Shown: one piece after another, positions 1 to 64,000 of the stretch
Layout of the letters: every line of letters starts with the position of its first letter
Position numbering within the stretch: position 1 is the stretch's first letter
Virus record (IMG/VR): IMGVR_UViG_3300028833_000054
Span: 246,482-310,481 of that record
Length of the DNA stretch: 64,000 nt
Direction: 5' to 3' (one strand)
Origin: a virus
Lineage: Duplodnaviria > Heunggongvirae > Uroviricota > Caudoviricetes
Position numbers and translations under genes: made by a program
The notes under the pieces: model-generated
Database searches by the model: none
Seen by the model: only the letters and a program-made list of their open reading frames with translations
Told to the model about the DNA's origin: nothing

Positions 1-3000
1 TGAACCGAATCTTACACGGAGATACATATCAGTATAAGGAGTCAATGTGAACTCTGCATTAGGCTCTACAATAGGATTGTAGACTGCAGGAGTGTAAAGA
101 CGCATTGTAGCATAAGCATCATGATAAGTACTACCGGTGTTGTAACGAGAGTCCATATAAATGAATCTGTTATTCAACCACCACTTTCTGTGTTCTGCTC
201 TAGAACCTTGGCACTCATACAAGTAACCACCTTCCTGAACAGTTACACCAGCTGTACCCTTATCATCTCTTTGTGAGAAGTCAATATAACCAACGGTTGC
301 AGGGTCTATATACTTGAACTTAGCGTCAAGGTTGTAGAGAACTTCAGGCCAAAGGTCAGATTGAGTCTCATTAAAGTAGTGAATTGCTTGTGCATAATCA
401 AGACCACCACTTGCACGCATTGTAGCATAAGTTGAAGAGATACCTGTTGCAAATGCATCCTTGAAGTTCAACCAAAGAACTGACTCTGTACCGTTATATG
501 CATAACCAGTACCAATCTTATCGGTTGACTCTACATTAGGTTCATAACGGATATAACCGGTATTGTTAAGTGAAAGGATAGTATCATTATCATAGAATAT
601 AGGATAGTAAACATATTCACAATCTATTGGTACCCAATAAAGAGGAGTCTTTATAGTTCCCATTGAAGGAGCGTCCTCATCACTATCAATTGGAATAGGA
701 ATTGAATTATTATTGGTCTCTCCAATTGAAGGAGTGTTGAAACGGCAGACTGTTGTGTAACCATCCTTAACACGTCCAATTGAAACTGCATTGTTAGGGT
801 CAACAACAGGATGTTCATAATTGCTCATGTGGTCGATTACCATAGCAGGGTCAACTGTTTGTGGTCCTATTGCAGTTGCCATTGCACCGATATTCTGCAT
901 CAAATAGATGTCAAAGTCCTTTCCTGCTTTGAATGAGATACCAAATTCAGGACCAGGTGTTACATCTTGACACTTGTAAACTACAAATCCCTTTGAAGGA
1001 ATTGTTGTTCCGGCAGGAATCTGCCATGCATCGTGACGACCATCTCCTTCAGGAAGAAGATTTTCATTGTAATCAGCAGCATAAGGAGTCTTAACTAACC
1101 ACAAACCTCCAATATTTACAGTTCCTGCAGTAGGATTGTAAAGCTCAATTGTACGAGAAGCAATCTCATTGATTATAACGTGGTCAGTAATTGCAGCACC
1201 AGGATCAACATCATCAGGAACATATTGTGAATTATCCATACCAATCTTGAACAAGTTCTTGTAGTTGTTTACCATTGCAGTAGGGTCTGTAATGTCATCA
1301 TCACAACAAACCCAGAAAGTATTTGCTGGCTTATCTACAAGAAGTCCTTCAGGATTAGACTCATTAATCATAAGCATGAACTTCTCAACAAATGTTCCCT
1401 TTGTTCCATCATTAGAAATAGAAACCTTTGATATACTCTTCTCTTCACTGTCAAGTGCCCAAACATTTTCACCGTCAAAAGCAACATCTGCTACTTCTGC
1501 GATATATTGTGTAAGGTCAGCAAATTCAGTAAGAGAAACAATAGTCTCAGGAGTAGCACCAGTGAGGTCTGCAAGATAAATCTTACCAGTAACTTGCTTA
1601 CCGACAAAGAACAAGTTGTCCTTATAGTAGCAGAATCCTTCCATAGACTCATTTACATCAAGTCTTGTAACAATCTCAAGTCTGTTTCCAACCAACTTGT
1701 AAATATATGCATAAACATCGGCAGTATCAAGAGTCTTTTTCTTAGTCTTCTGTACACCCTTACTCATGATAGGTTCATTTGCTACACCATTGGTATAAGG
1801 TTCAAATGTTTCTTCACCAGTAACATTGTCAGTGTATATAGGATATTTCTCCTCAGTCTTAATATCAAGAGCTCTGTATTCACTCATGATGTAAACGTTT
1901 CCGTTACCATCTACAGTGATAGCTTCCAAGTCTGTATTAGGAATAAGGTCAGGAACATTGTCAGTAACATCTGTGAAAACCTTATCAATATCTTGCTTCC
2001 ATACTTTTCCAGTAGTAGGTGATACACCAAGGAATCTTATATTAGCATCGTAGTTCTCTATGTTCTTTCTTGTAACTGTACCGTCAAGAGCAATATCATA
2101 GATAACACCAGTGTCAGATACAGCAATGAATCCTGTCTTAGTAGAATTATATACCAATCCAGAAAGTTCATTTCCATTGCAAGTGAACTTCTTTATATCT
2201 ACAAGTTCAGTAACATCATACTTAGGACTCATATCTGTTGTATTATCCAATCCTGGAGTACCAGTATCAAATATTCTCCATGACAAAGCTCCATCAAAGA
2301 TTCTTCCGTAAGAACGATATTCTGTATGTTCAGATGAGAATCCTTCAAGATTCATGAATTCTCTATCTACAATATAAACAGTATTACCAGTTTCAACATC
2401 AGTACCTTCAATATAAGTTCCAGTTGCAGGAGCAGTAGTATAAGCAACCTTAGGTGAATTGTCAACTTCATCTACAAGATTGTTATTGTTATCATAAAGT
2501 CTTACTGTAAATCCGGCCTTAGGACCAAGACCTCCTGGCATAGTATTAGGAGTAACGCCGTCATTGAATACGACTACAAAGTAACCACCAGAAGGAACAA
2601 CAGCGTCACTATTGAAAGTTACACTCTTGTTATTTACAGGGTCATCAACACTATTAAGTTGCTTCAACTTAGGATTTCCGTTCTTGTCAAGTTCTCCAGT
2701 GTCATAGTAGAATGAACCACAAGCAACATCACCCTTCTTCAATGTCCAACCATTAAGATTGATGTCTGATAATGTTGGATTGTAAAGTTCAATTCCCTTC
2801 TGAGTTGGATAGTCAAGCGACAATGCATTTGGACAAACTTCATTGATACACAAATGAGTAATAGCTTCATTTGTATAACCGATAGAAGGAGTAGCAAATT
2901 CAACCCAGTTTTCACCACCATCTGTCTCACGGCCCCAAGAACCAGGGAATCCTGTTACATTATCAGTATAAAGGTCATTGGTCAAGCTGTCAACGACAGT

Positions 3001-6000
3001 TCCGTTTGGAGTCTCAAGAGTGAATGACCAAGCTTTCTTAGGAGAAAGACCATAACCAGGACCGACTGTTGTATTACCCTTTACGAATTCAATTGTGTAG
3101 AATCCCTTGGCAGGAATTACTGCACCTGCAGGGAATGCCCAGTCAGGACGAGCTGAAGGTACTTCATCAACACCCTTAAGAACATATCCTTCAAGATTAA
3201 TGTCAGAAGAGGTAGGATTGTAGAACTCCATCTTCTTACCGTTAGGATCAACCTCGTTTATGCATACTGTTGATGCAGGAGCTCCAAGAACCATATCTCC
3301 TCCTCTCTTAGGAGCAGCGAATGTTGTTGGCTTAGGTGCTGAATTAACAGCAGCAACTTCATACTTATAAACACCCTTATAACCTGCTGCATTTGCAGTT
3401 GCTTCATCAGCAAAAGCACTTGCAGGTCTTGTATTAGGTGATTCATAACCCCAAGATGCGAACATCATATTCTTAGCGCGTTGGTCAACGCAAGCAAAGA
3501 ATTCAGTAAGAACATAGTAAGCAGTAGTTACATTAACATTCATGTGATTTGGAAGTTCGTTAGCAAACTTAGCGAGACGGAAATCAGCATTATCATATTT
3601 GTAAACTGTGCTATTATAAGTAACAGGAGAAGAAAGAAGATAGTCATTATCAAGATTTGCTACCAAAGTCCACTCGTTATTAGCATATTTGTAAACGTTC
3701 TTGTAATTGACATCATCTGCATTATTGATATAATACCACTTAGTATTATCAATTGCTGATGCATCTTCTTCATATTTTCCATCAACATACCAGAGATGAG
3801 TTTCTGAATTATATCTTGCAATATAACCGAAATACAAGTAAGAATCATCAGGACCGAGTTCTTGTGTTGCATCATCAACGATATGAAGAGGCTCAAGTAT
3901 ATATCCTGAATTATAATCAAATACTGTATGGTCATCAGCATTCATCTCATCAAGAGTACCATTGTAGGTTAAGAATGATTCTGTTGCAGTATCACCTGCT
4001 CTCAATTCTTCAAGAGTACCATTCCATGCATAAGGAATCTTAAGAGTCTTTGCTGCATCATGGAAACCTTCACGGTTGGTGCTTGATACCCAAGTCATGA
4101 ACTTTCTCCAGTGAACAGGGTCTTTACCTGCTGCAAGGTCTGCAGCGTAGTTGTCATTGTCAGGGTGACGACCCTCAAATGAACCAAGCCACTCCATTCC
4201 GTATTCCTCAGATGTCTCTCTGAAGCTTTCATCTGTTACATTATTGAACTTAGAAATTTCTGCTGAGTTGTTAGTGAACTCCCAGCACTCAACAGGTGAT
4301 TCATATGCCATTCTGTCATCTTTTGATGCTGCATCATAGTAATCTTCATCAAAGCTGGTGAATGGCTGACCAGTCATAGGGTTAGTATAATCTACCTTCT
4401 CTACAATATCTCCAGTAAATCCGAATACATCTTCAGCTCCCTTATCAATATTGAAGTTGTACTTACCGATGAACTCGTAGTCATCATTATAAGTTCTTCT
4501 CCAGAACATTGCAATAGGATAACCATCAACAGTAGTTCTAGTAGAAACCTTGTTGATATTATTTTCATTCTTATTATACTCTGCTTTCTGTGGAGGAGTA
4601 AGGTAAGAGTAACCCATATTCTTAAGAATGTAATCAGCATACTTAGCAAGACCAGTATTGTGGGTACTTGATGCCTCTGCGAAGTCAGCCTTCAAACAGA
4701 ACTCTGTTGCAGGAACTGATGTGATAGAAGCAGTATTCTGATACTCATGGTCTGAAAGACCGAAGTCCTTAAGAATATACTTATTCTTATATTTGTCTGC
4801 ATAAGTAGCAGCATCATTCATACGATTAAGCTTACCGTCAGGAGTACCACCTGTTCCTGATTGTCCTTGTGAAGTACCAAGAACATCCCAGAACAAAAGT
4901 GTAGGCTTCTTAGAAGCAAGAACCTTATTGTAGTCTGCAATACTATCAACACTTCCACCATCCATCAATTTCTTCTGAGGCTTAATCTTAAGTTTGTAGT
5001 TCTTTCTTGGATAGTATTGAGATGATGTACCTTGAACTGTCATTTGTGCATTGTATGCAACAAATGAGTGGCAGAAGTCATAATATTCTCTTGCCTCTTC
5101 ATCAAGCATATCGCAGTTGAATACTACGGTATATCCTCTCTTATCCTTTTTATTCATAGGAAGAATATGCTCTGCATTTGCATAACCGTAAGTCAAATCT
5201 GTTACATCAGATTCACAGGTTACGAACAAGCAAGGCATCTTCTGCAAAAGTTTTGAGTAATCAATATCAATTCCAGAATCCTTAAGAATGTTATTTCTAA
5301 GATACAATCTCATTCTTTCTGCAGGATCTTGAGTATCTGCAACATAGTTATTTACAAGAGCCTTGTCATAAAGAGCTTTCTTATATGAACGGATACTGTA
5401 AATATCAATTGTAGCATTGTCTGAGCCGATAACAATCTGTGAAGGTCTCTGCTGTACGAATGAGTTAGCAGCAGAGTATTGATTAACTGCAGTACAAATA
5501 CCATTTACATAAACCTTGACAAATCTCCACCAACCTTCTGCAACAGAATCCTTAGTTACATAAGTTCCTCTACCTGCATCCCAGATTGATACCTCGTGTG
5601 AAGCATTACCTGCATCATCAGAGTTAAGAGGAGTGATAACGAATGCGATTCTAATTCTTTCATTCTCCTTGAAAGGAACCTTGATTCTTGAGTCTGCAGA
5701 ATCTGAAAGTGAGAATTCAGATGATGTGAAATATGCATTGTTAGCATTAATTACAATACCTGAATTATCTGCATCTGAGAAACAAGAAATAACAGTTGTA
5801 GTAGAATCTGAAAGGTTGCTAGTTGAGAAGTCAAATTCAATAACCTGACCAGTTGAACGGTAGTCACTGTCAAATGGAGTATAAGGAATTGTACATCTTG
5901 CTCCACCTGCAACTCTAAGAGCAGTCGTATTGTTATTCTGATACCAACCTGAGTTGCTGTTCCATGCAAAACCTTCAAGTGTTGCACTCAAATTACCAAT

Positions 6001-7854
6001 TTCTGCTTCCCAAGTTTGTCTTACGGCAGGGTCTTCATCATTTGAACGTCCCTTAGCAGTGAAGAACATATCAGAACCTTCAGTTGCTTCAAGTGAGTAA
6101 GCAGCCTTCTTAACATTAACTACATATTCAGTTGAACGAGTTGTCATATTGATACCGTAAACAGCCTCAATATAAAGAGTATAAATTCCTTGCTCGTCAA
6201 ATGTATATGACCAGTTCTTAATTTGTGTATTAACATTCAAGCTATTAACAACTTTAACAGCTCCTGTGTTGTTATCCTTTACACAAAGCTTAACCAAAGA
6301 AGCAGGATATACCTGATATGTAATTGTTACGAATTCATATTGTGTAGATTTATAACCACCGTTCTCCTCTTCAGCATCAATTGATGAAGCGATGATAGGA
6401 GCAGGATTGTTAATATCATACCAAATAGTATTGTATTCAAGAATGTTTGTCTCAAGAGTTGTATCAGACTGAGGAATATAAGTTGTTGCCCAAATCTTAA
6501 TGTTGTGAACACCGTGATCTCTTAACTGTCCATTTTCCTTTACAGGAGAAATGTTTAAGATGGTTGAACCTGCTCCAGTAGCAATAGTTGCAGCTTTAAC
6601 ATCTCCTTCACCATCAATGTTATAGTAAACATCTGCTGAATTTGATGATGCAACAGTTACAGGAATATCAATTTCCTTTGATAATGAAATTGGATTAGGC
6701 AAATAAGATGAACGGATTGCTACAGAAATCAATGAGATTGTTACCTCTTCTGTTGCAACGTTTCCTGCAATATCTGTTACTTGAATCTTGATAACATGTT
6801 GTGAACCAGTAAATCTTGCTGCAGGAATTACGAAAGTATTGTATACATTCTTTGAATCATCAGCATCGTCATAATTAGCTTGACGAACTGAACCTGAAGC
6901 AAACTGAATACCGTCAATGAAATATTTTGCAGCACCAGTCTTACCTGTTTGCTGAACAACCTTCTCGAATTGACCTGTTTCCTTATTATAAGAAGTAAAT
7001 GTATTAGCAGAAGAATATGCAAATTCAAGAGTATATGGAGTTCCTGCTGCTACAGAATCATTGGTCTTTGCTCCTTTAATATAAATTGCAGCTTCAACTT
7101 TGACGTCTGAGCCGCCACCTCCACCGCCGCCACCGGCGCCAGAAATAGGAACATATGTTCTATCAGGAAGACCGTCAAATTCCTGAGCCCAACGATACAT
7201 AGTATTGCCCTCATCATCAATATAAATCTTATTGATTTTACCAACATCAGGAAATTCTGCTGAGCTGTCAAAGGTTAAAACATTATCAACAGAACTATCT
7301 ATGTAATCTTTGTCATAATAATTTGAAAGGATTGCTTCAATACCTTCAGCTGCTTCGATAAGTTGCTCCATCTTTTCATCATCACTGAAGATAACTGCCA
7401 ACTGGCGGATATTCTCCAATTCTGAACCAGGAACATATCTAGCATCTGACTCTTCTTTATCATAGTAGTTGTCTTTAAGGTAACCTTCCTTAAAGTCATA
7501 AATTGCTGAGTCAACGTCTGCAGGTTTTGCATATGTTTCATCAACATAAGCAAGAACATCATCTTGGACAGAAGCGGTCTGTCTCAACATATCTGCATAC
7601 AAATCCTTAAATGCGTCTTGTACAGATGTACCCTTGGTGATAGTGTAAGATGTATCACCAAGTCTAGCAGTAACATCTCTTACAAAATATATCTTTGACG
7701 CATCTACAGAACCTAAGCAATTTACTCCCTTATACAAAGTACCATAACCATCAGCATCTATGATAAAGTACACAGTATATTCATCCTTTACTGCAAGATT
7801 ATTATAAGCATTAGGACTACCATAAGAATATTTTACTGGGTGTTTCTTTGCCAT
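1..7854 (-). CDS. Giant virion/tail-associated protein, 3' end beyond window (>=2618 aa): Ig/LamG-like region, CotH-like kinase, three lamin-tail (LTD) domains
   Basis: ATG at 7854 (MAKKHPVKYSYG). Translated stretches are open, and the ORF track lists no stop-terminated ORF in this frame, so the frame runs off the window edge. Motifs GKYNFNIDKG, DQRAKNM, YPIFYDND (CotH-like) and INE..P...IELYNPT x3 (LTD). Confidence 0.85.
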   Translation of the reverse strand, partial: MAKKHPVKYSYGSPNAYNNLAVKDEYTVYFIIDADGYGTLYKGVNCLGSVDASKIYFVRDVTARLGDTSYTITKGTSVQDAFKDLYADMLRQTASVQDDVLAYVDETYAKPADVDSAIYDFKEGYLKDNYYDKEESDARYVPGSELENIRQLAVIFSDDEKMEQLIEAAEGIEAILSNYYDKDYIDSSVDNVLTFDSSAEFPDVGKINKIYIDDEGNTMYRWAQEFDGLPDRTYVPISGAGGGGGGGGSDVKVEAAIYIKGAKTNDSVAAGTPYTLEFAYSSANTFTSYNKETGQFEKVVQQTGKTGAAKYFIDGIQFASGSVRQANYDDADDSKNVYNTFVIPAARFTGSQHVIKIQVTDIAGNVATEEVTISLISVAIRSSYLPNPISLSKEIDIPVTVASSNSADVYYNIDGEGDVKAATIATGAGSTILNISPVKENGQLRDHGVHNIKIWATTYIPQSDTTLETNILEYNTIWYDINNPAPIIASSIDAEEENGGYKSTQYEFVTITYQVYPASLVKLCVKDNNTGAVKVVNSLNVNTQIKNWSYTFDEQGIYTLYIEAVYGINMTTRSTEYVVNVKKAAYSLEATEGSDMFFTAKGRSNDEDPAVRQTWEAEIGNLSATLEGFAWNSNSGWYQNNNTTALRVAGGARCTIPYTPFDSDYRSTGQVIEFDFSTSNLSDSTTTVISCFSDADNSGIVINANNAYFTSSEFSLSDSADSRIKVPFKENERIRIAFVITPLNSDDAGNASHEVSIWDAGRGTYVTKDSVAEGWWRFVKVYVNGICTAVNQYSAANSFVQQRPSQIVIGSDNATIDIYSIRSYKKALYDKALVNNYVADTQDPAERMRLYLRNNILKDSGIDIDYSKLLQKMPCLFVTCESDVTDLTYGYANAEHILPMNKKDKRGYTVVFNCDMLDEEAREYYDFCHSFVAYNAQMTVQGTSSQYYPRKNYKLKIKPQKKLMDGGSVDSIADYNKVLASKKPTLLFWDVLGTSQGQSGTGGTPDGKLNRMNDAATYADKYKNKYILKDFGLSDHEYQNTASITSVPATEFCLKADFAEASSTHNTGLAKYADYILKNMGYSYLTPPQKAEYNKNENNINKVSTRTTVDGYPIAMFWRRTYNDDYEFIGKYNFNIDKGAEDVFGFTGDIVEKVDYTNPMTGQPFTSFDEDYYDAASKDDRMAYESPVECWEFTNNSAEISKFNNVTDESFRETSEEYGMEWLGSFEGRHPDNDNYAADLAAGKDPVHWRKFMTWVSSTNREGFHDAAKTLKIPYAWNGTLEELRAGDTATESFLTYNGTLDEMNADDHTVFDYNSGYILEPLHIVDDATQELGPDDSYLYFGYIARYNSETHLWYVDGKYEEDASAIDNTKWYYINNADDVNYKNVYKYANNEWTLVANLDNDYLLSSPVTYNSTVYKYDNADFRLAKFANELPNHMNVNVTTAYYVLTEFFACVDQRAKNMMFASWGYESPNTRPASAFADEATANAAGYKGVYKYEVAAVNSAPKPTTFAAPKRGGDMVLGAPASTVCINEVDPNGKKMEFYNPTSSDINLEGYVLKGVDEVPSARPDWAFPAGAVIPAKGFYTIEFVKGNTTVGPGYGLSPKKAWSFTLETPNGTVVDSLTNDLYTDNVTGFPGSWGRETDGGENWVEFATPSIGYTNEAITHLCINEVCPNALSLDYPTQKGIELYNPTLSDINLNGWTLKKGDVACGSFYYDTGELDKNGNPKLKQLNSVDDPVNNKSVTFNSDAVVPSGGYFVVVFNDGVTPNTMPGGLGPKAGFTVRLYDNNNNLVDEVDNSPKVAYTTAPATGTYIEGTDVETGNTVYIVDREFMNLEGFSSEHTEYRSYGRIFDGALSWRIFDTGTPGLDNTTDMSPKYDVTELVDIKKFTCNGNELSGLVYNSTKTGFIAVSDTGVIYDIALDGTVTRKNIENYDANIRFLGVSPTTGKVWKQDIDKVFTDVTDNVPDLIPNTDLEAITVDGNGNVYIMSEYRALDIKTEEKYPIYTDNVTGEETFEPYTNGVANEPIMSKGVQKTKKKTLDTADVYAYIYKLVGNRLEIVTRLDVNESMEGFCYYKDNLFFVGKQVTGKIYLADLTGATPETIVSLTEFADLTQYIAEVADVAFDGENVWALDSEEKSISKVSISNDGTKGTFVEKFMLMINESNPEGLLVDKPANTFWVCCDDDITDPTAMVNNYKNLFKIGMDNSQYVPDDVDPGAAITDHVIINEIASRTIELYNPTAGTVNIGGLWLVKTPYAADYNENLLPEGDGRHDAWQIPAGTTIPSKGFVVYKCQDVTPGPEFGISFKAGKDFDIYLMQNIGAMATAIGPQTVDPAMVIDHMSNYEHPVVDPNNAVSIGRVKDGYTTVCRFNTPSIGETNNNSIPIPIDSDEDAPSMGTIKTPLYWVPIDCEYVYYPIFYDNDTILSLNNTGYIRYEPNVESTDKIGTGYAYNGTESVLWLNFKDAFATGISSTYATMRASGGLDYAQAIHYFNETQSDLWPEVLYNLDAKFKYIDPATVGYIDFSQRDDKGTAGVTVQEGGYLYECQGSRAEHRKWWLNNRFIYMDSRYNTGSTYHDAYATMRLYTPAVYNPIVEPNAEFTLTPYTDMYLRVRFGS

Positions 7855-7927
7855 AATATATGTTGTATTGTTTTTTATTTTTCATTTTTATATTTATTTA
7901 GAAACGGACCCAAAATAAAAGAGAAGA

Positions 7928-8674
7928 TTAATCAATCTTCTCTTCATTTTCATACTTAATTTTAAGTAATTCATATTCTTCAGGTACTCCTGAAAATTCA
8001 ACATCCTCTTTATCACAGGACAACATCCATGTTTTTGTTTTGTCTTGGATAAAGTTATATAACGGTGCTATGTAGTAGTTATAATTCTTATCCATTTTTA
8101 CTGCCCTAAGATACAGCCACATGTAAAATAAAGCAGATTTGAATATATAAAGACCTGTTGAACAATAATTTGAAATCTTTTCTTTTTCTGCAGTGTCTTT
8201 AATACGCCAACCTCGTTTTTCTACCGAACAAAATGACCATTTACTTTCATCTGCATCTTTATCTTCAAATGCATCAAACAATGCATCATAGTCATTGTAA
8301 TAAACGAAAAGGTCTTTTCTGATAGTATCAATGTTGAAGATATAAATAGGTTCATTCAATTCATCCTGGTTTAATGCATAAAGGCCCTCCATGACAGTCT
8401 CTGCCTGTCCTTTAGTAATCTTATCAATTTCAACCACGGTAAAATTTCGGATACCTAGAGCTCGTGCATGGTCATTTACAAAATCAAATGCTCCCTTATC
8501 ATCTTTTCTTACAATGAAAACAAATTTGTCATGCCAAAACATCATTTCAAAACTCTTAACTGACTTGTCAAATACAGTTTCATTTCCGAGAGGAAGCATA
8601 TATTTTGGAACAGTATAACCTGCATTGTAAAACCTGGAACTTGCTCCGGCCATTGGAATAATTATAATCGCCAT
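7928..8674 (-). CDS. Nucleotidyltransferase (NTP_transf/GT-A fold, capsule-biosynthesis type)
   Basis: N-terminal IIPMAGASSRF...PKYML motif; EKEKISNYCSTGLYIF. Confidence 0.8.
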   Translation of the reverse strand: MAIIIIPMAGASSRFYNAGYTVPKYMLPLGNETVFDKSVKSFEMMFWHDKFVFIVRKDDKGAFDFVNDHARALGIRNFTVVEIDKITKGQAETVMEGLYALNQDELNEPIYIFNIDTIRKDLFVYYNDYDALFDAFEDKDADESKWSFCSVEKRGWRIKDTAEKEKISNYCSTGLYIFKSALFYMWLYLRAVKMDKNYNYYIAPLYNFIQDKTKTWMLSCDKEDVEFSGVPEEYELLKIKYENEEKID

Positions 8675-8675
8675 A

Positions 8676-9635
8676 TTAAAACCTATTCTCTTTTTCTAAA
8701 TATAACCTTAATGCATTTACTAACATCTTCTCTTGTTTCCATGGGTCATCTTTATGAAGAGGAATCATTGATAAAAACAAGTGTATCATTATATCAAAAT
8801 AATTGTAATTCTTAAATATATCTTTAAATGTATCTTCAATGTATCTTATATTATCACTTGTTTTGATACTCCAGGTATATTCTCTTTCTCCCAATTTTGC
8901 AATATCAAATCCATGTGTTTGTATTTGGTCATATCTTCCCAAAATTGAATGTGCAAGTTTTGCAACATCATAATTTACATCACCTATTTGAGAAATCTGT
9001 TTTTCAGGAATATATCCTCTCGGGTCAATCAAGAATACCCAATCATAATCAGGTAAAAACTTTTGATATTTTGCTAATATCATATTTGAAAAACATAAAT
9101 CACCATGAATATGTTTGATATTTTCATCCTTCAAAGATATATGGCAATTCTTTATAATTTCCCTTATAGTAGGAGTGTAATAATCATTTACAATATATTC
9201 TTTATCAATATCAATTGAAGTTTGTTTTAATCTAGATAACGTCTTGTCTTCATACATTGAATGAATGCACATCTTTGTAAACGGAGTAACATTCTTTTCA
9301 ACTGGCAAATTAGACAGCAATGATTCTAATGTAATAAGAATTCTTTCATACAAATGAATATCAGGATTTCCATTTACAAAAGCATATGATAAAGTATATC
9401 CATGAATATAATCCATTAAATAACCTGCTTTTCCATCTTCTTCCCAATAATCAAATATTCCAGGAAACCAAATTCCACATTTATAATCAGTATTATTTTG
9501 TTTGAAACAATTGGAATTTTTATACCACTCATACTCTGCTTTCATCTTGAAAGTATCTTCACTTTCTTTTGAAATCAGGTCATCACTTATAATTCTTATC
9601 GTATTAAAATATCTAGGCTTTGTGATTTCTGACAT
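8676..9635 (-). CDS. APH/choline-kinase-like phosphotransferase (capsule-biosynthesis type)
   Basis: HGDLCFSN catalytic loop, LIDPRG, YDVAKL. Confidence 0.8.
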   Translation of the reverse strand: MSEITKPRYFNTIRIISDDLISKESEDTFKMKAEYEWYKNSNCFKQNNTDYKCGIWFPGIFDYWEEDGKAGYLMDYIHGYTLSYAFVNGNPDIHLYERILITLESLLSNLPVEKNVTPFTKMCIHSMYEDKTLSRLKQTSIDIDKEYIVNDYYTPTIREIIKNCHISLKDENIKHIHGDLCFSNMILAKYQKFLPDYDWVFLIDPRGYIPEKQISQIGDVNYDVAKLAHSILGRYDQIQTHGFDIAKLGEREYTWSIKTSDNIRYIEDTFKDIFKNYNYFDIMIHLFLSMIPLHKDDPWKQEKMLVNALRLYLEKENRF

Positions 9636-10023
9636 ATTCTGTTTCTCGTTTCAATAAAGTTTGAACCTCTTCTTCAGTCATATTTATAAATTCACTTGGA
9701 CGGATAGATTTGTCATCAACATAAAATCCACCATATCCTGCCCAAGGCTTTCCCATAATGACCTGGTCATACGGTATATCATATCTATTAAGGAAATCTA
9801 AAACTACTGGAAGAGTATGAACATTAATTTCACCGATATTGCAATTGTATGTTCTCATATTACGAGAAGAATAAATCACAATCTCATATCCTAAGTTTTT
9901 GTATTCACGGAGTTTTTCTACTACTTTAAAATTAGGAATAGACTCAGTATATTTACTATGTTCCGTAATGGAAATAGTATCATCTAAGTCTATTACTATC
10001 TTTTTATGTGTGATATCAGACAT
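9613..10023 (-). CDS. HAD-superfamily phosphatase (capsule biosynthesis phosphatase type)
   Basis: DLDDT motif I, SSR motif II, GKP...YVDDK motifs III/IV. Confidence 0.85.
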   Translation of the reverse strand: MSDITHKKIVIDLDDTISITEHSKYTESIPNFKVVEKLREYKNLGYEIVIYSSRNMRTYNCNIGEINVHTLPVVLDFLNRYDIPYDQVIMGKPWAGYGGFYVDDKSIRPSEFINMTEEEVQTLLKRETEYVRNHKA

Positions 10024-10052
10024 TAATCAAAATATAATTTTAAAATTATATC

Positions 10053-10598
10053 TCAATTTCGTCCGTATAATTCTCTATGAATAAGCCTCTCTACATGTGA
10101 ATTTGGACAATAAGAAAAATTCTTGTGAAGAGTATGGCCCTTTATTCCGTTCATATGAAGAAAATCCATAAAACAAGTTGCAACAGCTGCACTCCTTGAA
10201 ATTCCTGCCTCACAATGAACTATGAAATAATCAGCATCAATGTGCTTCTTATAAAAATCAACAATCTGCTTTGCCTGTTGAGTAGTCAAAGCTTGATTTT
10301 CATATCCGGGAATAGGATGCTCATTGTCGTCAAACTCAAGATTGAGAACATTGGGATGTTGATTTTTAAACCAATGTTCCATAGAGCCATCTGTATTGCA
10401 AATAGAAACAATGGCAGTATTACTTATTTTAGCAATATTGCCATCATTCCATCCCATATCTGACATCACTTTGTCAAATTGTCTCTGTGAAAAAATATAA
10501 ATTTGAGCCATAGTGAGCAGAGTAGGTTGCGAACCTAACAGTTTCTTGTTCACGGCGATGACCAAAAACTCTCTGCTCTGCAATATCCAATATCCCAT
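10053..10598 (-). CDS. Protein-tyrosine/dual-specificity phosphatase-like protein (start probably 10511)
   Basis: HCEAGISRS CX5R motif. Confidence 0.75.
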   Translation of the reverse strand: MGYWILQSREFLVIAVNKKLLGSQPTLLTMAQIYIFSQRQFDKVMSDMGWNDGNIAKISNTAIVSICNTDGSMEHWFKNQHPNVLNLEFDDNEHPIPGYENQALTTQQAKQIVDFYKKHIDADYFIVHCEAGISRSAAVATCFMDFLHMNGIKGHTLHKNFSYCPNSHVERLIHRELYGRN

Positions 10599-10726
10599 AA
10601 TTCTTGGAATTGCTGCATGCAGCTATTTTTTCAATGTAAAAAATTACGCTGCGCTAAATAAAAACATCCGTTTTTGTAACTTCAAAACTTATAAAAAGTA
10701 CGTCTTTGACCACAAAACTTATAAAA

Positions 10727-10818
10727 GGGAGCATCTTTTTAGAGCTTAAGATTCGGAAACTCGACTCATTACGTAAGAGTTCTATACGTGCGGTTTGTAG
10801 ATCGCAACCACTGCTCCC
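10727..10818 (-). ncRNA. Candidate multi-stem structured RNA or cis-element
   Basis: GGGAGCA/TGCTCCC closing stem enclosing GTGGTT/AACCGC and ACGTA/TACGT hairpins, followed by a U-tract. Confidence 0.35.
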
Positions 10819-10899
10819 CTCTACTGATAGTTACAAAATTATAAACGGAGCCTGTTATAATTGGGTATGGGAACCTAAATTGTAACTATATATTATATA

Positions 10900-11595
10900 T
10901 CAATCATCTTTAGAATATTCCCAGTCAGGATTATTTTCTGCAATCTGTTCAATCTTTTTAACAAAGTCAAAAGGATTTATTCCTGCATGAATTGTAACAT
11001 GCTTCTTAAGTGTAGCATTGTAATCATAAATCCAAGCAACTGCTCCACGATTGATGTCATCCACACAGAACGGACTGTTATATCCATAATCTTTAGGCAT
11101 CATTGTATTGTAGCTTTTAATTGCAAACGGAACTTTGATAATTGTAATCTCGTGAGATTTTGTAACAACCTTCCAGCCATCTTTCTCTTCAACCTCATCA
11201 GTAACGTCATCATACGGTTCACCAGCATTACAATCATAAGGGGCATCATTCCAATCATCACCCCATTGTTCATCAAGTGGAAGTGGAGTAAAATATGCAT
11301 ACAATTCCTGTTCTCCTTCAATATATTCAGGATTCGGATATTCGTCACAGTCTGCTCCTCTTCTCAAAATAGGATTAGCCCAATAACTAAATTCAGGGTC
11401 ATCAGAAGACATGAACTTCTCCCGCTTAAATTTCTCTTCACGAAGACGGTCTTGTTCTTTCCACTCATCAGTCTCGCGATATGCCTTCGCTTCAGGAGTA
11501 TAATCCACATAAGTCTGTGGAATCTCATCAATGTAGCAAAGCTTATAGTTCTTATATTCCTCAGGAATATTATGTGGGTCTACAGTAAGATACAT
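10900..11595 (-). CDS. Hypothetical phage protein
   Basis: 231-aa ORF downstream of a TATATTTG promoter. Confidence 0.75.
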   Translation of the reverse strand: MYLTVDPHNIPEEYKNYKLCYIDEIPQTYVDYTPEAKAYRETDEWKEQDRLREEKFKREKFMSSDDPEFSYWANPILRRGADCDEYPNPEYIEGEQELYAYFTPLPLDEQWGDDWNDAPYDCNAGEPYDDVTDEVEEKDGWKVVTKSHEITIIKVPFAIKSYNTMMPKDYGYNSPFCVDDINRGAVAWIYDYNATLKKHVTIHAGINPFDFVKKIEQIAENNPDWEYSKDD

Positions 11596-11618
11596 ATATC
11601 ACAGTTTTATATTATATA

Positions 11619-11626
11619 CAAATATA
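11619..11626 (-). promoter_or_regulatory. Bacteroidetes sigma-A type -7 element TATATTTG (representative; also 20893, 23646, 25652, 34771, 35402, 41597, 41948, 44757, 46433)
   Basis: Recurrent TTC(A/G)TATATTTG-type motif upstream of minus-strand units; the 41597 copy has TTTG 19 nt upstream (-33 box). Confidence 0.7.
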
Positions 11627-11647
11627 TGAAAATTTAATATAAAACAA

Positions 11648-11675
11648 AAAAGCAGGTCATATGACCTGCTCTTTT
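11648..11675 (-). terminator. Intrinsic terminator
   Basis: AGCAGGTCA/TGACCTGCT hairpin plus U-tract after the 1602-aa gene. Confidence 0.75.
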
Positions 11676-11691
11676 TAATATATGTTCATTA

Positions 11692-14600
11692 TTAAATTGT
11701 AGTAGAATCTGCTGAAAGTGCAGATGAGTATGAATCTACAACCTGGTTAAGTTTATTAATGTAAGCATCAAATAAGGTATTGTTTCCTCTCTTGTAAGCA
11801 TTGATTGCTGACATTATTTGTGCAAAAATCTTAACAGTTTGAATATAGAAATCATAGAACTCTGATCTGTTCAATGGAATATCACCTGCATCAGGGAAAG
11901 AAGGATATTCTCTTCTACGGATTCCTGCCAATGAAGGGCTATTCTCTGAATCTTTTCCCTTAAACATCTTTTCTGCATAAGGTTTTACTCCGTAATCATA
12001 TGAATTTTGCATTGAACTGATAGCTGCTTCAATCTTTTTGTTGAAACCTCTTTGGGTAGAAAGAAGATATCTTCTGTACAAAAGGTCGAGTTTGTCACTT
12101 TCCATTTCATCTTCTTTAATAAGATTTACAAGCGCTGTTCTTACTTTTGCAGATGTAGTATTTACAGAGTCTTTCATGCTCTTAAGAACATTTATATAAG
12201 TTAATCCTCTTCCTTGAGCAGTTCTAAGGCTTCTCAAAATATCTTCATCAATGAATGAATCTTTATATCTTTGATAAGCAGGATCATTCTCCAATTTGCG
12301 GTTTGTCAAACTAACACGTCTTTCAACAGGATTTCCTTCTTCATCATAATCAGTCATAACTTTATGACCTGTAGAAGGCATAACAACTCCTGCATTTGCT
12401 CTTTCTCTTTCAACTGAAAGCTTTCTTCTTTCGTCTCTATCTCTCATGTAACTAAATCCACGAGCATATTCAGGGTCAGAAGAATTAGCAGCAAGGCTAT
12501 CATCAATTCCTTTGATTACATAACCCTTTGCACAAAGTTCAGGAACAAGATACATATGAGGGAACAATAAGTAATTTACATTGCTTACCTGACCAAGTTT
12601 TTGAATATCTGATTTTGACCAGTTAATTCCAAGTCTTTCACACTCACGCTGTGCATTCTCTTCATCTTGTGATGATGCATGCCAATCTCTTCCGTTTGCT
12701 CTTCTTACAAGGTCTACACGTTGATTGATTAAATTGAGCAATCCGTTCTTCATGTAAATCCAAGTATTTCCTGCCCACTCTCCCTTATTGTCACCAGTAA
12801 CGATAACATTTATTGTATCATCTTCATCACAGCAAATAGTAACACCGAACATTGTTCTGTCCTTATTGACTACACGTCTTGCACCAATAAGTTTGGTTAC
12901 ACTGTGATAAACAGGAGTAATGATTTCATCAGGAATCTTAGACCAGAAGATTTGCATATCTCTCATTGCATCAATAGCTGCTCTGTTATTAGGATTTTTT
13001 GCAAGTCTTGTAAGAATGTTTGAAGAGAAAGCTTCATTGAGTGAAAGGTTCTTTGAGAAATTCTTTCCGAGTGCAATTCTTGATTCTACAAGTTTATTAA
13101 ATCTTTTTGGTGACATTGACTCTGCAACTCTTGCTTGTCTTTCGCTAGGAAGAACCATTACACCGCCATTTTCTATAGTCTCATAGAAATCATCATTTGT
13201 AAATTTATCTCCGTCATACATGAAATAACCAGAGAAATCATCTAATGATTCAGGTGCACCGTCAAGAGTCTCAAGGTTAGGACAATTCTGAATTATATAA
13301 TTCTTACCAACCTTCTTAGGAGCTCCGTACAAAGATGACAATCTTCTCATATTAACGCAGACAAAATCTCCAGTAACTTCTTCAGGAAGACCGTCAGGAA
13401 GAGTGTCAATAACACCGTTCATTCCTATTTCAAGATTTCCATTAACTTTACCGAAGGTAACACAACCTTCAAATTCAGTCAAAGCCTTTCCTGTAATAAC
13501 AAGGTCACAATCTACATTGATGTACAAATCATCAGTAATTTCTGCTTTCTTGTTCCAACTTGATGTAAAGTCATACTCTCTTATATTGGTATTGTCAATT
13601 ACCCATTTCATAGCTTTTCTTTTGTATGACTCAAGTTGTCCACTAGCAGCAAGTGACCTAAGTTGACTACGTCTTAAGGCAACAAGTTTTGCACGTCTTT
13701 CACGCTTCGCCTTTGCCTCAAGTTCTTCTGGGCTAAGGACAGGTGCAGGTGGAGCTTCTGGTGCCTCTGCAGCGGCTGCAGCAGCTGCTGCTCTTTGTGA
13801 TGGACCAGTTACCTTTTTAAATGTACCTTCATAAAGTTTATCTTTTTTCATAATTGATCTTCTTGGAATTTGTATTTTTTTAGATTCATTTGTTGTAATA
13901 TATTTATCACTATCCATTGTTTTCTTGAATTGGTCTTGTGATACTTCTAATAATGCGCCGTATGGAAGTTCGACATGTGAATTGTCATCATTAAGCATAA
14001 ACCATAAAAGTTTTCCACCATCTCCAGGTTCATGTCCTGGTTCAAAGAATATATCTTCTTCATCTGGAAGACCTCCATAATTTGCACAATAAACAAGGTC
14101 TGTATCAGTAAATATTATAACACAGGCGAATGTTTCTTCACCGTCACCGTATCTTCTCTCAAGATAATCAAAACATTGTTGATAAGATGTACCACCAGAT
14201 TGCATTGATTTCTTAAATATTTCTGACAAATCAGGAATATCTTCACCTTCAATATCTTCATGATAGTAAACACCATCGCAGAAGAGAACAAGGTCAATAC
14301 ATTTAGGATTCATCTTTCTACCAATTTCATTGAACTCTGAAACAATTTGATTAAGATAATCACCAGAGTATACAACTGAACCTGAGGTATCAATCATAAT
14401 TACAAGATTATGCAAATTCATTCCTTCATAGTCATCAAATCTTGTATAAATATCTCTTGTGATTCCCTTCTTATTCCAGCCAACATCAACAAGTTCTGCA
14501 AAATATCCATCAAGATATTTCTCAAGTTCTTCTTTCCAATTGATTATAGGAGTAAGAACCTCTTTAATCTTGTCTGCTGCAGCTTGGTAAGGACCTCTTC

Positions 14601-16500
14601 CTGAGCCAGGTTTTGCACCAAGTAAAGCTTTTCTGTTTAACTCATTCAATGCTGCTTGTACACCAGCTTCATCCTTAAATGGAGATTCTTGTCTACCAGC
14701 ATATGCTTTATCTTTAACTGGCTCTTCATATCCTGCTTGTTTCTGAAGTTTTTCACCTTCACCTTCACTAATGATATGTCTTCCTGACACTCCTTGGTCT
14801 TTACCAGAATATTTACCATCAGCGTGACCAACTTTTACAGTATCTTTTCCATCATACATTTTGTCAATGGCTTGCTGCGCTGAAGTGGTTCCTTCTGTTC
14901 CATCAAGGCCGTCTCCTGCTTGGTCTACAGACCTACGGTCACCTGTATTAGAGAATGTACCATCATCATTCTGCCCACTCTTTCCGTAAACATCTTCATA
15001 TCCTCCTTGTCCTTGACCGTTTCCGTTTTGTCCATCATCACCAGAACCTTCACCATCTTCTTCATCTTCAGAGCCACCCTGGCCGTTGCCTTGTTGACCA
15101 CCTTGCTGTCCACCTTTCTGACCTTTTTGTTGGCCGCCACCACCGCCGGTGCCAGTGCCGCCTTCTTGTCCACCAGGATTACCACCATCTTGTCCACCTT
15201 GCTGACCATTCTGATTTCCTTGCTGTCCACCTTGGCCACCTTGTTGTCCGTCCTGTTGACCATCTTGTCCACCTTGCTGACCATTCTGATTTCCTTGCTG
15301 TCCACCTTGGCCACCTTGTTGTCCGTCCTGGCCACCTTGCTGGCCCTTTTGATTCTTTTGATTCTGATTAGTTTGGTTATTCTTATTATTGTCACCCTTA
15401 CCGCCGTTAGATTCCATCTCAACTGGTGTATTAGGATCTTGGTCTTGATTACTACTTCCTGATGTCTCTCTATCAGGAGCATTAAGAGGTTTCATTGTAT
15501 CAAGGCCCTTAATAGGATTAAGACGAGGTTGTTTTGGCTGTGGACCGCCTCCTGGCATTGGTGGCGGTGGATTGAGAATCTGTTTAATCATCTCCATTGC
15601 CTTCTGTTTACCCATAGCATAACCTGCATTATAATCATCACTACCTGCACCTTCAAACAATTTCATACTCTTTGCTATGAAATCATTATATATAGTAACA
15701 GTAATACTTTCTACTAAACCTTGAGCTCTCAATTCTCTGATTGCATCGTTCCAACCGTCACGATATCCATCATTGAAATCATCACTCATTTTAATAGGTG
15801 CATCTTCATCCTTATCCTTATCTTCATTGTCATCATCGCCTGACTGATTGCTTCTGTCTTTTGAAGTAAGCTTATCATAAATATCTTCCCAAGGCATTCC
15901 TGCAAACTTCTCATTAATCAATCCGTGGCACATCTTTGTAACACCATCAAAGATTTGAACTCTTGAACCGTCAGGATTGAAAACTTCATAATCATCTCCG
16001 TCTTCTTCCTTAGCAGTTTTAGGGTCTCTCATATCAGGGAAGGACTGTTCAATAACAAGATTAATTTCATAGTCTTGAGCATCATTTGCACGGTCATGAT
16101 CTGTGAAGTGAGCAGGGTCTGCTTGCTCACGTTGCATGTGCAAGAAAAGATTGTGATAAACTTCATGAAGCAGAACAAATGAAATTCCCATGACGGTTTC
16201 ACCAGTCATTTTATATAATTCCATTACAAATCCAGGATTTATATAAATGAACTTACCGTCAGTAGCCATTGTAGGAACATTGAATGTATATAATATAGGA
16301 AGTGCCCCAAGGTACTTTGTTATGGTACCTTGGGTTATTTCCATAAGAATGTCAGATGCATTATTTACAAGAGCCATAATAAACTTAGGCTGATAGATTG
16401 TTCCATCTGGACCAATTACATAATCCAAATCTCTAAAATTAGGAATTCTCTCCTCATAACCCTCATTTATATTATTGCTATTTCCTAAAATAATATGCAT
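11692..16500 (-). CDS. DUF2201-like metallopeptidase + G/Q-rich linker + VWA domain + long C-terminal region; probable virion-internal protein
   Basis: TMATDG...HEVYH (HExxH); MIDAS DTSGS, GGT, IFTD; paired with AAA ATPase. Confidence 0.8.
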   Translation of the reverse strand: MHIILGNSNNINEGYEERIPNFRDLDYVIGPDGTIYQPKFIMALVNNASDILMEITQGTITKYLGALPILYTFNVPTMATDGKFIYINPGFVMELYKMTGETVMGISFVLLHEVYHNLFLHMQREQADPAHFTDHDRANDAQDYEINLVIEQSFPDMRDPKTAKEEDGDDYEVFNPDGSRVQIFDGVTKMCHGLINEKFAGMPWEDIYDKLTSKDRSNQSGDDDNEDKDKDEDAPIKMSDDFNDGYRDGWNDAIRELRAQGLVESITVTIYNDFIAKSMKLFEGAGSDDYNAGYAMGKQKAMEMIKQILNPPPPMPGGGPQPKQPRLNPIKGLDTMKPLNAPDRETSGSSNQDQDPNTPVEMESNGGKGDNNKNNQTNQNQKNQKGQQGGQDGQQGGQGGQQGNQNGQQGGQDGQQDGQQGGQGGQQGNQNGQQGGQDGGNPGGQEGGTGTGGGGGQQKGQKGGQQGGQQGNGQGGSEDEEDGEGSGDDGQNGNGQGQGGYEDVYGKSGQNDDGTFSNTGDRRSVDQAGDGLDGTEGTTSAQQAIDKMYDGKDTVKVGHADGKYSGKDQGVSGRHIISEGEGEKLQKQAGYEEPVKDKAYAGRQESPFKDEAGVQAALNELNRKALLGAKPGSGRGPYQAAADKIKEVLTPIINWKEELEKYLDGYFAELVDVGWNKKGITRDIYTRFDDYEGMNLHNLVIMIDTSGSVVYSGDYLNQIVSEFNEIGRKMNPKCIDLVLFCDGVYYHEDIEGEDIPDLSEIFKKSMQSGGTSYQQCFDYLERRYGDGEETFACVIIFTDTDLVYCANYGGLPDEEDIFFEPGHEPGDGGKLLWFMLNDDNSHVELPYGALLEVSQDQFKKTMDSDKYITTNESKKIQIPRRSIMKKDKLYEGTFKKVTGPSQRAAAAAAAAEAPEAPPAPVLSPEELEAKAKRERRAKLVALRRSQLRSLAASGQLESYKRKAMKWVIDNTNIREYDFTSSWNKKAEITDDLYINVDCDLVITGKALTEFEGCVTFGKVNGNLEIGMNGVIDTLPDGLPEEVTGDFVCVNMRRLSSLYGAPKKVGKNYIIQNCPNLETLDGAPESLDDFSGYFMYDGDKFTNDDFYETIENGGVMVLPSERQARVAESMSPKRFNKLVESRIALGKNFSKNLSLNEAFSSNILTRLAKNPNNRAAIDAMRDMQIFWSKIPDEIITPVYHSVTKLIGARRVVNKDRTMFGVTICCDEDDTINVIVTGDNKGEWAGNTWIYMKNGLLNLINQRVDLVRRANGRDWHASSQDEENAQRECERLGINWSKSDIQKLGQVSNVNYLLFPHMYLVPELCAKGYVIKGIDDSLAANSSDPEYARGFSYMRDRDERRKLSVERERANAGVVMPSTGHKVMTDYDEEGNPVERRVSLTNRKLENDPAYQRYKDSFIDEDILRSLRTAQGRGLTYINVLKSMKDSVNTTSAKVRTALVNLIKEDEMESDKLDLLYRRYLLSTQRGFNKKIEAAISSMQNSYDYGVKPYAEKMFKGKDSENSPSLAGIRRREYPSFPDAGDIPLNRSEFYDFYIQTVKIFAQIMSAINAYKRGNNTLFDAYINKLNQVVDSYSSALSADSTTI
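15185..15330. repeat. Two 71-bp direct repeats (period 75) encoding QQGGQDGQQ/GNQN low-complexity linker
   Basis: 15185-15255 is identical to 15260-15330. Confidence 0.85.
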
Positions 16501-16523
16501 ATGATAAAAATTGTTTATTTTAA

Positions 16524-18575
16524 TTATTCTTCACCGTACAAAAGATTTCCGGTCTGCTTCATTCTGTCATCAAGCAATGCTAATGCATCTGCAAAATTCT
16601 GAGTATCCTTACTATTTACGCTGTTAAGTGAAAGGCTGTAAGGTGCATTTGTGAGTTTAAGAATAAGTTGTCCTTGCAATGCACGGAGAACAGGGTCTTT
16701 ACCTGAGCCCTCTCTTTCATCCATTTGGTCAACACACTTGATAAGATATTTGATAACATTTTCAAGTTGCTGAGGAGTAAGAGGAAGTCTTGGGGTATTT
16801 GAACCAGGAGTAACAACCTTCTTGCTTGTAGGATAGTTAGAAAGAATCTTATCCAATGCTCCAACCATTGTTACATTATTAGGTCTGAATGGAATCTTTG
16901 CCTTATCACCTTGAGCCCAAACACTCTTTGCAATTGCATTGGTGAAGATTGCATCAAATCCTGCCCAACCCTTGAACATATCAGCTGCTTGGTTACCAAC
17001 AGTCTGTCTCAAGATATTTGACATCTCTGCTGCTGAAAGGTCTTCTCTTCCCTTAGGATTCAAACCTCTTGCCTGATAAAGCTTTGCAAGTCTATCATCT
17101 GCAGCAGCCTTCTTAGTTCTCATTGCCTTTGTTGCCAATTCCCAACCACGAGCGGTAGGTGACATAGTTCTAGAAACTTTATCCTTTTCATCTTCCTTAT
17201 TGTACATTGCAGCATTGTACCAAACATTCTGATGTTCTTTCAAGAAATCAACAATAATAGGCTCGATGTGAGGCTCATTAGTTCCTCTAATAGGAGACTC
17301 TGCCCAATCAACCCACTCATCAAAAGTAGGAACAAAGTTGACGTGCAAGAAACGACCAGTCTGAGCAGCATCCCACTTGAACAATGCAGCATTGTCACCC
17401 ATATCTGAAGGACGGTTAGCAGCTGCTACGAACATCCACTTAGAACCAAGTTTCTTACCTTGGAAAGTTCTTGACTGAACAAGGACCATGATAACATTGT
17501 TAACGTCAGGTGCAATACGTGAAAGCTCATCAATGAAGAAGAATCCACCATCACCGTTTCCTGAACCATCACCACCATTTGCCCAGTCATCAAGAACCTC
17601 TTCAGTAATTCCGTTTGCTTCATCTACATCATTAGGGTCATATGCAGGAAGCCAGCTCTTAGGCAATTCAATTGCTGTATCTACAGTATAATCATAATCT
17701 TTTCCATCAGGAAGTTTAAGACTATTGACAACCTTTGTGTGTCCAGGAAGAGCGAAGTCATCTTTACGCATTGACATTGCATTGATACCAATGATATTTG
17801 CGTTTACTTCTGCATCTCTCAACTCATCAATAAGGCTGTAAATAATCTGAGTCTTACCAATACCAGGAGCACCCCAAATACAATAAGGAATAGGTCTCTC
17901 ATTAGGATTCTTTGCTGCACCGCTAAGATATTGGTTATATTGTTCAAGCAACATCTGTGAAAGTTCCTTTGTGTGAACATTCTGCCAAGATTTGTGTTCA
18001 AGAGAAATTTCATTTCTTGCTTCATTCATTCTTGCTGATAATGAACGCTTTGGTTTCTCTGACTCAAATGACAAGCCATCATATGCAGGATTTCCTGTAC
18101 TGCTACCTTCATTCCAGTTATCAATAATTTGATGCCAGAATTGATTAGCGTTCTTACAGAATTCTACATCTTCTTCATCAGATTCATCAACAACTTCTTC
18201 TGCATCAATTCCTTGTTCCTCTGCACGTTGTGCAAGATTATCACCAGGAATGAAAGTCAAACCATTAACCTCTCTTGCAGCAATCATTGTATTGATAGGT
18301 GAAAAAGCATTAACAATCTTACCCTTAACTGTAGAATAAATGTATTTACCTGCTCTTACTATATTGTCCCACAACTTACTAGCAAATGCTTTAAGTCTAT
18401 CAAGAACAGCTTCATCAAGAGCATCAAGTTGACGTACTTTCTTCTTGTCTACATTACGGATTGTTCCGTCTGTAAACTGAACTGTATATGTATCTGCAAG
18501 ACAATTTTCATCAAGAATTGAACAATTGACAGCATTAATACCACGAGTTGTTCTGTTTAAGATATATTTTGCCAT
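16524..18575 (-). CDS. MoxR-like AAA+ ATPase
   Basis: Walker A GAPGIGKT, Walker B FFIDE, AAANRP, RF arginine finger. Confidence 0.85.
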   Translation of the reverse strand: MAKYILNRTTRGINAVNCSILDENCLADTYTVQFTDGTIRNVDKKKVRQLDALDEAVLDRLKAFASKLWDNIVRAGKYIYSTVKGKIVNAFSPINTMIAAREVNGLTFIPGDNLAQRAEEQGIDAEEVVDESDEEDVEFCKNANQFWHQIIDNWNEGSSTGNPAYDGLSFESEKPKRSLSARMNEARNEISLEHKSWQNVHTKELSQMLLEQYNQYLSGAAKNPNERPIPYCIWGAPGIGKTQIIYSLIDELRDAEVNANIIGINAMSMRKDDFALPGHTKVVNSLKLPDGKDYDYTVDTAIELPKSWLPAYDPNDVDEANGITEEVLDDWANGGDGSGNGDGGFFFIDELSRIAPDVNNVIMVLVQSRTFQGKKLGSKWMFVAAANRPSDMGDNAALFKWDAAQTGRFLHVNFVPTFDEWVDWAESPIRGTNEPHIEPIIVDFLKEHQNVWYNAAMYNKEDEKDKVSRTMSPTARGWELATKAMRTKKAAADDRLAKLYQARGLNPKGREDLSAAEMSNILRQTVGNQAADMFKGWAGFDAIFTNAIAKSVWAQGDKAKIPFRPNNVTMVGALDKILSNYPTSKKVVTPGSNTPRLPLTPQQLENVIKYLIKCVDQMDEREGSGKDPVLRALQGQLILKLTNAPYSLSLNSVNSKDTQNFADALALLDDRMKQTGNLLYGEE

Positions 18576-18604
18576 ATATAAGAATTAATTTTTTACTATT
18601 TGTT

Positions 18605-18612
18605 TATTTATC
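18605..18612 (-). promoter_or_regulatory. Putative gp55-type late promoter GATAAATA (also 19883, 37242, 37972, 41214; related AATAAATA at 7891)
   Basis: Recurrent ATAAATA just upstream of structural-type genes; resembles the T4 late promoter TATAAATA; gp55 homolog in window. Confidence 0.55.
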
Positions 18613-18644
18613 TTCTAAAATGTTGTATCAAATAAAAAAGGAAC

Positions 18645-19115
18645 TCAATATTCATCGAGTTCCTCAATATCTTTTTGTGTCAAAAATTGTTTTATTTTTC
18701 TGAATGTTTCTTTATGTTTGCTTAAAAATACAGACAAGCAAGAAAACGGAGAGCATCCTAGTGTACAAGAAGCTTTTACTGCTCGCTTAGAATATCCAGG
18801 AATTTTATGTCTTACTTTTCTAGGAGTAATATATTCTTCATCAACAAGATTCTCTAATATTTTTGTTTGCAATTTACTAGGGCAATAAAAATCTTCATAT
18901 AAGAATTTTTCTCCTGTTAAATCAGATTCAATTATCATACGGTCATACTCTGTTTTGTATAGATTTTTATCTACTGCATACCAATACAACCGGCGGTAAC
19001 CTTCTCTCATATAAGAAGCATCAATGTCTGCTCTATCTTTTTTGTAAACCATGTTAGAAAATTTAAGGCCAGATTTTAGGTCTGGCCTGTTAAACATTAA
19101 AGGTCTTCCTTGCAA
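18645..19115 (-). CDS. Hypothetical protein
   Basis: 156-aa ORF in operon. Confidence 0.65.
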   Translation of the reverse strand: MQGRPLMFNRPDLKSGLKFSNMVYKKDRADIDASYMREGYRRLYWYAVDKNLYKTEYDRMIIESDLTGEKFLYEDFYCPSKLQTKILENLVDEEYITPRKVRHKIPGYSKRAVKASCTLGCSPFSCLSVFLSKHKETFRKIKQFLTQKDIEELDEY

Positions 19116-19495
19116 AGATAAGACGTAAGAGTAGTCTTCTCTTCAGTCGTTAAGGAATCATTGTCTGTAAGATTCAAAACTCCGTCAAACAAATCATTCC
19201 AAGACAATACCTTCGTCTCAACAGGAACTTCAGTTCCAAGATATTCATCTAGAATAGGAGCAATAATGTTGAAAACTTCTCTATCCTGCTCTGGTGTAAT
19301 ATTCTGAATATCATATCCCTTCTGTTCAACTGCTTCAGTTGCAAGATCCCTTCTCTTCTGCTCAAACTCGTTGTTATATTTTGTAAGTTCAAGTGAAAGC
19401 TTAAGATAACCTCTCAATCCTTCATTTGACATTCTGCCAACCTTAGTTCTTTTCAAAAGAGATTTTAATACAATAAGATCATTAATCAAACTCAT
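19097..19495 (-). CDS. Hypothetical protein
   Basis: 132-aa ORF. Confidence 0.75.
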   Translation of the reverse strand: MSLINDLIVLKSLLKRTKVGRMSNEGLRGYLKLSLELTKYNNEFEQKRRDLATEAVEQKGYDIQNITPEQDREVFNIIAPILDEYLGTEVPVETKVLSWNDLFDGVLNLTDNDSLTTEEKTTLTSYLCKEDL

Positions 19496-19554
19496 TTCTT
19501 CACTAGTGATTTTTTTAATTATAAATTATATATTGGCAATATACAATTTATTAA

Positions 19555-19863
19555 TTATCTAGCATCTTTCAAGCTAGCAACAACAGCTACTACTGCTTGG
19601 AAGAATGACTCCTCAAATTCTTTTTTGAAATTGAAAGAATAGTTTGCATTGTCTGGGTCATATGCAGAATAATTGAAAGAACCAGCTGCTACATTCTGAT
19701 TTTCTTCATTCTCATTTGACTCTGCAAAGAGTGTTCCGTTAGCATCAATGAGTCTTTCCTCATTATAAGTGCAAGATCCTTCTACTCTGAAAATTCCTTC
19801 CTGTCCATTGAATGAATAAGAAGTGCGTTTGTTGTCAAGTTCTACCATATTACTTAAAGTCAT
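19555..19863 (-). CDS. Hypothetical protein
   Basis: 102-aa ORF after GATAAATA. Confidence 0.75.
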   Translation of the reverse strand: MTLSNMVELDNKRTSYSFNGQEGIFRVEGSCTYNEERLIDANGTLFAESNENEENQNVAAGSFNYSAYDPDNANYSFNFKKEFEESFFQAVVAVVASLKDAR

Positions 19864-19910
19864 AAGTTATTTTTAATTTGTTTATTTATCAAATTATTTA
19901 TTCAAATAAT

Positions 19911-20366
19911 TTAAGACCTAACAATATGGTCAGCAGTACAAGTTGCCATTACATTCATTGATTTGTAACGACACTTATAACCCATTCCTTCAACTAAACC
20001 ACGTGCAGAATCAAAAACTTCGTTTGACTTCGCACTCCTTCTTGGATTGACATCAATATCAATGTAAGAAGGCTTAGGAAGACCTGCATCACAAATCTTA
20101 TTTGCAACATCAACAGATTTCCAAACTTCATTCATCAAACGGACTGAACGGGTTTGTTCACGCGGAGTCTTCTCCTTTTCATAGATAACATGTCCTCCGT
20201 GACCAGGATTATACAAAACAACTGCAGTAACATAGACAGTGTTTTGTGAATAATTCTGGCTATCACATCCAACAATGATTTCAATTCCAGGATGTGACCT
20301 CATATAATTCTTAATATAATCGGTTAATTCTATTTCTTTTCCCTTGCAGGTTCTAAACATATTCAT
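19911..20366 (-). CDS. RNase H-like YkuK (DUF458) family protein
   Basis: IVGCDSQ...YVTAVVL...GG; RLMNEVWKS; IDIDVN; AD near C-terminus. Confidence 0.8.
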   Translation of the reverse strand: MNMFRTCKGKEIELTDYIKNYMRSHPGIEIIVGCDSQNYSQNTVYVTAVVLYNPGHGGHVIYEKEKTPREQTRSVRLMNEVWKSVDVANKICDAGLPKPSYIDIDVNPRRSAKSNEVFDSARGLVEGMGYKCRYKSMNVMATCTADHIVRS

Positions 20367-20368
20367 AG

Positions 20369-20869
20369 TTAATTCTTTTTACTAAAATGTTTAATAATTT
20401 CTTCTTTTGTTGCCTTATGTGCTGGAATGTTTCTACTAGAAAAAATGCTTGGATGACCATTATTGTCAAAATCAACATTCCAACTGTCTCTTGTGCAAAA
20501 TACTAAATCACCTTTAGGATGATAACTTCCTTCATCAAAAGTTTCGAGATTGCAGTCAATGACAAATACCTGATACTTATCAGTGTCATCATCACGAAGA
20601 GTAGCAAGGTCAAAGGCAAGACCCTCATCATCTGTAATATATCTGTCTGCACATTTATTAACCCAAGAAACATGAGGGTTTGTGCTGAGGGCTTCTTCTT
20701 TTGACAGTACAATATAAGATGCCTCTTCTCTGATAGAGGTGCATATGCACATATCATCTCTTGTATTTTTGCATGTACCACTAAATTGAGATTTCACGTA
20801 CCCGAGCAGTTCGAGTCGTGCAATGAACTCTTCAGAATAGTGTGTAAGACAAATAGCTTGTGTAAACAT
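20369..20869 (-). CDS. Hypothetical protein
   Basis: 166-aa ORF directly after promoter at 20893. Confidence 0.75.
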   Translation of the reverse strand: MFTQAICLTHYSEEFIARLELLGYVKSQFSGTCKNTRDDMCICTSIREEASYIVLSKEEALSTNPHVSWVNKCADRYITDDEGLAFDLATLRDDDTDKYQVFVIDCNLETFDEGSYHPKGDLVFCTRDSWNVDFDNNGHPSIFSSRNIPAHKATKEEIIKHFSKKN

Positions 20870-20925
20870 ATTATAGTAAATTAATCTTGTTTCAAATATA
20901 TGAAAAAATTTTCATATCCGAAATA

Positions 20926-21147
20926 TCATTTCCATTTTTCTGGTTCTTTGAATATGATAACCGTATATAAATGAAAAGCTTCTGAATCTCTCAGAAGCTT
21001 ACGTTTTTCAGACTTTCTGTCGTATTTTTTCTTGTTTTTAGTCATACGAGCTGGTTGAAATCCATACTCTTCCCGAGCGAACCTTTTCATAGCCTTTACA
21101 TAATCGGCTTCAATATTTCCAGATGGCTTTATAGTGTTGTGTTTCAT
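20926..21147 (-). CDS. Small basic hypothetical protein
   Basis: 73-aa ORF, KKKYDRK motif. Confidence 0.6.
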   Translation of the reverse strand: MKHNTIKPSGNIEADYVKAMKRFAREEYGFQPARMTKNKKKYDRKSEKRKLLRDSEAFHLYTVIIFKEPEKWK

Positions 21148-21183
21148 AGTTGTAATTGTTTTAAAATAAAAGTGGTCTTACCA

Positions 21184-21507
21184 CTACAAAATTTCTGCAA
21201 CAACTCCGAAGATGTTGTTTTTACTAACCCATCCATTCATATGACCATGGTTGTTTCCAATCAGATAAGTCTTGTCATTTCTGACAGCATGAATAAGATG
21301 TAAGTAATATCGGCCATTCACTTTACAAAAAACAATGTCTCTTTTATTGAGAACTGTTTCGTCTTTGACAGGAGTGCAAATAACAGATTGACCTGATTTT
21401 AAAATTGGTACCATGGAATTTCCATAGCCTGTTAATTTGCAGGTCTCTCCTGCTTTCAAATGGTCAGCAGTAATTTTGTTTTCTTTTCCACTAAATGTGA
21501 ATTCCAT
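21184..21507 (-). CDS. S24/S26 peptidase-like protein
   Basis: GNSMVPIL serine motif, GNNHG; ends in TAG. Confidence 0.7.
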   Translation of the reverse strand: MEFTFSGKENKITADHLKAGETCKLTGYGNSMVPILKSGQSVICTPVKDETVLNKRDIVFCKVNGRYYLHLIHAVRNDKTYLIGNNHGHMNGWVSKNNIFGVVAEIL

Positions 21508-21545
21508 AATTACTACTTTTATTTTATTGAATACTTATTTATTCG

Positions 21546-21634
21546 CGGAGAGCAGTGGGATCGAACCACATCCGGGTTTTAACCGAACGCACATCTTAGC
21601 AGGATGCCGCTCTCACCGTCGAGCGTTACTCTCC
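21546..21634 (-). tRNA. tRNA-Ser(GCT)
   Basis: Cloverleaf, loop CT GCT AA, long variable arm, G73. Confidence 0.9.
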
Positions 21635-21645
21635 GTAAGAATAAA

Positions 21646-21985
21646 AAACAAGCTTTACTACATCAGTCACTTACACAACCTCGGCTTCCGGAGCATCATT
21701 CTACCATCTTCACAAGGTCAGAAGGAATGACTCTACACGAGGATTGCATTACCATTGGCGTATTCTCGTAGAATTACCGGTTTTACGATCATAGAGGTGA
21801 ACTGCATCAATTGCAATTTATGAATTATATTTGCAATTTCAACTTCGTTGGACAACCCGACACTCTTAGGAACGGTCTCATATTACGCATGTTAATGGCC
21901 ACTTACACACCCGATTACTCCAATCCCGTTGGCAAGGTCCGAGCGATTTCCTTTGTTTCAAGGCGTTGTCGGACGAGGCTTGTTT
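21646..21985 (-). ncRNA. Candidate ~340-nt structured RNA
   Basis: Non-coding and GC-richer; ends pair (AAACAAGC/GCTTGTTT); sits between tRNAs. Confidence 0.35.
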
Positions 21986-22004
21986 AATATATCAAAGAAC
22001 TTTG

Positions 22005-22081
22005 TACCCCAGGAGGGATTCGAACCCCCACTCTGCATCCTTAGAAGGGACCTATGTTAATTTCCGTTACACCACTGGGGC
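22005..22081 (-). tRNA. tRNA-Arg(TCT)
   Basis: Cloverleaf, loop CT TCT AA. Confidence 0.85.
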
Positions 22082-22296
22082 ATTGTATTATTGTAACCAA
22101 GGACTTTTTAATCCTTTGTTATATGCTGTATAGTACAAAAGTTGATTATCAGTCAAATTACTAAACCATTCTTCAAAGTATTTGTAATACTTCGGATGAA
22201 CATTGTACCTGAACTCTTTCCAAAGATATTCTTTAATTGATTGCCCCGCAATCTATTCCTGGATCTCCCATAATATATAATTTTAAAGTTTAAAAG

Positions 22297-22379
22297 TCGG
22301 CCTAGAGGGACTCGAACCCTCACGCCTTGCGGCACCAGATCCTTAGTCTGGCCTGTCTCCCAAGTTCCAGCACAGGCCG
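22297..22379 (-). tRNA. tRNA-Leu(AAG), long variable arm
   Basis: CCAGA CT AAG GA TCTGG; A73. Confidence 0.85.
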
Positions 22380-22491
22380 ATAACTGACCACGGGGCATCT
22401 CATTTGATGGTCATGATTGATTATCCCTTTTATCAATCTTTACTACTTTACAGACTTTGGGTATCCCTGTATTCGTCATTTAACCCCTTTG

Positions 22492-22566
22492 TACTCCAGA
22501 TGGGATTCGAACCCATGATCTCCACAGTGAGAGTGTGACGGCTTGAGCCAGCTGGCCTACTGGAGC
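22492..22566 (-). tRNA. tRNA-Glu(CTC)
   Basis: Loop CT CTC AC. Confidence 0.9.
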
Positions 22567-22711
22567 ATTGATGACAGGTGAAGCTAACCTGTCCACGGAT
22601 TCCCTACAGGCGGCCGGGTTCCGTAATGGAGATGTTCACGCCCCTTCATCATCCACTTAAAGCTTACTTTGTAGCTCAACTATGAATCAAAAACAAAACT
22701 CACAGGAGCAT

Positions 22712-23053
22712 TTATATATCTTTTCTCATCCACATGTAATTGAGGTCTTCATCATCACAAACAAAATCTTCAAATCCATGTCTTTCATACCAATTATGAA
22801 CAAATGATTTTTTCAATACTTTCAACATCAATGTATCTGCTCCATGACTCTTTGCAATCTCATCTGCCATTTTCAATATTATGTTTCCTAAACCTCTTTG
22901 ACGATAATTTTCAGAAACAAAAACATTGGAAAGATACAAAGTTGTTGGGTCATCATCATACACATACAAAGCAAATCTTAAGATATTGTCTTTGTCATCA
23001 ATGAACCATCTTGTTCCAAAATCAGTTTTTTCTTCTCTTATGTCAAAATCCAT
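22712..23053 (-). CDS. GNAT acetyltransferase
   Basis: LSNVFVSENYRQRGLG motif A; WYERHGF. Confidence 0.85.
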   Translation of the reverse strand: MDFDIREEKTDFGTRWFIDDKDNILRFALYVYDDDPTTLYLSNVFVSENYRQRGLGNIILKMADEIAKSHGADTLMLKVLKKSFVHNWYERHGFEDFVCDDEDLNYMWMRKDI

Positions 23054-23100
23054 ATAACAAATTGAAATTTTAATATTTATTAGATGGACTACTCAATTTG

Positions 23101-23172
23101 TACCCCGGCTGAGACTCGAACTCAGAATGAATGCTTAGAAGGCATTTGGTATATCCCTTTACCTACCAGGGC
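23101..23172 (-). tRNA. tRNA-Arg(TCT)
   Basis: AATGC CT TCT AA GCATT. Confidence 0.85.
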
Positions 23173-23177
23173 ATATA

Positions 23178-23606
23178 AACCTGTTATGTGCTTTTACGCC
23201 AAATGCTCCAACGGCGGTTTCACAGACATTCCAGTTGGTCAATTAACCTAACGTTGACCACATATCCCATCGCTTCTCATGATGATGTATCAAGATTATC
23301 TCGTAATCTCTTAAGGTTAAGTGCACGTTCCTCCCGTACTGAGGCACCTTATCTGTCATACCTGTCTCCGACTCCCATGATAATCCATCAAGTAACTGAG
23401 GAACGGCATGTATTTCAACACGTCTTTAAAACAGTACTTTCTGGTATCGGTGCTTATGACTCCGTGCCGGCGTCGCAAAGGTTGTAGGTTCAATCCCTTA
23501 CTGTGCCCTTGAGGCATTCTCTTCGCCGCGTATACCTACGGCATAGTCTCTTCCGGCTCGCAACTCCTTAGCTGATGGCTGCTTCCAAGCCTACAGTTAA
23601 CAGGTT
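23178..23606 (-). ncRNA. ~430-nt RNA whose ends reconstitute a 23S rRNA uL11-binding (H43-H44) domain mimic
   Basis: Closing stem AACCTGTTA/TAACAGGTT; 5' GTAGGCTTGGAAGCAGCCATC..TAAGGAGT and 3' GCGTAAAAGCAC. Confidence 0.6.
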
Positions 23607-23675
23607 ATAATGTTTTCAATAATCCAAAGAACTTTATTCAACAATCAAATATATGTAAAATAATCCAAAGTATAA

Positions 23676-23726
23676 AATCAATACAGCTGCAAATTTTGTT
23701 AGCTGCGGATTGCAGCTGTATTGATT
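23676..23726. repeat. Perfect 17-bp inverted repeat
   Basis: AATCAATACAGCTGCAA ... TTGCAGCTGTATTGATT. Confidence 0.85.
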
Positions 23727-23745
23727 CGCACGACCTTGTCAAGGG

Positions 23746-23819
23746 TAGCGAGAACCAGAATCGAACTGGTGGTCTTGGGGTTATGAATCCCACGCTTTAA
23801 CCGACTAAGCTATCTCGCC
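23746..23819 (-). tRNA. tRNA-Met/Ile2(CAT)
   Basis: Loop TT CAT AA. Confidence 0.85.
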
Positions 23820-24026
23820 ATTGGTAAATATACAACTGCTCCAAGTTTTATGCTGTCTTTGACCAGGCTCCCTACCTGCCCTCACTGTACCCTACATACC
23901 AATAAATTGTAAACTGTATCTGCATACACTGTCCAGTATTATCTTCTGTTGGCCTCGGATTGCTGATTGGCTTTTCAACATAAACCGCTTGGTAGTATTA
24001 TCAGGAGGCTTACTGTTGTATATTTG

Positions 24027-24097
24027 TGCTCGACACAAGAATCGAACTCGTCTCCTCTGGGTTAGGGCCAGGTGCACATCCACTGTACCAGTCGAGC
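24027..24097 (-). tRNA. tRNA-Sup(CTA), amber-suppressor-type
   Basis: Acceptor GCTCGAC/GTCGAGC, D stem GTAC/GTGC, loop CC CTA AC, T arm ACGAG TTCGATT CTTGT. Confidence 0.75.
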
Positions 24098-24135
24098 AAT
24101 GGTGAGCAGTTTAGAGACGTACTCAGGTCTAGTAT

Positions 24136-24483
24136 TCAAGCGACTAACTTCAAGTTTCTGAACAACTTTCCGTTGTCTTCAATAGCGATTGCAGTAAGCT
24201 TATTGTTCAAATCTGGCTCTTTGAACTCTGAAAAATCTTTGTCAAGACTTTTCAATCTCCTCTTCATTGAGTAAAGATTACACTTGAGATAAATCAAGTA
24301 AGAGTTGTTCCAGTTTTGTCCCGGATGGTCAAGCAACCACTGTGCTACTGCGTGGCCTCCTTGGACACATCCATATACTGGGTCAAGTTCTTTATCAATT
24401 AGAATGTACAACCTTTTCTCATGCTGTTTTTCCATCATTGCTTGCCTCCTCTTCAGTTGAATTGTATAAATAAAGGTCTTCAT
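24136..24483 (-). CDS. Peptidyl-tRNA hydrolase II (PTH2)-like protein (start probably ~24439)
   Basis: LYILIDKEL...VQGGHAVA...FKEPDLNNKLTAIA. Confidence 0.7.
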   Translation of the reverse strand: MKTFIYTIQLKRRQAMMEKQHEKRLYILIDKELDPVYGCVQGGHAVAQWLLDHPGQNWNNSYLIYLKCNLYSMKRRLKSLDKDFSEFKEPDLNNKLTAIAIEDNGKLFRNLKLVA

Positions 24484-24784
24484 AGTACTTCTTTACACAA
24501 TCCTTAAATGCTCTTTTTGCTACTTCTACATAATCTCCTCCACCTTCATAAGCTCTAACCTTGTTTTCAAGAGGAGAAATCAAATAGCATTGACAGCCGC
24601 AACTATACAATTTCTTGTGAGTCTTCTCAATAACTGAGTCGATGTAAGAGTCAAGCTCTTCTTCAGGAATATTATGCTTAAGTGCATAATAAGCGGTGTA
24701 CATTACATGCTTGCTAATTTCGTAAGATGAATCTTCGTTCTTTGCAGCGTTCTTGATAAATTCTTTTGCTTTGTAGTATTTCAT
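24419..24784 (-). CDS. Hypothetical protein
   Basis: 121-aa ORF overlapping the PTH2-like gene. Confidence 0.7.
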   Translation of the reverse strand: MKYYKAKEFIKNAAKNEDSSYEISKHVMYTAYYALKHNIPEEELDSYIDSVIEKTHKKLYSCGCQCYLISPLENKVRAYEGGGDYVEVAKRAFKDCVKKYYEDLYLYNSTEEEASNDGKTA

Positions 24785-24963
24785 AATTGGTATTCTTTAT
24801 TTTTAGTTGTTTGTTAAAGTAAAATATATTATATATTAAGTTCATTTTTGATGGTTAAAGTATAATATATTTTGCTTTAGGGAGGAATACCAACTATGTA
24901 CTCAACCTAGTAATGCGAAATGTGTTTCATAAGCTACTAAATTAATTTTTGTTAAACATTTTG

Positions 24964-25036
24964 GGAGCGACCACGGAATCGAACCGAGATTAACAGAGCC
25001 ACAATCTGTTGTGCTAACCGTTACACTAGAAGCTCC
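24964..25036 (-). tRNA. tRNA-His(GTG)
   Basis: Loop TT GTG GC; G-1 and C73. Confidence 0.85.
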
Positions 25037-25045
25037 ATGTATAAA

Positions 25046-25681
25046 TTATATCAGTTTTCCATTCACTTGTCTAAAGTACTTTGCAAAATCAAACAAAGAC
25101 TTGAACCTAAAAACTTTCTCGCAGTCACAAGAATCAGAGATTGACTTCAAATCTACATTCTTGTTATAAGGAGCAGTAATCAATACACATACCTTAGCTT
25201 TGCAATTTTTGAAATAATCAGGATTGTCATCAATCATAATATCACAGTCTACAATAGACTTGTCATTAAGGAAACATACATTTCTTGTGTCAAATCCTTC
25301 ACGATGAAGAAAATCAAGAGTGTCACGTTTGTTCTCATAAGTCTTTTGTGAAGACAAAATCATAACATCACCGTATTTTTTCAATTCTTCTATCGCCCAG
25401 TCTGCACCAGGAAATGATTTTGCATTTTCAAAGAACAATTCTCGTGAATGTGTACCAAAAAGCCAATCTGCTGCACGAAGCCCTGTCTTTTCAGGAATAT
25501 CAGAAAATGTTATAGCAACATCAAAAGTTGTAACATCTTCCTTTTTCATAGATTTGTTGAAATTCTTATTATAAAGATTCAACATTCCTTGGACTGTACA
25601 TCTTAGTACTTCATCACAATCAACAGCTATTTTCAATTTCTTATTCATGTACAAATATATGAAATAAAAATTAAATATCAA
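25046..25681 (-). CDS. 5'(3')-deoxyribonucleotidase (HAD; start probably 25648)
   Basis: VDCDEVL motif I; MIDDNP; APYN. Confidence 0.8.
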   Translation of the reverse strand: MIFNFYFIYLYMNKKLKIAVDCDEVLRCTVQGMLNLYNKNFNKSMKKEDVTTFDVAITFSDIPEKTGLRAADWLFGTHSRELFFENAKSFPGADWAIEELKKYGDVMILSSQKTYENKRDTLDFLHREGFDTRNVCFLNDKSIVDCDIMIDDNPDYFKNCKAKVCVLITAPYNKNVDLKSISDSCDCEKVFRFKSLFDFAKYFRQVNGKLI

Positions 25682-25693
25682 AATATATTACCA

Positions 25694-25728
25694 AAAAAGT
25701 CAACCGCTTTGTGCAAGTGGTTGACTTC
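25694..25728 (-). terminator. Intrinsic terminator
   Basis: AAGTCAACC/GGTTGACTT hairpin plus U-tract. Confidence 0.65.
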
Positions 25729-25751
25729 AAGTATATTTAAATAATTACTAT

Positions 25752-25862
25752 CTATCTCCCACTAAGGCGAATATCATGTCTAAGGCTACTTACCATGCTA
25801 CCAAGCTCCTCTTGATGAAGAGAAGAACAACCAAATGTCATATGTGCATTAGCCTTAAACAT
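25752..25862 (-). CDS. Possible 36-aa small protein (TAG stop)
   Basis: MFKANAHMTFG...SGR*, between AT-rich leader and terminator. Confidence 0.35.
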   Translation of the reverse strand: MFKANAHMTFGCSSLHQEELGSMVSSLRHDIRLSGR

Positions 25863-25926
25863 ATTGCGGTAATTATTTTTATTATTTATTACGAATCTCT
25901 TTAAAATTTTTCTATAAATTATATCC

Positions 25927-26454
25927 TTAACTTTTCTTTGTGATTAGTTCATCTTTCCAAACTGCTTTAATTTCCCCTTTTCTAAGCTTATCTGCAAAAG
26001 CAATTTCATCTCCAAGATTTTTATGTGTCTTGTAATCAATGAGTTGCATCTTAAGATTGTTAATAAGAGTGTTAAAAGCTTCATGGAACTCTTCTGCTGT
26101 TATCTCCTTTGGTAAATCAATTTCATCCCAATATAAAGGAGCAACATCACTAATGTTAAAATAAGTTTGTCCTTTGTCAGAAACACTAAATCCCTTTCCG
26201 TAAAGAGTTACTCCACGAGGTCTCTTTGAGTAAGTATCAACATGAAAATACTCTAAATATCCTCCCTTATATCTTCTATCAATTGTAACATATTGACCAA
26301 TATGAACATCAACCATATTCATATCAGCCTCAAGCTCATCCATTTCTTTTCCAATACGATAAGCTTCATTCTGATGACGGTCTCTTTCTTTTCTAAGTTC
26401 ACTAAGTTTCTTAGTATATTCTTCTTTTGATAATGGCATAATTAATTCCCCCAA
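25927..26454 (-). CDS. Hypothetical protein (coiled-coil N-terminus)
   Basis: 175-aa ORF. Confidence 0.75.
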   Translation of the reverse strand: MGELIMPLSKEEYTKKLSELRKERDRHQNEAYRIGKEMDELEADMNMVDVHIGQYVTIDRRYKGGYLEYFHVDTYSKRPRGVTLYGKGFSVSDKGQTYFNISDVAPLYWDEIDLPKEITAEEFHEAFNTLINNLKMQLIDYKTHKNLGDEIAFADKLRKGEIKAVWKDELITKKS

Positions 26455-26792
26455 AATTCTCTTGATAATTCATAATGATTAGCAGCAAGTACTCCAACCA
26501 AATGATAAAGTTCTGAATGTTCATGAAGATAATCAGCAACCTTTGTGTAAGTTTTTCCGTCAACTTCATTAAGTACCTCAGGTTTTAAATTCAAATTCAA
26601 CTTGCAATTTATTTCTTCACAAAGATATGAATTGAAAATTTGAATTTCACCCTTTTCAATTTCAAAAGAAATTTCTGGAGATTTAACATTTTTATCCTTT
26701 CGCTGTGTCCACTTAGGATAAAATTTCTTAATCATATAATCAAGCCGACCGTTCATATCAATTATATTGGTTTGAAAATTATATACTAACAA
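26442..26792 (-). CDS. Hypothetical protein
   Basis: 116-aa ORF. Confidence 0.65.
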   Translation of the reverse strand: MLVYNFQTNIIDMNGRLDYMIKKFYPKWTQRKDKNVKSPEISFEIEKGEIQIFNSYLCEEINCKLNLNLKPEVLNEVDGKTYTKVADYLHEHSELYHLVGVLAANHYELSREFWGN

Positions 26793-26826
26793 TGTAAAAA
26801 ATAATAGAGTTCAAGACTCTATTTAG

Positions 26827-26962
26827 TAGCGGGGGTTGGACTTGAACCAACAATCTTTTGTGCCATGATACAAACGTTTTATCCTCGAAGTAGCTGTTTT
26901 AGATGACTACTATTTCTAGAGAAAGCTCCTAACAGATAATTTCTTTATTAAACTTCCCCGCT
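26827..26962 (-). ncRNA. tRNA-Y-module chimera 1 (module inserted in D-loop; ATCATGGC anticodon loop)
   Basis: Acceptor AGCGGGG/CCCCGCT, T arm GTTGG TTCAAGT CCAAC, insert ..TTTCT CTA GAAA TAG TAGTCA..CTACTTCG. Confidence 0.75.
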
Positions 26963-27003
26963 ATATAAAATTTGACTTAACTGAAATCCATAGAAATCAA
27001 ACA

Positions 27004-28653
27004 TTAGATGACGAGCTTGCGGATCTCATCTATGTGAGCAGAAGGATTGAACTCCTTAGTTGCAATATCCTGGAACATTGAAAGTCCATATCCGAAGTAG
27101 TAGTTGACCTTACCACCTGCAAGAGGTGTAGTACCGTATGCTGCAAGGTCAACAGCGTAGACGTAAGGGTCAGTAACGTCGTGGATGTAGCTCTTGTAAG
27201 CAGTGCTGGTCCAGTCTCCTGACCAGTAACCACGGCTGTTGCACTCGTTGTCTGAAAGGATTATGATACGGTCATAAACCCTCTTCAACCTACGAATTAA
27301 ATCAAATGCAGAAGCAATTGAAGTTCCACCCATGTTTGCGTTACCGATTTGACGGCCAAGGGTGAATACATCCGTGTTAGGATTGTATGAGTACATCTGA
27401 GCACTTGAACCGAAGCGGACAACGTCGGCGTTAGTTGCTTTCGCAATTGTTGCTGCGATAAGTCCTGCCTTCTCTGCTGCAGTGGTCTGAACGCGGTTGC
27501 TTGAACCACTGTAATAGCAGTAAGTGTTCATAGAGCCTGAGCAGTCAACCATAACGCAGGTCTTTCCAGGAAGAGCTTCTGCTAGGTTAGGAACTGCATA
27601 CTCATAACCCTTAAGGAGAGCCTGCATGACTCTACGTCCTTCAGCGGTTGAGCTGAATTCTTGCTTGACAGTCTCGTATGCGTAGTCAATCTGGTAAGGC
27701 ATAACCTTTCCCTGACGGATTTTTTCACCGTCTGAAACAAGCACACAAAGAGCGTCAATGACTTCCTTACGAGGACTCTTAAGCATGTTACGGACGTTAC
27801 GAATTGCAGCAAGAATACCAAGCTTACCATCAAGAAGAAGTCCCTGCCAGTTGTCATTCTTTGCTTCCGCAAGAACAACAGCAGCCTTCTCCTTAGAAAG
27901 CTTACCAGCCTTTACAGCTGCTGCAACCTCTTGACCAGCCTCTGAGTTTGCAGCCTCCCAAGTGTCAGCTGTAACAGTGAAACCCTGCATGAGTGCGTCA
28001 AGAGTCTTCATCGTCTTACCGTTGATAGTGACTTCAGCAGTAGAGAGCTTGCTCTTAGGGTGTGTTAAGTTTGCAATGTCAATTGCAGTGTCCTTGTACT
28101 TAGCAAGCTGGTAAGTATCAAGGTTCTCAAGAACTGAGGCGAAACCCTTCTTCATTGAGTTGCTCAATGCAGACTTGTTAAGCGCACAGTAAACGTCCTT
28201 GATTTCACTCATGTCATCAGGACGGTAAATAACTCCACCCTTCTGGGCCTTACGGTCCCAGAGTCCGTAAAAACGCTTAGCGTATTCGTTACCTGCAATG
28301 AAAGGTGCAGCAAGTGCAGCTGCAAGATGGCTGACAGCCCTCATACCTTCACCCATGCAACGAGACCAAACAATAATCTGAGCAAGAAAATAAGGGTCCT
28401 TGAGACCAACCTTCTCAATCAAATCACGGAGTTCCTTCATAGTTTGATTCTCAGAACGGTAGAACTGAGGCTCAAGCTTTAAGGTGTTCAACATAGATAC
28501 AAGACGAAGTTCATCACCAAGTGAATATGCCTTGTAACCTTGACGGTTTACAGTATTCTCAGCTGGAATACTTGCGATGTTTGCAACCGTCTCCTTTGAG
28601 GCCATAGCTCCTAGAGCTGACCTAAGCTGAGAGTTACGATCTTTCATCTTCAT
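27004..28653 (-). CDS. rsr: Ro60/TROVE-domain RNA-binding protein with C-terminal vWA
   Basis: N-terminal NRQGYKAYSL..ELRLVSMLNT..FY; R.EGMR; vWA VDCSGSM, GGT, ILSDNE. Confidence 0.9.
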   Translation of the reverse strand: MKMKDRNSQLRSALGAMASKETVANIASIPAENTVNRQGYKAYSLGDELRLVSMLNTLKLEPQFYRSENQTMKELRDLIEKVGLKDPYFLAQIIVWSRCMGEGMRAVSHLAAALAAPFIAGNEYAKRFYGLWDRKAQKGGVIYRPDDMSEIKDVYCALNKSALSNSMKKGFASVLENLDTYQLAKYKDTAIDIANLTHPKSKLSTAEVTINGKTMKTLDALMQGFTVTADTWEAANSEAGQEVAAAVKAGKLSKEKAAVVLAEAKNDNWQGLLLDGKLGILAAIRNVRNMLKSPRKEVIDALCVLVSDGEKIRQGKVMPYQIDYAYETVKQEFSSTAEGRRVMQALLKGYEYAVPNLAEALPGKTCVMVDCSGSMNTYCYYSGSSNRVQTTAAEKAGLIAATIAKATNADVVRFGSSAQMYSYNPNTDVFTLGRQIGNANMGGTSIASAFDLIRRLKRVYDRIIILSDNECNSRGYWSGDWTSTAYKSYIHDVTDPYVYAVDLAAYGTTPLAGGKVNYYFGYGLSMFQDIATKEFNPSAHIDEIRKLVI

Positions 28654-28716
28654 GGTTTTTGACTTTTAATTTTATAAATTAAAGAAATTTAATTCCTTAG
28701 AATTATCAAAAAGGAA

Positions 28717-28857
28717 AGCAGAGAATGTTAACACAGACATAACATTTTTTGATAAAACATTTCAAGTGTTTCGCGTGAACCATTTCGCCACTCGGGTGGA
28801 ACCCAAGACAGGAATCGAACCTGCAAATCGAAGTAAGTCTGTAGTTTGACTACTGCT
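28717..28857 (-). ncRNA. YrlA-like Y RNA (circularly permuted tRNA domain), 64 nt upstream of the Ro60 start
   Basis: AGCAG/CTGCT terminal stem, TAGTCA, ACAGAC/GTCTGT, TTACTTCG, then T arm, closed acceptor CTTGGGT TCC ACCCGAG, D arm, ASL CT TGA AA. Confidence 0.8.
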
Positions 28858-28859
28858 AG

Positions 28860-28932
28860 TGGAGAAGACGGGACTCGAACCCGCGACCCCTAGAATGCAA
28901 ATCTAGTGCTCTACCAATTGAGCTACAACCCC
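28860..28932 (-). tRNA. tRNA-Ala(TGC)
   Basis: Loop TT TGC AT; G3-U70. Confidence 0.9.
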
Positions 28933-28939
28933 ATATGTT

Positions 28940-29077
28940 CAACAAGAGAAAGCAGAAGAGAGTGTAAATATGTAGCATCTTATCAGAATTGAACTGATTA
29001 CCCCAGGCTCCCAAAGCTTGTGCTCTACCAAATGAGCTAAAAACGCGAAGTACCTCTTACTTCTTGACTACTTGCTG
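28940..29077 (-). ncRNA. Y-module stems enclosing a whole tRNA-Pro(TGG)-like domain (28974-29046)
   Basis: CAGCAAG/CTTGTTG, TAGTCA, GTACTTC; loop TT TGG GA; 3' TTTCT. Confidence 0.75.
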
Positions 29078-29153
29078 GTGGAAACTACTGGAGTCGAACC
29101 AGTGACCTTCTGCTTGTAAGGCAGACGCTCTAAACCAACTGCGCTAAGCTTCC
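29076..29153 (-). tRNA. tRNA-Val(TAC)
   Basis: Loop CT TAC AA, encoded CCA. Confidence 0.92.
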
Positions 29154-29163
29154 ATTATTATTG

Positions 29164-29257
29164 TGGTTGTGGCGGGATTTGAACCCTCGATTTCGCATGA
29201 GGCAGCGTCGTACTCCGTAAAGGCCTTAGGCCAATGTTTCTTTTCACGAGCACAACC
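29164..29257 (-). ncRNA. tRNA-like RNA with expanded D arm and no clear anticodon
   Basis: Acceptor GGTTGTG/CACAACC, T arm GAGGG TTCAAAT CCCGC, GGCC TAA GGCC hairpin in D region. Confidence 0.5.
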
Positions 29258-29263
29258 ATAAAA

Positions 29264-29395
29264 AATACAGAGAAAATTGAAAAGAATTATACCGGCATGG
29301 AGCCGTCGGCAGGAATCGAACCTGCTACCCTAAAATTACAAATTTTATGCTCTACCCCTGAGCTACGAAGAAACTCTTTTCGTGACTGCTGTATT
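29264..29395 (-). ncRNA. Y-module stems enclosing a tRNA-Thr(TGT)-like domain
   Basis: AATACAG/CTGTATT, CAGTCA, GAAAAGA/TCTTTTC, TTCTTCG; loop TT TGT AA; acceptor 5' strand degenerate. Confidence 0.75.
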
Positions 29396-29402
29396 AGATG
29401 TC

Positions 29403-29537
29403 ATCCAAAGAAAACGGAGAAGAAGTTGTTCAATGTTGGGAAATGCGGGACTCGAACCCGCGAATTCAAATTTGGAAGATTTGCGTTAAATCCACTTAAC
29501 TAATTTCTCGATGAATTTCTTTTCCTGACTATTGGAT
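29403..29537 (-). ncRNA. Y-module stems enclosing a tRNA-Gly(TCC)-like domain
   Basis: ATCCAA/TTGGAT, TAGTCA, TTCATCG; loop CT TCC AA; 3' TTTTCT. Confidence 0.75.
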
Positions 29538-29540
29538 TAG

Positions 29541-29615
29541 TGAGCATTGCTGGATTTGAACCAGCGACCTCTTGCCTGTCAAGCAAGCGCTCTTAACCAA
29601 CTGAGCTAAATCCTC
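29541..29615 (-). tRNA. tRNA-Val(GAC)
   Basis: Loop TT GAC AG. Confidence 0.9.
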
Positions 29616-29620
29616 ATATG

Positions 29621-29754
29621 AAGAGCCATACAGAGTTTGCAACCATTGTATGTTGTTACTTAGTGTTTTCAAGTCCATAAACTATCCCCCTTTGGAGGCC
29701 GTGATAGTAGCCAGTGACATGTTAACTACCTTGTACCTTCTCTAAGTATCTCTT
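29621..29754 (-). ncRNA. Three-way-junction RNA A with Cys-anticodon-like loop (TT GCA AA)
   Basis: AAGAG/CTCTT, ACTTAG/CTAAGT, ATACA..GG TTGCAAA CTC TGTAT; paralog at 29919. Confidence 0.65.
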
Positions 29755-29755
29755 G

Positions 29756-29829
29756 TGGACCGTAAGGGACTCGAACCCTTCCTATAGGCTTGCAAAGCCC
29801 ACGTGCTAGCCAACTATCACTAATGGCCC
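29756..29829 (-). tRNA. tRNA-Ala(TGC)
   Basis: Loop TT TGC AA; G3-U70. Confidence 0.85.
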
Positions 29830-29832
29830 ATT

Positions 29833-29909
29833 TGGAGTCGGGTGGCGGATTCGAACCGCCGCATATTGGTTTTGCAGACCAACCCTATAGACCGCTCAGG
29901 CAACCCGAC
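29833..29909 (-). tRNA. tRNA-Cys(GCA)
   Basis: Loop CT GCA AA; U73, CCA. Confidence 0.92.
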
Positions 29910-29918
29910 ATAATAGAA

Positions 29919-30053
29919 AAGAGCATTACAAAGTTTGCAACCCTTGTAAATTGTTACTATACAACTGCACCTGCCTGCAGTGAGCCGCGACTATGGGGTT
30001 ACTAGAGCATCTGTACACAATAACTCATCATCATAACCTGTATAGTATCTCTT
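29919..30053 (-). ncRNA. Three-way-junction RNA B with Cys-anticodon-like loop
   Basis: AAGAG/CTCTT, ACTATAC/GTATAGT, TTACA..GG TTGCAAA CTT TGTAA; covaries with copy A. Confidence 0.65.
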
Positions 30054-30059
30054 CAAGAG

Positions 30060-30153
30060 CGGAGACGATAGGACTCGAACCTACACACCGGGTTTGAACC
30101 GATTACTAATAGTTTTCAGGACTATTCCCTTACGCAATTAGGGTTACATCTCC
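30060..30153 (-). tRNA. tRNA-Ser(TGA), C33
   Basis: ATAGT CC TGA AA ACTAT, long variable arm. Confidence 0.85.
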
Positions 30154-30159
30154 ATAATG

Positions 30160-30247
30160 CGGTGAGTGAGGGATTCGAACCCCCGGACCGCTCATCACGA
30201 TCGGTGCTTTTCAAGAGCACTGCTATAGACCGCTCAGCCAACTCACC
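30160..30247 (-). tRNA. tRNA-Ser(TGA)
   Basis: GTGCT CT TGA AA AGCAC, long variable arm. Confidence 0.9.
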
Positions 30248-30253
30248 AGTATA

Positions 30254-30685
30254 TTATAATTTGTAATGCTTCATCTTCTTTGATTTGAAATTGTCTGTAA
30301 TTGAATGACAATTAGGACAAAGCATTTGCAAATTTTCTAATTTATTATTGTTATGGTCTCCATCAATATGATGAAGCTCCAATACAATTGGATGTCCCAT
30401 CCATTCTGTATTTCCACAACATTCACATCTTCTTTCTTTCAAACCTTCTTTCAAAAGTCTATCGTGTAAATGTGAAGTAGAATATCCAGGATATTTTCCA
30501 TCCAAAATATCTTGCAAATTATATTTTACTCCAGGATGATTTGTATCAAAAGAGTAATCAAATTTCTTACAATATTTTTCAAATGTGTTTCTATGCATAT
30601 TCAACTTGTGATATGCTTCTTGCTTTGTTTTACGCTCTGAACAGATTTGCAAAAACTCTTCTTTTGATATATCTTCGTATTTCAT
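30254..30685 (-). CDS. HNH homing endonuclease
   Basis: CECCG...LELHHIDGDHNNNKLENLQMLCPNCH. Confidence 0.9.
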   Translation of the reverse strand: MKYEDISKEEFLQICSERKTKQEAYHKLNMHRNTFEKYCKKFDYSFDTNHPGVKYNLQDILDGKYPGYSTSHLHDRLLKEGLKERRCECCGNTEWMGHPIVLELHHIDGDHNNNKLENLQMLCPNCHSITDNFKSKKMKHYKL

Positions 30686-30705
30686 TTCTCAAAAGATATT
30701 ATTTG

Positions 30706-30780
30706 CGGTGCGTACGAGGCTCGAACTCGTGACCTCCGGCGTGACAGGCCGGCATCCTAAACCAACTGAACGAACGCACC
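30706..30780 (-). tRNA. tRNA-Asp(GTC)
   Basis: Loop CT GTC AC. Confidence 0.92.
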
Positions 30781-30837
30781 GTATAATAAAATGGAGAACA
30801 TCAAATGCTCTCCATAATAAATCTATCAAGTTTTTAC

Positions 30838-31131
30838 TTATTCCTTCTCCTCGTCCTCTTTCTCCTTTTTGGGAGCTTCCAGATTGTGGGCTTTTCTAGT
30901 TGCAACCGTCATAATCCATGCATAAGCAATGACATCAACAATTACTACAAGAACAGGAGTCATAAGCAACCATTTTCCAACTTCTTCACCCCAATTTGCT
31001 TCAACTGGTGAATGACCTAAAATTACAAAATGGACAAAGAATGCAATCCAAATAATTGCAACAACAGCAAGTGAAAGCCACAAATATGCTTTCTTGCCCC
31101 AATTAATACCGTCTTGTCTACTCATATACAA
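30838..31131 (-). CDS. Small membrane protein (2 TM)
   Basis: Two hydrophobic segments, charged C-terminus. Confidence 0.7.
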   Translation of the reverse strand: MYMSRQDGINWGKKAYLWLSLAVVAIIWIAFFVHFVILGHSPVEANWGEEVGKWLLMTPVLVVIVDVIAYAWIMTVATRKAHNLEAPKKEKEDEEKE

Positions 31132-31174
31132 ATATTTTGATTTTTGTTCAATATATTTATTATGATAAATTTAG

Positions 31175-31249
31175 TCGGGATGGCGGGACTCGAACCCACG
31201 ACCACGTGATCCCAAATCACGCGTGCTAAACCAACTGCACCACATCCCG
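31175..31249 (-). tRNA. tRNA-Pro(TGG)
   Basis: Loop TT TGG GA. Confidence 0.92.
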
Positions 31250-31251
31250 TT

Positions 31252-31327
31252 TGGTTGGGATACCAGGGCTCAAACCTGGAACCTTCAGAGCCAGAATCTG
31301 ACGCTCTATCAATTGCGCTATACCCCA
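31252..31327 (-). tRNA. tRNA-Gln(CTG)
   Basis: Loop TT CTG GC; CCA. Confidence 0.9.
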
Positions 31328-31333
31328 ATATAG

Positions 31334-31404
31334 TTGAAGCGGCGGGAATCGAACCCACATCGCAGGGACCAAAATCCTGGGTCCTACCTTTGAACGACGC
31401 TTCA
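31334..31404 (-). tRNA. tRNA-Gln(TTG)
   Basis: Loop TT TTG GT. Confidence 0.9.
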
Positions 31405-31410
31405 ATGTTA

Positions 31411-31502
31411 AAGCAAATAGCCTCCGAATAGAATTGATTTGTTGATTTGGCTGGCAGGAAAGGAGGTGTGTGAACAACCAGTTCCGAAGACCAAATTTGC
31501 TT
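31411..31502 (-). ncRNA. Hairpin RNA displaying an anti-Shine-Dalgarno (16S 3' end) sequence CACCTCCTTTC
   Basis: AAGCAAAT/ATTTGCTT and CTTCGGAA/TTCGGAG stems; CTGG/CCAG hairpin with CACCTCCTTTC in its loop. Confidence 0.6.
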
Positions 31503-31513
31503 TCAAAAAGAAG

Positions 31514-31617
31514 TAGCGAGAGTTGGATTCGAACCAACGACTAACTCTGTACATACGATTACAGGTTTCTCCCAGCATCCCTGCGGCCGGGCGAGGACGC
31601 CGCTCCTCCACCTCGCG
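31514..31617 (-). ncRNA. Initiator-tRNA-like RNA with the anticodon arm replaced by two hairpins
   Basis: CGCGAGGTGGAG... with C1:U72 mismatch; T arm GTTGG TTCGAAT CCAAC; CCCGGC/GCTGGG and TGTA/TACA hairpins. Confidence 0.6.
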
Positions 31618-31622
31618 ATATG

Positions 31623-31697
31623 TTGCGGGGGCCAGAATCGAACTGGCGTAATTTGGCTTATGAGACCAAGCTGGTACCATCTCCAGTCCACCCCACA
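31623..31697 (-). tRNA. tRNA-Met(CAT)
   Basis: TTGGT CT CAT AA GCCAA. Confidence 0.85.
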
Positions 31698-31706
31698 ATT
31701 TTTCAT

Positions 31707-31874
31707 TTATTCATATAATCTCATAAAATCTTTTCCATAAATAGATACAACCTCTTCAATAATAGGCAACATATCTTTCCTCAAAAGAAGTTTGACTTCA
31801 GGATGTTGTTCATGCTTTGCTTTTGCTCTTGCTGAATAATATCCTTTTATTTTATAAATATCTTTATCATTTAT
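31707..31874 (-). pseudogene. C-terminal remnant of a PD-(D/E)XK-type mobile endonuclease
   Basis: Startless frame INDKDIYKIKGYYSARAKAK...YGKDFMRLYE*. Confidence 0.35.
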
Positions 31875-31883
31875 CTAAATTTG

Positions 31884-31955
31884 AGCAGCATAGCAGAATT
31901 GAACTGCCATCTGAACATTGGCAATGTCCTATAATAACCGTTATACGAATGCTGC
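31884..31955 (-). tRNA. tRNA-Gly(GCC)
   Basis: Loop TT GCC AA; U73. Confidence 0.9.
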
Positions 31956-31977
31956 ATTCTCTAACTATTTGATAGTG

Positions 31978-32049
31978 AGCAGGATAGCGGAATCGAACCG
32001 CCATATCCAGCTTGGAAGGCTGGCATAATAACCGTTATACTAATCCTGC
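31978..32049 (-). tRNA. tRNA-Gly(TCC)
   Basis: Loop CT TCC AA. Confidence 0.92.
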
Positions 32050-32066
32050 ATTTGTAAATTATATAC

Positions 32067-32172
32067 TGGTGGAGGTTAATTTATTGCAATCAGGTACCAC
32101 TCGTGTTTCTTCATTCCTGGCAGTATCTGGTAAGCTTTTCCCAGACTTACCAAAAATTGCATGCAAACCTCC
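32067..32172 (-). ncRNA. RNA with tRNA-like acceptor stem and encoded ACCA but no T arm
   Basis: GGAGGTT/AACCTCC-ACCA; TGCAAT/ATTGCA; TGGTAAG/CTTACCA. Confidence 0.55.
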
Positions 32173-32177
32173 ATATG

Positions 32178-32250
32178 TAGGCTCGGAGAGACTCGAACTC
32201 TCAATATCTTGCTCCTAAGGCAAGCGTGTCTTCCATTGCACCACGAACCC
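32178..32250 (-). tRNA. tRNA-Leu(TAG), short variable loop
   Basis: CTTGC CT TAG GA GCAAG, 5-nt variable region. Confidence 0.8.
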
Positions 32251-32257
32251 ATAAAAT

Positions 32258-32403
32258 ATAGAGAAGAAAGTGAATGAATCTGGAATTCAAACATCCTGCT
32301 TAATAGGCGGGCGCTCTGCCAACTGAGCTAATTCACCAAAATGGTAGTGAATACTGGACTCGAACCAGTGAAACGAAGTAAGATTCACTCTGACTGTCTC
32401 TAT
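32258..32403 (-). ncRNA. YrlA-like permuted chimera (ASL CT ATT AA)
   Basis: ATAGAG/CTCTAT, CAGTCA, GAGTGAATC/GATTCATTC, TTACTTCG; T arm, closed acceptor ATTCAC TACCATTTTG GTGAAT, D arm, ASL. Confidence 0.8.
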
Positions 32404-32436
32404 TAACTTATTTCCTATTTTAGACAATTCCTTAAT

Positions 32437-32785
32437 ATTGTCAGGCATAGGTACCAGGATTCTGTTTACGGACCCCACCAACACCCTTCATGGTTCGGCT
32501 GCTACGGACGGCAATACCCAGCTAACAGGCCGGTGTTTCCTGTAAGAAGCTGACAGTTATGGTCGATCATCATAATACCAGCAACTAGTCTAAACTGTAA
32601 ACGGTAGTTGAAAGTATCCCTCGTTTGTAGTAACTTCTTCTGCGTGTGGTGATGGGCTACTCTTTAATCCATGCATTCGGAGCAGGCAGAAGGCTCTCTG
32701 GACTAATAATAAACGTCTTTGAGCAGATTGACGGATTGGCTTGTTTTAGTATCTGAACATTCACAGGGTAACCATGCCTCTCAAT
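32437..32785 (-). ncRNA. Candidate ~350-nt structured RNA
   Basis: Ends pair: ATTG..AGGCATGG.TACC with GGTA.CTATGCCT..CAAT. Confidence 0.4.
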
Positions 32786-32846
32786 CTGGAATTGACCTGT
32801 TACAGCGGGAGGATATATCATTTCACCTCGACCTGTTCGTTCATTG

Positions 32847-32925
32847 TGCTCCCGGGAGGACTCGAACCTCCATACCCCAGTTACGCCGTTAATGACTGTG
32901 TATAAGACAGGAGCGCTACGAGAGC
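32847..32925 (-). tRNA. Atypical tRNA-Ile(TAT)-like RNA lacking a D arm, with enlarged variable region
   Basis: GCTCTCG/CGGGAGC, CTGT CT TAT AC ACAG, T arm GGAGG TTCGAGT CCTCC. Confidence 0.55.
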
Positions 32926-33161
32926 AGGAACAGTTAATACGCCTGTCTTCCGTAGGTCTGTTGACCCCAAACAAAAGTTTGGATTAACTGTTAAAATAAT
33001 CTCCATCAAACTTACCGATGTATTCCCCTGGGATATCATCGCAGTTGGGATTCTGCTTGATTGGTACTTTTTCATTACCAGACCCAGTAGTGTATCGAGG
33101 TCGTCCGGTCAAAAGAGTTCCCGCTCTTTTCCGTAATAAGGATTTTCGTTGTAGAGGTCCC

Positions 33162-33295
33162 TGCGGCCTAAACTCTGTAATTATCAATTTACCCTTTATA
33201 AGAGGATTGGAAATACCGTTTGCCATCAGGTTTTCGCCCGGCCGGAGTTGAACCGACTAATATTCATAATTTTAATTTGAGTTTTGGCCGCCGCA
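33162..33295 (-). ncRNA. Circularly permuted tRNA-like RNA (ASL CT TAT AA) in a long closing stem; divergent Y-like
   Basis: TGCGGC/GCCGCA, AAACTC/GAGTTT, AATTAT/ATAATT; order T arm, closed acceptor, D arm, ASL. Confidence 0.6.
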
Positions 33296-33511
33296 ATTAT
33301 ATTTCATTTAATTTAAGTTCATATCTGTAATTTATTGAAATTCATTGATTTCAATAAATTATCTTATCTAAAATTTAATGTGACAGATTTATTTTAGTTC
33401 ACTCTGCCTATGATCCATAATTTAACAATATAATTGCAAGACTTGCAAGGAAAAAGGTCTTATGACAGCAACTGTCTACTAACCTTTCGTTTGATAGAAA
33501 TTTATTCTTTG

Positions 33512-33583
33512 TCACGCCAACGAGATTCGAACTCGTATTGCAGGAATGAAAATCCTGGATCCTAACCATTAGATGATAGCGCG
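33512..33583 (-). tRNA. tRNA-Glu(TTC)
   Basis: Loop TT TTC AT. Confidence 0.88.
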
Positions 33584-33593
33584 ATTTGTACTG

Positions 33594-33669
33594 TAAGCCG
33601 TGTCCGATTCGAACGGACGTCCTATGATTGAAAGTCACAGCGCCTCGACCACTAGCTGATTAACGGCTC
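33594..33669 (-). tRNA. tRNA-Glu(TTC)
   Basis: Loop CT TTC AA. Confidence 0.8.
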
Positions 33670-33674
33670 ATTTT

Positions 33675-33763
33675 AAAATCAAAGAATAACCAATAACAGA
33701 AAATGTTCAAATGTTTGAGTTGCAGTCAAATTCGAAGTAACTGTCATTGTGACTATTGATTTT
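33675..33763 (-). ncRNA. Minimal Y-module RNA carrying only an anticodon-like hairpin (CT GCA AC)
   Basis: AAAATCAA/TTGATTTT, TAGTCA, CAATGACAG/CTGTTATTG, TTACTTCG, TTTGA CTGCAAC TCAAA, ATTCT. Confidence 0.75.
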
Positions 33764-33765
33764 TG

Positions 33766-33902
33766 TGGACGGGGCTGGATTTGAACCAACATACGATTGT
33801 GCCATAAACAATTTGCTATACCTTCGAAGTAGCTCTTACCGATGACTACGTTTTGCCGAGAATGCTCAGAAGAGATAATTTCTTTTATTTGCATACCCGT
33901 CC
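33766..33902 (-). ncRNA. tRNA-Y-module chimera (D-loop insertion; ASL TT ATG GC)
   Basis: GGACGGG/CCCGTCC; D stem TGC/GCA encloses ..ATTCT CG GCAAAA CG TAGTCA..GCTACTTCG. Confidence 0.8.
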
Positions 33903-33911
33903 ATGTTTTTG

Positions 33912-34087
33912 CGGGGATATCAAGAATCGAACTTGATATTCTGGATTTTGTCCCAGAAATTACGAAGTATCTTTAATCTTGGCTGCTCCCTATATTTTGA
34001 TTTTTCCTCGGTGATTAGCCGAAGCCGCCTAGCAAAGAGAAAACAGACAAAGACATTTTGTAACGGTCTTACCTGACCAATATCCCC
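33912..34087 (-). ncRNA. tRNA-Y-module chimera (module replaces anticodon loop; long variable arm)
   Basis: GGGGATA/TATCCCC, D arm GGTC/GACC, TTAC/GTAA encloses TTTTCT...CAGCCA..ATACTTCG. Confidence 0.65.
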
Positions 34088-34401
34088 ATAGAAATAAAAC
34101 ATCAATATTGTTCTCTCCATACAGAATTCTCTTTGTGTATACGTCCTTCTGTTCTGACCAGATTTCAGTTCAAACAGAGGTAAACATGAATGAACCTTAT
34201 ACTGTTCCCCGAGTGTACTACCTTTATTGCGCACTAGGCAATGTACCCCCAACGAGTGGAGCCGGAACCGCCGGTATCGTCATACCGTACTGAGAACTTG
34301 ATGTTTTAAAAGATTGTTTGGGAAATGTGTTTGTAATTAGTCAACTTACAAGATTGATGCTTTAATAAGCTAGAAGTAACAGAACACGTAGCCAAACAGA
34401 G

Positions 34402-34485
34402 TAGCGCAGGTGGGAGTCGAACCCACACGCCTTATTATGGCAGTAGATTTTGAGTCTACCGTGTATACCATTCCACCACTGCGCC
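34402..34485 (-). tRNA. tRNA-Leu(CAA)
   Basis: Loop CT CAA AA, long variable arm. Confidence 0.92.
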
Positions 34486-34496
34486 ATAGAATTTAG

Positions 34497-34568
34497 AGCC
34501 GGCGGAGAATACCGAGATCTCGACCTGAGGTTTACAAAACCCCTGCTCTGCCACTGAGCTACGCCGGC
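34497..34568 (-). tRNA. tRNA-Thr(TGT), atypical T loop
   Basis: Loop TT TGT AA; T arm GAGAT CTCGGTA TTCTC. Confidence 0.8.
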
Positions 34569-34665
34569 GTATAAGCAACCTCCACTATCACAGTATTGGT
34601 TGCAGAATAAATTTCTATGGATTTCAGTATTGTCAAAGATCTCCATGTTGATTTCTCAACAAGAG

Positions 34666-34737
34666 CTGCCTGAGAGAATTACGATATCTCGACCCGCGGC
34701 TTAACAGGCCGCTGCTCTGCCTCTGAGCTATCAGGCA
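34666..34737 (-). tRNA. tRNA-Asn(GTT), atypical T loop
   Basis: Loop CT GTT AA; T arm GAGAT ATCGTAA TTCTC. Confidence 0.8.
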
Positions 34738-34808
34738 ATATTTGAAAGAACTTGTGTATATTTTATATTACAAATATATGAAAGTTTTTTGTAAATATAA
34801 AATTTTTG

Positions 34809-35361
34809 TGACCCCGACGGGGCTCGAACCCGTGACCCCGACATTAACTTACCACTATAGTTTTCACTACCAATATCATCCATTAACGACTTCTCGTTCA
34901 CCGGGTCTTTAGCCTAGTACGGGAATTGAACCCATCATATTGTTTGTAGTCTGGACTCTATCTTAACCATATTGAAATCTTGCAAGATACCATCACGGAT
35001 TTTACTGACTCTAACAGATTGTAGTCTTCCTTCACCAGCATGATAATTTCAACTTAGGTTCCTCCTGTATAGTCTCTACACACTGTCTATATCTCCACAT
35101 CCATCCTTATGTCCTCATTAGCCAATATTGAGTGATTTGGGGATTTCATTTGCTTCATAGATATTAACATTGGCTCGGTATTGGCATATTATCCTGTCCA
35201 AGCGGAGCTAACAATACTTTAAGTCACTTGGTCAAGCGAAAACCAGATAACTTAGCTTTCACCGAATTAGGGAGATTCTACTTTTAGCATTTCTGCTAAA
35301 GCACTCTTATGTTGTTAAAACAAGCAAAAGTGTCGTGCTCTACCAACTGAGCTACAAGGTC
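34809..35361 (-). tRNA. tRNA-Lys(TTT) interrupted by a group I intron
   Basis: Exons 35361-35328 (..CGACA CT T) and 34847-34809 (TT AA TGTCG..). Confidence 0.85.
34848..35327 (-). mobile_element. Group I self-splicing intron (480 nt, no ORF seen)
   Basis: P AATTCGGTGAAAGC, Q AATACCGAGCC, R GTAGAGACTA, S AAGATAGAGTCC; P1 CACTT/GAGTG with U-G at the 5' splice site; terminal G. Confidence 0.88.
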
Positions 35362-35507
35362 TTCCATATTTCTTCAAAGAACTTTTTTCTGTTTGCAAGT
35401 ACAAATATACGAATAATATTTTTAACCGCAAAATATTTTTTAAAAAATTTAAGCTCCTCAACCTTTTTGTTCGGATGAGGAGCTCTCGATTTCTTGTAAT
35501 CTTTATC

Positions 35508-35669
35508 TTAAAAATCTTCTTCTATCTCATCCATTTTCATTCCGCCTGAGTCATTGCCTGATTCTGGTTGTCCTTGACCCTCGGCTACTGTGCATACACC
35601 ACAACTTGCAAGGACTGATTTTCTGGTCAATCCTGCAAGAACGGGCAATATATTTGTATGCTGTAACAT
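35508..35669 (-). CDS. 53-aa small protein (SCGVC motif, acidic tail)
   Basis: MLQHTNILPVLAGLTRKSVLASCGVCTVAEGQGQPESGNDSGGMKMDEIEEDF*; own promoter and GAGCTCCTC-type terminator. Confidence 0.5.
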   Translation of the reverse strand: MLQHTNILPVLAGLTRKSVLASCGVCTVAEGQGQPESGNDSGGMKMDEIEEDF

Positions 35670-35785
35670 TGAATTCTAAAGTTTTTAAGTTTGTTTACAA
35701 TTTATATATCGTAAATATACGAAAGATTTTTTAATCTTCAAAATTTTATTATTTATTGCGAACTTGAGAGAAATTTCTCACTATT

Positions 35786-36187
35786 TTATTTTTGGCCATG
35801 TCTAGCTTGTATATCAGCATATAACTGTTTTGCTGTTTCTCCGTCAAGATGACTTGCACCATCTTTGTCTACCCAAACTTTAGCATTAGGATATCTTTTA
35901 CGCAAATCATCTTGTTCTTTTGCTTCTGTCTCTTTCTTATGGCAATTGTAACCATATCCAAATACTTGATAAAATAATGTTTCTAATGTAGGAAGTTCTG
36001 CATAAGATAAAGATTTTCCTATTCGTTGTTGATATGCTGCTACTGCTTTTTTAGAAACTGCTTTAGCTTCTTCCACCGGACTAGTGTTTCCTTCATCAAG
36101 ATGATTGACATATTTCATAACATCTTGCTTTCCATAAGACTCAACAAGTCTCTGAAGTTCTTTTCTATCTTTATCAATTTGTTTCAT
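35786..36187 (-). CDS. Paralog family with conserved N-terminal RLVESYGK leader, member 1
   Basis: MKQIDKDRKELQRLVESYGKQDVMKYVNHLDEG. Confidence 0.8.
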   Translation of the reverse strand: MKQIDKDRKELQRLVESYGKQDVMKYVNHLDEGNTSPVEEAKAVSKKAVAAYQQRIGKSLSYAELPTLETLFYQVFGYGYNCHKKETEAKEQDDLRKRYPNAKVWVDKDGASHLDGETAKQLYADIQARHGQK

Positions 36188-36241
36188 ATCAATATATAAT
36201 ATTTTTCTTCATGCACAAGAACGAGAGAAATTTCTCACATT

Positions 36242-36670
36242 TTAATCGTCATCAGTTAAAAGAGTTCTTGGACTTCTCATACGACCGAAGAATCCACGTG
36301 ATTCAATCTTGTCATACATATCTCTATATCCTCTATTATATCCTTCGTCTTTACCGTTCTGATAACCATCATTATATCCTTCTTCATAGGCTTCATCATA
36401 TCCTACTTTCTTACCTTCTTCTACTCCGAGTTCATAAGGTTCATTCTGAACAGTATCAACTAAATCTTCTAGAACTTGCTGTATTTGATTAAGTATTTCT
36501 TCTTTGAGACCTCCTGTAATTTCTGATATTCTACGTACACATTCCTGTACAGCATTCAAATCATCGTTACGGCTTTCATTGATATACAATACAAAATTTT
36601 TAACATCTTCTTTTCCATAAGATTCAACCAATCTCTTAAGAGTTTCTCTATCCATTTCTATCTGTTTCAT
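36242..36670 (-). CDS. RLVESYGK leader family member 2 (GYxxGY repeats)
   Basis: MKQIEMDRETLKRLVESYGKEDVKNFVLYINES. Confidence 0.8.
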   Translation of the reverse strand: MKQIEMDRETLKRLVESYGKEDVKNFVLYINESRNDDLNAVQECVRRISEITGGLKEEILNQIQQVLEDLVDTVQNEPYELGVEEGKKVGYDEAYEEGYNDGYQNGKDEGYNRGYRDMYDKIESRGFFGRMRSPRTLLTDDD

Positions 36671-36686
36671 ATATACTCATTTTATT

Positions 36687-37217
36687 TTACATCAAACCAA
36701 TATATAACTGAACCTCGCCTGTAGTATCATTGATAAATGCAAAGATTACAAAGTTAGGAAATTCAATTTTTTCAATAGAACAACTAGCATTTTCATATTC
36801 AAATCCTACAATTTCTTGTCCTCTGTTATTATTAACAACATTGTCCCAAATATCTTCTGCAGCGTTGCCAAAAAATGCATAGCAATCTTCATATTCACCC
36901 AATTCATCTACAATGTCACTTAATTCATAGCGCCATTCATTATATACATCATTTTGATCTTCTTCAGAATCAGGAACCCAAGCATTTATCATAGATGCAA
37001 TCAAAACATTTTTGTCATATTTACAATAAGAATAAACATCTTGAACGAGTTGTGATTTTATATATTGTTCATTGTTTACAGTGTCATAAATATATGTTAT
37101 AGCATCATCTTCGTTTATTCCTTCATTAAGATGATTTACAAACTTCAAAACATCTTGTTTACCATAAGACTCAACAAGTCTCTTGAGGGTTTCTCTATCT
37201 CTGTTTACAGTATTCAT
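36687..37217 (-). CDS. RLVESYGK leader family member 3
   Basis: MNTVNRDRETLKRLVESYGKQDVLKFVNHLNEG. Confidence 0.8.
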   Translation of the reverse strand: MNTVNRDRETLKRLVESYGKQDVLKFVNHLNEGINEDDAITYIYDTVNNEQYIKSQLVQDVYSYCKYDKNVLIASMINAWVPDSEEDQNDVYNEWRYELSDIVDELGEYEDCYAFFGNAAEDIWDNVVNNNRGQEIVGFEYENASCSIEKIEFPNFVIFAFINDTTGEVQLYIGLM

Positions 37218-37253
37218 ATTATAATAAATTTCAAATTTAAATATTTATCTAAC

Positions 37254-37281
37254 AAAAAAGGAACCTCTATAAGGTTCCTTC
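37254..37281 (-). terminator. Intrinsic terminator
   Basis: AAGGAACC/GGTTCCTT hairpin plus U-tract. Confidence 0.65.
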
Positions 37282-37303
37282 AATTCATTTTTTGAATTTT
37301 GTC

Positions 37304-37885
37304 TTATTCAACAGGCTTAACTTCACCAGTTACTCCATCAACTGCTACGAAATTAGTTCCGGTAGTTCCAAAGATATACAACGGAGTAAATGAGTCTGCG
37401 TTAGCAGGACGGCGGAAGGTCATCTTGTCTCCTGCAGGAAGTGTTACCAATGAGTCTGCAGCTGCCTGATAAAGCTTCTCAACTGCTGCGTCAAAGTCCA
37501 TGACAAGGTCTGGATGTTCAATATTAAAATCTCCAAGCCACTTTCCGAACTTCTTCTCAACTACAACCTCACCAGTCTCCCAAGTTCTGGTCTTAAGGAA
37601 TACTGTGTCTTCAACAGCATAGACAGTCATGCTTGAAACAATTGCAAGGTCTTCAGGTGCTGTCTCTGCAACATTTCCATTGAGAACAGTCTCAACCTCA
37701 TAAAGAGCGACGTGAGTGCTGTCATCTCCCAAAGACTGGACGTACTCATAGTCTTCCATCAAATAATCCTTAAATGTTGGAACAGCAGGCACAGGTTCTG
37801 CACTAGGCTTAAGAATGAGTACCAATCCAACTACGACAAGGCAGAGTGCTGCGATTGCCAAAATCCATTTCATTGAATTCTTCAT
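37304..37885 (-). CDS. Membrane-anchored or secreted protein with PepSY-like C-terminus
   Basis: N-terminal hydrophobic helix; C-terminal FVAVDGVTGEV. Confidence 0.7.
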   Translation of the reverse strand: MKNSMKWILAIAALCLVVVGLVLILKPSAEPVPAVPTFKDYLMEDYEYVQSLGDDSTHVALYEVETVLNGNVAETAPEDLAIVSSMTVYAVEDTVFLKTRTWETGEVVVEKKFGKWLGDFNIEHPDLVMDFDAAVEKLYQAAADSLVTLPAGDKMTFRRPANADSFTPLYIFGTTGTNFVAVDGVTGEVKPVE

Positions 37886-38179
37886 AATAAAAAATGTTTA
37901 ATTTAACTTAATATTCTTAATATTATATACTTAACAATGCAGAGATATTTGTCTACATCAGAATATCTTTGTATTTATCTGACAAAAAAGAGAAGCCGAA
38001 GCTTCTCTTAATTTAATAACCAAGGAACTTTATCAGGAATCTTGCTAACATATACCGAACTTGTGGCCCTATCTCCGAATCATAGGTTTTTGATAATAGT
38101 GGGCTTTCTCCTTCGTTACTTGTCATACTTATCTTATCCAACAACTTGTTACGTCCATATACTGCTTCCCACAACCATT

Positions 38180-38263
38180 AGAGAGTGTACTTAGTGTGAA
38201 CCTTTCCGAACTATTCTTGTTTGCAACCAAGAAGTGCCTGTCAATTCAGGTGACTGCTCTCCC
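38180..38263 (-). ncRNA. Degenerate tRNA-Cys-like RNA (G TTGCAAA C loop)
   Basis: GGGAGAG/CTCTCT ends, CCTG/CAGG hairpin, TTCTT/AAGAA stem with TT GCA AA loop; no proper T arm. Confidence 0.35.
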
Positions 38264-38296
38264 AGCTTGTTCCACTATCGTCTTCTTAGCTATTTG

Positions 38297-38381
38297 CACA
38301 CGGAGTAGGATTCGAACCCACGCGAGATTTTCATCTGTCGGTTTTGGAGACCGATGCCATCAACCACTAGGCTATCCGTGT
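38297..38381 (-). tRNA. tRNA-Trp(CCA) with a long variable arm
   Basis: TCGGT CT CCA AA ACCGA followed by CAGATGAAAATCTCG; A1-U72, G73. Confidence 0.8.
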
Positions 38382-38385
38382 ATTT

Positions 38386-38541
38386 AATCAGACTATAGCC
38401 AGGATTCTGTCATTTAAGATTGTCATTTAACTTTTCGTCTTACCCTGGTAGCAATAATTTGGGTAACCACCTATACTTAGACTTTCACATCCAAATCTGT
38501 GTCCTGAACTTCCTCTGTTTCCAGCGACAATCCATCTGATT
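38386..38541 (-). ncRNA. rnpB: Minimal RNase P RNA-like (catalytic domain only)
   Basis: P1 AATCAGA/TCTGATT; P2 GATTGTC/GACAATC; P3 CTG GAAA CAG; P4 GAGGAAGTTCAGGA with ACAGAATCCTGGCT; L15-like GGGTAAGAC. Confidence 0.75.
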
Positions 38542-38549
38542 ATTTATTG

Positions 38550-38622
38550 AGCCCCTTAGAGGAATCGAACCCCCATCTTCTCATTACGAAAGAGATATAC
38601 TCAACCGTTATACTAAAGAGGC
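38550..38622 (-). tRNA. tRNA-Thr(CGT)
   Basis: Loop TT CGT AA. Confidence 0.85.
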
Positions 38623-38627
38623 AAACC

Positions 38628-38808
38628 AAAAATCATTCATGCCTTATCGCAGCGCTACGATTAGCAGTTTTATCAGTAGTCGACCTTACTTAATAGCAAC
38701 TCCCTAACAAGGCTGGCACGGGATTTAACACTATTAAGATACATACCAGTTCGTCGTCATCCGCCTCAGAACAGGCCTTGAACCTGCAATTTCTACCGAA
38801 TGATTTTT
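38628..38808 (-). ncRNA. Candidate permuted tRNA-like RNA in an 11-bp closing stem
   Basis: AAAAATCATTC/GAATGATTTTT; T arm GCAGG TTCAAGG CCTGT near the 5' end. Confidence 0.45.
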
Positions 38809-38813
38809 TTGTG

Positions 38814-38888
38814 AGCTCCTAATCGGATTCGAACCAATACTTAAGCTTTACAGGGGCCTCGTGCTCAGCCATTAAACACCATAGGAGC
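38814..38888 (-). tRNA. tRNA-Thr(TGT), C33
   Basis: AGGCC CC TGT AA AGCTT. Confidence 0.7.
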
Positions 38889-38975
38889 AATTTAGGGGAC
38901 GCTGTGGCCCTCGCAACCACATCTCTGCAAAACTGACAGCATCTTTAGTCTACCTTAGACGAAGCCTCCCATATG

Positions 38976-39050
38976 TACTCCACCTCGGATTCGAACCGAG
39001 ACTGAAGGGATTTTAAGTCCCATGCCATCTTCCAGTTGGGCTAGTGGAGC
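38976..39050 (-). tRNA. tRNA-Leu(TAA), short variable loop
   Basis: TGGGA CT TAA AA TCCCT, 5-nt variable region. Confidence 0.82.
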
Positions 39051-39055
39051 ATTCT

Positions 39056-39127
39056 TCCGGCACTCTGCCTTTTGAGCTACCCGACCGCTTAATGGCCGGG
39101 GTAAGATTCGAACTTACAACCACCGGA
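39056..39127 (-). ncRNA. Circularly permuted tRNA opened at the anticodon loop
   Basis: TCCGG - V - GTAAG TTCGAAT CTTAC - CCCGGCC ATTAAGC GGTCGGG - TA GCTC AAAAGGCA GAGT G - CCGGA. Confidence 0.75.
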
Positions 39128-39133
39128 GTTCCG

Positions 39134-39206
39134 AGCTCAAAGACAGAATCGAACTGTCATCTCATCCTTACCAAGGATGCGTACTCAACCGTTATACTAT
39201 AAGAGC
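39134..39206 (-). tRNA. tRNA-Thr(GGT)
   Basis: Loop TT GGT AA. Confidence 0.9.
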
Positions 39207-39211
39207 ATTCG

Positions 39212-39282
39212 TATCCCCAAGCAGACTCGAACTGCTATCAAGAACTTAGGAGATTCTTATTCTTCCGTTGAACTATGGGAAT
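39212..39282 (-). tRNA. tRNA-Arg(CCT)
   Basis: Loop CT CCT AA. Confidence 0.88.
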
Positions 39283-39285
39283 ATT

Positions 39286-39365
39286 TGGTGGGGCCGACCA
39301 GAATCGAACTGGTGCTAACGTCCTGGCTCTTCAGGCCAGCGCTCTACCTGCTGAGCTACAACCCC
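39286..39365 (-). tRNA. tRNA-Phe(GAA)
   Basis: Loop CT GAA GA; CCA. Confidence 0.9.
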
Positions 39366-39373
39366 AATTTAAG

Positions 39374-39446
39374 TACCCCAGGAGGGAGTCGAACCCTCAG
39401 AAACTTGGTCCTTAGCCAAGCGTGTCTGCCATTCCACCACCGGGGC
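39374..39446 (-). tRNA. tRNA-Leu(AAG), short variable loop
   Basis: CTTGG CT AAG GA CCAAG. Confidence 0.82.
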
Positions 39447-39550
39447 ATAAAATAAGATAACCGTAGTTGAGTTTGTCCAAGGACTTCTATCTGCCATATT
39501 TTCTAGAGCTCAACATAGTGGCATTGATTACGTCCATGCAGTTATCTTAG

Positions 39551-39691
39551 TGGGGAGAGTTAGATTTGAACTAACGACACGGTCCTTTCAATGGAACTTC
39601 GAAGTAACTTTGACAATGACTATCTTTTCAGAAGAAAACTTGCAAAGCAAATTTTCGTTTTTACCTGCTCTACCAACTGAGCTATCTCCCC
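39551..39691 (-). ncRNA. tRNA(Phe-type body)-Y-module chimera (insertion in the anticodon arm)
   Basis: GGGGAGA/TCTCCCC, normal D and T arms; insert TTTTCT TCT GAAA AGA TAGTCA..TTACTTCG. Confidence 0.8.
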
Positions 39692-39708
39692 ATATTTCAA
39701 ACAACTTG

Positions 39709-39781
39709 CGGGCATAACCGGACTCGAACCGGCACCACTCACCGTGACAGGGTGGCATTGTTACCATTCAACCATACGCCC
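39709..39781 (-). tRNA. tRNA-Asp(GTC)
   Basis: Loop CT GTC AC. Confidence 0.88.
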
Positions 39782-39789
39782 ATTATTAG

Positions 39790-39863
39790 CGGGGATGGAG
39801 GGACTCGAACCCACAACCGTCGGCTTAACGGGCCGCTGCTCTCACCATTATAGCTACATCCCC
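39790..39863 (-). tRNA. tRNA-Asn(GTT), C33
   Basis: Loop CC GTT AA. Confidence 0.85.
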
Positions 39864-39866
39864 ATT

Positions 39867-39944
39867 TGGCAGGAGCTGAAAGACTCGAACTCTCATCGTG
39901 CTGATTTGGAGTCAGCTGTTTTCAACCAATTAAACTAAGCCCCC
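39867..39944 (-). tRNA. tRNA-Trp(CCA)
   Basis: Loop CT CCA AA; G73, CCA. Confidence 0.9.
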
Positions 39945-40151
39945 ATGAGCGCCACTTAATCACTTTTCAGTAGGCTGGCTAACCTGATTCATTTCTTATC
40001 TCTCCTCCACCCGCTAGCGCGTTTCAGAATGTTAAAGAAACGTTTCCGATTAATAACACATTTTTGAAAGTAATAACGGGTAGCTACTCCCTCCTTTCGC
40101 AAACAAGATGCAGCACCAAGGGTCTTGTTGTCTCCTATGACTGCTTTCTAG

Positions 40152-40226
40152 TAGAGCCCTCCGGACTCGAACCGGAACTCTCCTGTGTATCAGACAGACG
40201 TGTTAAACCTGTTACACCAGGGCTCT
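40152..40226 (-). tRNA. tRNA-Ile(GAT)
   Basis: Loop CT GAT AC. Confidence 0.9.
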
Positions 40227-40231
40227 ATGTG

Positions 40232-40303
40232 TGGTCCCATCGGGACTCGAACCCGAATCTGATGATTAAGAGTCATCTAGACTAACCATTATCCTATGGA
40301 ACC
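40232..40303 (-). tRNA. tRNA-Lys(CTT)
   Basis: Loop CT CTT AA. Confidence 0.9.
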
Positions 40304-40393
40304 ATTATAGTATGTTAAAGAACTTTCAAAAACTCGGTTTTGTCGCAGGTGGTTGTTATTACTACCGAGAAACCCTATCTCTGCAACCTTAAG

Positions 40394-40480
40394 TGGTGGG
40401 CCAGGCTGGACTCGAACCAGCAATGTTTCATAGTGACGATTTTACAGACCGTTGGGATCACCAATTACCCGCACTGACCC
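40394..40480 (-). tRNA. tRNA-Tyr(GTA)
   Basis: Loop CT GTA AA, long variable arm, CCA. Confidence 0.9.
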
Positions 40481-40487
40481 AATTATT

Positions 40488-41192
40488 TCATTCTTCTAAC
40501 AATTTTCCCATACATCCTTTTCGCGGTTTATAACCAGTTCTACCTAATCTCCAACCATCATTTAAATATTCATCTAATTTTTTCTTATCTAAATATTTAA
40601 CTACACCATTTCTATTTACCCATATCCTGTCATTTGTAGAATCTTTAGGAGTCATGGTTTCTCTTATTTTATTTCTTGATTCATCAGAATGATTTTTATT
40701 TGTCCAATTAGTGTCATACAAATCCATATTATTCATATACTCATCTTTGTCTATCAAATAAAAAGATTCTTGAACATTTTTTCTTTTTACAGCAACCTTT
40801 CCTCTAGTTGGAGAATAAATTTTAAGCTCTTCATTAATAATTCTTTCATCTTCCCTTGGAATCATAAATCTATTTCCGCTAGAATCTTCAACTACTACTA
40901 AACCTGTAGTGTTAATGGAACGGCCGCCCATTTGAATATTATAGCATTCATTGGATTTAATAAGTTCCTCATTAACTACTTCTGCTTCATATTCAAATGC
41001 TTCTTCAGCAGTATCAAAAAATTTCAAAATTTCTTTTGTAAAGTTTTCAATACCATATTTTTGATATGCAACATGAAGCTTTGTTCCACTTCCCATATAT
41101 CCGTCTTCCAAGTTATCAGTATTATGAACTCCATAATAAAAATGGTTATTCAATGTATTGGTTATCTTGTAGAAGTAATGATATTTTTTCAT
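40488..41192 (-). CDS. GIY-YIG (Seg-like) homing endonuclease with NUMOD3-like motif
   Basis: YFYKITN..YYGVH..YMGSG; E catalytic helix; NKNHSDESRNKI. Confidence 0.85.
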   Translation of the reverse strand: MKKYHYFYKITNTLNNHFYYGVHNTDNLEDGYMGSGTKLHVAYQKYGIENFTKEILKFFDTAEEAFEYEAEVVNEELIKSNECYNIQMGGRSINTTGLVVVEDSSGNRFMIPREDERIINEELKIYSPTRGKVAVKRKNVQESFYLIDKDEYMNNMDLYDTNWTNKNHSDESRNKIRETMTPKDSTNDRIWVNRNGVVKYLDKKKLDEYLNDGWRLGRTGYKPRKGCMGKLLEE

Positions 41193-41265
41193 AAAGTTTT
41201 ACAGTTGTTTTTATATTTATCTGTAAATCTTTTTGAAAATTTGCTATTTCAATGAACTCTTTAGG

Positions 41266-41354
41266 TGGGTGCGGTCAGATTCGAACTGACATTGTTTACC
41301 CTGAGGGAAAGGTTTTACGGACCTTTGGAGCACCCCCGTCGCTCCTGCACACCC
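41266..41354 (-). tRNA. tRNA-Tyr(GTA), C33
   Basis: AAGGT CC GTA AA ACCTT, long variable arm. Confidence 0.85.
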
Positions 41355-41361
41355 ATATTTG

Positions 41362-41422
41362 GCAGTTTTTTAGCGGATACTGCCAACGCCATTCAGCAGT
41401 TTTAGCGGATACTGCCAACGCC
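41362..41422 (-). repeat. Tandem duplicated hairpin (27-29 bp x2)
   Basis: GGCGTTGGCAGTATCCGCTAAAA(AA)CTGC twice. Confidence 0.8.
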
Positions 41423-41424
41423 GG

Positions 41425-41508
41425 TGACCCCGATGGGACTCGAACCCATAACACCCGGTTTAAAAGACCGGTGCGCTCGCTATTGCTCACCATTTGCGCC
41501 ACGAGGCC
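41425..41508 (-). tRNA. tRNA-Lys(TTT) with enlarged D loop
   Basis: CCGGT CT TTT AA ACCGG; D loop AAATGGTGAGCAATAGCGA. Confidence 0.82.
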
Positions 41509-41657
41509 ATTCCTATTTCTGCGACCTCGTTTGCAAGAGGTCAATCAATGTTTCTGTTTATAATGTTTCATTTTCTATTAAATCTAGTTTGTGTTACAAA
41601 TATATGAATTATTTCTCAAATCCCAAAATATTTTTTAACTTTTTTCAAAAATTTTTC

Positions 41658-41735
41658 TGGTACCCCTGGCGGGACTCAAACCCACATGTCTTTTCGTTCG
41701 TAGCGAAATATGTTATTCATTTACACCACAGGGGC
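41658..41735 (-). tRNA. tRNA-Arg(ACG)
   Basis: Loop CT ACG AA; CCA. Confidence 0.9.
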
Positions 41736-41805
41736 ATATTGTAAAAAAATTAGAGCTCCTCAATCTTGCAATGAAGGAGCTCTTTCTATCTTATGCTAAT
41801 CTCTA

Positions 41806-41907
41806 TCACATATGCTCTACTTCATCGACCTCTCGACATGTAAAATAACGATCCCAAAATAAATTATTGGTACCATTAATTCGCTTATATGTATAGAATT
41901 TAGTCAT
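41806..41907 (-). CDS. 33-aa small protein
   Basis: MTKFYTYKRINGTNNLFWDRYFTCREVDEVEHM*; same promoter/terminator layout as the 53-aa ORF. Confidence 0.4.
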   Translation of the reverse strand: MTKFYTYKRINGTNNLFWDRYFTCREVDEVEHM

Positions 41908-42036
41908 TGTTTCTAAGTTTTTAAAGTTATTTGTAAATTTTATACGACAAATATACGAAAGATTTTTTAAATCCCAAAATAAATTTTAATATTTATTACG
42001 ATTTTGTGAGAAATTTCTCACATTTTCTATTTTAAT

Positions 42037-42066
42037 AAAAAGGGAGTTCAAATTGAACTCCCTCTC
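42037..42066 (-). terminator. Intrinsic terminator
   Basis: GGGAGTTCAA/TTGAACTCCC hairpin plus U-tract. Confidence 0.75.
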
Positions 42067-42067
42067 T

Positions 42068-44521
42068 TTAGAACATCCACTCAAGAAGCTTGGTGTAGTC
42101 AGCAGCAATATCATCATATGATATCATCATGACATTGTCCTTCAGCTTCTGATAGGTCTCCTTCAGAGTTGAGAGGTTGTCCTTAAGGACCTCTTCCTTT
42201 TCAGGATTAGCCTTGATTGTCTCTTCATACTGAGCAATAAGCTCCTTGTAAGCCTTGGCCTGGTCTTCAAACTTCTGCTGCTGAGCAAGGAAGTCCTCAT
42301 GAGAAAGGACGGTGACAGAAGCTCCACGAGCATTGCAGTTCTTCTGAATAAGAGAAAGCGCATTGAAATAACGGTGGTCATTCACGTATCTCTTGATGAT
42401 GTCACCATATCTGCTAACACCAACAGAAGCAACAGGAATACCTGCATAATCTTCATCAACAACGTACATGCACATCTCCTGTAAGTCGATGATAGTCATG
42501 ACGATGTTAGTGCAGACAGAAGTGAGTCTGAACCCAGTAGTGATAGTGTCAGGAGCCCAAGTTGTCTCACGGGGAGTTCCCATCTGAGAGCGCTCCATGA
42601 CTCCAGCCCATGCATCTTTCTTAGCGAATCCCTGACCGTCATAGTCATTGACGTTCGCAATGATATAACGTACACCTGCAGCGAGAGCTCCATTGATGTC
42701 GACATCAATATACTCTGCACAATTTCCTACACGGTGGCGGACGTCACCAGAGAAGACAGCCCAATCTCCCTGCTTGTAATAAGTGTTCCAAGAAATTGAA
42801 GTGAGATACTTGAAATTGCTGTCAAACATCTGAGTTGAAAGATCAAGGTCATAACGACCCATCTTATCAACCCAACGGCAGTACAGACGGAAGATTCCAG
42901 TGTTGTTCTGAATCTTAATCTTAGAGCCGCGTGCCATCTGACCAGGCATGAAGTTCATGCTTCTCATATTCTTAGGAAGAGCGATTCCCTCAAGTTCCTT
43001 GTCAAGATAGACAAGCTTCTCAGTCATAGCATCCTTCAAAGCGAATCTCTTCATGAGAACGTCATCAAGACAAAGCATAAGCTTGAAGAGGACGTCATCA
43101 TTAATTTCAGGAAGACAAGGAAGAGCAAAAGGCTTTCTTGCACCCTTGATAACAATGACACGGTTGCGGCGGATCTCGTCATCATTACGAGTGTAGAAGT
43201 GGTCAAGCAACTCGTAAATCATCTTGGTAGAAGACTTCTCGAGAGCATTGCGGACTGCATCGAAAATCTCATCAGTCTTCTCAGGATTGTTTCTAAGAAG
43301 GTTGTCGACGTTTCTCAACAACTCACCAGGACGCTCCTTGTAAATTGAAAGGAGGGAGTCGAAGTCATTGGTCTCACGAGCTGCACGAAGTCTTCCTCCA
43401 TAAGTCTCGATGTACTGTCCAGAATTACGGACAAGGGTGAACATCTCAACAGTCTTAGGGAACTTCTTAGCATATTCACCAGGGTGAAGGATTTCACCTA
43501 GACGGGTCCAACGGCCAAGATACTTCTTCATGTCTGCAGCGACATTGTTCCACTTGGAATGAGTGATGACATATTCCATCATCTCAAGAATGTCCTTTCT
43601 CTGACCACGAGAGAACTTCATGAACTTGAAAGGCTTACGAGCGGCAGCAAGTCTCTCTTCGTAGTACTTGATATATCTGTCATAGTATCTTGAATCTCTA
43701 GACATAATCCTAGAATCCCAACCGAAATCAAGAATACTAGGAAGTGCAGGCAAAGAAACGTCACCTCCTGAAATATACACTGCATATCTAAGGACATCGG
43801 TGATAGTCTTTGGCATGTATTCAGAAGTATTTGCAAGCACAATACAAAGTGTCTCCTTGAAAGGAATAACCTCAGGGAAGACATCTCCAAAGCTTGCACC
43901 AAGCTCCTTGTAATGTCCACAAAGATACTCAACTGCCTTCTTGTCATAATCAGTCAAAGACTGCTGACCAGAAAGGACATTCCTGAAGTACTGAGCGAAA
44001 TCAGCATGGCTGATAGGCTTGATGAGCTTATATTCGTCACGAAGAACACGGCCGTCATAATTACTATGAAGCAAAGCTAGCTCTGCGTCATCGCAAGAAG
44101 GCATTGCAGGAGAATACTGACCACCAGAGAGATAGTGGAAAATCTGGTGAATGAACATCTCGAACTCACTCATCTGAAGGACAGTGTGAGGGAAGTCTCC
44201 GAAAAGAGAAACGAAAGTTCCGTCACCATATGCATCAGCGAGATAGTTCGCCAAGTCGTTGGAATAATCTTCCAACTCGTCATCATTCATAACTGCAAGA
44301 CAGCGAAGCGCTTCCTCACTGAACATATAACCATATCGCATCACCTCAAGCTGGAGGTTGAGAATAATAGGACGGTGATTGATATTCTCAAGAAGAACAT
44401 CATACTTATCCTCCTCTTCAACAGTAGGATAGTTCTTAGTCAAAAGATAGCTCTTGTTAAGAGCGATAGTGTTGAAGTTCATGTTCTGCTCAGTGGTCTT
44501 TGCAATCTTAGGTGCAATCAT
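42068..44521 (-). CDS. Large helical (possibly Rot/TROVE-like) protein with C-terminal TerD domain
   Basis: C-terminal DLDLS..FD..SWN..FSGDVRH..AEYIDVD matches TerD; long helical N-terminus; Rot/TROVE relationship is inferred. Confidence 0.7.
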   Translation of the reverse strand: MIAPKIAKTTEQNMNFNTIALNKSYLLTKNYPTVEEEDKYDVLLENINHRPIILNLQLEVMRYGYMFSEEALRCLAVMNDDELEDYSNDLANYLADAYGDGTFVSLFGDFPHTVLQMSEFEMFIHQIFHYLSGGQYSPAMPSCDDAELALLHSNYDGRVLRDEYKLIKPISHADFAQYFRNVLSGQQSLTDYDKKAVEYLCGHYKELGASFGDVFPEVIPFKETLCIVLANTSEYMPKTITDVLRYAVYISGGDVSLPALPSILDFGWDSRIMSRDSRYYDRYIKYYEERLAAARKPFKFMKFSRGQRKDILEMMEYVITHSKWNNVAADMKKYLGRWTRLGEILHPGEYAKKFPKTVEMFTLVRNSGQYIETYGGRLRAARETNDFDSLLSIYKERPGELLRNVDNLLRNNPEKTDEIFDAVRNALEKSSTKMIYELLDHFYTRNDDEIRRNRVIVIKGARKPFALPCLPEINDDVLFKLMLCLDDVLMKRFALKDAMTEKLVYLDKELEGIALPKNMRSMNFMPGQMARGSKIKIQNNTGIFRLYCRWVDKMGRYDLDLSTQMFDSNFKYLTSISWNTYYKQGDWAVFSGDVRHRVGNCAEYIDVDINGALAAGVRYIIANVNDYDGQGFAKKDAWAGVMERSQMGTPRETTWAPDTITTGFRLTSVCTNIVMTIIDLQEMCMYVVDEDYAGIPVASVGVSRYGDIIKRYVNDHRYFNALSLIQKNCNARGASVTVLSHEDFLAQQQKFEDQAKAYKELIAQYEETIKANPEKEEVLKDNLSTLKETYQKLKDNVMMISYDDIAADYTKLLEWMF

Positions 44522-44550
44522 ATATCTTATTGTTTAGAGTTCATTAAAAA

Positions 44551-44634
44551 ACAGCGGATAGTAGAAAGGTGGAAACATCGTAATAACAGAATAATAACTG
44601 AATGATTAGAAGTAACCGAATCTGTAGCCGCTGT
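44551..44634 (-). ncRNA. Variant Y-like hairpin RNA 1 upstream of the TerD-domain gene
   Basis: ACAGCGG/CCGCTGT, CTAC, GTTACTTCT, 3' ACTAT. Confidence 0.6.
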
Positions 44635-44662
44635 GTAAAAATATTAAACGTTAAACATAAAG

Positions 44663-44743
44663 TGTTCGGAAAGTATAGTTGTGAAAACAAGCTGTCAAAA
44701 CCATAAATGCACAATCAGAAGTAACAGACTATGTAGCCGAACA
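44663..44743 (-). ncRNA. Variant Y-like hairpin RNA 2
   Basis: TGTTCGG/CCGAACA, CTAC, ATAGT/ACTAT, GTTACTTCT, 3' ACTTT. Confidence 0.6.
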
Positions 44744-44793
44744 AATATTATATATACAAATATATGAAAAGATTTTTAAATCAAAAAATATTT

Positions 44794-45432
44794 TTAAGAA
44801 TTTTCATCATTCCATGCGTAGTACAACAAAGTAGGGTTGTTCTTATGCACATCGATAGATGGATATAATTCTTTAAAAGTATCAGTGTCAAATGGATGGG
44901 TAATCAAGTGTACACCACTTTTAGTAGGAACAACCGCGAAAACCTTATCAGTGTCTCTACCTCCTTTACCGTAAAGTTCAAAAATCTGGTTCTTGATGTC
45001 ATCGACGATAGGAGAGTTTTCAGTAGCGTCATCGATGTCAACGATATATTTCTTGTCACGCTTGACAAAAGACTTTCCAGCTGCAGTCGAATAAGCTCCA
45101 CGGAGACCTATCCAATTCTGAGAGACATAAGTGTGAGTTGATAGCTCAATAGCTATGTTTGCAACACTCTTCAAGTTACGGCGGGTAGGATGGATATATG
45201 CTCTGGCATTCATGACTTCACATATCCCTTTCACTTCATGCTGTAAACTAAGAAGCTCATCTGCAGAGGTGACAATGTAATATTTGACAAGACGGTTCTT
45301 GTTGTTTCCGGAAACATCATTGCCGTCCTTTCCTCTTACCAGAATCTGCAAGAAATAAAACTCATCCTTTTCAAGAGGAGTCTTAAACAGAACATCTGCA
45401 AGCAGTTTAAAGTTGTCGACACAATGTTTCAT
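44794..45432 (-). CDS. Hypothetical protein, possibly AEP primase-polymerase-like
   Basis: IVDIDD and TKSGVHLI resemble AEP motifs I and II. Confidence 0.55.
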   Translation of the reverse strand: MKHCVDNFKLLADVLFKTPLEKDEFYFLQILVRGKDGNDVSGNNKNRLVKYYIVTSADELLSLQHEVKGICEVMNARAYIHPTRRNLKSVANIAIELSTHTYVSQNWIGLRGAYSTAAGKSFVKRDKKYIVDIDDATENSPIVDDIKNQIFELYGKGGRDTDKVFAVVPTKSGVHLITHPFDTDTFKELYPSIDVHKNNPTLLYYAWNDENS

Positions 45433-45442
45433 ATCTTTTAAT

Positions 45443-45958
45443 TTAGTTTTTAAGAAATTTTTCTAACCGTTCTGCTGCATCTTGAGGAGTGTGACCATCC
45501 CAAACGTTCGCTTTCTCCTTTTCAGGAATATGGAACAAATCCCAATACTTCATCTCATAGTGGTTTGAAACCTGTCCAGTAGGAAGTTCAGCCATTACAA
45601 TAAACCAACCTCCACCAAAACATTCTTCCCCATCAGAATGCCTCTTACTCTTATGGACGTCATATTCAATATGCCAACTTCCATCAGCCCAATTATCATA
45701 ATAAGCTAAATCATTAAAGAATGCAGCATTATACAACATCCTATAATAATATAGTTCATCAAATGTATGATAACCATCAGAGAACTGTCCAACATCAGAA
45801 GAGTTTTGAATATCTTTCTTTGCAGCTTCTACAACTGAAGATAACCATGGCTCAATCTTAGCTTCCATCTGTTTGTCAGACAAAGTTGTATTGATTGTTC
45901 CTGCAATTTTGAATGTACCCAGAATCCTTTTTAATTTATTTCTTGTATTCTCAAACAT
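45443..45958 (-). CDS. WDGH-motif phage protein
   Basis: SDGYHTFDELYYYR...GQVSNHY...WDGHT. Confidence 0.75.
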   Translation of the reverse strand: MFENTRNKLKRILGTFKIAGTINTTLSDKQMEAKIEPWLSSVVEAAKKDIQNSSDVGQFSDGYHTFDELYYYRMLYNAAFFNDLAYYDNWADGSWHIEYDVHKSKRHSDGEECFGGGWFIVMAELPTGQVSNHYEMKYWDLFHIPEKEKANVWDGHTPQDAAERLEKFLKN

Positions 45959-46151
45959 CTGGCTTCTCTATAAGCAAATAGTTTTCAACATACTCGGCTG
46001 CAATCTTTGCCTTAATTTTGATTTCTCGCAAAGCAGCGTCATCACTCATAACAGTTCCATTCGTGGTTTTCTTATCATCTGCAAGTTTAGCAATAGTGTA
46101 AAACCACCTGGCAACTATACTTAATTCATCATATATGTTATAAATGTTCAT
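45951..46151 (-). CDS. Hypothetical protein
   Basis: 66-aa ORF in operon. Confidence 0.6.
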   Translation of the reverse strand: MNIYNIYDELSIVARWFYTIAKLADDKKTTNGTVMSDDAALREIKIKAKIAAEYVENYLLIEKPDV

Positions 46152-46153
46152 GA

Positions 46154-46435
46154 TTATTTTCTTGACAACCTCTCTCGGAGTTCATCTCTATCTACAATAT
46201 TAGAATAGTAATTGGTTCTTTTTATATGTTCACAGTCAGAAACATAATCACAATAATCATAATCATTGACAATACTTCTGCTGTCAGGAATAACTTTCTT
46301 TCCTTCAATAATATCATCAAGATTGTTCTTCAAAAACATCCGTTGAGACTTCTTTACGGTCCTTCTGCAAAGTTTGCGACTTTTGCCGGAACCTTGTTTG
46401 AATATTGCTTTCTTTCTAGATCTGCTCATATACAA
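46154..46435 (-). CDS. Basic hypothetical protein
   Basis: MSRSRKK... ORF directly after promoter at 46433. Confidence 0.65.
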   Translation of the reverse strand: MYMSRSRKKAIFKQGSGKSRKLCRRTVKKSQRMFLKNNLDDIIEGKKVIPDSRSIVNDYDYCDYVSDCEHIKRTNYYSNIVDRDELRERLSRK

Positions 46436-46469
46436 ATATATGAATTAATTTATCAATGAAAAAATATTT

Positions 46470-47822
46470 TTACCACAAAGCAGTGGCTGTTCCAAATTTT
46501 GGCTTTTCATACTCATGTGGAGTGTTGAACCAATCTTCAAATATTTTTCTTGTCTTGTCATTACAGTATTGAGAGTACTTATCATAAACTGCCTTCCTCT
46601 GCAAAAACTTTATGTGACAATAAAATTCTTTATCTTCAGAAACACGCTTCACCTTGGCCGCGAAATCCTCAGGAGTTGCAACATACATAAACTCTTTAAG
46701 TTCTGGGTCATCAATATATTTGTGGTCCTTGTCATAAGGTTCATAGACAAAAGCAATGACATCAGAGAGCATTCCATCAAAGAATCTTGGAGAAATAAAA
46801 TCATTGAAAGTAATCTCATCTGCAATTACAAAGGTAGCCTTTGCATTCTGTCCAATATAAGGAATCAAATCATCATAGAACAATGAACCTACTCTGTCAA
46901 ACTTATCATGATGAGGAAACAGATTACGGGATGAAGTAATCACAAGAGATTTTTCAGGAATTGCAGCATAAAAGTTTTCAATCAATTCCATTCTCTTTGA
47001 ACCTCTATTGTAACCGTGATACTCTGCAGGATATTTCTTATCTTCCCACTTATAAGATTTCAATTTGTTGGCTACATTATCTGTCATAGCCTGATAAGTG
47101 AAAATTGGAAACTGACACCACTTCTTGACAAACTTTGGAGTCAACTCGTTCTTCGGAGAGAGCTTTGACAGATAATCAGGATATGAAGTTCCACAATGAG
47201 CGATAATACAACCTTTGATACATTTCTCTACATTTGGCCAGACCTGACAATATTCTTCAAAGATTGGTTCTGGAACAATATGACCGAGAGTCTTGTACTC
47301 AAACATTCTTCTGTTGAATACTGTAAACGGATTGAGATAATGAATCTCAGGGTCATCTTGCATGATAAAGTAATGATCATCTCCATGAATCTGATACCAC
47401 TCATTGACTCTCAATACATTGTAAAAGAAATCAGAGTAAATATATCCAAGAAACATGTTCAATGCAGCTTGAATCTGGAAAATGTCATCTGCTTCATCAA
47501 GACAATGAGGCTCTTCAATACGCTTCATACAACCTTTGAAGAAATCATAATCAGTCTCTGTCCTTCCTTGGAAAGTTGAAGCAAAGAAAACCTTCTCATA
47601 ACCATAAACTTCAATCAAAAAATTCTTGAGTGCTTCATATGTTTTTGTTGAAATCAATTTGCTTGACAAAGAGATATACTTCGTCATACAAATGATTGCA
47701 GCAGTCTTACCTTTACCATAACCAGGCTTAAACTCTGGCATAAAGTCAGGAATATTAACTTTGATTTCTTTAGATTTGTCCATCAAAGTCTTACTTCCAG
47801 TATTCTTTCTAACTCTTTGCAT
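46470..47822 (-). CDS. bgt: DNA beta-glucosyltransferase-like (T4 Bgt/GT-B fold)
   Basis: YHGYNRGSKR and ATFVIADEITFNDFISPRFFDGMLSDVIAFVYEPYDKDHK resemble T4 BGT segments (YGGSFRSGQR; ATLIIGDKNYNDNFITLRVWETMASDAVMLIDEEFDTKH). Confidence 0.7.
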   Translation of the reverse strand: MQRVRKNTGSKTLMDKSKEIKVNIPDFMPEFKPGYGKGKTAAIICMTKYISLSSKLISTKTYEALKNFLIEVYGYEKVFFASTFQGRTETDYDFFKGCMKRIEEPHCLDEADDIFQIQAALNMFLGYIYSDFFYNVLRVNEWYQIHGDDHYFIMQDDPEIHYLNPFTVFNRRMFEYKTLGHIVPEPIFEEYCQVWPNVEKCIKGCIIAHCGTSYPDYLSKLSPKNELTPKFVKKWCQFPIFTYQAMTDNVANKLKSYKWEDKKYPAEYHGYNRGSKRMELIENFYAAIPEKSLVITSSRNLFPHHDKFDRVGSLFYDDLIPYIGQNAKATFVIADEITFNDFISPRFFDGMLSDVIAFVYEPYDKDHKYIDDPELKEFMYVATPEDFAAKVKRVSEDKEFYCHIKFLQRKAVYDKYSQYCNDKTRKIFEDWFNTPHEYEKPKFGTATALW

Positions 47823-47823
47823 A

Positions 47824-48111
47824 TTAACTTATAACATTAAACCAACCGTTTATTCTACCGCTAAATGAATCTCTATGTGTAATTAAAGCAGTAACTCCAT
47901 TGTACCAATACAACTCTTTACCAGTATCAGAATTTTCAAGATTCAAAAGGTTTTCATATTTCAAAATATTTTCACCCAATGAAATACTGGAATCAAGACC
48001 AAGTACTCTTTCAATATCATTACCAATCCAATAAGTCACAGTATTCCCGTCTACATCTACTTTTAAACTATTTACGATAATGTTGGTAACTATTATTTTC
48101 TTTGTAATCAT
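47824..48111 (-). CDS. Hypothetical protein
   Basis: 95-aa ORF between bgt-like and MTase genes. Confidence 0.6.
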   Translation of the reverse strand: MITKKIIVTNIIVNSLKVDVDGNTVTYWIGNDIERVLGLDSSISLGENILKYENLLNLENSDTGKELYWYNGVTALITHRDSFSGRINGWFNVIS

Positions 48112-48112
48112 T

Positions 48113-49345
48113 TTAAAACAATCTTACTGAAGTCTGTTCAACAACATCAAATTTCTGTCTGATATTATCTTGCTTGATAAACTTTGAATTTGTCATCTCA
48201 AGTTCTCCCTTGATAAACTTAATAACATCATCAGTCATATCTTGTGCAGTCTTGACAGGAACATTCTGAGTGACGTGCTGAAGATTTCCAGAAATCAATT
48301 CAAAGTCAGAAGGCATTCCCATCATTGCAAGAATTTCACGAGTAGTCAAGAACCTACACTCCTTTGGATGAAGAGTCCAATGCATATTCTTGGAAATGAT
48401 TGCATTAGTTGCACCCTTGTAAACCATTGGCTGTGGTGCGAAATATCCAAGTCCTCTCTTGATTTTGTCCCAACGGTAATTGATATAATACCATGGAGTT
48501 CTCTGTCCTTGGTCTGACATCAGTCTGTCTTTTCTTGGGTCTTTTTCAAGCCAGTCTTTGTAATCTTGCCACAAATTGTTCTCCTTGATATAGTCATAAG
48601 GAGTCCTGATAGAGTGTTCATCAATCTGATTGTAGAAGAATTTCAAGTACCCCTCATAAGTTCCACCACAGAACTTCTGCATCATCCAATCCATCTCAGG
48701 ATAAAGTTCAACAGGGTCTTTGTCAATAACTCTAGTGCATTGAGTACCAACATTCTTGTCGAGAATAAACTCTTCATAACAAGGTCCAGGAGTATTGTGC
48801 CAAGGAATCTTAGGACAACGGTCACCTTTCCAGAAAAAGAAAAATGTTCTAATACGATGTTGTGGAATTCCGTGAAGGTAAGTATCTGTCTTGTAGATAG
48901 TGAAAGCATAACCGTACTTCTCACCAAATTCACGAAGTTTGTTCAATACTTTGACGTTCTGTTCTGAATAAAGACCAGGTGCATTTTCTCCCCAATAAAC
49001 TTTTGGCTTGATTGTTGAGAGTGTAAAATCTGCAACTTTGTAAAGCCAATTGTTAGTCTCATTATCTGCTGAACGTGTTGCAGTATTCAAACAAGACATG
49101 CCTGCACAAGGGCAGACAGAACTGACAAAATCAATATTATTAAATTTAAGGTCAACTCCTTCAGGTAATTTATTGGTCTCAGGGTCAAGCACAAACCAGG
49201 AAACATCAGGCCAATAATTTTGTAGATTAGATTCATTCTTTGCGAACCCAGGATATGACAAAACAAATTCAGGTTTATGACCGACTGAATTTGCATTTGC
49301 AATCGCCATTCCACCAATGAGTGGAACAAATGTGATATATTTCAT
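48113..49345 (-). CDS. DNA (cytosine-5) methyltransferase
   Basis: Motif IV PCAG, motif VI ENAPG, motif VIII PQHRIRTF, motif X QNVP. Confidence 0.85.
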   Translation of the reverse strand: MKYITFVPLIGGMAIANANSVGHKPEFVLSYPGFAKNESNLQNYWPDVSWFVLDPETNKLPEGVDLKFNNIDFVSSVCPCAGMSCLNTATRSADNETNNWLYKVADFTLSTIKPKVYWGENAPGLYSEQNVKVLNKLREFGEKYGYAFTIYKTDTYLHGIPQHRIRTFFFFWKGDRCPKIPWHNTPGPCYEEFILDKNVGTQCTRVIDKDPVELYPEMDWMMQKFCGGTYEGYLKFFYNQIDEHSIRTPYDYIKENNLWQDYKDWLEKDPRKDRLMSDQGQRTPWYYINYRWDKIKRGLGYFAPQPMVYKGATNAIISKNMHWTLHPKECRFLTTREILAMMGMPSDFELISGNLQHVTQNVPVKTAQDMTDDVIKFIKGELEMTNSKFIKQDNIRQKFDVVEQTSVRLF

Positions 49346-49403
49346 ACTATACTATTATCTTACATAGATTATATCAAAATAATATGAAAAAAATTTCTAA
49401 AAT

Positions 49404-49430
49404 AAAAAAGAAGCATTGCTGCTTCTTTTC
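49404..49430 (-). terminator. Intrinsic terminator
   Basis: AAAGAAGCA/TGCTTCTTT hairpin. Confidence 0.6.
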
Positions 49431-49433
49431 AAA

Positions 49434-50396
49434 TTATCTTCTTCTTTTTCTTGGAGGAACTCTAAAAATTCCTGACTCATTGAGTTCTTCTTCACCATAC
49501 AATGGAGTATCATCACCATAGTCATATTCTGGAAAATCATCAGAAGATAAATCACCGAAATATCTTGTATCAAACTGGTCTTCAGTCTCACCTGGGAAGA
49601 ATACTGCATCTTCATGAACTTCAGGGTCATATTGATAATCTTCTTCACCAGGAACTTCTGGCAATTCTTCTTGATACAAAGTCTCTTCAGGTTCTTCAAT
49701 AAGCTCAGGTTCTTCTTCAACTTCTACTGGTTCTTCTGCTGGAACTTCAGGTGCAGGCTGTTCTTCAACTTCATTTGCTTTAGCTGGTTGATTTCCAAAA
49801 ATCCAGATGAACATATTATGTCCTTGCATCTGATTACCAAGTTCATCGATGAACTTCATCATCTCTTTAGTTGACAATGAGATGTTTGCTTTACCAAGAG
49901 TTCCACGAATAAACTCTGCAACATCATTCCAGTGATTCTGTCCATCATTCCAATATTGGTCATTCAAGAAAGCAAGCAATCTTTTTGCAAGGCTTGTGCA
50001 ACCCTTCTTATCCATATAATAAGACAAATCAGGAAGTGAGCTGAAAGTTGAGTCAATCAAGTTAATCAACTCATCAGTCTTACTGTTCTTAATTACTGAC
50101 TCAAAAAGCTTTGCACTGAATTTACAACTTACACTCTCATTTGTAGTCAATGATATACCTGCTTTAGCCGCTGCTTGCATAATAGCAGTTCTCTGATTGA
50201 TGAGTGGCTGTTTCTCTGCGTTGAATCTTCTTTCAAGTTCTGCAATCTTAGCATTGATTATTGCAAACTCTTTAGTATAGTCTCTTGAATTATCTGGTTG
50301 TTGTGTTGATGCATCCTGAGATTGATTGTTAGTCTGCTCTACTTCTTCCTCATTCATATCATCTGACAACTTTGGTCTTCTTAAATATACTGACAT
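49434..50396 (-). CDS. Acidic probable head-internal protein
   Basis: TNES, LFES, LNES motifs; E/P-rich tail. Confidence 0.7.
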   Translation of the reverse strand: MSVYLRRPKLSDDMNEEEVEQTNNQSQDASTQQPDNSRDYTKEFAIINAKIAELERRFNAEKQPLINQRTAIMQAAAKAGISLTTNESVSCKFSAKLFESVIKNSKTDELINLIDSTFSSLPDLSYYMDKKGCTSLAKRLLAFLNDQYWNDGQNHWNDVAEFIRGTLGKANISLSTKEMMKFIDELGNQMQGHNMFIWIFGNQPAKANEVEEQPAPEVPAEEPVEVEEEPELIEEPEETLYQEELPEVPGEEDYQYDPEVHEDAVFFPGETEDQFDTRYFGDLSSDDFPEYDYGDDTPLYGEEELNESGIFRVPPRKRRR

Positions 50397-51208
50397 TATT
50401 GTGTACTTTCTATTTTTTTATTTATCTCTTGTTTTGCAAAGGAGATAATATTCTCAACAAGTTTGTCAGAATATGGAATTACAGGTGAATATATTCCAAA
50501 ATCATTTTCACCAATCCTAACAATAAGAGGAACAATCTCAATATCAATTAATCCATAGATAACTCTAAGAATGTAAGCATAGATATAAACTTGAATCGTG
50601 TAAATATTCAAATCAGAAGCATCATATTCATACAAAGGACCTTTGCATTTCTCGTAAGGATTTTCAATTGAAATCTTATCATTGTTCTTCCAATCAATCA
50701 ATAGAAGTTTCTTGCCTGCAAGGAACAATGCATCACAACGTCCATTGACACCAAGCTTTTCAGAATGAAGCATAAGTTCACGACCAAGAAATACAATCTT
50801 ATCTTTGATATTAGAAAAATAGAACTTCTGCCACTGCTTACATTTGTTTCCTGCAATCTCATTAAGAGAAGAAGTATATTTGTCAAGTACTTCTTGTGAC
50901 TCATCTTTTTCAAGAATCATTCCTATGAATTTGTCAAGGAGCTTTCCGTTCTCTCGGCCAAATCTTCCTTTCTCTTCCCACTGATTTAGGATTTCTTCAT
51001 AAGACATATGATAGTACTTATGACCAGGAACATCAAAATACTTTTCAACCATCTCATGTGCTTTCTTCTCTTTTTCAAATGGTTTGTGAAGAGCATCACA
51101 AATCTTAGTTACCGAGTAGGGACAAGCTTTGTAAATTGCTTTCTGTTTAGGAAAGGTGTCAGTTGCTTGCTTTATTTGGGTTAATACTTCCTGTATTTTA
51201 GAGGTCAT
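50396..51208 (-). CDS. PD-(D/E)XK exonuclease-like protein
   Basis: YSVTKI; GVNGRCDAL; LIDWKN; Q..IY. Confidence 0.8.
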   Translation of the reverse strand: MTSKIQEVLTQIKQATDTFPKQKAIYKACPYSVTKICDALHKPFEKEKKAHEMVEKYFDVPGHKYYHMSYEEILNQWEEKGRFGRENGKLLDKFIGMILEKDESQEVLDKYTSSLNEIAGNKCKQWQKFYFSNIKDKIVFLGRELMLHSEKLGVNGRCDALFLAGKKLLLIDWKNNDKISIENPYEKCKGPLYEYDASDLNIYTIQVYIYAYILRVIYGLIDIEIVPLIVRIGENDFGIYSPVIPYSDKLVENIISFAKQEINKKIESTQ

Positions 51209-51213
51209 AGGAT

Positions 51214-52077
51214 GTGAATTTTCTTTATAAATATTATAATAGAAATATATGTAAATTATTTTTAACTATGAAAGTTGCTATATGTGCTATTGCAAAATAT
51301 GAAAAAAATTATATAGTAGAGTGGGTAGAGCATTATAAAAATTTAATGTTTGACTACATTTATATATATAACAATGATGAATTAAATGATAATTCATTGT
51401 ATGAAGTATTAGATGATTATGTTAAAAATAAATTTATTGAAATTATAGATGTAAGAAATGAATTTGCAAAACAAATACAAAGATATACCGAGTGTTATAA
51501 TAATCATTCAAATGAATTTGACTACATGCTATTTGTAGATATTGATGAATTTTTAGTATTAGATGTTAAATATAACAACGATATTCATAATTTTTTAAAT
51601 GATGAAAAATTTGCAAATGCAGATTGTATAAGAATTCCTTGGATGATTATTAATGATAATGATATTATTACAGTAAATGATAATAATTACAGTATTACAA
51701 GATTTGGAGATATTGGAAAAATGACAACTGCATGCAAAGCTATTTGTAAAACAAAATTAAATATAGATTCAATAACAGCACACGGACCTCTTTATTTAAT
51801 CAACACTGTTGACTCAAACGGAAATATTTGTAACAACGGAAATGAAAAATCTATAAATCCAGTGTGTTTAGGAAAGCATCCTATCAAAACTAATACATAT
51901 TTAAAACATTACAGATATAAAACACTCGAAGAATATATTTTTTGCAAATTAAAGAGAGAAGAAAATAATTCAAATATTCGAATAAAGAAATTAACTCTTG
52001 ATGAATTTTTTGAATGGAATAAAAAAACTACAGAAAAATTAAATTATTTAAAAAATATAGGTATAGATTATAAATGA
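51214..52077 (+). CDS. Glycosyltransferase (GT2/GT92-like; start probably 51268)
   Basis: CAIAKYEKNYIVEWVEHY; FVDIDEF; LKHY. Confidence 0.85.
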   Translation: MNFLYKYYNRNICKLFLTMKVAICAIAKYEKNYIVEWVEHYKNLMFDYIYIYNNDELNDNSLYEVLDDYVKNKFIEIIDVRNEFAKQIQRYTECYNNHSNEFDYMLFVDIDEFLVLDVKYNNDIHNFLNDEKFANADCIRIPWMIINDNDIITVNDNNYSITRFGDIGKMTTACKAICKTKLNIDSITAHGPLYLINTVDSNGNICNNGNEKSINPVCLGKHPIKTNTYLKHYRYKTLEEYIFCKLKREENNSNIRIKKLTLDEFFEWNKKTTEKLNYLKNIGIDYK

Positions 52078-54464
52078 ATTCACCTATTAATATATGTATT
52101 GTTCATTTTAATACTCCTCTTTTGACTGAATGTTTAGTTAAAAGTATAAACAAGTTTACACCAAATTCAAAGATTTATATTTTTGATAACAGTGATAAGC
52201 TTCCTTTTACATACAAGCAAAATAACATTATATACATTGATAATACAAATAACCAAATAATTAATTTTGAACAGTGGTTAGAAAAATATCCAAATAGAAA
52301 CAAATCAACTGAAAAAACTAATTCTTTTGGATCTGCTAAACATTGTTATACTATTCAAAAGTGTATAGAATTAATTGATGACAATTTTATATTATTAGAT
52401 TCTGATATACTTCTTAAAAAAGATATAAGTGATATTATTGATAATACTTGTGCCTATTCAGGAGAAATAGTCTTACAACCTCTTACAAAATCAATTCATA
52501 GAATATTGCCTTTTATATGTTATATAAATGTAAAAATGTTAAAGGCAAACAATGCTAAATATTTTAATGATAACTTTATGCACGGACTTTATAAATCCAA
52601 ACAAAGTGATATGTATGATACCGGCGGAGGTTTTTATGAAGAAACAAAAAATCTTAAACACAAAGACATTAAAGTAGAAGATTACATAGTTCATTATAAA
52701 GGAGGTTCATGGTACAATGACAATGTAAAAGCATTTGGTAAAAAAATACTTCCGTTCCGTTGGGTGTTGTATCATTATGATTTATGGAACAACTGTGAAA
52801 TTTCATATAAATGCTATTTGGATAGTTTACAGTCATTTTTATATGAAAAACAATGTAATTATGATATAATAAATCCAAAAACATTACCAGAAAAAATAAA
52901 TTGGTTAAAAATATTTGATACAACATCTTTAAAGACTTTGTGTGCAGATAAAATAAAAGTTCATCAATATTGTAAAAAGAAATTAGGTAAAGATATTTGT
53001 ATTCCAATATTAAAAGAATATAAGTCTGTTGATGATATTGATTTCAACAAACTTCCAAAATCATTTGTATTAAAATGCAATCATGGAAGTGGAATGAATA
53101 TTATAGTAACAGATAAATCAAAATTAGATATAGATAAAGTAAAAGAAAAATTAAATAATTGGTTAAACTGTGATTTTTCTTTTAGAAATGGTTATGAAAT
53201 GCAATATCATAAAATTGATAGAAAGATATTTGCAGAAACATACATGAATGATGGACACAGTGATTTAACAGACTACAAATTTTTATGTTTTAATGGAGAA
53301 CCAAAGCTTTGTCAAGTTATAAATGACAGAAATAATTCTAATCGTCATCTAAATTATTATGACATGAATTTCAAATTTGTTAATATATCAAGACTTGATT
53401 TTCCAAATAATCCAACATTAATAGATAAAAGACCAAAATGTTTTAAACAAATGAAAGAATATGCTAAAAAATTAGCACAAGAATTTAAATTTGTAAGAGT
53501 TGATTTTTATGAAATAAACGGTAAAATATATTTAGGAGAATTAACATTTACCCCGGGTGCTGGAAGAATTGCATATAAAAATCCAAACGATGGAATATAT
53601 TTAGGAAACATGCTAGATTTACACATAAATCTTCCGAAAAACAAAAAGGTAATATATACATGTATTACTAAAAACTATGATGTCTTGAATGAAAATCAAT
53701 ATTACTTAAGTGATTATGATTATGTATGTTTTACAGATAATCCAAATTTAAAATCTGAATTATGGGATATACGCCAAATTCCAAACGGTCTCAAAATTCT
53801 TTCACCTGTAAAACAAGCAAGATATATAAAAACCCATCCACATGTATTTTTCAAAAAATATAATTTATCTGTTTGGATAGATGCAACAATTACAATAAAA
53901 AGTGATTTTTCAGAATTAATTGATAACAACATTTTACAAGTTCCTATGCATCCAGATAGAAATTGTTTATACAGTGAAGCAAGAATGTGTATAAAACTAA
54001 AAAAAGATATAAAAGAAAATATAAATCCACAAGTAGAAGAATATAAAAAAGAAGGTTATCCTGAAAACAATGGACTGGCACAAACAAATATTCTTATACG
54101 AAAACATAATAATAAAAATTGTATAAAATTGATGGATGACTGGTGGAAAGAAATAAAAACTAAATCTTGCAGAGATCAGATTTCATTTAATTATGTTTTA
54201 TGGAAAAACAAAGATATAGAAATATCATATCTAGACAAAAAAATATTTAATTCAAAATATTTTTTCTGGAATACAAAGCATGAAAAAGTAAAAAAAGATA
54301 AAATAGAAATATCTCCAACACAACCTCTTATTTCTTACACTTCACATATAGAGACAAAGCAAACAAAAACAAATACAATTATTAAAATAATAAATAAACC
54401 AACTGTTGTAAAAACATTAGAAACCTACAAGCTTCCTACAAAATCAATCAATAGAAGATATTAA
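52074..54464 (+). CDS. GT2-like + TupA-like ATP-grasp + DUF616 glycosyltransferase fusion
   Basis: LLDSD; ADKIKV, KCNHGSG, DYKFLCFNG, RVDFY..GELTF (TupA); YTCITKNYD, WIDA, RDQISF (DUF616). Confidence 0.85.
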   Translation: MNSPINICIVHFNTPLLTECLVKSINKFTPNSKIYIFDNSDKLPFTYKQNNIIYIDNTNNQIINFEQWLEKYPNRNKSTEKTNSFGSAKHCYTIQKCIELIDDNFILLDSDILLKKDISDIIDNTCAYSGEIVLQPLTKSIHRILPFICYINVKMLKANNAKYFNDNFMHGLYKSKQSDMYDTGGGFYEETKNLKHKDIKVEDYIVHYKGGSWYNDNVKAFGKKILPFRWVLYHYDLWNNCEISYKCYLDSLQSFLYEKQCNYDIINPKTLPEKINWLKIFDTTSLKTLCADKIKVHQYCKKKLGKDICIPILKEYKSVDDIDFNKLPKSFVLKCNHGSGMNIIVTDKSKLDIDKVKEKLNNWLNCDFSFRNGYEMQYHKIDRKIFAETYMNDGHSDLTDYKFLCFNGEPKLCQVINDRNNSNRHLNYYDMNFKFVNISRLDFPNNPTLIDKRPKCFKQMKEYAKKLAQEFKFVRVDFYEINGKIYLGELTFTPGAGRIAYKNPNDGIYLGNMLDLHINLPKNKKVIYTCITKNYDVLNENQYYLSDYDYVCFTDNPNLKSELWDIRQIPNGLKILSPVKQARYIKTHPHVFFKKYNLSVWIDATITIKSDFSELIDNNILQVPMHPDRNCLYSEARMCIKLKKDIKENINPQVEEYKKEGYPENNGLAQTNILIRKHNNKNCIKLMDDWWKEIKTKSCRDQISFNYVLWKNKDIEISYLDKKIFNSKYFFWNTKHEKVKKDKIEISPTQPLISYTSHIETKQTKTNTIIKIINKPTVVKTLETYKLPTKSINRRY

Positions 54465-56767
54465 TGGAAAATAAAATAGTTAATATATGTATTGTTCATT
54501 TTAATACTCCATTATTAACAGAGTGTTTAATAAAGAGTATAAACAAGTTTACACCAAACTCAAAGATTTATATCTTTGATAACAGTGATAAACATCCATT
54601 TACATATAGGCAAGACAATATAATTTATTTTGACAATACAAAAGGGCAGATTATTAATTTCGAAGAATGGTTAAAACAATATCCAAATAAAGAAAAATCA
54701 AGAGGAAAGCTCAATAATTTTGGAAGTGCAAAACACTGTTATACTATACAAAAATGTATAGAACTAATAAATGATAATTTTATTCTTCTAGATTCTGATG
54801 TTCTTTTAAAAAAGGATATATCTTGTTTTTATGATATTAACTATCCTGCAGTTGGGAAAGCAGAGTATCAAACGAACTGTCATGATAAAAGACAACACTC
54901 TATAAAAAGACTGCTTCCTTATATATGTTTCATTAATGCAAAAATGTGTAAGCATAAAAGTATTTTGTATTTTGATGAAAATTATATGAATGGTTTGTAT
55001 GTGACGGAATCTGCTGACTTGTATGATACGGGAGGAGGGTTCTTAAAAAATATAGAACAACAAAAATTACATCATAAAGAAGTAAATATATATGATTTTA
55101 TAATTCATAAAGCTGCAGGAAGTTGGTCTAATGTTGCTCCAGAAAAATGGTTAAGTAATAATATAAATTTATTCAAAGACAGAATTATAGTATCACTAAC
55201 ATCTCACGGTAAAAGACTAAACTATGTTAGGGATGCATTAGGAAGTATATTAAATCAAGACCTTAAAGCTGATAAAATCATATTGAATATTTACAAAAAG
55301 GATGAAAAAAATGTGTCGTCATTACTAAAACAATATACACAGAAAAACAATATAGAAATTTATTATTATGACAATGACATAGGTCCTCATGCAAAATATT
55401 TCTATACGATGAAAAGATATAAAAATGAATGTATAATAACAATAGATGATGACATTATATATAAAAAAGATGTAATATCATCTTTATACTTTGATTATTT
55501 GAAAAATCCAAATTGTATAATTGCAAGAAGAGTTCACAAAATAAAATACAAAAATGATATTCCAGTAGAATATAAAAATTGGTTTCATGAATATACTTCT
55601 AGCACAATTCCGTCATTTGATATTTTTGCAACAGGAGTAGGAGGAGTTTTATACCCGCCAGATATTTTAAAAATATCAGACAACTGTTTATCAGATATAA
55701 ATAAATCTTTATACGCCGATGATGTATATTTGAAATACAGAAGTTTAGAGTTAAAAGTGAAAACTAAATGGGTAAGAAACAATTCTATATCTTCTACACC
55801 AGTAAATAAAAATATTATTAGAAATTCTGGATTAGCATTAGACAATAATCTCAAAAATAGAAATGATATATATATCAATAATTTAAAAATGAAAAGAGAA
55901 AAAACTACAAACAAATATGTTATATATACATGTATAACAAATAATTATGACGCTATACATGAGATAAGCAATCCTATTCCAGGATATGATTTTATTTGTT
56001 TTACAGATAATAAAAGGTTATCAAGTAATACTTGGATGATTGACTTTTTACCAGAAAAGTTAAAAGGACTATCTCCTGTAAGGCAGCAAAGATATATTAA
56101 AACACATCCTCATGAATTTTTAAGTGATTATGAAGTATCTATATGGGTTGATGGCAATGTTGATATATTACAAGACCCAACTCCTCTTATAAATGATTTT
56201 TGCATAGAAATTCCAACTCATCCTGAAAGAAAATGCATTTATGAGGAAGGCACTGCTTGTATAAAACAACATAAAGATACTTCAACAAATGTAAATAAAC
56301 AATTAAACAGATATAGAAAAGAAGGATTTCCAAAAAATTTTGGTCTGCCACAAAGCGGCATAATAATAAGACATCACAACAATCCGGATTGTATAAAAAT
56401 TATGAATGAGTGGTGGAAAGAAATAGAAAATGGTTCACATAGAGACCAATTGTCATTCAGTTATGTATTATGGAAAAATCAAAATATTAAAATACATTAC
56501 CTTGATAAAAAATTGTTTAATTCACAATATTTTAAATGGAATGTAAAACACGGCAGAGCAAAAGTAAAGCAAAAAGTAAATAGTTTACCTGTTAAATCTG
56601 CAAATTCTTCAGTACAATTAGAAAGGCCAAACAAAGTTCTTGTAGAATCTACTTGGAATCCTATTCAACAACATCCTAAAAGAACAGTAACAAAAGCTCC
56701 TGCTATTCCAAAAACAGCTAAAAAGAAAAATGACAGGATAGTTATTATCAAACGACTATTCTATTGA
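54464..56767 (+). CDS. GT2-like + GT-A + DUF616 glycosyltransferase fusion
   Basis: N-terminus paralogous to the previous gene; SLTSH, ITIDDD, TGVGGVLYP; WVDG, RDQLSF. Confidence 0.85.
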   Translation: MENKIVNICIVHFNTPLLTECLIKSINKFTPNSKIYIFDNSDKHPFTYRQDNIIYFDNTKGQIINFEEWLKQYPNKEKSRGKLNNFGSAKHCYTIQKCIELINDNFILLDSDVLLKKDISCFYDINYPAVGKAEYQTNCHDKRQHSIKRLLPYICFINAKMCKHKSILYFDENYMNGLYVTESADLYDTGGGFLKNIEQQKLHHKEVNIYDFIIHKAAGSWSNVAPEKWLSNNINLFKDRIIVSLTSHGKRLNYVRDALGSILNQDLKADKIILNIYKKDEKNVSSLLKQYTQKNNIEIYYYDNDIGPHAKYFYTMKRYKNECIITIDDDIIYKKDVISSLYFDYLKNPNCIIARRVHKIKYKNDIPVEYKNWFHEYTSSTIPSFDIFATGVGGVLYPPDILKISDNCLSDINKSLYADDVYLKYRSLELKVKTKWVRNNSISSTPVNKNIIRNSGLALDNNLKNRNDIYINNLKMKREKTTNKYVIYTCITNNYDAIHEISNPIPGYDFICFTDNKRLSSNTWMIDFLPEKLKGLSPVRQQRYIKTHPHEFLSDYEVSIWVDGNVDILQDPTPLINDFCIEIPTHPERKCIYEEGTACIKQHKDTSTNVNKQLNRYRKEGFPKNFGLPQSGIIIRHHNNPDCIKIMNEWWKEIENGSHRDQLSFSYVLWKNQNIKIHYLDKKLFNSQYFKWNVKHGRAKVKQKVNSLPVKSANSSVQLERPNKVLVESTWNPIQQHPKRTVTKAPAIPKTAKKKNDRIVIIKRLFY

Positions 56768-56775
56768 TATAATTT

Positions 56776-56961
56776 ATGATTAAATTACCGCCAAATATAA
56801 AAGTAGGTTGTCCTAGATGTAAATATGATTTGGAAAGGTTGCAAATCAAGGACGTCAAAGAGTTAGCTTTTTTGATAGATGAAAATGCACAATCATCAAA
56901 ACAAACAACTTTGAATCCTAAGAAGAAACAACCTTCCAGTAAAGTAGTTTCTTTATTTTAA
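56776..56961 (+). CDS. Small hypothetical protein (CxxC)
   Basis: 61-aa ORF in operon. Confidence 0.5.
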   Translation: MIKLPPNIKVGCPRCKYDLERLQIKDVKELAFLIDENAQSSKQTTLNPKKKQPSSKVVSLF

Positions 56962-56962
56962 T

Positions 56963-57232
56963 ATGATTGCTAGTATTAACAAACAAAAAGTAGAGCTGAA
57001 GTATCTTATAGGTTTCACAAAAGAGAATCCTAGTATTTATGATTTGTTGTATGAATTAACTTATTTTTTGGAAGCAGAATCAAAAGATGAGTTTAATGAA
57101 TGGGAATTAAAAAACAAAACTCGTTCAAGAGTTGGAAGTTTAGAAGAAAATTTACAAGCTCTAATAGATGAAGGTTATATTGAAAAAGGAAAGTATACTA
57201 AGTACAAACTATTGAAAAATAAATGGAGTTAA
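56963..57232 (+). CDS. Hypothetical protein
   Basis: 89-aa ORF in operon. Confidence 0.65.
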   Translation: MIASINKQKVELKYLIGFTKENPSIYDLLYELTYFLEAESKDEFNEWELKNKTRSRVGSLEENLQALIDEGYIEKGKYTKYKLLKNKWS

Positions 57233-57233
57233 A

Positions 57234-57707
57234 ATGTTTACACCAACAAAATATGGTTCACCTCATTTAGGAAAAAATGTTATATTTACAGATACACCAA
57301 ATTTTGGCTCAGAACCATATTTAATAAGTATAGGAGACAATACTACAATTTCATTTGATGTTGCATTTGTTACACATGATGCTGCAACAAGAGTAATAAG
57401 AAATCTTCCAGGTAGAAACAAAGAAACTGTTATATATGCTCCTATAAAAATCGGAAAAAATTGTTTTATTGGTTGCAGAACAGTAATACTTCCAGGAGTG
57501 ACAATTGGAGACAATGTAATTATTGGAGCAGGAAGTATCGTTAATAGAGATATATCATCAAATACTGTTGCTGCGGGGTCACCTTGTAAAGAAATATGTA
57601 CTCTTGAAGAATATGAAGAAAAGCACAAAGATGATTTCTTGTATATGGTAAATCTACCGTTTGATAAAAAGAAACAATATTTACTTAAACATTTCAACAT
57701 AAAATAA
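57234..57707 (+). CDS. Hexapeptide-repeat (LbH) acyltransferase
   Basis: FVTHD; IKIGKNCFIG..ILPGVTIGDNVIIGAGS. Confidence 0.9.
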   Translation: MFTPTKYGSPHLGKNVIFTDTPNFGSEPYLISIGDNTTISFDVAFVTHDAATRVIRNLPGRNKETVIYAPIKIGKNCFIGCRTVILPGVTIGDNVIIGAGSIVNRDISSNTVAAGSPCKEICTLEEYEEKHKDDFLYMVNLPFDKKKQYLLKHFNIK

Positions 57708-57731
57708 AGGAGAACTAATTGTTCTCCTTTT
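57706..57731. terminator. Bidirectional terminator between convergent operons
   Basis: AAAGGAGAAC/GTTCTCCTTT hairpin. Confidence 0.7.
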
Positions 57732-57996
57732 CTTTGTAATCATATTCATCTATTATCTCTAATTTTGCAGTATATCTATAATTAGGATAGTTTTTCCACT
57801 TGCCATCTTTGTATCCGTTTCTTACATATCCACGAGGCTTTGATACATTTTCATCTACCATAACTTCAAGAAACCTGCAATGAGCCATACAGTTATGATA
57901 ACAATCATCATTCACAAATTCACCGTTGAATGTACAATATGGTCCTTCTTTCATTACAGCACCAACCTTTGGGTGCAAACGTTCTTCTTTTGTCAT
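57715..57996 (-). CDS. Hypothetical protein (TAG stop)
   Basis: 93-aa ORF coupled to rmlA. Confidence 0.6.
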
Positions 57997-58919
57997 TTTA
58001 CCAATTTATTATGAATGTAATCTCTGTAAGAATTCTTTCCAAGTTTCTCTACAATCTCTTCTAATTTCTTATACCCAATCCATCTGTTTTTCCAAGCAAT
58101 CTCTTCAAGACAAGCAATTTGAATTCCTTGTCTTTTTTCAATTGTCTCGACATATCCTGCAGCTTCATGCAGACTCTCAAAGGTTCCAGTGTCCAACCAA
58201 GCGAAACCCCTGTCAAGCATAATCAAATCAAGCATAGTACCTCCGTCATTGGCTGTCATCTCGTTGAATCTCTTATTGACTTCAGTAATTTCAAGTTCTC
58301 CTCTGTCTGAAGGTTTGATGTTCTTTGCAACCTCAATGACATAATTTGGATAGAAATACAAACCAGTGACTGCGACATTAGACATCGGCACAACAGGCTT
58401 CTCAACAAGATTTGTGACACTATACAACATTCCATCAGAACGGACAGGTGCAATCTCTGCAACACCGTATCTCTGCGGGTCTGACACTTCATAACCGAAG
58501 ACGACTGCACGGGGATTAGCCTCATCTTCAGCGATGGACTTTGCCTTAAGTAGTCTCTTTTCAAGTCCAGGACCGTGGAATATATTGTCCCCAAGCACGA
58601 GACAGACTGCATCCTGGGCAATGAAATCCTCTCCTATGATGAATGCTTCTGCCAATCCATTTGGCTTTTCTTGGACTGCATACTGAAGATTTACACCAAA
58701 TCTTGAACCGTCACCAAGCAATCTCTTAAAAGCAGGTTGATCTTCAGGAGTTGTAATAATAAGTATATCCCTAATCTTAGCCATCATCAAGACTGACAAT
58801 GGATAGTAAATCATAGGTTTGTCATAAATAGGAAGCAATTGTTTGCTGACTCCCATTGTAATTGGATAAAGACGTGTTCCAGAACCGCCTGCAAGTATAA
58901 TACCTTTCATAAGCTGCAA
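57993..58919 (-). CDS. rfbA: Glucose-1-phosphate thymidylyltransferase
   Basis: [48 protein letters not shown]. Confidence 0.95.
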
Positions 58920-58952
58920 CTAATAAATATTTAAATATTATATGTTAAATAT

Positions 58953-59402
58953 ATGAAAAAAGTTTTAGATATTGTAATTTTTGTTTTACTTTGCATTTGG
59001 CAATTGCCTCAAGTAATTGTCGGAGGATTAGTTCTCTTATGCATGGGAAAATCAAAAGTGATTGCAAAACGTCATTACTGCTATTGTTTTCAAGTTGAAG
59101 GTGCGAAAGAGTGGTATATGATGGGAGTTTCATTCGGTCCTATTGTAATAGTCAATAAGACTCTTGCTAAATACCCTGAATATATTGCACATGAACTTGA
59201 TGGGCATACTGTCGACTCTAAAATATTTGGTCCTTTGTATTTGTTTATTATTGGTATACCTTCTGGATTAAATGCATTATTCAATTTTTCAAAAGTATAT
59301 TATAATTTCTATACTGAAGAATGGGCAAACAAACATGCAGGGTTGGTTGTCAACCATTACGGAAGATTAGAATTTGAGAAAAAAGAAGAGGTTCAAGAAT
59401 GA
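58953..59402 (+). CDS. Membrane protein with HE motif
   Basis: Hydrophobic segments, AHEL.GH..S..FGPLYL. Confidence 0.7.
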   Translation: MKKVLDIVIFVLLCIWQLPQVIVGGLVLLCMGKSKVIAKRHYCYCFQVEGAKEWYMMGVSFGPIVIVNKTLAKYPEYIAHELDGHTVDSKIFGPLYLFIIGIPSGLNALFNFSKVYYNFYTEEWANKHAGLVVNHYGRLEFEKKEEVQE

Positions 59403-59563
59403 ACCTCTTTTTTATTCAAATCTTCTTGTCATACCAAATCCCCAAAATAGCCAAATGAATTCTGCATTCTTTACTCCTTCATCTACATTGTTATCTAATA
59501 TAACAGTAGGCAACAAACTAAATGACCAATTGCCATTATTTGGATATATTGGATAAAGTTCTA

Positions 59564-59938
59564 TCATAATATTACAGCTTCTGCGAGGTTTATTCCTCTA
59601 AGTTTACCATCAATATTAAATACAAATTTACCAGGATTTAATTCTGCCATAGGAACACCCTTTAATGTTTCACCCCTATATTTGAAAACTAAATAATCTC
59701 TTTTGGATTCTGTTTTTCCTAGTTCATCTCTTAGACGTTTTGTCAACTTAAATCCTAAATCTGTTGCTTTTATTTCTGAATAACCTTCAAACTCGTTCTC
59801 TTCCTCTTCTTCTCCATCATCTTCGTCATCAACGACAGCATCAATTTGGGATAGCATCATATCATAAAGGTCTTCATTAATTTCAGCATCTTCATCTTTC
59901 TTCTTTTTGCAAGGTTTGCTAAAATCAATTTTTCCCAT
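59564..59938 (-). CDS. Hypothetical acidic protein
   Basis: 124-aa ORF. Confidence 0.7.
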   Translation of the reverse strand: MGKIDFSKPCKKKKDEDAEINEDLYDMMLSQIDAVVDDEDDGEEEEENEFEGYSEIKATDLGFKLTKRLRDELGKTESKRDYLVFKYRGETLKGVPMAELNPGKFVFNIDGKLRGINLAEAVIL

Positions 59939-59987
59939 AACATAAGAAATATATTTAATTTATATATCACAGAAAAAATTTCAGATT

Positions 59988-60578
59988 TTAGTTATCTTCA
60001 AAACTTCCTGTTTCCTTGTTGAATGGTGGAACTACATCTGCATCTGCCATTTGTTCAAGAGTAGCACGGGTTTCATCTGACAATTCTTCTACCGTATGAA
60101 TTTTTGGCTTATTCAATTTGTCAAACTTTTCTTTCTGCCGTTCCTCACGTTTACGGATTTTCTCTTCATCAAAGAGATAATCATATTTTCCTTTCTTTGC
60201 ATTTTTAAGACATTCTCTAAGCAAGCGTCTCTTGTCCTTTCCTGACATATAAGGATTCTGCTGAACATATTGATTGAAAACAACCTGTGCCTTGAACTCT
60301 GGACTTTCTCTTACACGTTTATTGTGTTCATCAATAATTCTTTGTTCCTCTTGCTTTTTTCTTATCTCCTCATTATAGTCTGCTTCTTGTGCTTCATCAC
60401 TTGAAACAGATTCGGTACCTGTTCCAAACATTGAAGTAGTATCTACTCCTGCACTTTCTGTTGAAGCATTCAACAAACTATCTTCAAAAACAGAAGATGT
60501 TTGTTCAATAAGAGATTCTTCTTTCTGCTCTTCAGGATTCACTCCTAATACAGCATTCATATCTAAATTACTTTCCAT
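59988..60578 (-). CDS. Hypothetical protein
   Basis: 196-aa ORF. Confidence 0.75.
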   Translation of the reverse strand: MESNLDMNAVLGVNPEEQKEESLIEQTSSVFEDSLLNASTESAGVDTTSMFGTGTESVSSDEAQEADYNEEIRKKQEEQRIIDEHNKRVRESPEFKAQVVFNQYVQQNPYMSGKDKRRLLRECLKNAKKGKYDYLFDEEKIRKREERQKEKFDKLNKPKIHTVEELSDETRATLEQMADADVVPPFNKETGSFEDN

Positions 60579-60625
60579 TGTATTATCTTAATTTTATATT
60601 GTATATCAAAGGTATTGAATATATT

Positions 60626-61063
60626 TTAAAGAGAGTAAATATCATCTGATATAGGCACACGCATAGAATCTGGACATTGTATCTTGCCCAAACTTCTCCA
60701 TCCTTTTGCAAAGCCATTTCTAATTACACTTGTAAAAAATGCAAAAGCATTCTGTGTTATTTCAGGATTGAAGTTTCTCCAATATCTTATACAGTCAAGA
60801 ACTGCTGCACTTATACAATCTTCTCTATCATCTGGGTTATTATATTTCAACATAGTAGACATCTTGGTTGCAATCTGTACGAACATTTCTGCTGCCTTTG
60901 GAGTAAGTTCATCTTGTTCTTTGCTCTTGATTATCTCTGCTAATAAATCCGCATTCTTTACGTAGTGACTAGATGCTGCCTTTTTAGGTTGGTCTAAAGT
61001 ATCATCAATAAATTCTACTCCTTCTTTCTCTGCTTTTATTTGAGCTTGTCGCTTGGTTGACAT
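60626..61063 (-). CDS. gp55: T4 gp55-like late-transcription sigma factor
   Basis: HYVKNADL; DREDCIS; NFNPE..NAFAFFTSVIRNGF. Confidence 0.8.
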   Translation of the reverse strand: MSTKRQAQIKAEKEGVEFIDDTLDQPKKAASSHYVKNADLLAEIIKSKEQDELTPKAAEMFVQIATKMSTMLKYNNPDDREDCISAAVLDCIRYWRNFNPEITQNAFAFFTSVIRNGFAKGWRSLGKIQCPDSMRVPISDDIYSL

Positions 61064-61126
61064 TATTAGAACATTATTATTTTATAAAAATTATATTTCA
61101 TATATATCAGAAATATTTTAGATGCA

Positions 61127-61298
61127 AAAAGTACAATATGTTGTACTTTTCATCATAATGTTTATTATATTGAACAAAAACTATACAAATAGTTTATTAT
61201 ATTGTACTTTTTCAAAATTACAATATGTTGTTATTTTTATCATAATATGTGTTATCTTGTACAAAAGTTACACAAAAATAACAATATGTTGTTATTTT
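61127..61298. repeat. Three 24-bp palindromes AAAA(G/T)(T/A)ACAA-TATG-TTGT..TTTT upstream of gp55
   Basis: 61127-61150, 61214-61237, 61275-61298. Confidence 0.75.
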
Positions 61299-61306
61299 GT
61301 CATAAC

Positions 61307-61332
61307 AAAAAGGGAGAACCGAAGTTCTCCCC
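61307..61332 (-). terminator. Intrinsic terminator
   Basis: GGGAGAAC/GTTCTCCC hairpin plus U-tract. Confidence 0.75.
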
Positions 61333-61353
61333 AATTACAATATATTAAAAATT

Positions 61354-62196
61354 CTAATCTCTTATTTTATCAAGAAGTGTACTTAATATCTGAGAAGAGT
61401 GATTAAGTTCAGCAATGATTCTGGCTTTTGTTGGATGTTTCTTTTCATCTTTGAAGAAGAGTGTCAAGAATCCTACAGGTCCGTTGATTCCTTCAAGAAC
61501 AACGAAGGCTCCGAAATTAACTTCAACAACTCTAAGCTTCGCAGCAAAATAAGGATCATCCTTTCCAACTTCATCAACAGAACCAATCCAAGTCTTCTCA
61601 TTATAGTGAAGTGACACAAATGGAAGTTTTGCAAGATTAAAATTCTTAAATTCATCAGATGCATATCCTACATTTGGACTAATCTCTTCATAAGCCATAT
61701 CACCATATATGAATGGAAGGCCTGATGCATTGTTAGTACCATTATGCATTTCAAGAATAGCTGCTCTATCTGCGTCAAGTGCGATAAGCAAACGTTTTAA
61801 TTCATTAGAAATAAGAGGGCTAACTTCAAATCTTTTCTGTATCAATTCTGCATGATGTCTCTTACTAGCTTCATCACTGCGTTTGATAGCTTCCTCAACA
61901 TCATCTATCCTGTCTTCTTTGAATTCTTGTCTATTTTGTTTTTGAATACTCTTTGCAAGTTGATAGAATGCTGATACAATAAAGAACAAAGCAACTATCA
62001 TCCATACACTAGATTTGTCAAACTTAGACATAAACTCAGAAGGATTAACTAAGATGTCTGGATTTGAAAGCAAATACATTGCCATAACAATAAGAACTAC
62101 CATTCCGACATTTTTCATAAAATATCCGAATCCTTTTGTTGATGCTGTAGTCAATTCGTCCTTCAAAGATTTCATTTCTTTCATTGATGTTTTCAT
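61354..62196 (-). CDS. Putative holin (TM segments + GAF-like C-terminal domain, T4 gp t-like); TAG stop
   Basis: Two N-terminal TM helices; DRAAILEMHNG..LPF GAF-like motif. Confidence 0.55.
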   Translation of the reverse strand: MKTSMKEMKSLKDELTTASTKGFGYFMKNVGMVVLIVMAMYLLSNPDILVNPSEFMSKFDKSSVWMIVALFFIVSAFYQLAKSIQKQNRQEFKEDRIDDVEEAIKRSDEASKRHHAELIQKRFEVSPLISNELKRLLIALDADRAAILEMHNGTNNASGLPFIYGDMAYEEISPNVGYASDEFKNFNLAKLPFVSLHYNEKTWIGSVDEVGKDDPYFAAKLRVVEVNFGAFVVLEGINGPVGFLTLFFKDEKKHPTKARIIAELNHSSQILSTLLDKIRD

Positions 62197-62208
62197 AATC
62201 TTTTATTT

Positions 62209-64000
62209 TTACATTTCTACGGGGCGGACTGAATTAGCAGGCAAATAGATTAAGCTCTTGTCTCCTGTTTCATCGGTTACAAGTACTCTGACCGGTGTAG
62301 CGGAACCTGTAGCATGCTCATAGTCTTTAATGTTAAACAAAATATTTCTAAGTTCTGCACCATTTGATGCAACTTCTACTCCTTCAACATATTCATTTAC
62401 ATTTGCAAAATCATTTACATCTTCAGTAATCTTAACATACTTTTTCTTAGCAAAAGTCTGTTGGTTTTCAATTATCATTCTGATGTCATCATCATCTTTT
62501 GCATTAATATATTCTGAATACTTGACGTAGCAGTTATTAGGAGTCAACTGATTACCGTTCATGAACAATCCACAATGTACCATTTGTTCAAACAAACCCT
62601 TCAAAGTAGCAGGGTCAAATTTGTAAGGAGCTTGGACACAATCAAACTTCTGATTAGCAAGTTTCATTTCTTTTGGAGAAACTTCAATTGTTCTTCCTTC
62701 ATCTGTTACGACTACGAAATTGTTGCTCATTGGAAGTTTTGAAAGAATCTGTCCTCTCATTCCGTTATTGAGGATTACATAATCCATTACATTAGGCTCA
62801 GCCTTTTGACAAGGAGATTCTGATTTTGCTTCATTAAGAACATTGTTCTTAACAGGAGTCTTTACAGATTCATTTGAAGATTTCTTTGCTCTGAACTTAA
62901 ACTTAGGTTTCTTCTTCTCTTCCTTTGATTCTTCTTCTGAAGATTCTTCTGATGATTCTTCTGAAGTTTCCTCTTTGGTTTCTTCTGAAGATTCTTCACC
63001 TTCATTTTGTCCTTCTACATTTTCATCTTTCTTTTCCTCATCTTTTTCTTCATCTTTTCCCTCGTCTGAGTCCTCATCTTCTGATTTGAAAAGAGCACTG
63101 TCAGAAGCATTGAAGGTTGTTGTTACGTCCTTGAATGGGTCAGCCTCTTCTTTTTCCTCCTCAGATGAATTATCAGAATCTAAATTACTGGTATCAATCT
63201 TAACAGTCTTACCTGTCTTAGTATCTTCAACAGTAATTACAACTCCTTCCTTCAATGATTTCTCAGAGAGTTGAAAAAAATTCTTTACATCAATTGGAGT
63301 CTTGTCTCCATATACTGACTCGAATACTTTCTTTGCCTTGTTAACATTATTCTTATCAACAGCAATTGAAAGATTCTCATCTACTCTTGATACATGAATT
63401 CCCTTTGACTCAAGCTTCTGCTCCAAGAATCCGTTGAAGGGAACATTTAAAGTGTAAACATCACTATCTGCAATATCCTTGAAGTCCTTTGCATATTTTG
63501 TTAAGAACTCTTTAGCATCAGAATCAATATTTCCGTTCATTCTTGCAGAGTAGTTGTTTAAAGTATTATACAAATCTCTAGTCTCATCATAAGACTCTGT
63601 AACTATTTCAATATGTGAGGCCTTTGTTGTCTTCTTTTGATTGAACATTTTTGCATAGTCATCAGTGTAAGGAAGTACAATCTTTACAGTACCCTTATTA
63701 GATTCACTGTAGAGAACTGATTCATTGATTGCATTTACTCCAAGAATCTTAACTGACTCATTAGCATCCTTAGGTGCTACAGGAACCTTAGGTTGGTTCT
63801 TGAAACATTTCTCAAGTTCAGGGAAGAAGGTAATGAATTGGGTGTCTGAGAAATTCTTCCACTCCTTGAAGTAATCCTTAAGTGCATATACTGCAGCCTT
63901 ATTAGCAAACTTCAAAGTTACGCTGTCATCATCTCCTTCAACCATTGCACATTCAATGCACATATCTCCACATTCCTTAATGAATGATTCTTTCTTAATA
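62209..64000 (-). CDS. Large acidic probable head/scaffold protein, 5' end beyond window
   Basis: Frame open from the ORF-track start (63963) to the window edge; many (A/I/S)NES, TES, FES motifs; E/S-rich linker. Confidence 0.75.
   Translation of the reverse strand, partial: IKKESFIKECGDMCIECAMVEGDDDSVTLKFANKAAVYALKDYFKEWKNFSDTQFITFFPELEKCFKNQPKVPVAPKDANESVKILGVNAINESVLYSESNKGTVKIVLPYTDDYAKMFNQKKTTKASHIEIVTESYDETRDLYNTLNNYSARMNGNIDSDAKEFLTKYAKDFKDIADSDVYTLNVPFNGFLEQKLESKGIHVSRVDENLSIAVDKNNVNKAKKVFESVYGDKTPIDVKNFFQLSEKSLKEGVVITVEDTKTGKTVKIDTSNLDSDNSSEEEKEEADPFKDVTTTFNASDSALFKSEDEDSDEGKDEEKDEEKKDENVEGQNEGEESSEETKEETSEESSEESSEEESKEEKKKPKFKFRAKKSSNESVKTPVKNNVLNEAKSESPCQKAEPNVMDYVILNNGMRGQILSKLPMSNNFVVVTDEGRTIEVSPKEMKLANQKFDCVQAPYKFDPATLKGLFEQMVHCGLFMNGNQLTPNNCYVKYSEYINAKDDDDIRMIIENQQTFAKKKYVKITEDVNDFANVNEYVEGVEVASNGAELRNILFNIKDYEHATGSATPVRVLVTDETGDKSLIYLPANSVRPVEM

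What the first reader, a model, noticed from the sequence alone, without database searches (positions are those of the whole stretch)
26827..39691. Ro60/TROVE gene with about 11 tRNA chimeras carrying one shared module grafted at four different tRNA positions (candidate expanded Y-RNA/tRNA-decoy system)
Seen: on the minus strand a conserved module recurs as stem1-(T/C)AG(T/C)CA-stem2-(T)ACTTCG, with stem2'-(A/T)TTCT-stem1' on the partner strand and compensatory stem changes in the copies. Copies are at 26827, 28717, 28940, 29264, 29403, 32258, 33675, 33766, 33912 and 39551, plus a divergent one at 33162. The module is attached in the D loop, in the anticodon arm, at the variable loop of a circularly permuted tRNA, or around an intact tRNA, and these arrangements are circular permutations of each other. 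The ASL loops vary (TGA, TGG, TGT, TCC, ATT, TAT, GCA, ATG). Established: bacterial Ro60 (Rsr) genes lie next to Y RNAs, including tRNA-mimicking YrlA, and are linked to RNA repair/decay. Inference: this phage built a panel of Ro60-tethered tRNA mimics, e.g. decoys or repair templates against host anticodon nucleases, or adaptors steering Ro60 to specific tRNA-binding enzymes. I do not recall this many members or this positional diversity being described, but could not check.
Basis: partly seen in the sequence, partly recalled or inferred. Interest (0 to 1): 0.95.

Follow-up and report, generated by a model that had tools for sequence, protein, structure and literature searches.

The report
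Phage Ro60 with tRNA-grafted Y RNAs
A 364-kb sheep-gut phage encodes a Ro60-type RNA-binding ring protein and ten small RNAs that share one conserved base-paired "handle" grafted onto whole, rearranged or partial tRNAs; the same handle sits beside Ro60 genes in crAss-like gut phages and in Bacteroidota chromosomes, so it looks like an undescribed class of Ro60 partner (Y) RNA.

Summary
Ten of the eleven listed copies exist at the stated coordinates on the minus strand; the one at 33162 does not. All share one module: helix H1, a UAGUCA x (N)UUUCU internal loop, a roughly 10-bp helix H2, and a UACUUCG tail.

- **Not chance:** six exact matches against 0.00 expected.
- **Compensation:** the helices differ in sequence between copies but stay paired.
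- **Graft positions:** the handle lies around whole tRNAs, at the variable-loop position of permuted tRNAs, as a capped hairpin in place of the D arm, or inside or next to the anticodon arm.
- **Protein:** ORF 27004-28653 is a divergent Ro60/Rsr, with a Ro60 fold and a conserved MIDAS motif.
- **Link to Ro60:** the handle sits on the same strand next to Ro60 genes in 17 of 18 phage contigs, including crAss001 and a 635-kb megaphage. It also lies upstream of rsr in Saprospiraceae and other Bacteroidota chromosomes. Two chimera types are conserved in crAss001.
- **Not canonical YrlA:** it scores below the Rfam cut-off and lacks the GNCGAA motif.

Best reading: a new sequence class of YrlA-like Y RNA, expanded in phages. 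The decoy idea is untested. This scan has found the same handle family before on other DNA. I found no paper describing it.

The parts
27004..28653 (-). Ro60/Rsr-like protein gene (549 aa; helical-repeat ring plus vWA domain)
   Evidence: phrog_850 'RNA-binding protein' E 1.5e-37 over the full length. NCBIfam Rsr E 1.5e-6 over residues 25-471, far below its cut-off. PDB sequence hits to Thermus phage phiLo Ro60, 9KOP/9L5Y. The AF2 model (pLDDT 65) has all 13 top PDB fold hits as Ro60/Rsr over 500 or more columns. MIDAS D370/S372/S374 are invariant in 7 relatives.
26828..26962 (-). Element A: tRNA-like RNA directly downstream of Ro60. It has an acceptor stem (AGCGGGG/CCCCGCU), a capped handle hairpin (H2', UUUCU, CUA-GAAA-UAG, UAGUCA, H2, UACUUCG) in place of the D arm, an anticodon-like arm and a T arm.
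   Evidence: Sequence reading and coordinates. It is a paralogue of H and aligns with a crAss001 element. Caveat: the predicted H2 is weak and is not in the MFE fold.
26796..26822 (-). Terminator-like hairpin with a U run after element A
   Evidence: AUAGAGU-CUUGA-ACUCUAU followed by UAUUUUUU, read from sequence. Inference only.
28717..28857 (-). Element B: circularly permuted tRNA directly upstream of Ro60. The order is handle 5' strand, T arm, acceptor stem closed by a UUCCA loop, D arm, anticodon arm (loop CUUGAAA, UGA), handle 3' strand. The handle sits at the variable-loop position.
   Evidence: Model R1 gives 27.9 bits, E 0.004. Rfam YrlA gives a partial hit of 18.4 bits on the T-acceptor-D part.
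28941..29076 (-). Element C: handle strands flank a complete tRNA-Pro(UGG). The G of UACUUCG is tRNA position 1.
   Evidence: ARAGORN and Rfam call a tRNA at 28974-29046, 55.7 bits. Helices read. An orthologous Pro(UGG) chimera exists in relative L006 at 6397. R1 gives only 15.8 bits because H2 has a bulge.
29265..29394 (-). Element D: handle (CAGUCA, tail UUCUUCG) around a Thr(UGU)-type body. The 3' acceptor strand can instead close on itself as CGGC-UCCAU-GCCG.
   Evidence: Rfam tRNA covers model positions 5-66 only, 51.2 bits. R1 gives 41.6 bits, E 4.7e-6. Structure. The same 5-66 type occurs in L004 at 9696 and L006 at 7124.
29403..29537 (-). Element E: divergent handle (UAGUCA kept, tail CAUCGAG, two A.C mismatches in H2) around tRNA-Gly(UCC)
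   Evidence: R1 gives 23.3 bits, E 0.039. Rfam tRNA gives 58.7 bits.
32258..32403 (-). Element F: circularly permuted tRNA. It has a T arm, an acceptor stem closed by A-CCA-UUUU, a D arm and an anticodon arm (loop CUAUUAA). The handle sits at the variable-loop position, with a possible 4-bp helix UUCG/UGAA at its base.
   Evidence: R1 gives 30.1 bits, E 0.0014. Rfam YrlA gives a partial hit of 25.8 bits against a cut-off of 69.
33675..33763 (-). Element G: short form. The handle carries only a hairpin with a 7-nt loop, CUGCAAC.
   Evidence: It was a training member of R1.
33767..33902 (-). Element H: tRNA-like RNA (acceptor GGACGGG/CCCGUCC) with a capped handle hairpin in place of the D arm, an anticodon-like loop UUAUGGC and a T arm
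   Evidence: The MFE fold gives the expected hairpin. It aligns with A and with crAss001 6340-6470, including the linker AAAUAAAAGAAAUUAU.
33913..34087 (-). Element I: tRNA-like RNA (acceptor GGGGAUAU/AUAUCCCC) with a D-like hairpin. The handle (CAGCCA variant, H1 extended by an inserted hairpin) lies between the D arm and the anticodon arm. A T arm follows.
   Evidence: This is the most degenerate copy: H2 pairs at 7 of 10 positions.
39552..39691 (-). Element J: tRNA cloverleaf with normal acceptor, D arm and T arm. Its anticodon arm is replaced by a three-way junction that holds a capped handle hairpin (UCU-GAAA-AGA cap) and a mini anticodon hairpin (UCC-AUUGAAA-GGA).
   Evidence: Rfam tRNA gives 45.6 bits with an 81-nt insertion in the anticodon arm. 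The MFE fold is as expected. crAss001 carries the same chimera, with an identical D arm and UUGAAAG loop.
39057..39126 (-). Element K: permuted tRNA-like domain without a handle (T arm, closed acceptor, D arm, 4-bp closing stem), lying between two ordinary tRNA genes
   Evidence: It is the best Rfam YrlA match in the window at 37 bits, E 2.4e-6 to 3.7e-5, covering model positions 20-89. That is below the cut-off of 69.

Best explanation
These are Y-type partner RNAs of the phage's own Ro60 protein. They belong to a sequence class that differs from the published YrlA, YrlB and Yrn1 RNAs.

The handle. Each RNA has a constant handle: H1 (7-8 bp, either open at the RNA ends or capped by a GNRA-type loop), the internal loop UAGUCA x (N)UUUCU, H2 (about 10 bp), and the tail UACUUCG. 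I take the handle to be the docking site for the Ro60 ring. This is inferred by analogy with the stem of known Y RNAs.

The head. The head is variable: a whole tRNA, a circularly permuted tRNA that keeps its anticodon arm, a tRNA in which the handle replaces or invades one arm, or a bare hairpin. I take the head to be the effector part that presents a tRNA shape to tRNA-recognising host or phage factors. Candidates are RNase P, the CCA-adding enzyme, modification enzymes, nucleases, exonucleases such as PNPase, and the phage RtcB ligase.

What is shown: the RNA architecture, its conservation with compensatory changes, and its tight genomic coupling to Ro60 genes in phages and bacteria.

What is inferred: Ro60 binding, and any downstream role such as tRNA surveillance or repair, or protection during the phage-host conflict over tRNAs.
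For: 1. Coupling to Ro60.
- In the window, handles flank the gene on both sides (B upstream, A downstream).
- Relatives with 52-64% identical Ro60 carry 2-7 handles on the Ro60 strand.
- A phage whose Ro60 is 36% identical has one handle 185 nt upstream of the gene.
- crAss001 has at least 5 handles in the 900-nt unannotated gap just after its TROVE gene gp96. cr111_1 has 2, and the 635-kb phage LR745206.1 has 2.
- Of 18 phage contigs with validated handles, 17 encode a full-length Ro60-like gene. The exception is a fragment judged 17% complete.

2. Cellular Bacteroidota. One to six tandem handles lie directly upstream of rsr on contigs of 287-660 kb and in the isolate Neolewinella aurantiaca. 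Model R1, built from nine foreign phage copies and one window copy, gives 21 hits at E<=0.1 in 25 bacterial Ro60 loci. All 21 are on the Ro60 strand.

3. Architecture. The layout parallels the Rfam YrlA consensus: helix, loop, helix, CUA/UAUG loop, 4-bp helix, T arm. The bacterial copies carry a YrlA-type head of T arm, closed acceptor and D arm.

4. Selection on structure. R1 finds window copies D, F, B and E, which were not in its training set.

5. The protein is a Ro60-fold protein.

6. RNA libraries. Contigs from two sheep-gut samples cover Ro60 together with its flanking handles: X3 covers 27070-29703 and 33513-34261, and X4 covers 26863-28841. This shows presence in RNA libraries only, not proof of transcription.

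7. Timing. The crAss001 TROVE gene is an early gene (PMC8375218).
Against: - No binding, expression-end or processing data exist for any of these RNAs.
- The motif thought to contact Ro60 in known Y RNAs is absent from the handle. That motif is GNCGAAN0-1G (Chen 2014, PMC4201824), or the 'CGAA motif' (PMC12135203). Only a loose YGAA/UUCG pairing appears in some phage copies, and none in the bacterial ones.
- Rfam YrlA scores are far below its cut-off.
- Predicted folding energies of the capped handles are no better than those of shuffled sequence, with z from -2.3 to +0.5.
- Handles around intact tRNAs (C, E) could simply be leader-trailer duplexes of real pre-tRNAs.
- Co-location shows linkage to the Ro60 gene, not which protein touches the RNA.
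Confidence: 0.74

Rival explanations
1. The handle is a maturation signal, not a stable RNP scaffold. Leader and trailer, or an internal hairpin, would form a duplex that directs a nuclease, or a Ro60-assisted 3'-5' exonuclease. RNase P and end-trimming would then release functional or split tRNAs. The permuted copies would be cut in the acceptor loop that encodes CCA.
For: - In C, and in its orthologue at L006 6397, the tail runs straight into tRNA position 1. The embedded Pro and Gly tRNAs score as good tRNAs at 55.7 and 58.7 bits.
- The acceptor loops of F, D, B and L005 7951 contain N-CCA.
- M. smegmatis YrlA is cut by RNase P and receives CCA in vivo (PMC4201824).
- The phage encodes RtcB.
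Against: - Every handle-borne anticodon seen here (Pro UGG, Thr UGU, Gly UCC, Ser UGA, Cys GCA) is also supplied by a conventional tRNA in the same array.
- Types A, H, I and J would lack a D arm or a normal anticodon arm after any simple excision.
- Short forms (G, and several in crAss001 and in bacteria) carry no tRNA at all.
- Bacterial copies upstream of rsr have closed acceptor hairpins without CCA and no anticodon arm.
- Most relatives' permuted copies lack CCA.
Confidence: 0.13
2. The handle is bound by some other factor that is co-inherited with Ro60, either phage- or host-encoded, and Ro60 acts on different RNAs.
For: - The canonical Ro60-contact motif is absent.
- Several small ORFs of unknown function lie next to Ro60, at 25927-26454 and 26442-26792.
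Against: Across crAss-like phages, jumbo phages and Saprospiraceae chromosomes, the Ro60-like gene was the one protein gene I consistently found beside handle arrays. The other neighbours I saw differ between loci, for example tRNAs, HNH or structural genes. I did not test neighbour conservation systematically.
Confidence: 0.08
3. The module is a selfish or intron-like insertion (a mobile RNA/DNA element, a self-cleaving ribozyme, or an archaeal-type bulge-helix-bulge intron) that has spread into tRNA genes.
For: - It sits at several positions inside tRNA genes, in circularly permuted arrangements. That pattern is also typical of small ribozymes and of BHB-processed tRNA genes.
- HNH and GIY-YIG endonuclease genes lie in the array.
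Against: - Copies share only the short loop and tail motifs. Helix sequences are about 35% identical, which is the opposite of recent transposition.
- Orthologous chimeras are kept between distant phages.
- No Rfam ribozyme or intron family matches, even at E<=10.
- Read by eye, there is no 3-4-3 BHB geometry and no hammerhead or hairpin-ribozyme core on one strand.
Confidence: 0.03

Closest known systems
YrlA (Rfam RF02553; Chen et al. 2014, PMC4201824), the tRNA-mimicking Y RNA of bacteria and mycobacteriophages
   Same: - It is encoded within a few kb of Ro60 on the same strand, sometimes in several copies.
- A long stem with two internal loops leads to a tRNA-like domain.
- Elements B, F and K, and the bacterial copies, show the permuted order T arm, closed acceptor, D arm.
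- The M. smegmatis YrlA acceptor loop is cut by RNase P and gains CCA. Some phage copies here encode CCA in that loop.
   Different: - The stem has different conserved nucleotides: UAGUCA/UUUCU/UACUUCG instead of GNCGAAN0-1G.
- Rfam scores are 18-37 bits against a cut-off of 69.
- The phage heads keep a full anticodon arm or are whole tRNAs.
- The handle attaches at the variable-loop, D-arm or anticodon-arm position, or around the acceptor, and can be a capped internal hairpin.
- There are 10 copies in one genome.
Thermus phage phiLo Ro60 with Yrl1/Yrl2 (NAR 2025, PMC12135203; PDB 9KOP, 9L5Y)
   Same: A phage-encoded Ro60 with adjacent phage-encoded partner RNAs. This protein is the closest solved relative of the window protein by sequence and by fold.
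   Different: phiLo has two RNAs with a stem-bulge-stem shape and the CGAA motif, and no tRNA bodies are described for them. Here there are ten RNAs with another motif set and tRNA heads. Binding to Ro60 and to host PNPase was shown for phiLo but not here.
Deinococcus radiodurans Yrn1 / Salmonella YrlA-Rsr-PNPase (RYPER) and the rsr-yrlBA-rtcBA RNA-repair operon (PMC4201824, PMC7790460)
   Same: The concept is the same: a Y RNA stem docks on Ro60 and a second module tethers another factor. There is also a genomic association with RtcB-type RNA repair, since the phage encodes RtcB elsewhere.
   Different: Here RtcB is not adjacent to Ro60, and no PNPase link could be tested.
Circularly permuted and intron-bearing tRNA genes of archaea and Cyanidioschyzon (BHB-dependent processing; PMC4090602)
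   Same: tRNA bodies are interrupted or permuted at several positions by one recurring structured element.
   Different: There is no bulge-helix-bulge geometry. The element has conserved loops and a 10-bp helix, travels with Ro60, and also occurs without any tRNA.

Membership tests
Y RNA (functional class: Ro60-bound ncRNA) | Encoded next to a Ro60 gene, same strand | tested here: met
   The window, 16 further phage contigs and bacterial rsr loci all show this. All 21 R1 hits in bacterial loci are on the Ro60 strand.
Y RNA (functional class: Ro60-bound ncRNA) | Long stem with a conserved internal loop or bulge, plus a variable effector module; about 80-150 nt | tested here: met
   H1, internal loop, H2, with compensatory changes. 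Element sizes are 89-175 nt.
Y RNA (functional class: Ro60-bound ncRNA) | Physically bound by Ro60 | not testable with these tools
   Needs RIP/CLIP or EMSA.
YrlA (Rfam RF02553) | Score at or above the gathering cut-off (69 bits) | tested here: not met
   The best score is 37 bits, on the handle-less element K. F scores 25.8 and B 18.4. There were no gathering-level hits in 18 related phage and bacterial loci.
YrlA (Rfam RF02553) | GNCGAAN0-1G motif near the 5' end | tested here: not met
   The motif is absent from the 5' strands of all copies. Only a loose YGAA opposite UUCG appears in some phage copies.
YrlA (Rfam RF02553) | tRNA-like domain in the order T arm, closed acceptor stem, D arm | tested here: met
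   Met in B, F and K, and in bacterial copies. Not met in A, C, E, G, H, I and J.
YrlA (Rfam RF02553) | Ro-binding stem takes the place of the anticodon stem (no anticodon arm) | tested here: not met
   B and F keep a 5-bp anticodon stem with a 7-nt loop, and the handle leaves at the variable-loop position.
Ro60/Rsr protein | Helical-repeat ring (TROVE) followed by a vWA domain | tested here: met
   The top 13 PDB fold matches are all Ro60/Rsr over 500 or more columns, E 3e-13 to 1e-10. Model confidence is moderate at pLDDT 65. phrog_850 matches over the full length.
Ro60/Rsr protein | MIDAS motif DxSxS in the vWA domain | tested here: met
   D370, S372 and S374 are invariant in 7 relatives.
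Ro60/Rsr protein | Curated family models (Pfam TROVE / vWA_Ro60, NCBIfam Rsr equivalog) above cut-off | tested here: not met
   vWA_Ro60 scores 25.6 against 27.7. There is no TROVE hit at E<=0.01. NCBIfam Rsr scores 27 bits against 900. It is a divergent member, not an equivalog.
Functional tRNA (elements C and E) | Full cloverleaf recognised by tRNA models | tested here: met
   Rfam gives 55.7 and 58.7 bits. ARAGORN calls Pro(UGG) and Gly(UCC). Whether they are released and charged was not testable.
BHB-type tRNA intron / permuted tRNA gene | Bulge(3)-helix(4)-bulge(3) at the junctions | tested here: not met
   The junction is a 6 x 5-8 nt internal loop between helices of 7-8 bp and about 10 bp.
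Small self-cleaving ribozymes | Match to a known ribozyme core | tested here: not met
   No Rfam ribozyme family appears in the E<=10 hit list of the region.

The most novel reading that the evidence does not exclude
The phage chimeras are working parts of a tRNA-centred counter-defence, not passive mimics. Handle RNAs that keep a canonical anticodon loop, and in some cases an encoded CCA in the acceptor loop, would be cut by RNase P into two-piece, Ro60-held tRNA bodies. These would act in one of two ways. They could serve as sacrificial substrates that soak up host anticodon nucleases. Alternatively, they could serve as platforms on which Ro60, an exonuclease and the phage RtcB triage and repair cleaved tRNAs early in infection, in crAss-like phages as well.
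Probability: 0.12. Interest if true: 0.9.

Novelty: new variant of a known kind. Interest (0 to 1): 0.72.

Why it matters
Ro60 and its Y RNAs are conserved from bacteria to humans, yet what the tRNA-like part of bacterial Y RNAs does is still open.

This finding adds three things:
- **A second handle.** There is a well-defined handle sequence class that Rfam does not cover. It is present in Bacteroidota chromosomes and in their phages, including crAss001. crAss001 is a cultured member of the most abundant phage group of the human gut, and there the RNAs lie in an unannotated 900-nt gap after an early TROVE gene.
- **A modular handle.** Evolution has plugged it into tRNAs at several positions and kept those chimeras across distant phages. 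That argues the tRNA shape, anticodon loop included, is the functional cargo.
- **A tractable system.** crAss001 with Bacteroides intestinalis could be used to test what Ro60-tRNA-mimic particles do during infection.

Tried and rejected
- **Canonical YrlA or another Rfam family.** Only sub-threshold partial YrlA hits on the tRNA-like parts appeared. Nothing else was found in the window or in 18 related loci.
- **Hidden Ro60 site.** I looked for the known Ro60 contact motif (GNCGAA/CGAA) in disguise. A YGAA/UUCG helix next to UAC resembles YrlA's CGA/UCG plus ACUUG in some phage copies. The bacterial copies lack the partner, so this stays unresolved.
- **Ribozyme or intron readings.** By eye, a hammerhead, a hairpin ribozyme (AGUC and AGAA fall on opposite strands) and BHB geometry do not fit.
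- **Copy at 33162.** It has no motifs, no helices and no R1 hit.
- **Capped forms, consensus fold.** RNAalifold on the 8 capped-handle segments gave no consensus structure, because bulges break the MAFFT alignment.
- **Capped forms, single folds.** Seven of the 8 take the expected shape, but their energies are not better than shuffles.
- **Partner-strand scoring.** Without the UUCU requirement it gives many false positives at scores of 15 or less. I counted only copies with the UUCU-type loop.
- **Region 34750-35520.** Tandem and direct repeat searches found nothing that explains the RNA-contig 'skips'.
- **Papers not held.** The supplement of Chen 2014, the Sim et al. 2020 review and Burroughs & Aravind 2016 were not held. 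I could not check whether Bacteroidota loci were listed there.
- **Metatranscriptome depth.** RNA-library contigs range from 7 to about 870 in depth, while one DNA run is flat at about 22. This is at most a weak hint of transcription. The tool warns that contig depth cannot rank genes and that DNA can be present in RNA libraries.
- **R1 on the whole genome.** With default filters it found only D and G, so there is no evidence for copies outside the window.

Full report
**Setting.** The window lies in a 364-kb, 35% GC IMG/VR phage record. Near-identical DNA occurs in sheep, goat and bovine gut runs. Between 21.5 and 41.7 kb, the minus strand carries about 47 tRNA genes. Within the array are a 549-aa ORF (27004-28653), HNH and GIY-YIG endonuclease genes, and small ORFs of unknown function.

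**The protein.** The ORF is a divergent Ro60/Rsr.
- phrog_850 'RNA-binding protein' matches end to end at E 1.5e-37.
- NCBIfam Rsr aligns over residues 25-471 but far below its cut-off.
- Pfam finds only the vWA part, with vWA_Ro60 just under threshold.
- The only PDB sequence hits at E below 0.01 are the Thermus phage phiLo Ro60 entries.
- An AlphaFold model from seven relatives has moderate confidence (pLDDT 65). Its 13 best PDB fold matches are all Ro60/Rsr structures over 500 or more columns.
- The MIDAS residues DxSxS are invariant among relatives.

**The observation.**
- *Chance.* On the minus strand, the motif YAGYCA-N-WCTTCG occurs nine times in the array, once elsewhere in the genome, and never on the plus strand. 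The exact form occurs six times against 0.00 expected.
- *Partner strand.* Each copy has a partner strand. Together they give helix H1 (7-8 bp), an internal loop UAGUCA x (N)UUUCU, helix H2 (about 10 bp, usually ending GU/AC) and a single-stranded UACUUCG.
The copy at 33162 does not exist.
- *Extra element.* Element K (39057-39126) is a permuted tRNA-like domain without a handle. It gives the best YrlA score in the window, 37 bits.

**Topologies.** The handle appears in two circularly permuted forms.
- *Open form.* H1 is made by the RNA's two ends and the head lies beyond H2. The head can be a whole tRNA (C Pro-UGG, E Gly-UCC), a Thr-UGU body with an alternative closed acceptor hairpin (D), or a bare hairpin (G). 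It can also be a permuted tRNA reading T arm, acceptor closed by a CCA-containing loop, D arm, anticodon arm, so that the handle leaves at the variable-loop position (B, F).
- *Capped form.* H1 is 2-4 bp closed by GAAA, GUAA or a similar loop. The whole handle is then an internal hairpin of an otherwise tRNA-like cloverleaf. It stands in place of the D arm (A, H), between a D hairpin and the anticodon arm (I), or in a three-way junction inside the anticodon arm (J).

Most anticodon-like loops are canonical 7-nt loops with U33 and a purine at position 37. The anticodons carried on handles (UGG, UGU, UCC, UGA, GCA) are also supplied by ordinary tRNAs in the same array.

**Is the structure selected?**
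- Helix sequences are about 35% identical between copies, yet pairing is kept at 0.97 and 0.92 against about 0.5 for shuffled partners. Each position shows 3-6 pair types. That set was selected for pairing.
- The cleaner control comes from the roughly 118 IMG/VR hits to the 5' pattern. Only those in Ro60-encoding contigs have a partner strand.
- RNAalifold on ten short forms from seven phages recovers H1 and H2, with 13 of 16 pairs showing double compensatory changes.
- A covariance model from that alignment (R1) finds window elements D, F, B and E, which were not in the training set.
- Thermodynamic stability alone is unremarkable.

**Link to Ro60.**
- *In the window:* B ends 64 nt upstream of the Ro60 start, and A starts 42 nt after its stop and is followed by a terminator-like hairpin.
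- *Relatives with 52-64% identical Ro60:* each carries 2-7 handles on the Ro60 strand.
- *A 104-kb phage with 36% identical Ro60:* one handle lies 185 nt upstream of the gene.
- *crAss001:* at least five handles lie in the 900-nt gap after TROVE gene gp96. cr111_1 has two, one of them around tRNA-Gln, and the 635-kb phage LR745206.1 has two.
- *A second pattern scan:* this added more handle contigs. Overall, 17 of 18 contigs encode a full-length Ro60-like gene, and the exception is a fragment judged 17% complete.
- *Cellular genomes:* Saprospiraceae, Lewinellaceae, Cyclobacteriaceae and Chitinophagales contigs of up to 660 kb, and the isolate Neolewinella aurantiaca, carry one to six tandem handles directly upstream of rsr. 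Some have classic YrlA-type heads. Some shorter MAG contigs with large tRNA arrays may themselves be phage.
- *Strand bias:* R1 gives 21 hits in 25 such loci, all on the Ro60 strand.

**Age of the chimeras.** Element J aligns with a crAss001 element that has the same D arm, the same capped handle in the anticodon arm and the same UUGAAAG loop. A and H align with another crAss001 element, including the linker. The Pro-UGG chimera and the '5-66' Thr-type chimera recur in relatives. The set is therefore inherited and maintained, not assembled by this phage.

**Relation to known families.**
- The layout parallels the Rfam YrlA consensus, and B, F and K share YrlA's permuted T-acceptor-D order.
- Membership fails on three counts: score; the GNCGAAN0-1G motif (PMC4201824; 'CGAA motif' in PMC12135203); and the presence of an anticodon arm.
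- I found no paper on Y RNAs of Bacteroidota or crAss-like phages. crAss papers mention only the TROVE protein, as an early gene.
- Jumbo-phage surveys note TROVE proteins 'with a tRNA-like partner' in general terms.
- Earlier notes of this scan describe the same kind of handle beside Ro60 in other phages and bacteria. This is therefore a repeat sighting within the scan, here with the largest and most varied set.

**Mechanism.** I commit to a Ro60/Y-RNA particle (0.74).
- The handle docks the Ro60 ring, and the head presents a tRNA shape.
- Shown: the architecture, its conservation, and its coupling to the Ro60 gene.
- Inferred: binding, and the downstream role.
[quoted passage not shown] That role is untested.
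- RNA-library contigs from sheep gut cover Ro60 together with its flanking handles. This shows presence in RNA libraries, not proven transcripts.

**Verdict.** The feature is real and non-random. It is a new sequence and topology variant of the Y-RNA kind.

Noticed in passing
window 39057-39126 (-): A handle-less permuted tRNA-like domain (T arm, closed acceptor, D arm, 4-bp closing stem) sits between tRNA-Thr and tRNA-Leu. It gives the best Rfam YrlA score in the window: 37 bits against a cut-off of 69.
   Followed up: partly
window 32454-33300 (-): Contigs from sheep-gut RNA libraries covering this ORF-poor stretch have very high depth, about 870-2600, against about 22 in a DNA run. The stretch contains T-arm-like hairpins (about 33240-33262 and about 32860-32880) and a weak tRNA hit at 32847-32925. 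It may be a large structured RNA of unknown kind.
   Followed up: partly
window 34818-35418: This region has the highest RNA-library contig depth in the area, up to about 5970. Many contigs replace or skip segments of 53-76 nt. It has no ORF of 50 aa or more between 34912 and 35508 and no internal repeats. It could be a hypervariable, abundant non-coding region.
   Followed up: partly
window 24026-24097 (-): A tRNA with anticodon CUA (called 'Pyl' by ARAGORN) is a possible amber suppressor. That would fit the stop-codon recoding known in some large gut phages. The Ro60 ORF itself is open under code 11.
   Followed up: no
window 30254-30685 (-) and 40488-41192 (-): HNH and GIY-YIG homing-endonuclease-like genes are embedded in the tRNA array.
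   Followed up: no
G000:C1:53451-54575 (+), outside the window: The phage encodes an RtcB RNA ligase (Pfam 150 bits) about 190 kb away from the Ro60 cluster.
   Followed up: partly
L132 (crAss001 NC_049977.1) locus 5811-6716: The 900-nt 'empty' gap after TROVE gene gp96 holds at least five handle RNAs: two short forms, one tRNA with the handle in its anticodon arm, one with the handle in place of the D arm, and one long A-rich form. None is annotated in the record.
   Followed up: yes
L148, L156, L173 (short contigs binned as Saprospiraceae MAGs): Ro60 genes are preceded by arrays of up to about 35 tRNA genes plus handle RNAs. These contigs may be phage or mobile tRNA-array elements rather than chromosome.
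   Followed up: no

What the first reader, a model, noticed from the sequence alone, without database searches (positions are those of the whole stretch)
28940..29537. Three near-intact tRNAs (Pro, Thr, Gly) nested inside Y-module stems
Each tRNA body is bracketed by the module's 5' and 3' strands, and the ACTTCG-type motif runs straight into position 1. Acceptor stems are partly decayed: the Thr 5' strand is replaced by TTCTTCG and its 3' strand can form the alternative hairpin CGGC TCCAT GCCG. Separate conventional Pro(TGG), Thr(TGT) and Gly(TCC) genes exist elsewhere in the array, so these copies appear to have been repurposed.
Basis: partly seen in the sequence, partly recalled or inferred. 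Interest (0 to 1): 0.7.

Follow-up and report, generated by a model that had tools for sequence, protein, structure and literature searches.

The report
tRNAs nested in phage Y-RNA stems
A 364-kb phage places three tRNA-shaped RNAs (Pro, Thr, Gly) inside a conserved double-helix "handle". The same handle carries the tRNA-mimic partner RNA next to its Ro60 gene, so these are probably tRNA copies turned into Ro60-linked Y RNAs, not ordinary decoding tRNAs.

Summary
On the minus strand, tRNA-Gly(UCC), a tRNA-Thr(UGU)-like body and tRNA-Pro(UGG) each sit inside a 132-138 nt module. The module runs outer helix, (U/C)AGUCA loop, inner helix, (U)ACUUCG-type tail, cargo, inner helix', NNUUUCU loop, outer helix'.

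The same module encloses the permuted YrlA-like tRNA mimic directly upstream of a divergent Ro60/Rsr gene. It recurs about 105 times, on the rsr strand, in 80 related phage Rsr loci plus this window. Both helices show abundant compensatory change.

About a fifth of the copies carry a tRNA in native order. The rest carry permuted tRNA mimics, short loops or other inserts.

- **Thr copy:** it cannot become a tRNA. The module tail replaces nucleotides 1-7, and a CGA-plus-hairpin closes the acceptor. Five relatives share this design.
- **Pro and Gly copies:** they keep acceptor stems but lack the isotype identity nucleotides and the C74 that all 41 scored conventional tRNAs have.
- **Pro-type orthologues:** their anticodon and loop size drift while G36-G37 is kept.

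Best reading: a new tRNA-order variant of phage Y RNAs. Ro60 binding and processing are untested. This scan has already noted such phage Y-RNA arrays beside Ro60 genes on other DNA, one with a complete tRNA insert.

The parts
29509..29538 (-). Gly module, 5' strand: outer helix AAUCCAA (29538-29532), loop UAGUCA (29531-29526), inner helix GGAAAAGA (29525-29518), tail AAUUCAUCG (29517-29509; the last G is tRNA nt 1)
29437..29509 (-). tRNA-Gly(UCC) body. The acceptor has 6/7 pairs (A2-C71 mismatch), A73 and A74. The anticodon loop CUUCCAA is identical to that of the conventional Gly(UCC).
   Evidence: (58.7 bits)
29402..29423 (-). Gly module, 3' strand: inner helix' UCUUCUCC (29423-29416), loop GUUUUCU (29415-29409), outer helix' UUGGAUG (29408-29402)
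29366..29395 (-). Thr module, 5' strand: outer helix AAUACAG (29395-29389), loop CAGUCAC (29388-29382), inner helix GAAAAGAG (29381-29374), tail UUUCUUCG (29373-29366), which takes the place of tRNA nt 1-7
29298..29365 (-). Thr(UGU) tRNA-like body from U8 onward: D arm, anticodon arm (loop UUUGUAA), T arm and the 3' acceptor strand CGACGGC-U. Rfam matches only model positions 5-66.
   Evidence: (51.2 bits, local)
29293..29305 (-). Hairpin CGGC-UCCAU-GCCG following CGA. It closes the acceptor end. The same CGA + hairpin design, with different helix sequences, occurs in 5 related phages.
29264..29286 (-). Thr module, 3' strand: inner helix' UUCUUUUC (29286-29279), loop AAUUUUCU (29278-29271), outer helix' CUGUAUU (29270-29264), followed by a U-run
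29046..29077 (-). Pro module, 5' strand: outer helix CAGCAAG (29077-29071), loop UAGUCA (29070-29065), inner helix AGAAG-UA-AGAG (29064-29054), tail GUACUUCG (29053-29046; the last G is tRNA nt 1)
28974..29046 (-). tRNA-Pro(UGG) body. The acceptor has 7/7 pairs (2 G-U) with G1:C72, U73 and A74. The anticodon loop UUUGGGA is identical to that of the conventional Pro(UGG).
   Evidence: (55.7 bits)
28940..28962 (-). Pro module, 3' strand: inner helix' CUCU-CUUCU (28962-28954), loop GCUUUCU (28953-28947), outer helix' CUUGUUG (28946-28940)
28716..28858 (-). Context: the same module enclosing a permuted YrlA-like tRNA mimic (T arm, acceptor-like hairpin, D arm), directly upstream of rsr
   Evidence: (YrlA model 29-81, 18.4 bits)
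27004..28653 (-). Context: a 549-aa divergent Ro60/Rsr (TROVE ring + vWA with a DxSxS MIDAS motif)
   Evidence: profile against phiLo Ro60 9KOP E 1.5e-24; Xenopus Ro60 6.7e-10; D. radiodurans Rsr 5.8e-7

Best explanation
The three elements belong to a phage-specific family of Y-RNA-like small RNAs. A conserved handle is made by the 5' and 3' ends. It runs outer helix, UAGUMA/UUUCU internal loop, inner helix, UUACUUCG-type junction. I infer that this handle is the platform for the phage's own Ro60/Rsr protein. A variable cargo is held at its tip.

In these three copies the cargo is a whole tRNA in native 5'-to-3' order, captured from the phage's own tRNA repertoire.

- **Thr copy:** a closed tRNA mimic. 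The junction motif replaces acceptor nucleotides 1-7. Only UCG/CGA pairs remain, and a 3' hairpin stacks in place of the rest of the acceptor stem. No chargeable end can be made.
- **Pro and Gly copies:** they keep an open acceptor stem joined to the handle by short single-stranded linkers. RNase P could cut them, as it does M. smegmatis YrlA. However, they have lost the nucleotides that aminoacyl-tRNA synthetases and 3' maturation normally use.

The likely job (inferred) is to present an authentic tRNA elbow and anticodon loop on a Ro60 particle. This would serve as bait or tether for tRNA-recognising factors such as host anticodon nucleases, modification or repair enzymes, or PNPase. Decoding is not the likely job.

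**Shown here:** the structure, its conservation, its linkage to rsr, and the degenerate tRNA features.
**Inferred:** Ro60 binding and the bait role.
For: **The handle**
1. The same architecture appears in the MFE folds of all three elements and of the YrlA-like element next to rsr.
2. The helices covary.
   - In 31 copies, 440 of 465 helix cells pair, with 3-6 pair types per column.
   - RNAalifold on 21 tRNA-cargo modules recovers the 8-bp outer helix, with 4-13 double-sided changes per pair. It also recovers the invariant A-U and G-C pairs between the UAG... and ...CU loop ends, and the cloverleaf arms.
3. In the window plus 80 Rsr loci (33-65% protein identity) there are 105 distinct copies on the rsr strand and 5 on the other (127 and 5 before removal of duplicates). 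These lie mostly within a few kb of rsr.
4. Among loci found by the 5' motif alone, 22 of 31 with a canonical module have Rsr on the contig. Among 204 motif matches without the structure, 8 have it.
5. The cargo is modular: 29 short loops, 38 permuted YrlA-like, 21 tRNA-order and 17 other. This mirrors Y RNA paralogues that share one stem.

**The tRNA cargo**
6. The Thr design (tail abutting U8, CGA + hairpin) recurs in 5 relatives with compensatory hairpin sequences.
7. Identity and maturation nucleotides are lost.
   - Nested Gly lacks C2:G71 and U73, and nested Pro lacks G72 and A73. The conventional copies keep them.
   - Both nested copies have A74, whereas all 41 conventional tRNAs that could be scored have C74.
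8. Clear orthologues of the Pro-type copy, with the same acceptor and T arm, carry UGG, AGG, UAG or UUG anticodons, or 8-nt or 6-nt loops. They keep G36-G37.

**Context**
9. The neighbouring protein is a Ro60. Its closest solved relative, phiLo Ro60, binds Y-like RNAs encoded upstream of its gene (PMC12135203).
10. D. radiodurans Yrn1 already shows a Y RNA whose Ro stem sits at the acceptor position of a tRNA-like domain. M. smegmatis YrlA is cut by RNase P and receives CCA (PMC4201824).
Against: - No binding data exist.
- The junction motif is UUACUUCG followed by variable bases. The published GNCGAA/CGAA Ro motif is matched only at (U)CG(A).
- Rfam YrlA does not hit these three elements.
- One 94%-complete relative (L330's record) has a good module but no Rsr at E <= 1e-5. 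Eight further module-bearing contigs lack Rsr, though all eight are <= 50% complete.
- Co-occurrence with Rsr is partly phylogenetic and is not a set of independent events.
- Pro has a perfect acceptor stem. Both Pro and Gly have canonical anticodon loops, so they may still be matured and used in translation.
- Non-Watson-Crick cells show no G-U over A-C excess (49:47). The strand of the structure therefore rests on orientation, not on pair chemistry.
- Fold z-scores of single copies are unremarkable, from -0.5 to -1.8.
Confidence: 0.55

Rival explanations
1. They are ordinary phage tRNA genes. The leader-trailer duplex is a processing, stability or excision signal for the long polycistronic tRNA transcript, for example a bulged RNase III-type site like the T7 R1.1 signals, or a protective structure. 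Mature tRNA-Pro and tRNA-Gly are released and used in translation. The link to Ro60 is only genomic neighbourhood.
For: - Pro and Gly score as full tRNAs: 55.7 and 58.7 bits, with 7/7 and 6/7 acceptor pairs and canonical 7-nt anticodon loops.
- Single-stranded linkers of 4-8 nt separate the acceptor stem from the handle, so RNase P access is conceivable.
- Some relatives' nested copies end in N73-CCA.
- One near-complete relative has a module without Rsr.
Against: - The same handle encloses 13-40 nt loops, permuted tRNA mimics and non-tRNA inserts that yield no tRNA.
- The Thr-type design cannot give a tRNA, yet it is conserved with compensatory changes.
- The loop and junction sequences are conserved across phages whose Rsr is only 33-40% identical. 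This points to a specific binding partner and not to a generic duplex.
- The other 42 tRNAs called in the array lack the handle.
- Nested copies lack the C74 found in all 41 scored conventional tRNAs, and they lack identity nucleotides.
- Anticodons drift between orthologues.
Confidence: 0.25
2. They serve two purposes. The handle keeps a Ro60-bound, nuclease-resistant reserve form. RNase P and 3' trimming with CCA addition can release spare tRNA-Pro and tRNA-Gly from it when host tRNAs are depleted or cleaved. The Thr copy is a pure mimic.
For: - M. smegmatis YrlA is cleaved by RNase P and receives CCA (PMC4201824).
- Pro and Gly have open acceptor stems, followed by N73-ACA.
- The phage encodes RtcB elsewhere in its genome.
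- Jumbo-phage TROVE proteins have been proposed as RNA-repair platforms (PMC7824862).
Against: - Loss of synthetase identity nucleotides and of C74 argues against efficient maturation and charging.
- Conventional copies of all three isoacceptors already exist.
- There is no direct evidence.
Confidence: 0.15
3. The flanks are DNA-level features and not an RNA structure. They would be terminal inverted repeats of mobile tRNA cassettes, or recombination sites spread by the homing endonucleases in the array.
For: - HNH and GIY-YIG endonuclease genes lie within the array.
- Helix mismatches show no G-U bias, so pairing would work equally on either strand.
Against: - Each copy has different helix sequences that stay complementary. 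Mobile-element ends would share sequence.
- Only the unpaired loop and junction sequences are conserved.
- Copies are strictly co-oriented with the tRNAs and rsr, 105 against 5.
- In Thr-type copies the junction motif forms part of the tRNA-like fold.
Confidence: 0.03

Closest known systems
YrlA (Rfam RF02553), the tRNA-like Y RNA bound by bacterial and mycobacteriophage Rsr (Chen et al. 2014, PMC4201824)
   Same: - Encoded beside rsr on the same strand.
- The 5' and 3' ends form a stem, and a tRNA-like domain with GCUC/GAGC D arm and GUUCRA T loop sits at the tip.
- A short conserved 5'-strand motif containing CG(A) lies at the stem/domain junction.
- At least one YrlA is an RNase P and CCA-adding substrate.
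   Different: - YrlA is circularly permuted (T arm, closed acceptor stem-loop, D arm) and has no anticodon arm. These three keep native tRNA order with a full anticodon arm and, in Pro and Gly, an open acceptor stem.
- The handle here is a longer two-helix stem with a conserved UAGUMA/UUUCU loop and a UUACUUCG junction, not GNCGAA(N)G.
- Rfam YrlA gives no hit on them.
Deinococcus radiodurans Yrn1 Y RNA (Chen et al. 2014)
   Same: The Ro-binding stem made by the RNA ends occupies the acceptor-stem position of a tRNA-like domain in unpermuted order, with an anticodon-arm-like stem-loop and a T arm.
   Different: - Yrn1 has only a partial D loop and a 6-nt 'anticodon loop'. It is not recognisable as a tRNA gene.
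- Its Ro site resembles the metazoan bulged helix on both strands.
- Here the bodies score 51-59 bits as tRNA, and the stem motifs are unrelated in sequence.
Thermus phage phiLo Ro60 with Yrl1/Yrl2 (PMC12135203; PDB 9KOP, 9L5Y)
   Same: - It is the closest solved relative of the window's Rsr (profile E 1.5e-24).
- Its Y-like RNAs are encoded just upstream of the phage Ro60 gene.
- They have a stem-bulge-stem architecture, and binding was shown experimentally.
   Different: Yrl1 and Yrl2 are simple hairpin or bulge RNAs defined by a CGAA motif in the bulge. They have no tRNA body, they are a pair and not an array of about ten, and their conserved sequences differ.
Ordinary phage tRNA genes in jumbo-phage tRNA arrays
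   Same: - They lie in the same array and orientation.
- They show cloverleaf features.
- Their anticodon loops are identical to those of the conventional isoacceptors.
   Different: - They are enclosed by the conserved handle.
- They carry A74 where conventional tRNAs carry C74.
- They lack isotype identity nucleotides.
- The Thr copy lacks a 5' acceptor strand.

Membership tests
tRNA (RF00005) | Full cloverleaf match at or above the gathering score (29 bits), covering model positions 1-71 | tested here: met
   Pro scores 55.7 bits and Gly 58.7 bits, both over 1-71/71. Thr scores 51.2 bits but matches only positions 5-66, so this feature is met for Pro and Gly only.
tRNA (RF00005) | Seven-bp acceptor stem formed by the 5' and 3' ends, giving a processable and chargeable end | tested here: inconclusive
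   Pro has 7/7 pairs and Gly 6/7. In Thr the 5' strand is replaced by the module tail, leaving 5/7 nominal pairs, and CGA + hairpin is the alternative. So this is met for Pro, nearly met for Gly and not met for Thr.
tRNA (RF00005) | Isotype identity nucleotides and the 3' context shared by the genome's working tRNAs | tested here: not met
   Nested Gly has A73 and an A2-C71 mismatch, where the conventional copy has U73 and C2:G71. Nested Pro has U73 and C72, where the conventional copy has A73 and G72. Nested Pro and Gly have A74, against C74 in 41/41 scored conventional tRNAs. The identity rules themselves come from established E. coli work and not from this host.
tRNA (RF00005) | Anticodon conserved among orthologues | tested here: not met
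   Pro-type orthologues with the same acceptor and T arm carry UGG, AGG, UAG or UUG, or 8-nt or 6-nt loops. Gly(UCC) and Cys(GCA) nested copies do keep their anticodons in two phages each.
YrlA (RF02553) | Rfam covariance-model score at or above 69 bits | tested here: not met
   There is no YrlA hit on the three elements at E <= 5. The neighbouring permuted element scores 18.4 bits, and 39054-39128 scores 37 bits.
YrlA (RF02553) | Permuted tRNA-like domain: T arm, acceptor-like stem-loop, D arm | tested here: not met
   The three have native order: D arm, anticodon arm, T arm.
YrlA (RF02553) | GNCGAA(N)G motif near the 5' end | tested here: not met
   The junction is (U)UACUUCG or UUCAUCG, followed by CG, UA or AG. 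Only the CG(A) core is shared.
Y RNA (functional class) | Encoded near a Ro60/Rsr gene on the same strand | tested here: met
   The elements lie 0.3-0.9 kb upstream of rsr on the same strand. Family-wide there are 105 same-strand copies against 5 opposite.
Y RNA (functional class) | The 5' and 3' ends pair into a long conserved stem, with a variable module at the tip | tested here: met
Y RNA (functional class) | Physically bound by Ro60/Rsr | not testable with these tools
   This needs EMSA or RIP with the phage Rsr.

The most novel reading that the evidence does not exclude
Large phages maintain a panel of Ro60-tethered, full-length tRNA baits. Each displays an authentic anticodon loop (Pro, Gly, Thr, Cys, Ile, His and others) on a common protein-binding handle. 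The baits would capture or sense host tRNA-targeting defence nucleases, or recruit repair (RtcB) or decay (PNPase) machinery to damaged tRNAs. That would make a new RNA-protein counter-defence device built from recycled tRNA genes.
Probability: 0.2. Interest if true: 0.85.

Novelty: new variant of a known kind. Interest (0 to 1): 0.62.

Why it matters
**An open question about Y RNAs.** Why bacterial Y RNAs mimic tRNA is unresolved. Here the mimic is a whole, recognisable tRNA still attached to the presumed Ro60 handle. Sister copies show stepwise conversion: an open acceptor, then a closed acceptor, then the permuted YrlA form.
- This gives a natural series for asking which tRNA features matter.
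- It gives a concrete evolutionary route from tRNA gene to Y RNA.
- It provides defined constructs for Ro60-binding, RNase P and nuclease-bait experiments.

**A practical point for annotation.** tRNA counts in jumbo-phage annotation include copies that are probably not decoders.

Tried and rejected
- **Flank-duplex energy as a discriminator.** I compared the duplex energy between the 34 nt upstream and 45 nt downstream of all 45 tRNAs. It does not discriminate: Pro ranks first, but Thr and Gly are mid-table in this AT-rich DNA.
- **Single-sequence fold z-scores.** They are unremarkable.
- **G-U against A-C counts to fix the folding strand.** When pairs are chosen by Watson-Crick matches only, the counts are 49:47 and uninformative. 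An earlier 22:5 count was biased by counting G-U as a pair during selection.
- **MAFFT/RNAalifold on whole modules.** This recovered the outer helix and the cloverleaf but misaligned the inner helix and the Thr-type hairpin. I measured those with loop-anchored scripts instead.
- **Similar DNA in GenBank phages.** A BLAST search found only generic tRNA matches.
- **Direct-repeat finder.** It returned only tRNA T-arm families.
- **Equating the junction motif with the published CGAA Ro motif.** I rejected this because the bases after UCG vary.
- **Absolute module-Rsr linkage.** I rejected this after whole-record checks.
- **Promoter and terminator consensus scan of the region.** It was at shuffle level.
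- **Not attempted:** a typed-structure pair count on alignment A5.
Full report
**Setting**

The window lies in a 364-kb IMG/VR phage record that is 94% complete. Between about 21.5 and 41.7 kb the minus strand carries some 45-48 tRNA genes. These cover all 20 amino acids and include an amber suppressor. HNH and GIY-YIG endonuclease genes are interspersed among them.

The ORF at 28653-27004 (minus strand, 549 aa) is a divergent Ro60/Rsr.
- Pfam sees only its vWA part: vWA_Ro60 at 25.6 bits and VWA_2 at 29.8 bits.
- A profile of nine orthologues matches Thermus phage phiLo Ro60 (9KOP/9L5Y) end to end at E 1.5e-24. It also matches Xenopus Ro60 (6.7e-10), human RO60 and D. radiodurans Rsr (5.8e-7).
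- The MIDAS motif D-x-S-x-S is invariant.

Directly upstream, at 28858-28716, lies an element whose core aligns to the permuted tRNA-like part of Rfam YrlA: T arm, acceptor-like hairpin, D arm (model positions 29-81).

**The observation**

ARAGORN and Rfam call Pro(UGG) 29046-28974, Thr(UGU) 29372-29298 and Gly(UCC) 29509-29437. Folding each with its flanks gives one shared architecture in the minimum-free-energy structure. The YrlA-like neighbour has the same architecture. Reading 5' to 3', it is:
1. an outer helix of 5-7 bp;
2. an internal loop with 5' (U/C)AGUCA opposite 3' NNUUUCU;
3. an inner helix of 8-9 bp;
4. a tail ending in (U)ACUUCG or UUCAUCG;
5. the tRNA.

The full modules span 29538-29402 (Gly), 29395-29264 (Thr) and 29077-28940 (Pro).

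The last G of the tail is tRNA nucleotide 1 in Pro and Gly. In Thr the tail UUCUUCG sits where nucleotides 1-7 should be. Acceptor pairing is 7/7 for Pro, 6/7 for Gly and 5/7 (nominal) for Thr. Conventional Pro(UGG), Gly(UCC) and Thr(UGU) genes exist at 31174-31249, 31977-32049 and 38813-38888.

**Is it more than chance?**

Flank complementarity measured by duplex energy alone is not distinctive in this AT-rich array. The motif-anchored structure is distinctive.
- A scan requiring the 5' loop word, at least 6/7 outer pairs, at least 7/8 inner pairs and a 3' U(U/C)CU loop end found about 20 real copies. It found 1 in 1.06 Mb of shuffled sequence scanned on both strands. This scan did not require the tail.
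- Nearly all real copies turned out to carry the UUACUUCG-type tail anyway.
- In the whole genome the 5' pattern occurs six times on the tRNA strand and never on the other, all inside the array.

**The module is a conserved, covarying RNA structure**

Loci fetched through Rsr homology carry the same module upstream of rsr. In 31 copies, 418 Watson-Crick and 22 G-U pairs fill 465 helix cells, and every helix column shows 3-6 different pair types.

RNAalifold on 21 tRNA-cargo modules recovers:
- the eight outer pairs, each with 4-13 sequences changed on both sides;
- two invariant pairs joining the AG of UAGUMA to the CU of UUUCU;
- the D, anticodon and T stems.

Only the loop and tail sequences are conserved. 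The tail consensus is U-U-A-C-U-U-C-G, though part of it was imposed by the search pattern. The 5' loop is UAGUAA in 70 copies, UAGUCA in 20 and UAGUUA in 11.

A count of G-U against A-C mismatches made without bias is 49:47. Pair chemistry therefore does not identify the folding strand. Orientation does: across the window and 80 Rsr loci (33-65% protein identity), 105 distinct copies lie on the rsr strand and 5 on the other.

**Link to Ro60**

Two scans of IMG/VR with the 5' pattern alone returned 235 loci. Most are chance matches, and 31 have the canonical structure.
- Of those 31, 13 have Rsr within the stretch held and 9 more have it elsewhere on the contig.
- Nine do not. Eight of these come from contigs that are 3-50% complete. 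One (L330's record) is 94% complete and has a convincing YrlA-type module.
- Among the 204 loci without the structure, 8 have Rsr.

The linkage is strong but not absolute, and it is partly a matter of shared ancestry.

**Cargo is modular**

The 105 same-strand copies fall into five classes:

| Cargo class | Copies |
|---|---|
| Short loops, 13-45 nt | 29 |
| T arm first (permuted, YrlA-like) | 16 |
| V arm plus T arm first | 22 |
| tRNA order | 21 |
| Other | 17 |

The nested tRNAs are therefore a recurrent sub-class and not a peculiarity of this phage. ARAGORN labels them Pro, Gly, Thr, Cys, Ile, His, Arg, Gln, Leu or UCA-suppressor, or leaves them unassigned.

**Are the nested bodies still tRNAs?**

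*Thr.* It is not.
- Six copies in six phages share its design. The tail abuts U8, and only UCG/CGA pairs next to the T stem.
- In five of the six, a 4-6 bp hairpin follows immediately, with a different helix sequence each time.
- Geometrically this closes the acceptor end, as the acceptor stem-loop does in YrlA. That last point is my inference.
- The 3' strand and trailer (GGCUCCAUGCC) closely match a conventional Thr(UGU) of a relative (GGCUCCAUGAC). This suggests descent from a normal tRNA-Thr gene.

*Pro and Gly.* The evidence is mixed.
- Both have canonical anticodon loops, UUUGGGA and CUUCCAA, identical to those of their conventional counterparts.
- Nested Gly has A73 and an A2-C71 mismatch where the conventional copy has U73 and C2:G71. 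Nested Pro has C72 and U73 where the conventional copy has G72 and A73. Both therefore lack the nucleotides that bacterial GlyRS and ProRS use, according to established E. coli identity rules.
- Both have A at position 74, whereas all 41 conventional tRNAs that could be scored have C74.
- Orthologues of the Pro-type copy share acceptor and T-arm sequences yet carry UGG, AGG, UAG or UUG anticodons, or 8-nt or 6-nt loops. They always keep G36-G37. A class-I-sized 'Leu(UAG)' cannot be a bacterial tRNA-Leu.
- Against this, Gly(UCC) and Cys(GCA) nested copies keep their anticodons in two distant phages each. The Cys ones do so even though they are of the closed, unchargeable type. This suggests that the anticodon loop itself is what matters.

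**Comparison with what is known**

Chen et al. 2014 (PMC4201824) report the following.
- YrlA RNAs are encoded beside rsr in bacteria and 22 phages.
- They carry a permuted tRNA-like domain and a GNCGAA(N)G motif.
- D. radiodurans Yrn1 has the opposite topology, with the Ro stem at the acceptor position.
- M. smegmatis YrlA is cut by RNase P and receives CCA.

The phiLo study (PMC12135203) shows a phage Ro60 binding two Y-like RNAs encoded upstream of its gene, which were found through a CGAA motif. A jumbo-phage survey notes TROVE proteins with a tRNA-like partner as possible RNA-repair platforms (PMC7824862). This phage also encodes RtcB elsewhere in its genome.

The present elements differ in three ways.
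- They have a complete tRNA in native order.
- Their handle is a longer two-helix stem with its own conserved loop.
- Their junction motif shares only (U)CG(A) with the published one.

Rfam YrlA does not detect them. I found no paper describing whole tRNAs nested in Y-RNA stems. Earlier notes of this scan describe the same kind of phage Y-RNA arrays on other DNA, one with a complete tRNA insert.

**Verdict**

- Repurposing is well supported for Thr and plausible for Pro and Gly.
- Ro60 binding is inferred from linkage and from analogy with known Y RNAs.
- I file these as a new variant of a known kind: Y RNAs with a tRNA-order, near-intact tRNA module.
- I put 0.55 on the Ro60-handle/tRNA-bait reading, 0.25 on ordinary tRNAs with a processing duplex, 0.15 on a dual reserve form, and about 0.03 on a DNA-level mobile cassette.

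Noticed in passing
window 29160-29252 (-): This is an odd tRNA-like element lying between the Thr module and tRNA-Val(UAC). It has a 7-8 bp acceptor-type stem (GGUUGUG/CACAACC followed by ACA) and a T-arm-like GAGGGUUCAAAUCCCGC. About 50 nt of non-tRNA sequence takes the place of the D and anticodon arms. ARAGORN and Rfam do not call it, apart from a 9-bit tmRNA 3'-end match.
   Followed up: partly
window 39054-39128 (-): This is the best YrlA-core match in the window (37 bits, model positions 20-89, local E 2.8e-7). It is squeezed between tRNA-Leu(UAA) and tRNA-Thr(GGU), with no room for the long handle, so it is a handle-less YrlA-like core.
   Followed up: partly
window 39551-39691 (-): Rfam aligns a full tRNA model (45.6 bits) over 141 nt, and the module's 5' motif (39622) lies inside it. 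The handle therefore appears to be grafted into a tRNA body, not wrapped around it.
   Followed up: no
window 21.5-41.7 kb (-): All 41 conventional tRNAs that could be scored have C at position 74, but only 7 encode CCA. The commonest trailer is CAA. This suggests a uniform 3'-processing signal for the array.
   Followed up: partly
window 24026-24097 (-): There is a tRNA with a CUA anticodon (an amber suppressor, which ARAGORN labels 'Pyl'). It hints at TAG reassignment in part of the phage's gene set. Relatives carry UCA-anticodon tRNAs, and some of those are nested in the handle and end in ACCA.
   Followed up: no
window 26816-26909 and 33766-33848 (-): Two further handle copies share 73% identical cargo of unknown type, with no T loop. 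They lie downstream of rsr and in the middle of the array.
   Followed up: no
window 36088-37226: Three tandem repeats of about 109 nt, 68-77% identical, overlap three small paralogous ORFs (133-176 aa) that have no Pfam match.
   Followed up: no
window 25651-25709, 35401-35459, 41596-41654, 41947-42005: An AT-rich motif (ACAAATATAYGAA followed by CCCAAAATA) recurs. It may be a phage promoter or other regulatory signal punctuating the array.
   Followed up: no
L330 2629 (-), record of 146,941 bp, 94% complete: A GC-richer relative carries a convincing handle with V+T-first (YrlA-like) cargo, but no Rsr homologue is detectable in the record at E <= 1e-5.
   Followed up: partly
G000:C1:53451-54575 (outside the window): The same phage genome encodes an RtcB RNA ligase (464-aa open frame). 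In Salmonella, RtcB is co-operonic with rsr and yrlA.
   Followed up: no

Follow-up and report, generated by a model that had tools for sequence, protein, structure and literature searches.

A predicted phage-encoded bacterial type A RNase P RNA cut down to the catalytic domain

RNase P, the ribozyme that trims new tRNAs, is counted among the housekeeping ribozymes of cells. Natural RNase P RNAs of very small size are known from yeast mitochondria, where the RPM1 RNAs hold little beyond P1 and P4. The RPM1 RNAs are organellar, depend on a protein of their own (Rpm2), and have neither P15/L15 nor P6. In phage T4, small RNAs of unknown function (stable RNAs species 1 and 2; rnaC, rnaD) lie beside the tRNA genes.

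The closest natural analogue of the RNA described here is archaeal type T. Type T RNAs have a full C domain, are predicted to contain P6, lack P18 and have lost most of the S domain (PMC3579882; PMC5839562; PMC13462272). They retain a remnant S-domain stem with a putative T-loop and have a 3-bp P2 and several archaeal proteins (PMC3579882; PMC13462272), together with a shortened P15 and an archaeal core sequence (PMC3579882). An engineered counterpart is the E. coli C-domain ribozyme (Eco CP RPR; Mao et al. 2018), the activity of which depends on a P6-like pairing (PMC5839562). P18 is largely dispensable in this ribozyme, its loss having no effect without C5 and causing a modest drop with C5 (PMC5839562). 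Deletion of the S domain lowers the efficiency of the E. coli RPR about 500-fold in vitro (PMC5839562), so a natural RNA free of the S domain might be a poor enzyme. No account of an RNase P RNA encoded by a phage was found in the huge-phage paper or in the full-text literature searched, the coverage of which was incomplete.

Genomic setting and architecture of the element

The window is the whole stretch of 64 kb that was analysed (positions 246482-310481 in an IMG/VR virus record of 363,991 bp with an estimated completeness of 94%). It carries a minus-strand array with 45 tRNA genes according to ARAGORN and 45 tRNA matches according to Rfam. An RNase P RNA-like molecule of 156 nt had been placed in this array, at 38386-38541, in a preliminary description. 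The place was right and the extent slightly too short, as P1 closes one base pair further out. For model searches, a covariance model (R1) was built from 12 homologs of 195-254 nt, with the short forms left out. The R1 match to the element spans 38384-38543, and the gene was found as a single copy in the 364-kb genome by R1 search. The element, its parts and its neighbours are as follows.

38549-38622, minus strand: upstream tRNA-Thr(CGU), found by ARAGORN and Rfam
38543-38549, minus strand: 7-nt spacer CAAUAAA between the tRNA-Thr discriminator base and P1
38385-38542, minus strand: mini RNase P RNA gene, 158 nt, P1 5' strand to P1 3' strand
38534-38542 (UAAUCAGAU) with 38385-38393 (GUCUGAUUA), minus strand: P1, 9 bp
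38526-38533 (GGAUUGUC) with 38417-38424 (GACAAUCU), minus strand: P2, 8 bp
38515-38524, minus strand: P3, minimal hairpin CUG-GAAA-CAG, 3 bp
38502-38515, minus strand: CR-I, consisting of J3/4 GAGGA and the P4 5' strand AGU[U]CAGGA
38510-38502 (AGU[U]CAGGA) with 38404-38397 (UCCUGGCU), minus strand: P4, 3 bp, bulged U38507, then 5 bp
38486-38501, minus strand: P5 hairpin, CACAG/AUGUG with loop AUUUGG, the S-domain insertion point in type A
38491-38496 (AUUUGG) with 38457-38462 (CCAAAU), minus strand: P6 pseudoknot, P5 loop to P16 loop, 6 bp
38483-38485, minus strand: J5/15, AAA after G38486, counterpart of GCAA in the type A consensus
38437-38482, minus strand: P15-P16 module, with P15 GUCU/AGAC, J15/16 AAGUAUA, P16 and the L15 3' side
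38447-38471, minus strand: P16 hairpin, GGUGGU/GCUACC, with a 13-nt loop holding the P6 3' strand
38441-38446, minus strand: L15, 3' side of the P15/P16 internal loop, AGGGUA, aligned with CGGGUa of RF00010
38425-38436, minus strand: J15/2 (CR-IV-like), GAAAAGUUAAAU, 12 unpaired nt between P15 and P2
38397-38416, minus strand: CR-V, consisting of J2/4 UAAAUGACAGAA and the P4 3' strand
38296-38381, minus strand: downstream tRNA-Trp(CCA), starting 3 nt (AAU) past P1

The P1-P2-P3 stack encloses the core. With type A (RF00010; E. coli M1 RNA, rnpB) the RNA has in common P1, P2, P3, a P4 with bulged U, P5, the P6 pseudoknot and the P15/P16 loop with GGU, as well as the single-stranded motifs J3/4 GAGGAA, J18/2-like AG.U.AAUG and J2/4 ACAGAA. 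It differs from type A by lacking the S domain (P7-P14, CR-II and the CR-III T-loops) and P18, by a P3 of just 3 bp, by its size (158 nt against a 367-position model) and by its location inside a tRNA array. CR-I of the element aligns without gaps, via family members, to the RF00010 consensus GAGGAAAGUCCGGg; CR-V matches ACAGAACCCGGCUUA of RF00010, with the changes compensated in P4. The type A signatures CR-I (GAGGAAAGUCC) and CR-V (ACAGAA..CGGCUUA), with a bulged-U P4, were found in the element as GAGGAAGUUCAGGA and ACAGAAUCCUGGCUA. In P4, the departures from the bacterial consensus are compensated, AGU[U]CAGGA/UCCUGGCU standing against AAG[U]CCGGg/cCCGGCUU; at the two positions beside the bulged U, AGU replaces the near-universal AAG with pairing kept, a change with a possible effect on metal binding. 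In the copy of phage DLP_6 (see below), P4 shows further compensation and reads CGCGA/UCGCG. J15/2 aligns with AGAUgAAUG of R1 and RF00010.

Several readings of the preliminary description hold in this model: the compensated P4 with its bulged U, the L15-like GGGTAA (the 3' strand of the internal loop between P15 and P16), and the absence of P18, as the 12 nt of J15/2 are all that parts P15 from P2. Its CACA/UGUG hairpin, taken there as a remnant of the S domain, is actually P5 capped by the P6 strand AUUUGG. The S domain is absent, not reduced: nothing but the 6-nt P6 strand caps P5, and 8 nt of the element stand at the site where R1 has 46 positions (the S-domain remnant of the homologs). 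No separate S-domain match was found within 24 kb around the element.

Compared with type T, the phage RNA lacks any S-domain stem, has a P2 of 8 bp and a bacterial-type core, and does not qualify as type T. Unlike the yeast RPM1 RNAs, it keeps the complete bacterial C domain. With Eco CP RPR it has in common that it consists of the C domain only, and the elements important there are those kept here. Eco CP RPR was made in the laboratory by deletion from a full-size RNA, whereas the phage RNA comes from a conserved gene that occurs in nature. The T4 RNAs rnaC and rnaD were considered as relatives; R1 with filters off scored them at 1.6 bits or less, which is noise, and they were rejected as unrelated.

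Most tRNAs of the array, both neighbours of the element included, do not encode CCA. The tRNA-Trp(CCA) at 38296-38381 (minus strand) carries a 13-nt insertion, agaugaaaaucuc, in its variable region. A match to the tRNA model at 39551-39691 (minus strand; 45.6 bits) extends over 141 nt, which implies a tRNA-like gene with a large insertion in it. A partial match to YrlA (Y RNA-like, RF02553; 37 bits, E 7e-5, below threshold) was found at 39054-39128 (minus strand), and a 549-aa ORF with a Ro60-type vWA domain at 27004-28653; the two would fit a phage pair of the Ro60/Y-RNA-like kind. A tRNA with CUA anticodon at 24026-24097 (minus strand), labelled 'Pyl' by ARAGORN, is a possible amber suppressor and hints at possible stop-codon recoding in part of the phage. 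The best matches of an RmlA-like phage gene were Bacteroidales MAGs (59-63% identity), a weak hint of a Bacteroidales link of the host. For unbiased sampling, relatives of the neighbouring 193-aa and 817-aa ORFs were sought, and none were found.

Homology to RNase P RNA and covariation of the fold

With the Rfam models, tRNAs only were found above the gathering threshold in the 64-kb window. No Rfam RNase P family, type T included, matched a 451-nt region around the element at E<=10, and a search of the whole phage genome with RF00010 gave no match. R1 recovered the element in the window end to end (83.8 bits, E = 7.8e-24), with the next match at about 10 bits. The check with RNase P covariance models proposed in the preliminary description was accordingly negative for Rfam and positive for the family model. 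The second R1 match (32439-32523, minus strand, 10.2 bits) has only the 12-mer ACAGAAUCCUGG of the ribozyme CR-V in common and was rejected as probably a chance match.

For the detection of relatives, IMG/VR was scanned for exact CR-I-like and CR-V-like 16-mers, and contigs were filtered for both motifs in the correct order. The 16-mer matches were mostly due to chance. About 25 contigs passed the filter, with motifs 120-300 nt apart, and the locus was usually inside a tRNA array. Longer forms of the family matched RNaseP_bact_a over the whole model: L037 with 42.7 bits (E 2e-13; 40.8 bits also with RNaseP_arch), L068 with 66.2 bits (E 5e-18) and L064 with 46.4 bits (E 3e-11). These scores are significant yet stay under the gathering score of 100 bits, as the longer forms lack most of the S domain. 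The score for type A of at least 100 bits (Rfam gathering) was not reached by the window element either, which gave no match at E<=10.

BLAST of the window element against 50,697 phage records returned chance matches only, and none were obtained with L026 as query. A 245-nt copy in the cultured Stenotrophomonas phage DLP_6 (KU682439.2:105774-106018, 109.7 bits), inside a tRNA cluster, was found by BLAST and not by motif; it is unannotated in GenBank. The short-form pattern was absent from 185,579 species genomes (cellular). Members with variously sized, reduced S domains occur in many phages with ordinary tRNA arrays (DLP_6, L026, L031, L064, L068), and the family architecture recurs in phages of very different GC content (35-61%).

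There is hardly any doubt that the element is a homolog of bacterial RNase P RNA. Its sequence and predicted fold identify it as a phage-encoded bacterial type A RNase P RNA cut down to the catalytic (C) domain. The central claim of the preliminary description, an RNase P RNA-like molecule with P1-P4 and L15 and without S domain and P18, is supported by this homology and by the covariation set out below.

Additional elements were observed in related contigs. In L064, the complete copy has directly upstream of it a partial RNase P-like element (3414-3539, minus strand), which spans model positions 13-164 with the canonical GAGGAAAGUCGGGUC and without CR-V. In two longer members, an ORF of 65-67 aa is inserted at the site of the S-domain remnant (L058:3171-3368, L068:4271-4474). 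Both ORFs have in common CxH...CxxC, TFTY, CLDC and SVSTT, and the conserved family motif GUAGGAG serves there also as a Shine-Dalgarno-like sequence (GGAGGA) that precedes the ATG by 5 nt. They could encode a small zinc-ribbon protein within the ribozyme gene. GOLLD RNAs (176-192 bits; L064:7430-7900, L031:2524-2979) and tmRNAs (L068:1678-1957, L026:6292-6675, L031:5408-5700) were also found in tRNA arrays with family members. Phage tRNA arrays that hold family members collect large structured RNAs.

For covariation analysis, viral and metagenome contigs were scanned with a gapped pattern. This gave 39 short-form loci, 29 of them distinct, of which 25 were aligned (alignment A1). When the P1-P6/P15/P16 model was applied to the 25 distinct short forms, 95.7% of 1224 cells held standard pairs. 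In slid controls, with partners shifted by 1-3 columns, 30-41% were paired. Double-sided changes were present in 24 of 49 pairs, and the observed values were reached by none of 500 shuffles. RNAalifold independently recovered P1, P2, P5, P15 and P16. Cells of P1 and P2 were 93-94% paired, with double-sided changes in 7 of 9 and 5 of 8 pairs, respectively. The closing C-G pair of P3 was invariant, and a subgroup of homologs has a longer P3 in the same position. P5 covaried, with the variants CACUU/AAGUG, CACUC/GAGUG and CUCAG/CUGAG. P15 covaried from U-A to C-G, and P16 was 99% paired with three pairs changed on both sides. The P6 pseudoknot was paired in 100% of cells, and 3 of its 6 pairs were changed on both sides. 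Its variants in the short forms were AUUUGG/CCAAAU, AAUGGG/CCCAUU and ACUUGA/UCAAGU; in the longer forms GCCGA/UCGGC, GACAC/GUGUC, GAAGC/GCUUC, CUGCA/UGCAG and others were present.

Loops outside the search patterns were invariant or nearly so: J5/15 (G)AAA (the AAA in all 25 short forms), J15/16 AAGUAUAG, L15 GGGUA (GGU retained in 24 of 25) and J15/2 with its AAUGA core. CR-I and part of CR-V were required by the search patterns, so their invariance is partly ascertainment and uninformative. The inner helices of the minimum free energy structure (AUUUGGAU/GUCUAAGU and UUACCC/GGGUAA) showed no double-sided change and did no better than shuffles; they were therefore dropped in favour of P5, P6, P15 and P16. 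Together, these substitution patterns show that the fold of the mini RNase P RNA is under selection.

The element might instead be a decaying remnant of a captured rnpB, or a structured spacer aiding the processing of the adjoining tRNAs. It is very short, was missed by Rfam and has an unremarkable single-sequence folding energy (z = -1.19), which speaks for such an origin. This explanation is nevertheless disfavoured and appears very improbable: every helix, the pseudoknot included, is kept by compensatory changes in 25 distinct variants, the core loops are invariant, and the same architecture is found across the 35-61% GC range.

Expression, protein partner and substrates

The mini RNase P RNA would be transcribed as part of the minus-strand tRNA array, since the spacers of 7 nt and 3 nt leave no room for a promoter of its own. 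The RNA would be freed upstream when the 3' end of tRNA-Thr is processed, and downstream when RNase P cuts tRNA-Trp at its 5' end (+1). A search for PF00825 (RnpA) gave no match in six phage records that carry the RNA, this genome included. Host RnpA is the likely partner, because the phage encodes no RnpA, and the RNA would then assemble with it. RnpA reportedly binds the C domain and the 5' leader, a result attributed to Reiter et al. from 2010. The small holoenzyme would remove the 5' leaders from the approximately 45 pre-tRNAs of the phage.

The same setting could accommodate a decoy or regulator, that is, a catalytically dead or weak RNA that binds host RnpA or pre-tRNA 3' ends and so diverts or throttles the maturation of host tRNAs in the course of infection. 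Every region of the C domain known to contact RnpA is kept in a phage without its own RnpA, and engineered RNAs lose much activity without the S domain. A pure protein sponge would, however, have no need of the conserved L15 GGU, the J5/15 adenosines, the bulged U of P4 or the P6 that positions P15-17, and the gene sits in tRNA arrays, which need RNase P. We regard a decoy as quite unlikely. The mini RNA probably acts as a processing enzyme together with host RnpA.

In such an enzyme, no S-domain contact to the T/D-loop elbow would be made. As the S domain is absent, so is the contact to the T-stem-loop, and recognition would have to use the acceptor stem or acceptor end, the tRNA 3' end (via the L15 GGU) and the leader (via the protein). 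The S domain reads the T-stem-loop in known enzymes (PMC5839562), and its loss might let the phage RNase P cut non-canonical substrates of the array that the host enzyme rejects or mis-cleaves, such as tRNA chimeras with inserted modules, permuted or Y-RNA-like tRNAs, and tRNAs with odd elbows. Odd RNAs are indeed present in the array: the tRNA-Trp with its 13-nt insertion, the 141-nt tRNA-like gene (39551-39691) and the YrlA-like match (39054-39128). Such a specialisation, raised as altered specificity in the preliminary description, is nonetheless unlikely in our estimate, as the family is widespread where arrays look ordinary, with many standard tRNAs in each of DLP_6, L026, L031, L064 and L068. 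This wide distribution argues that serving atypical tRNA-like RNAs is not the general purpose of the family, and general processing of the phage pre-tRNAs with host RnpA is preferred here.

Implications for large phages

The genes of this family are missed by the Rfam models, and the DLP_6 copy had escaped GenBank annotation, which points to an annotation gap. A laboratory result has apparently been repeated by nature: the bacterial C domain with P6, without S domain and P18, seems sufficient. As a natural RNA of 158 nt, the element offers a compact model for the minimal catalytic core, for recognition between RnpA and RNA, and for substrate selection without elbow contact.

A conserved phage-borne RNase P lineage would join the translation-related genes carried by large phages. 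We tentatively put forward, as a possibility short of an even chance, that large phages have their own lineage of RNase P ribozymes, that no other natural RNase P RNA acting in trans with a complete bacterial catalytic core is as small as the 158-nt form, and that with host RnpA it forms a holoenzyme ignoring the tRNA elbow. If such an elbow-blind holoenzyme exists, the phage would be free to evolve and process non-canonical tRNA-like RNAs, or tRNA maturation would be sustained when host RNase P is limiting or targeted.
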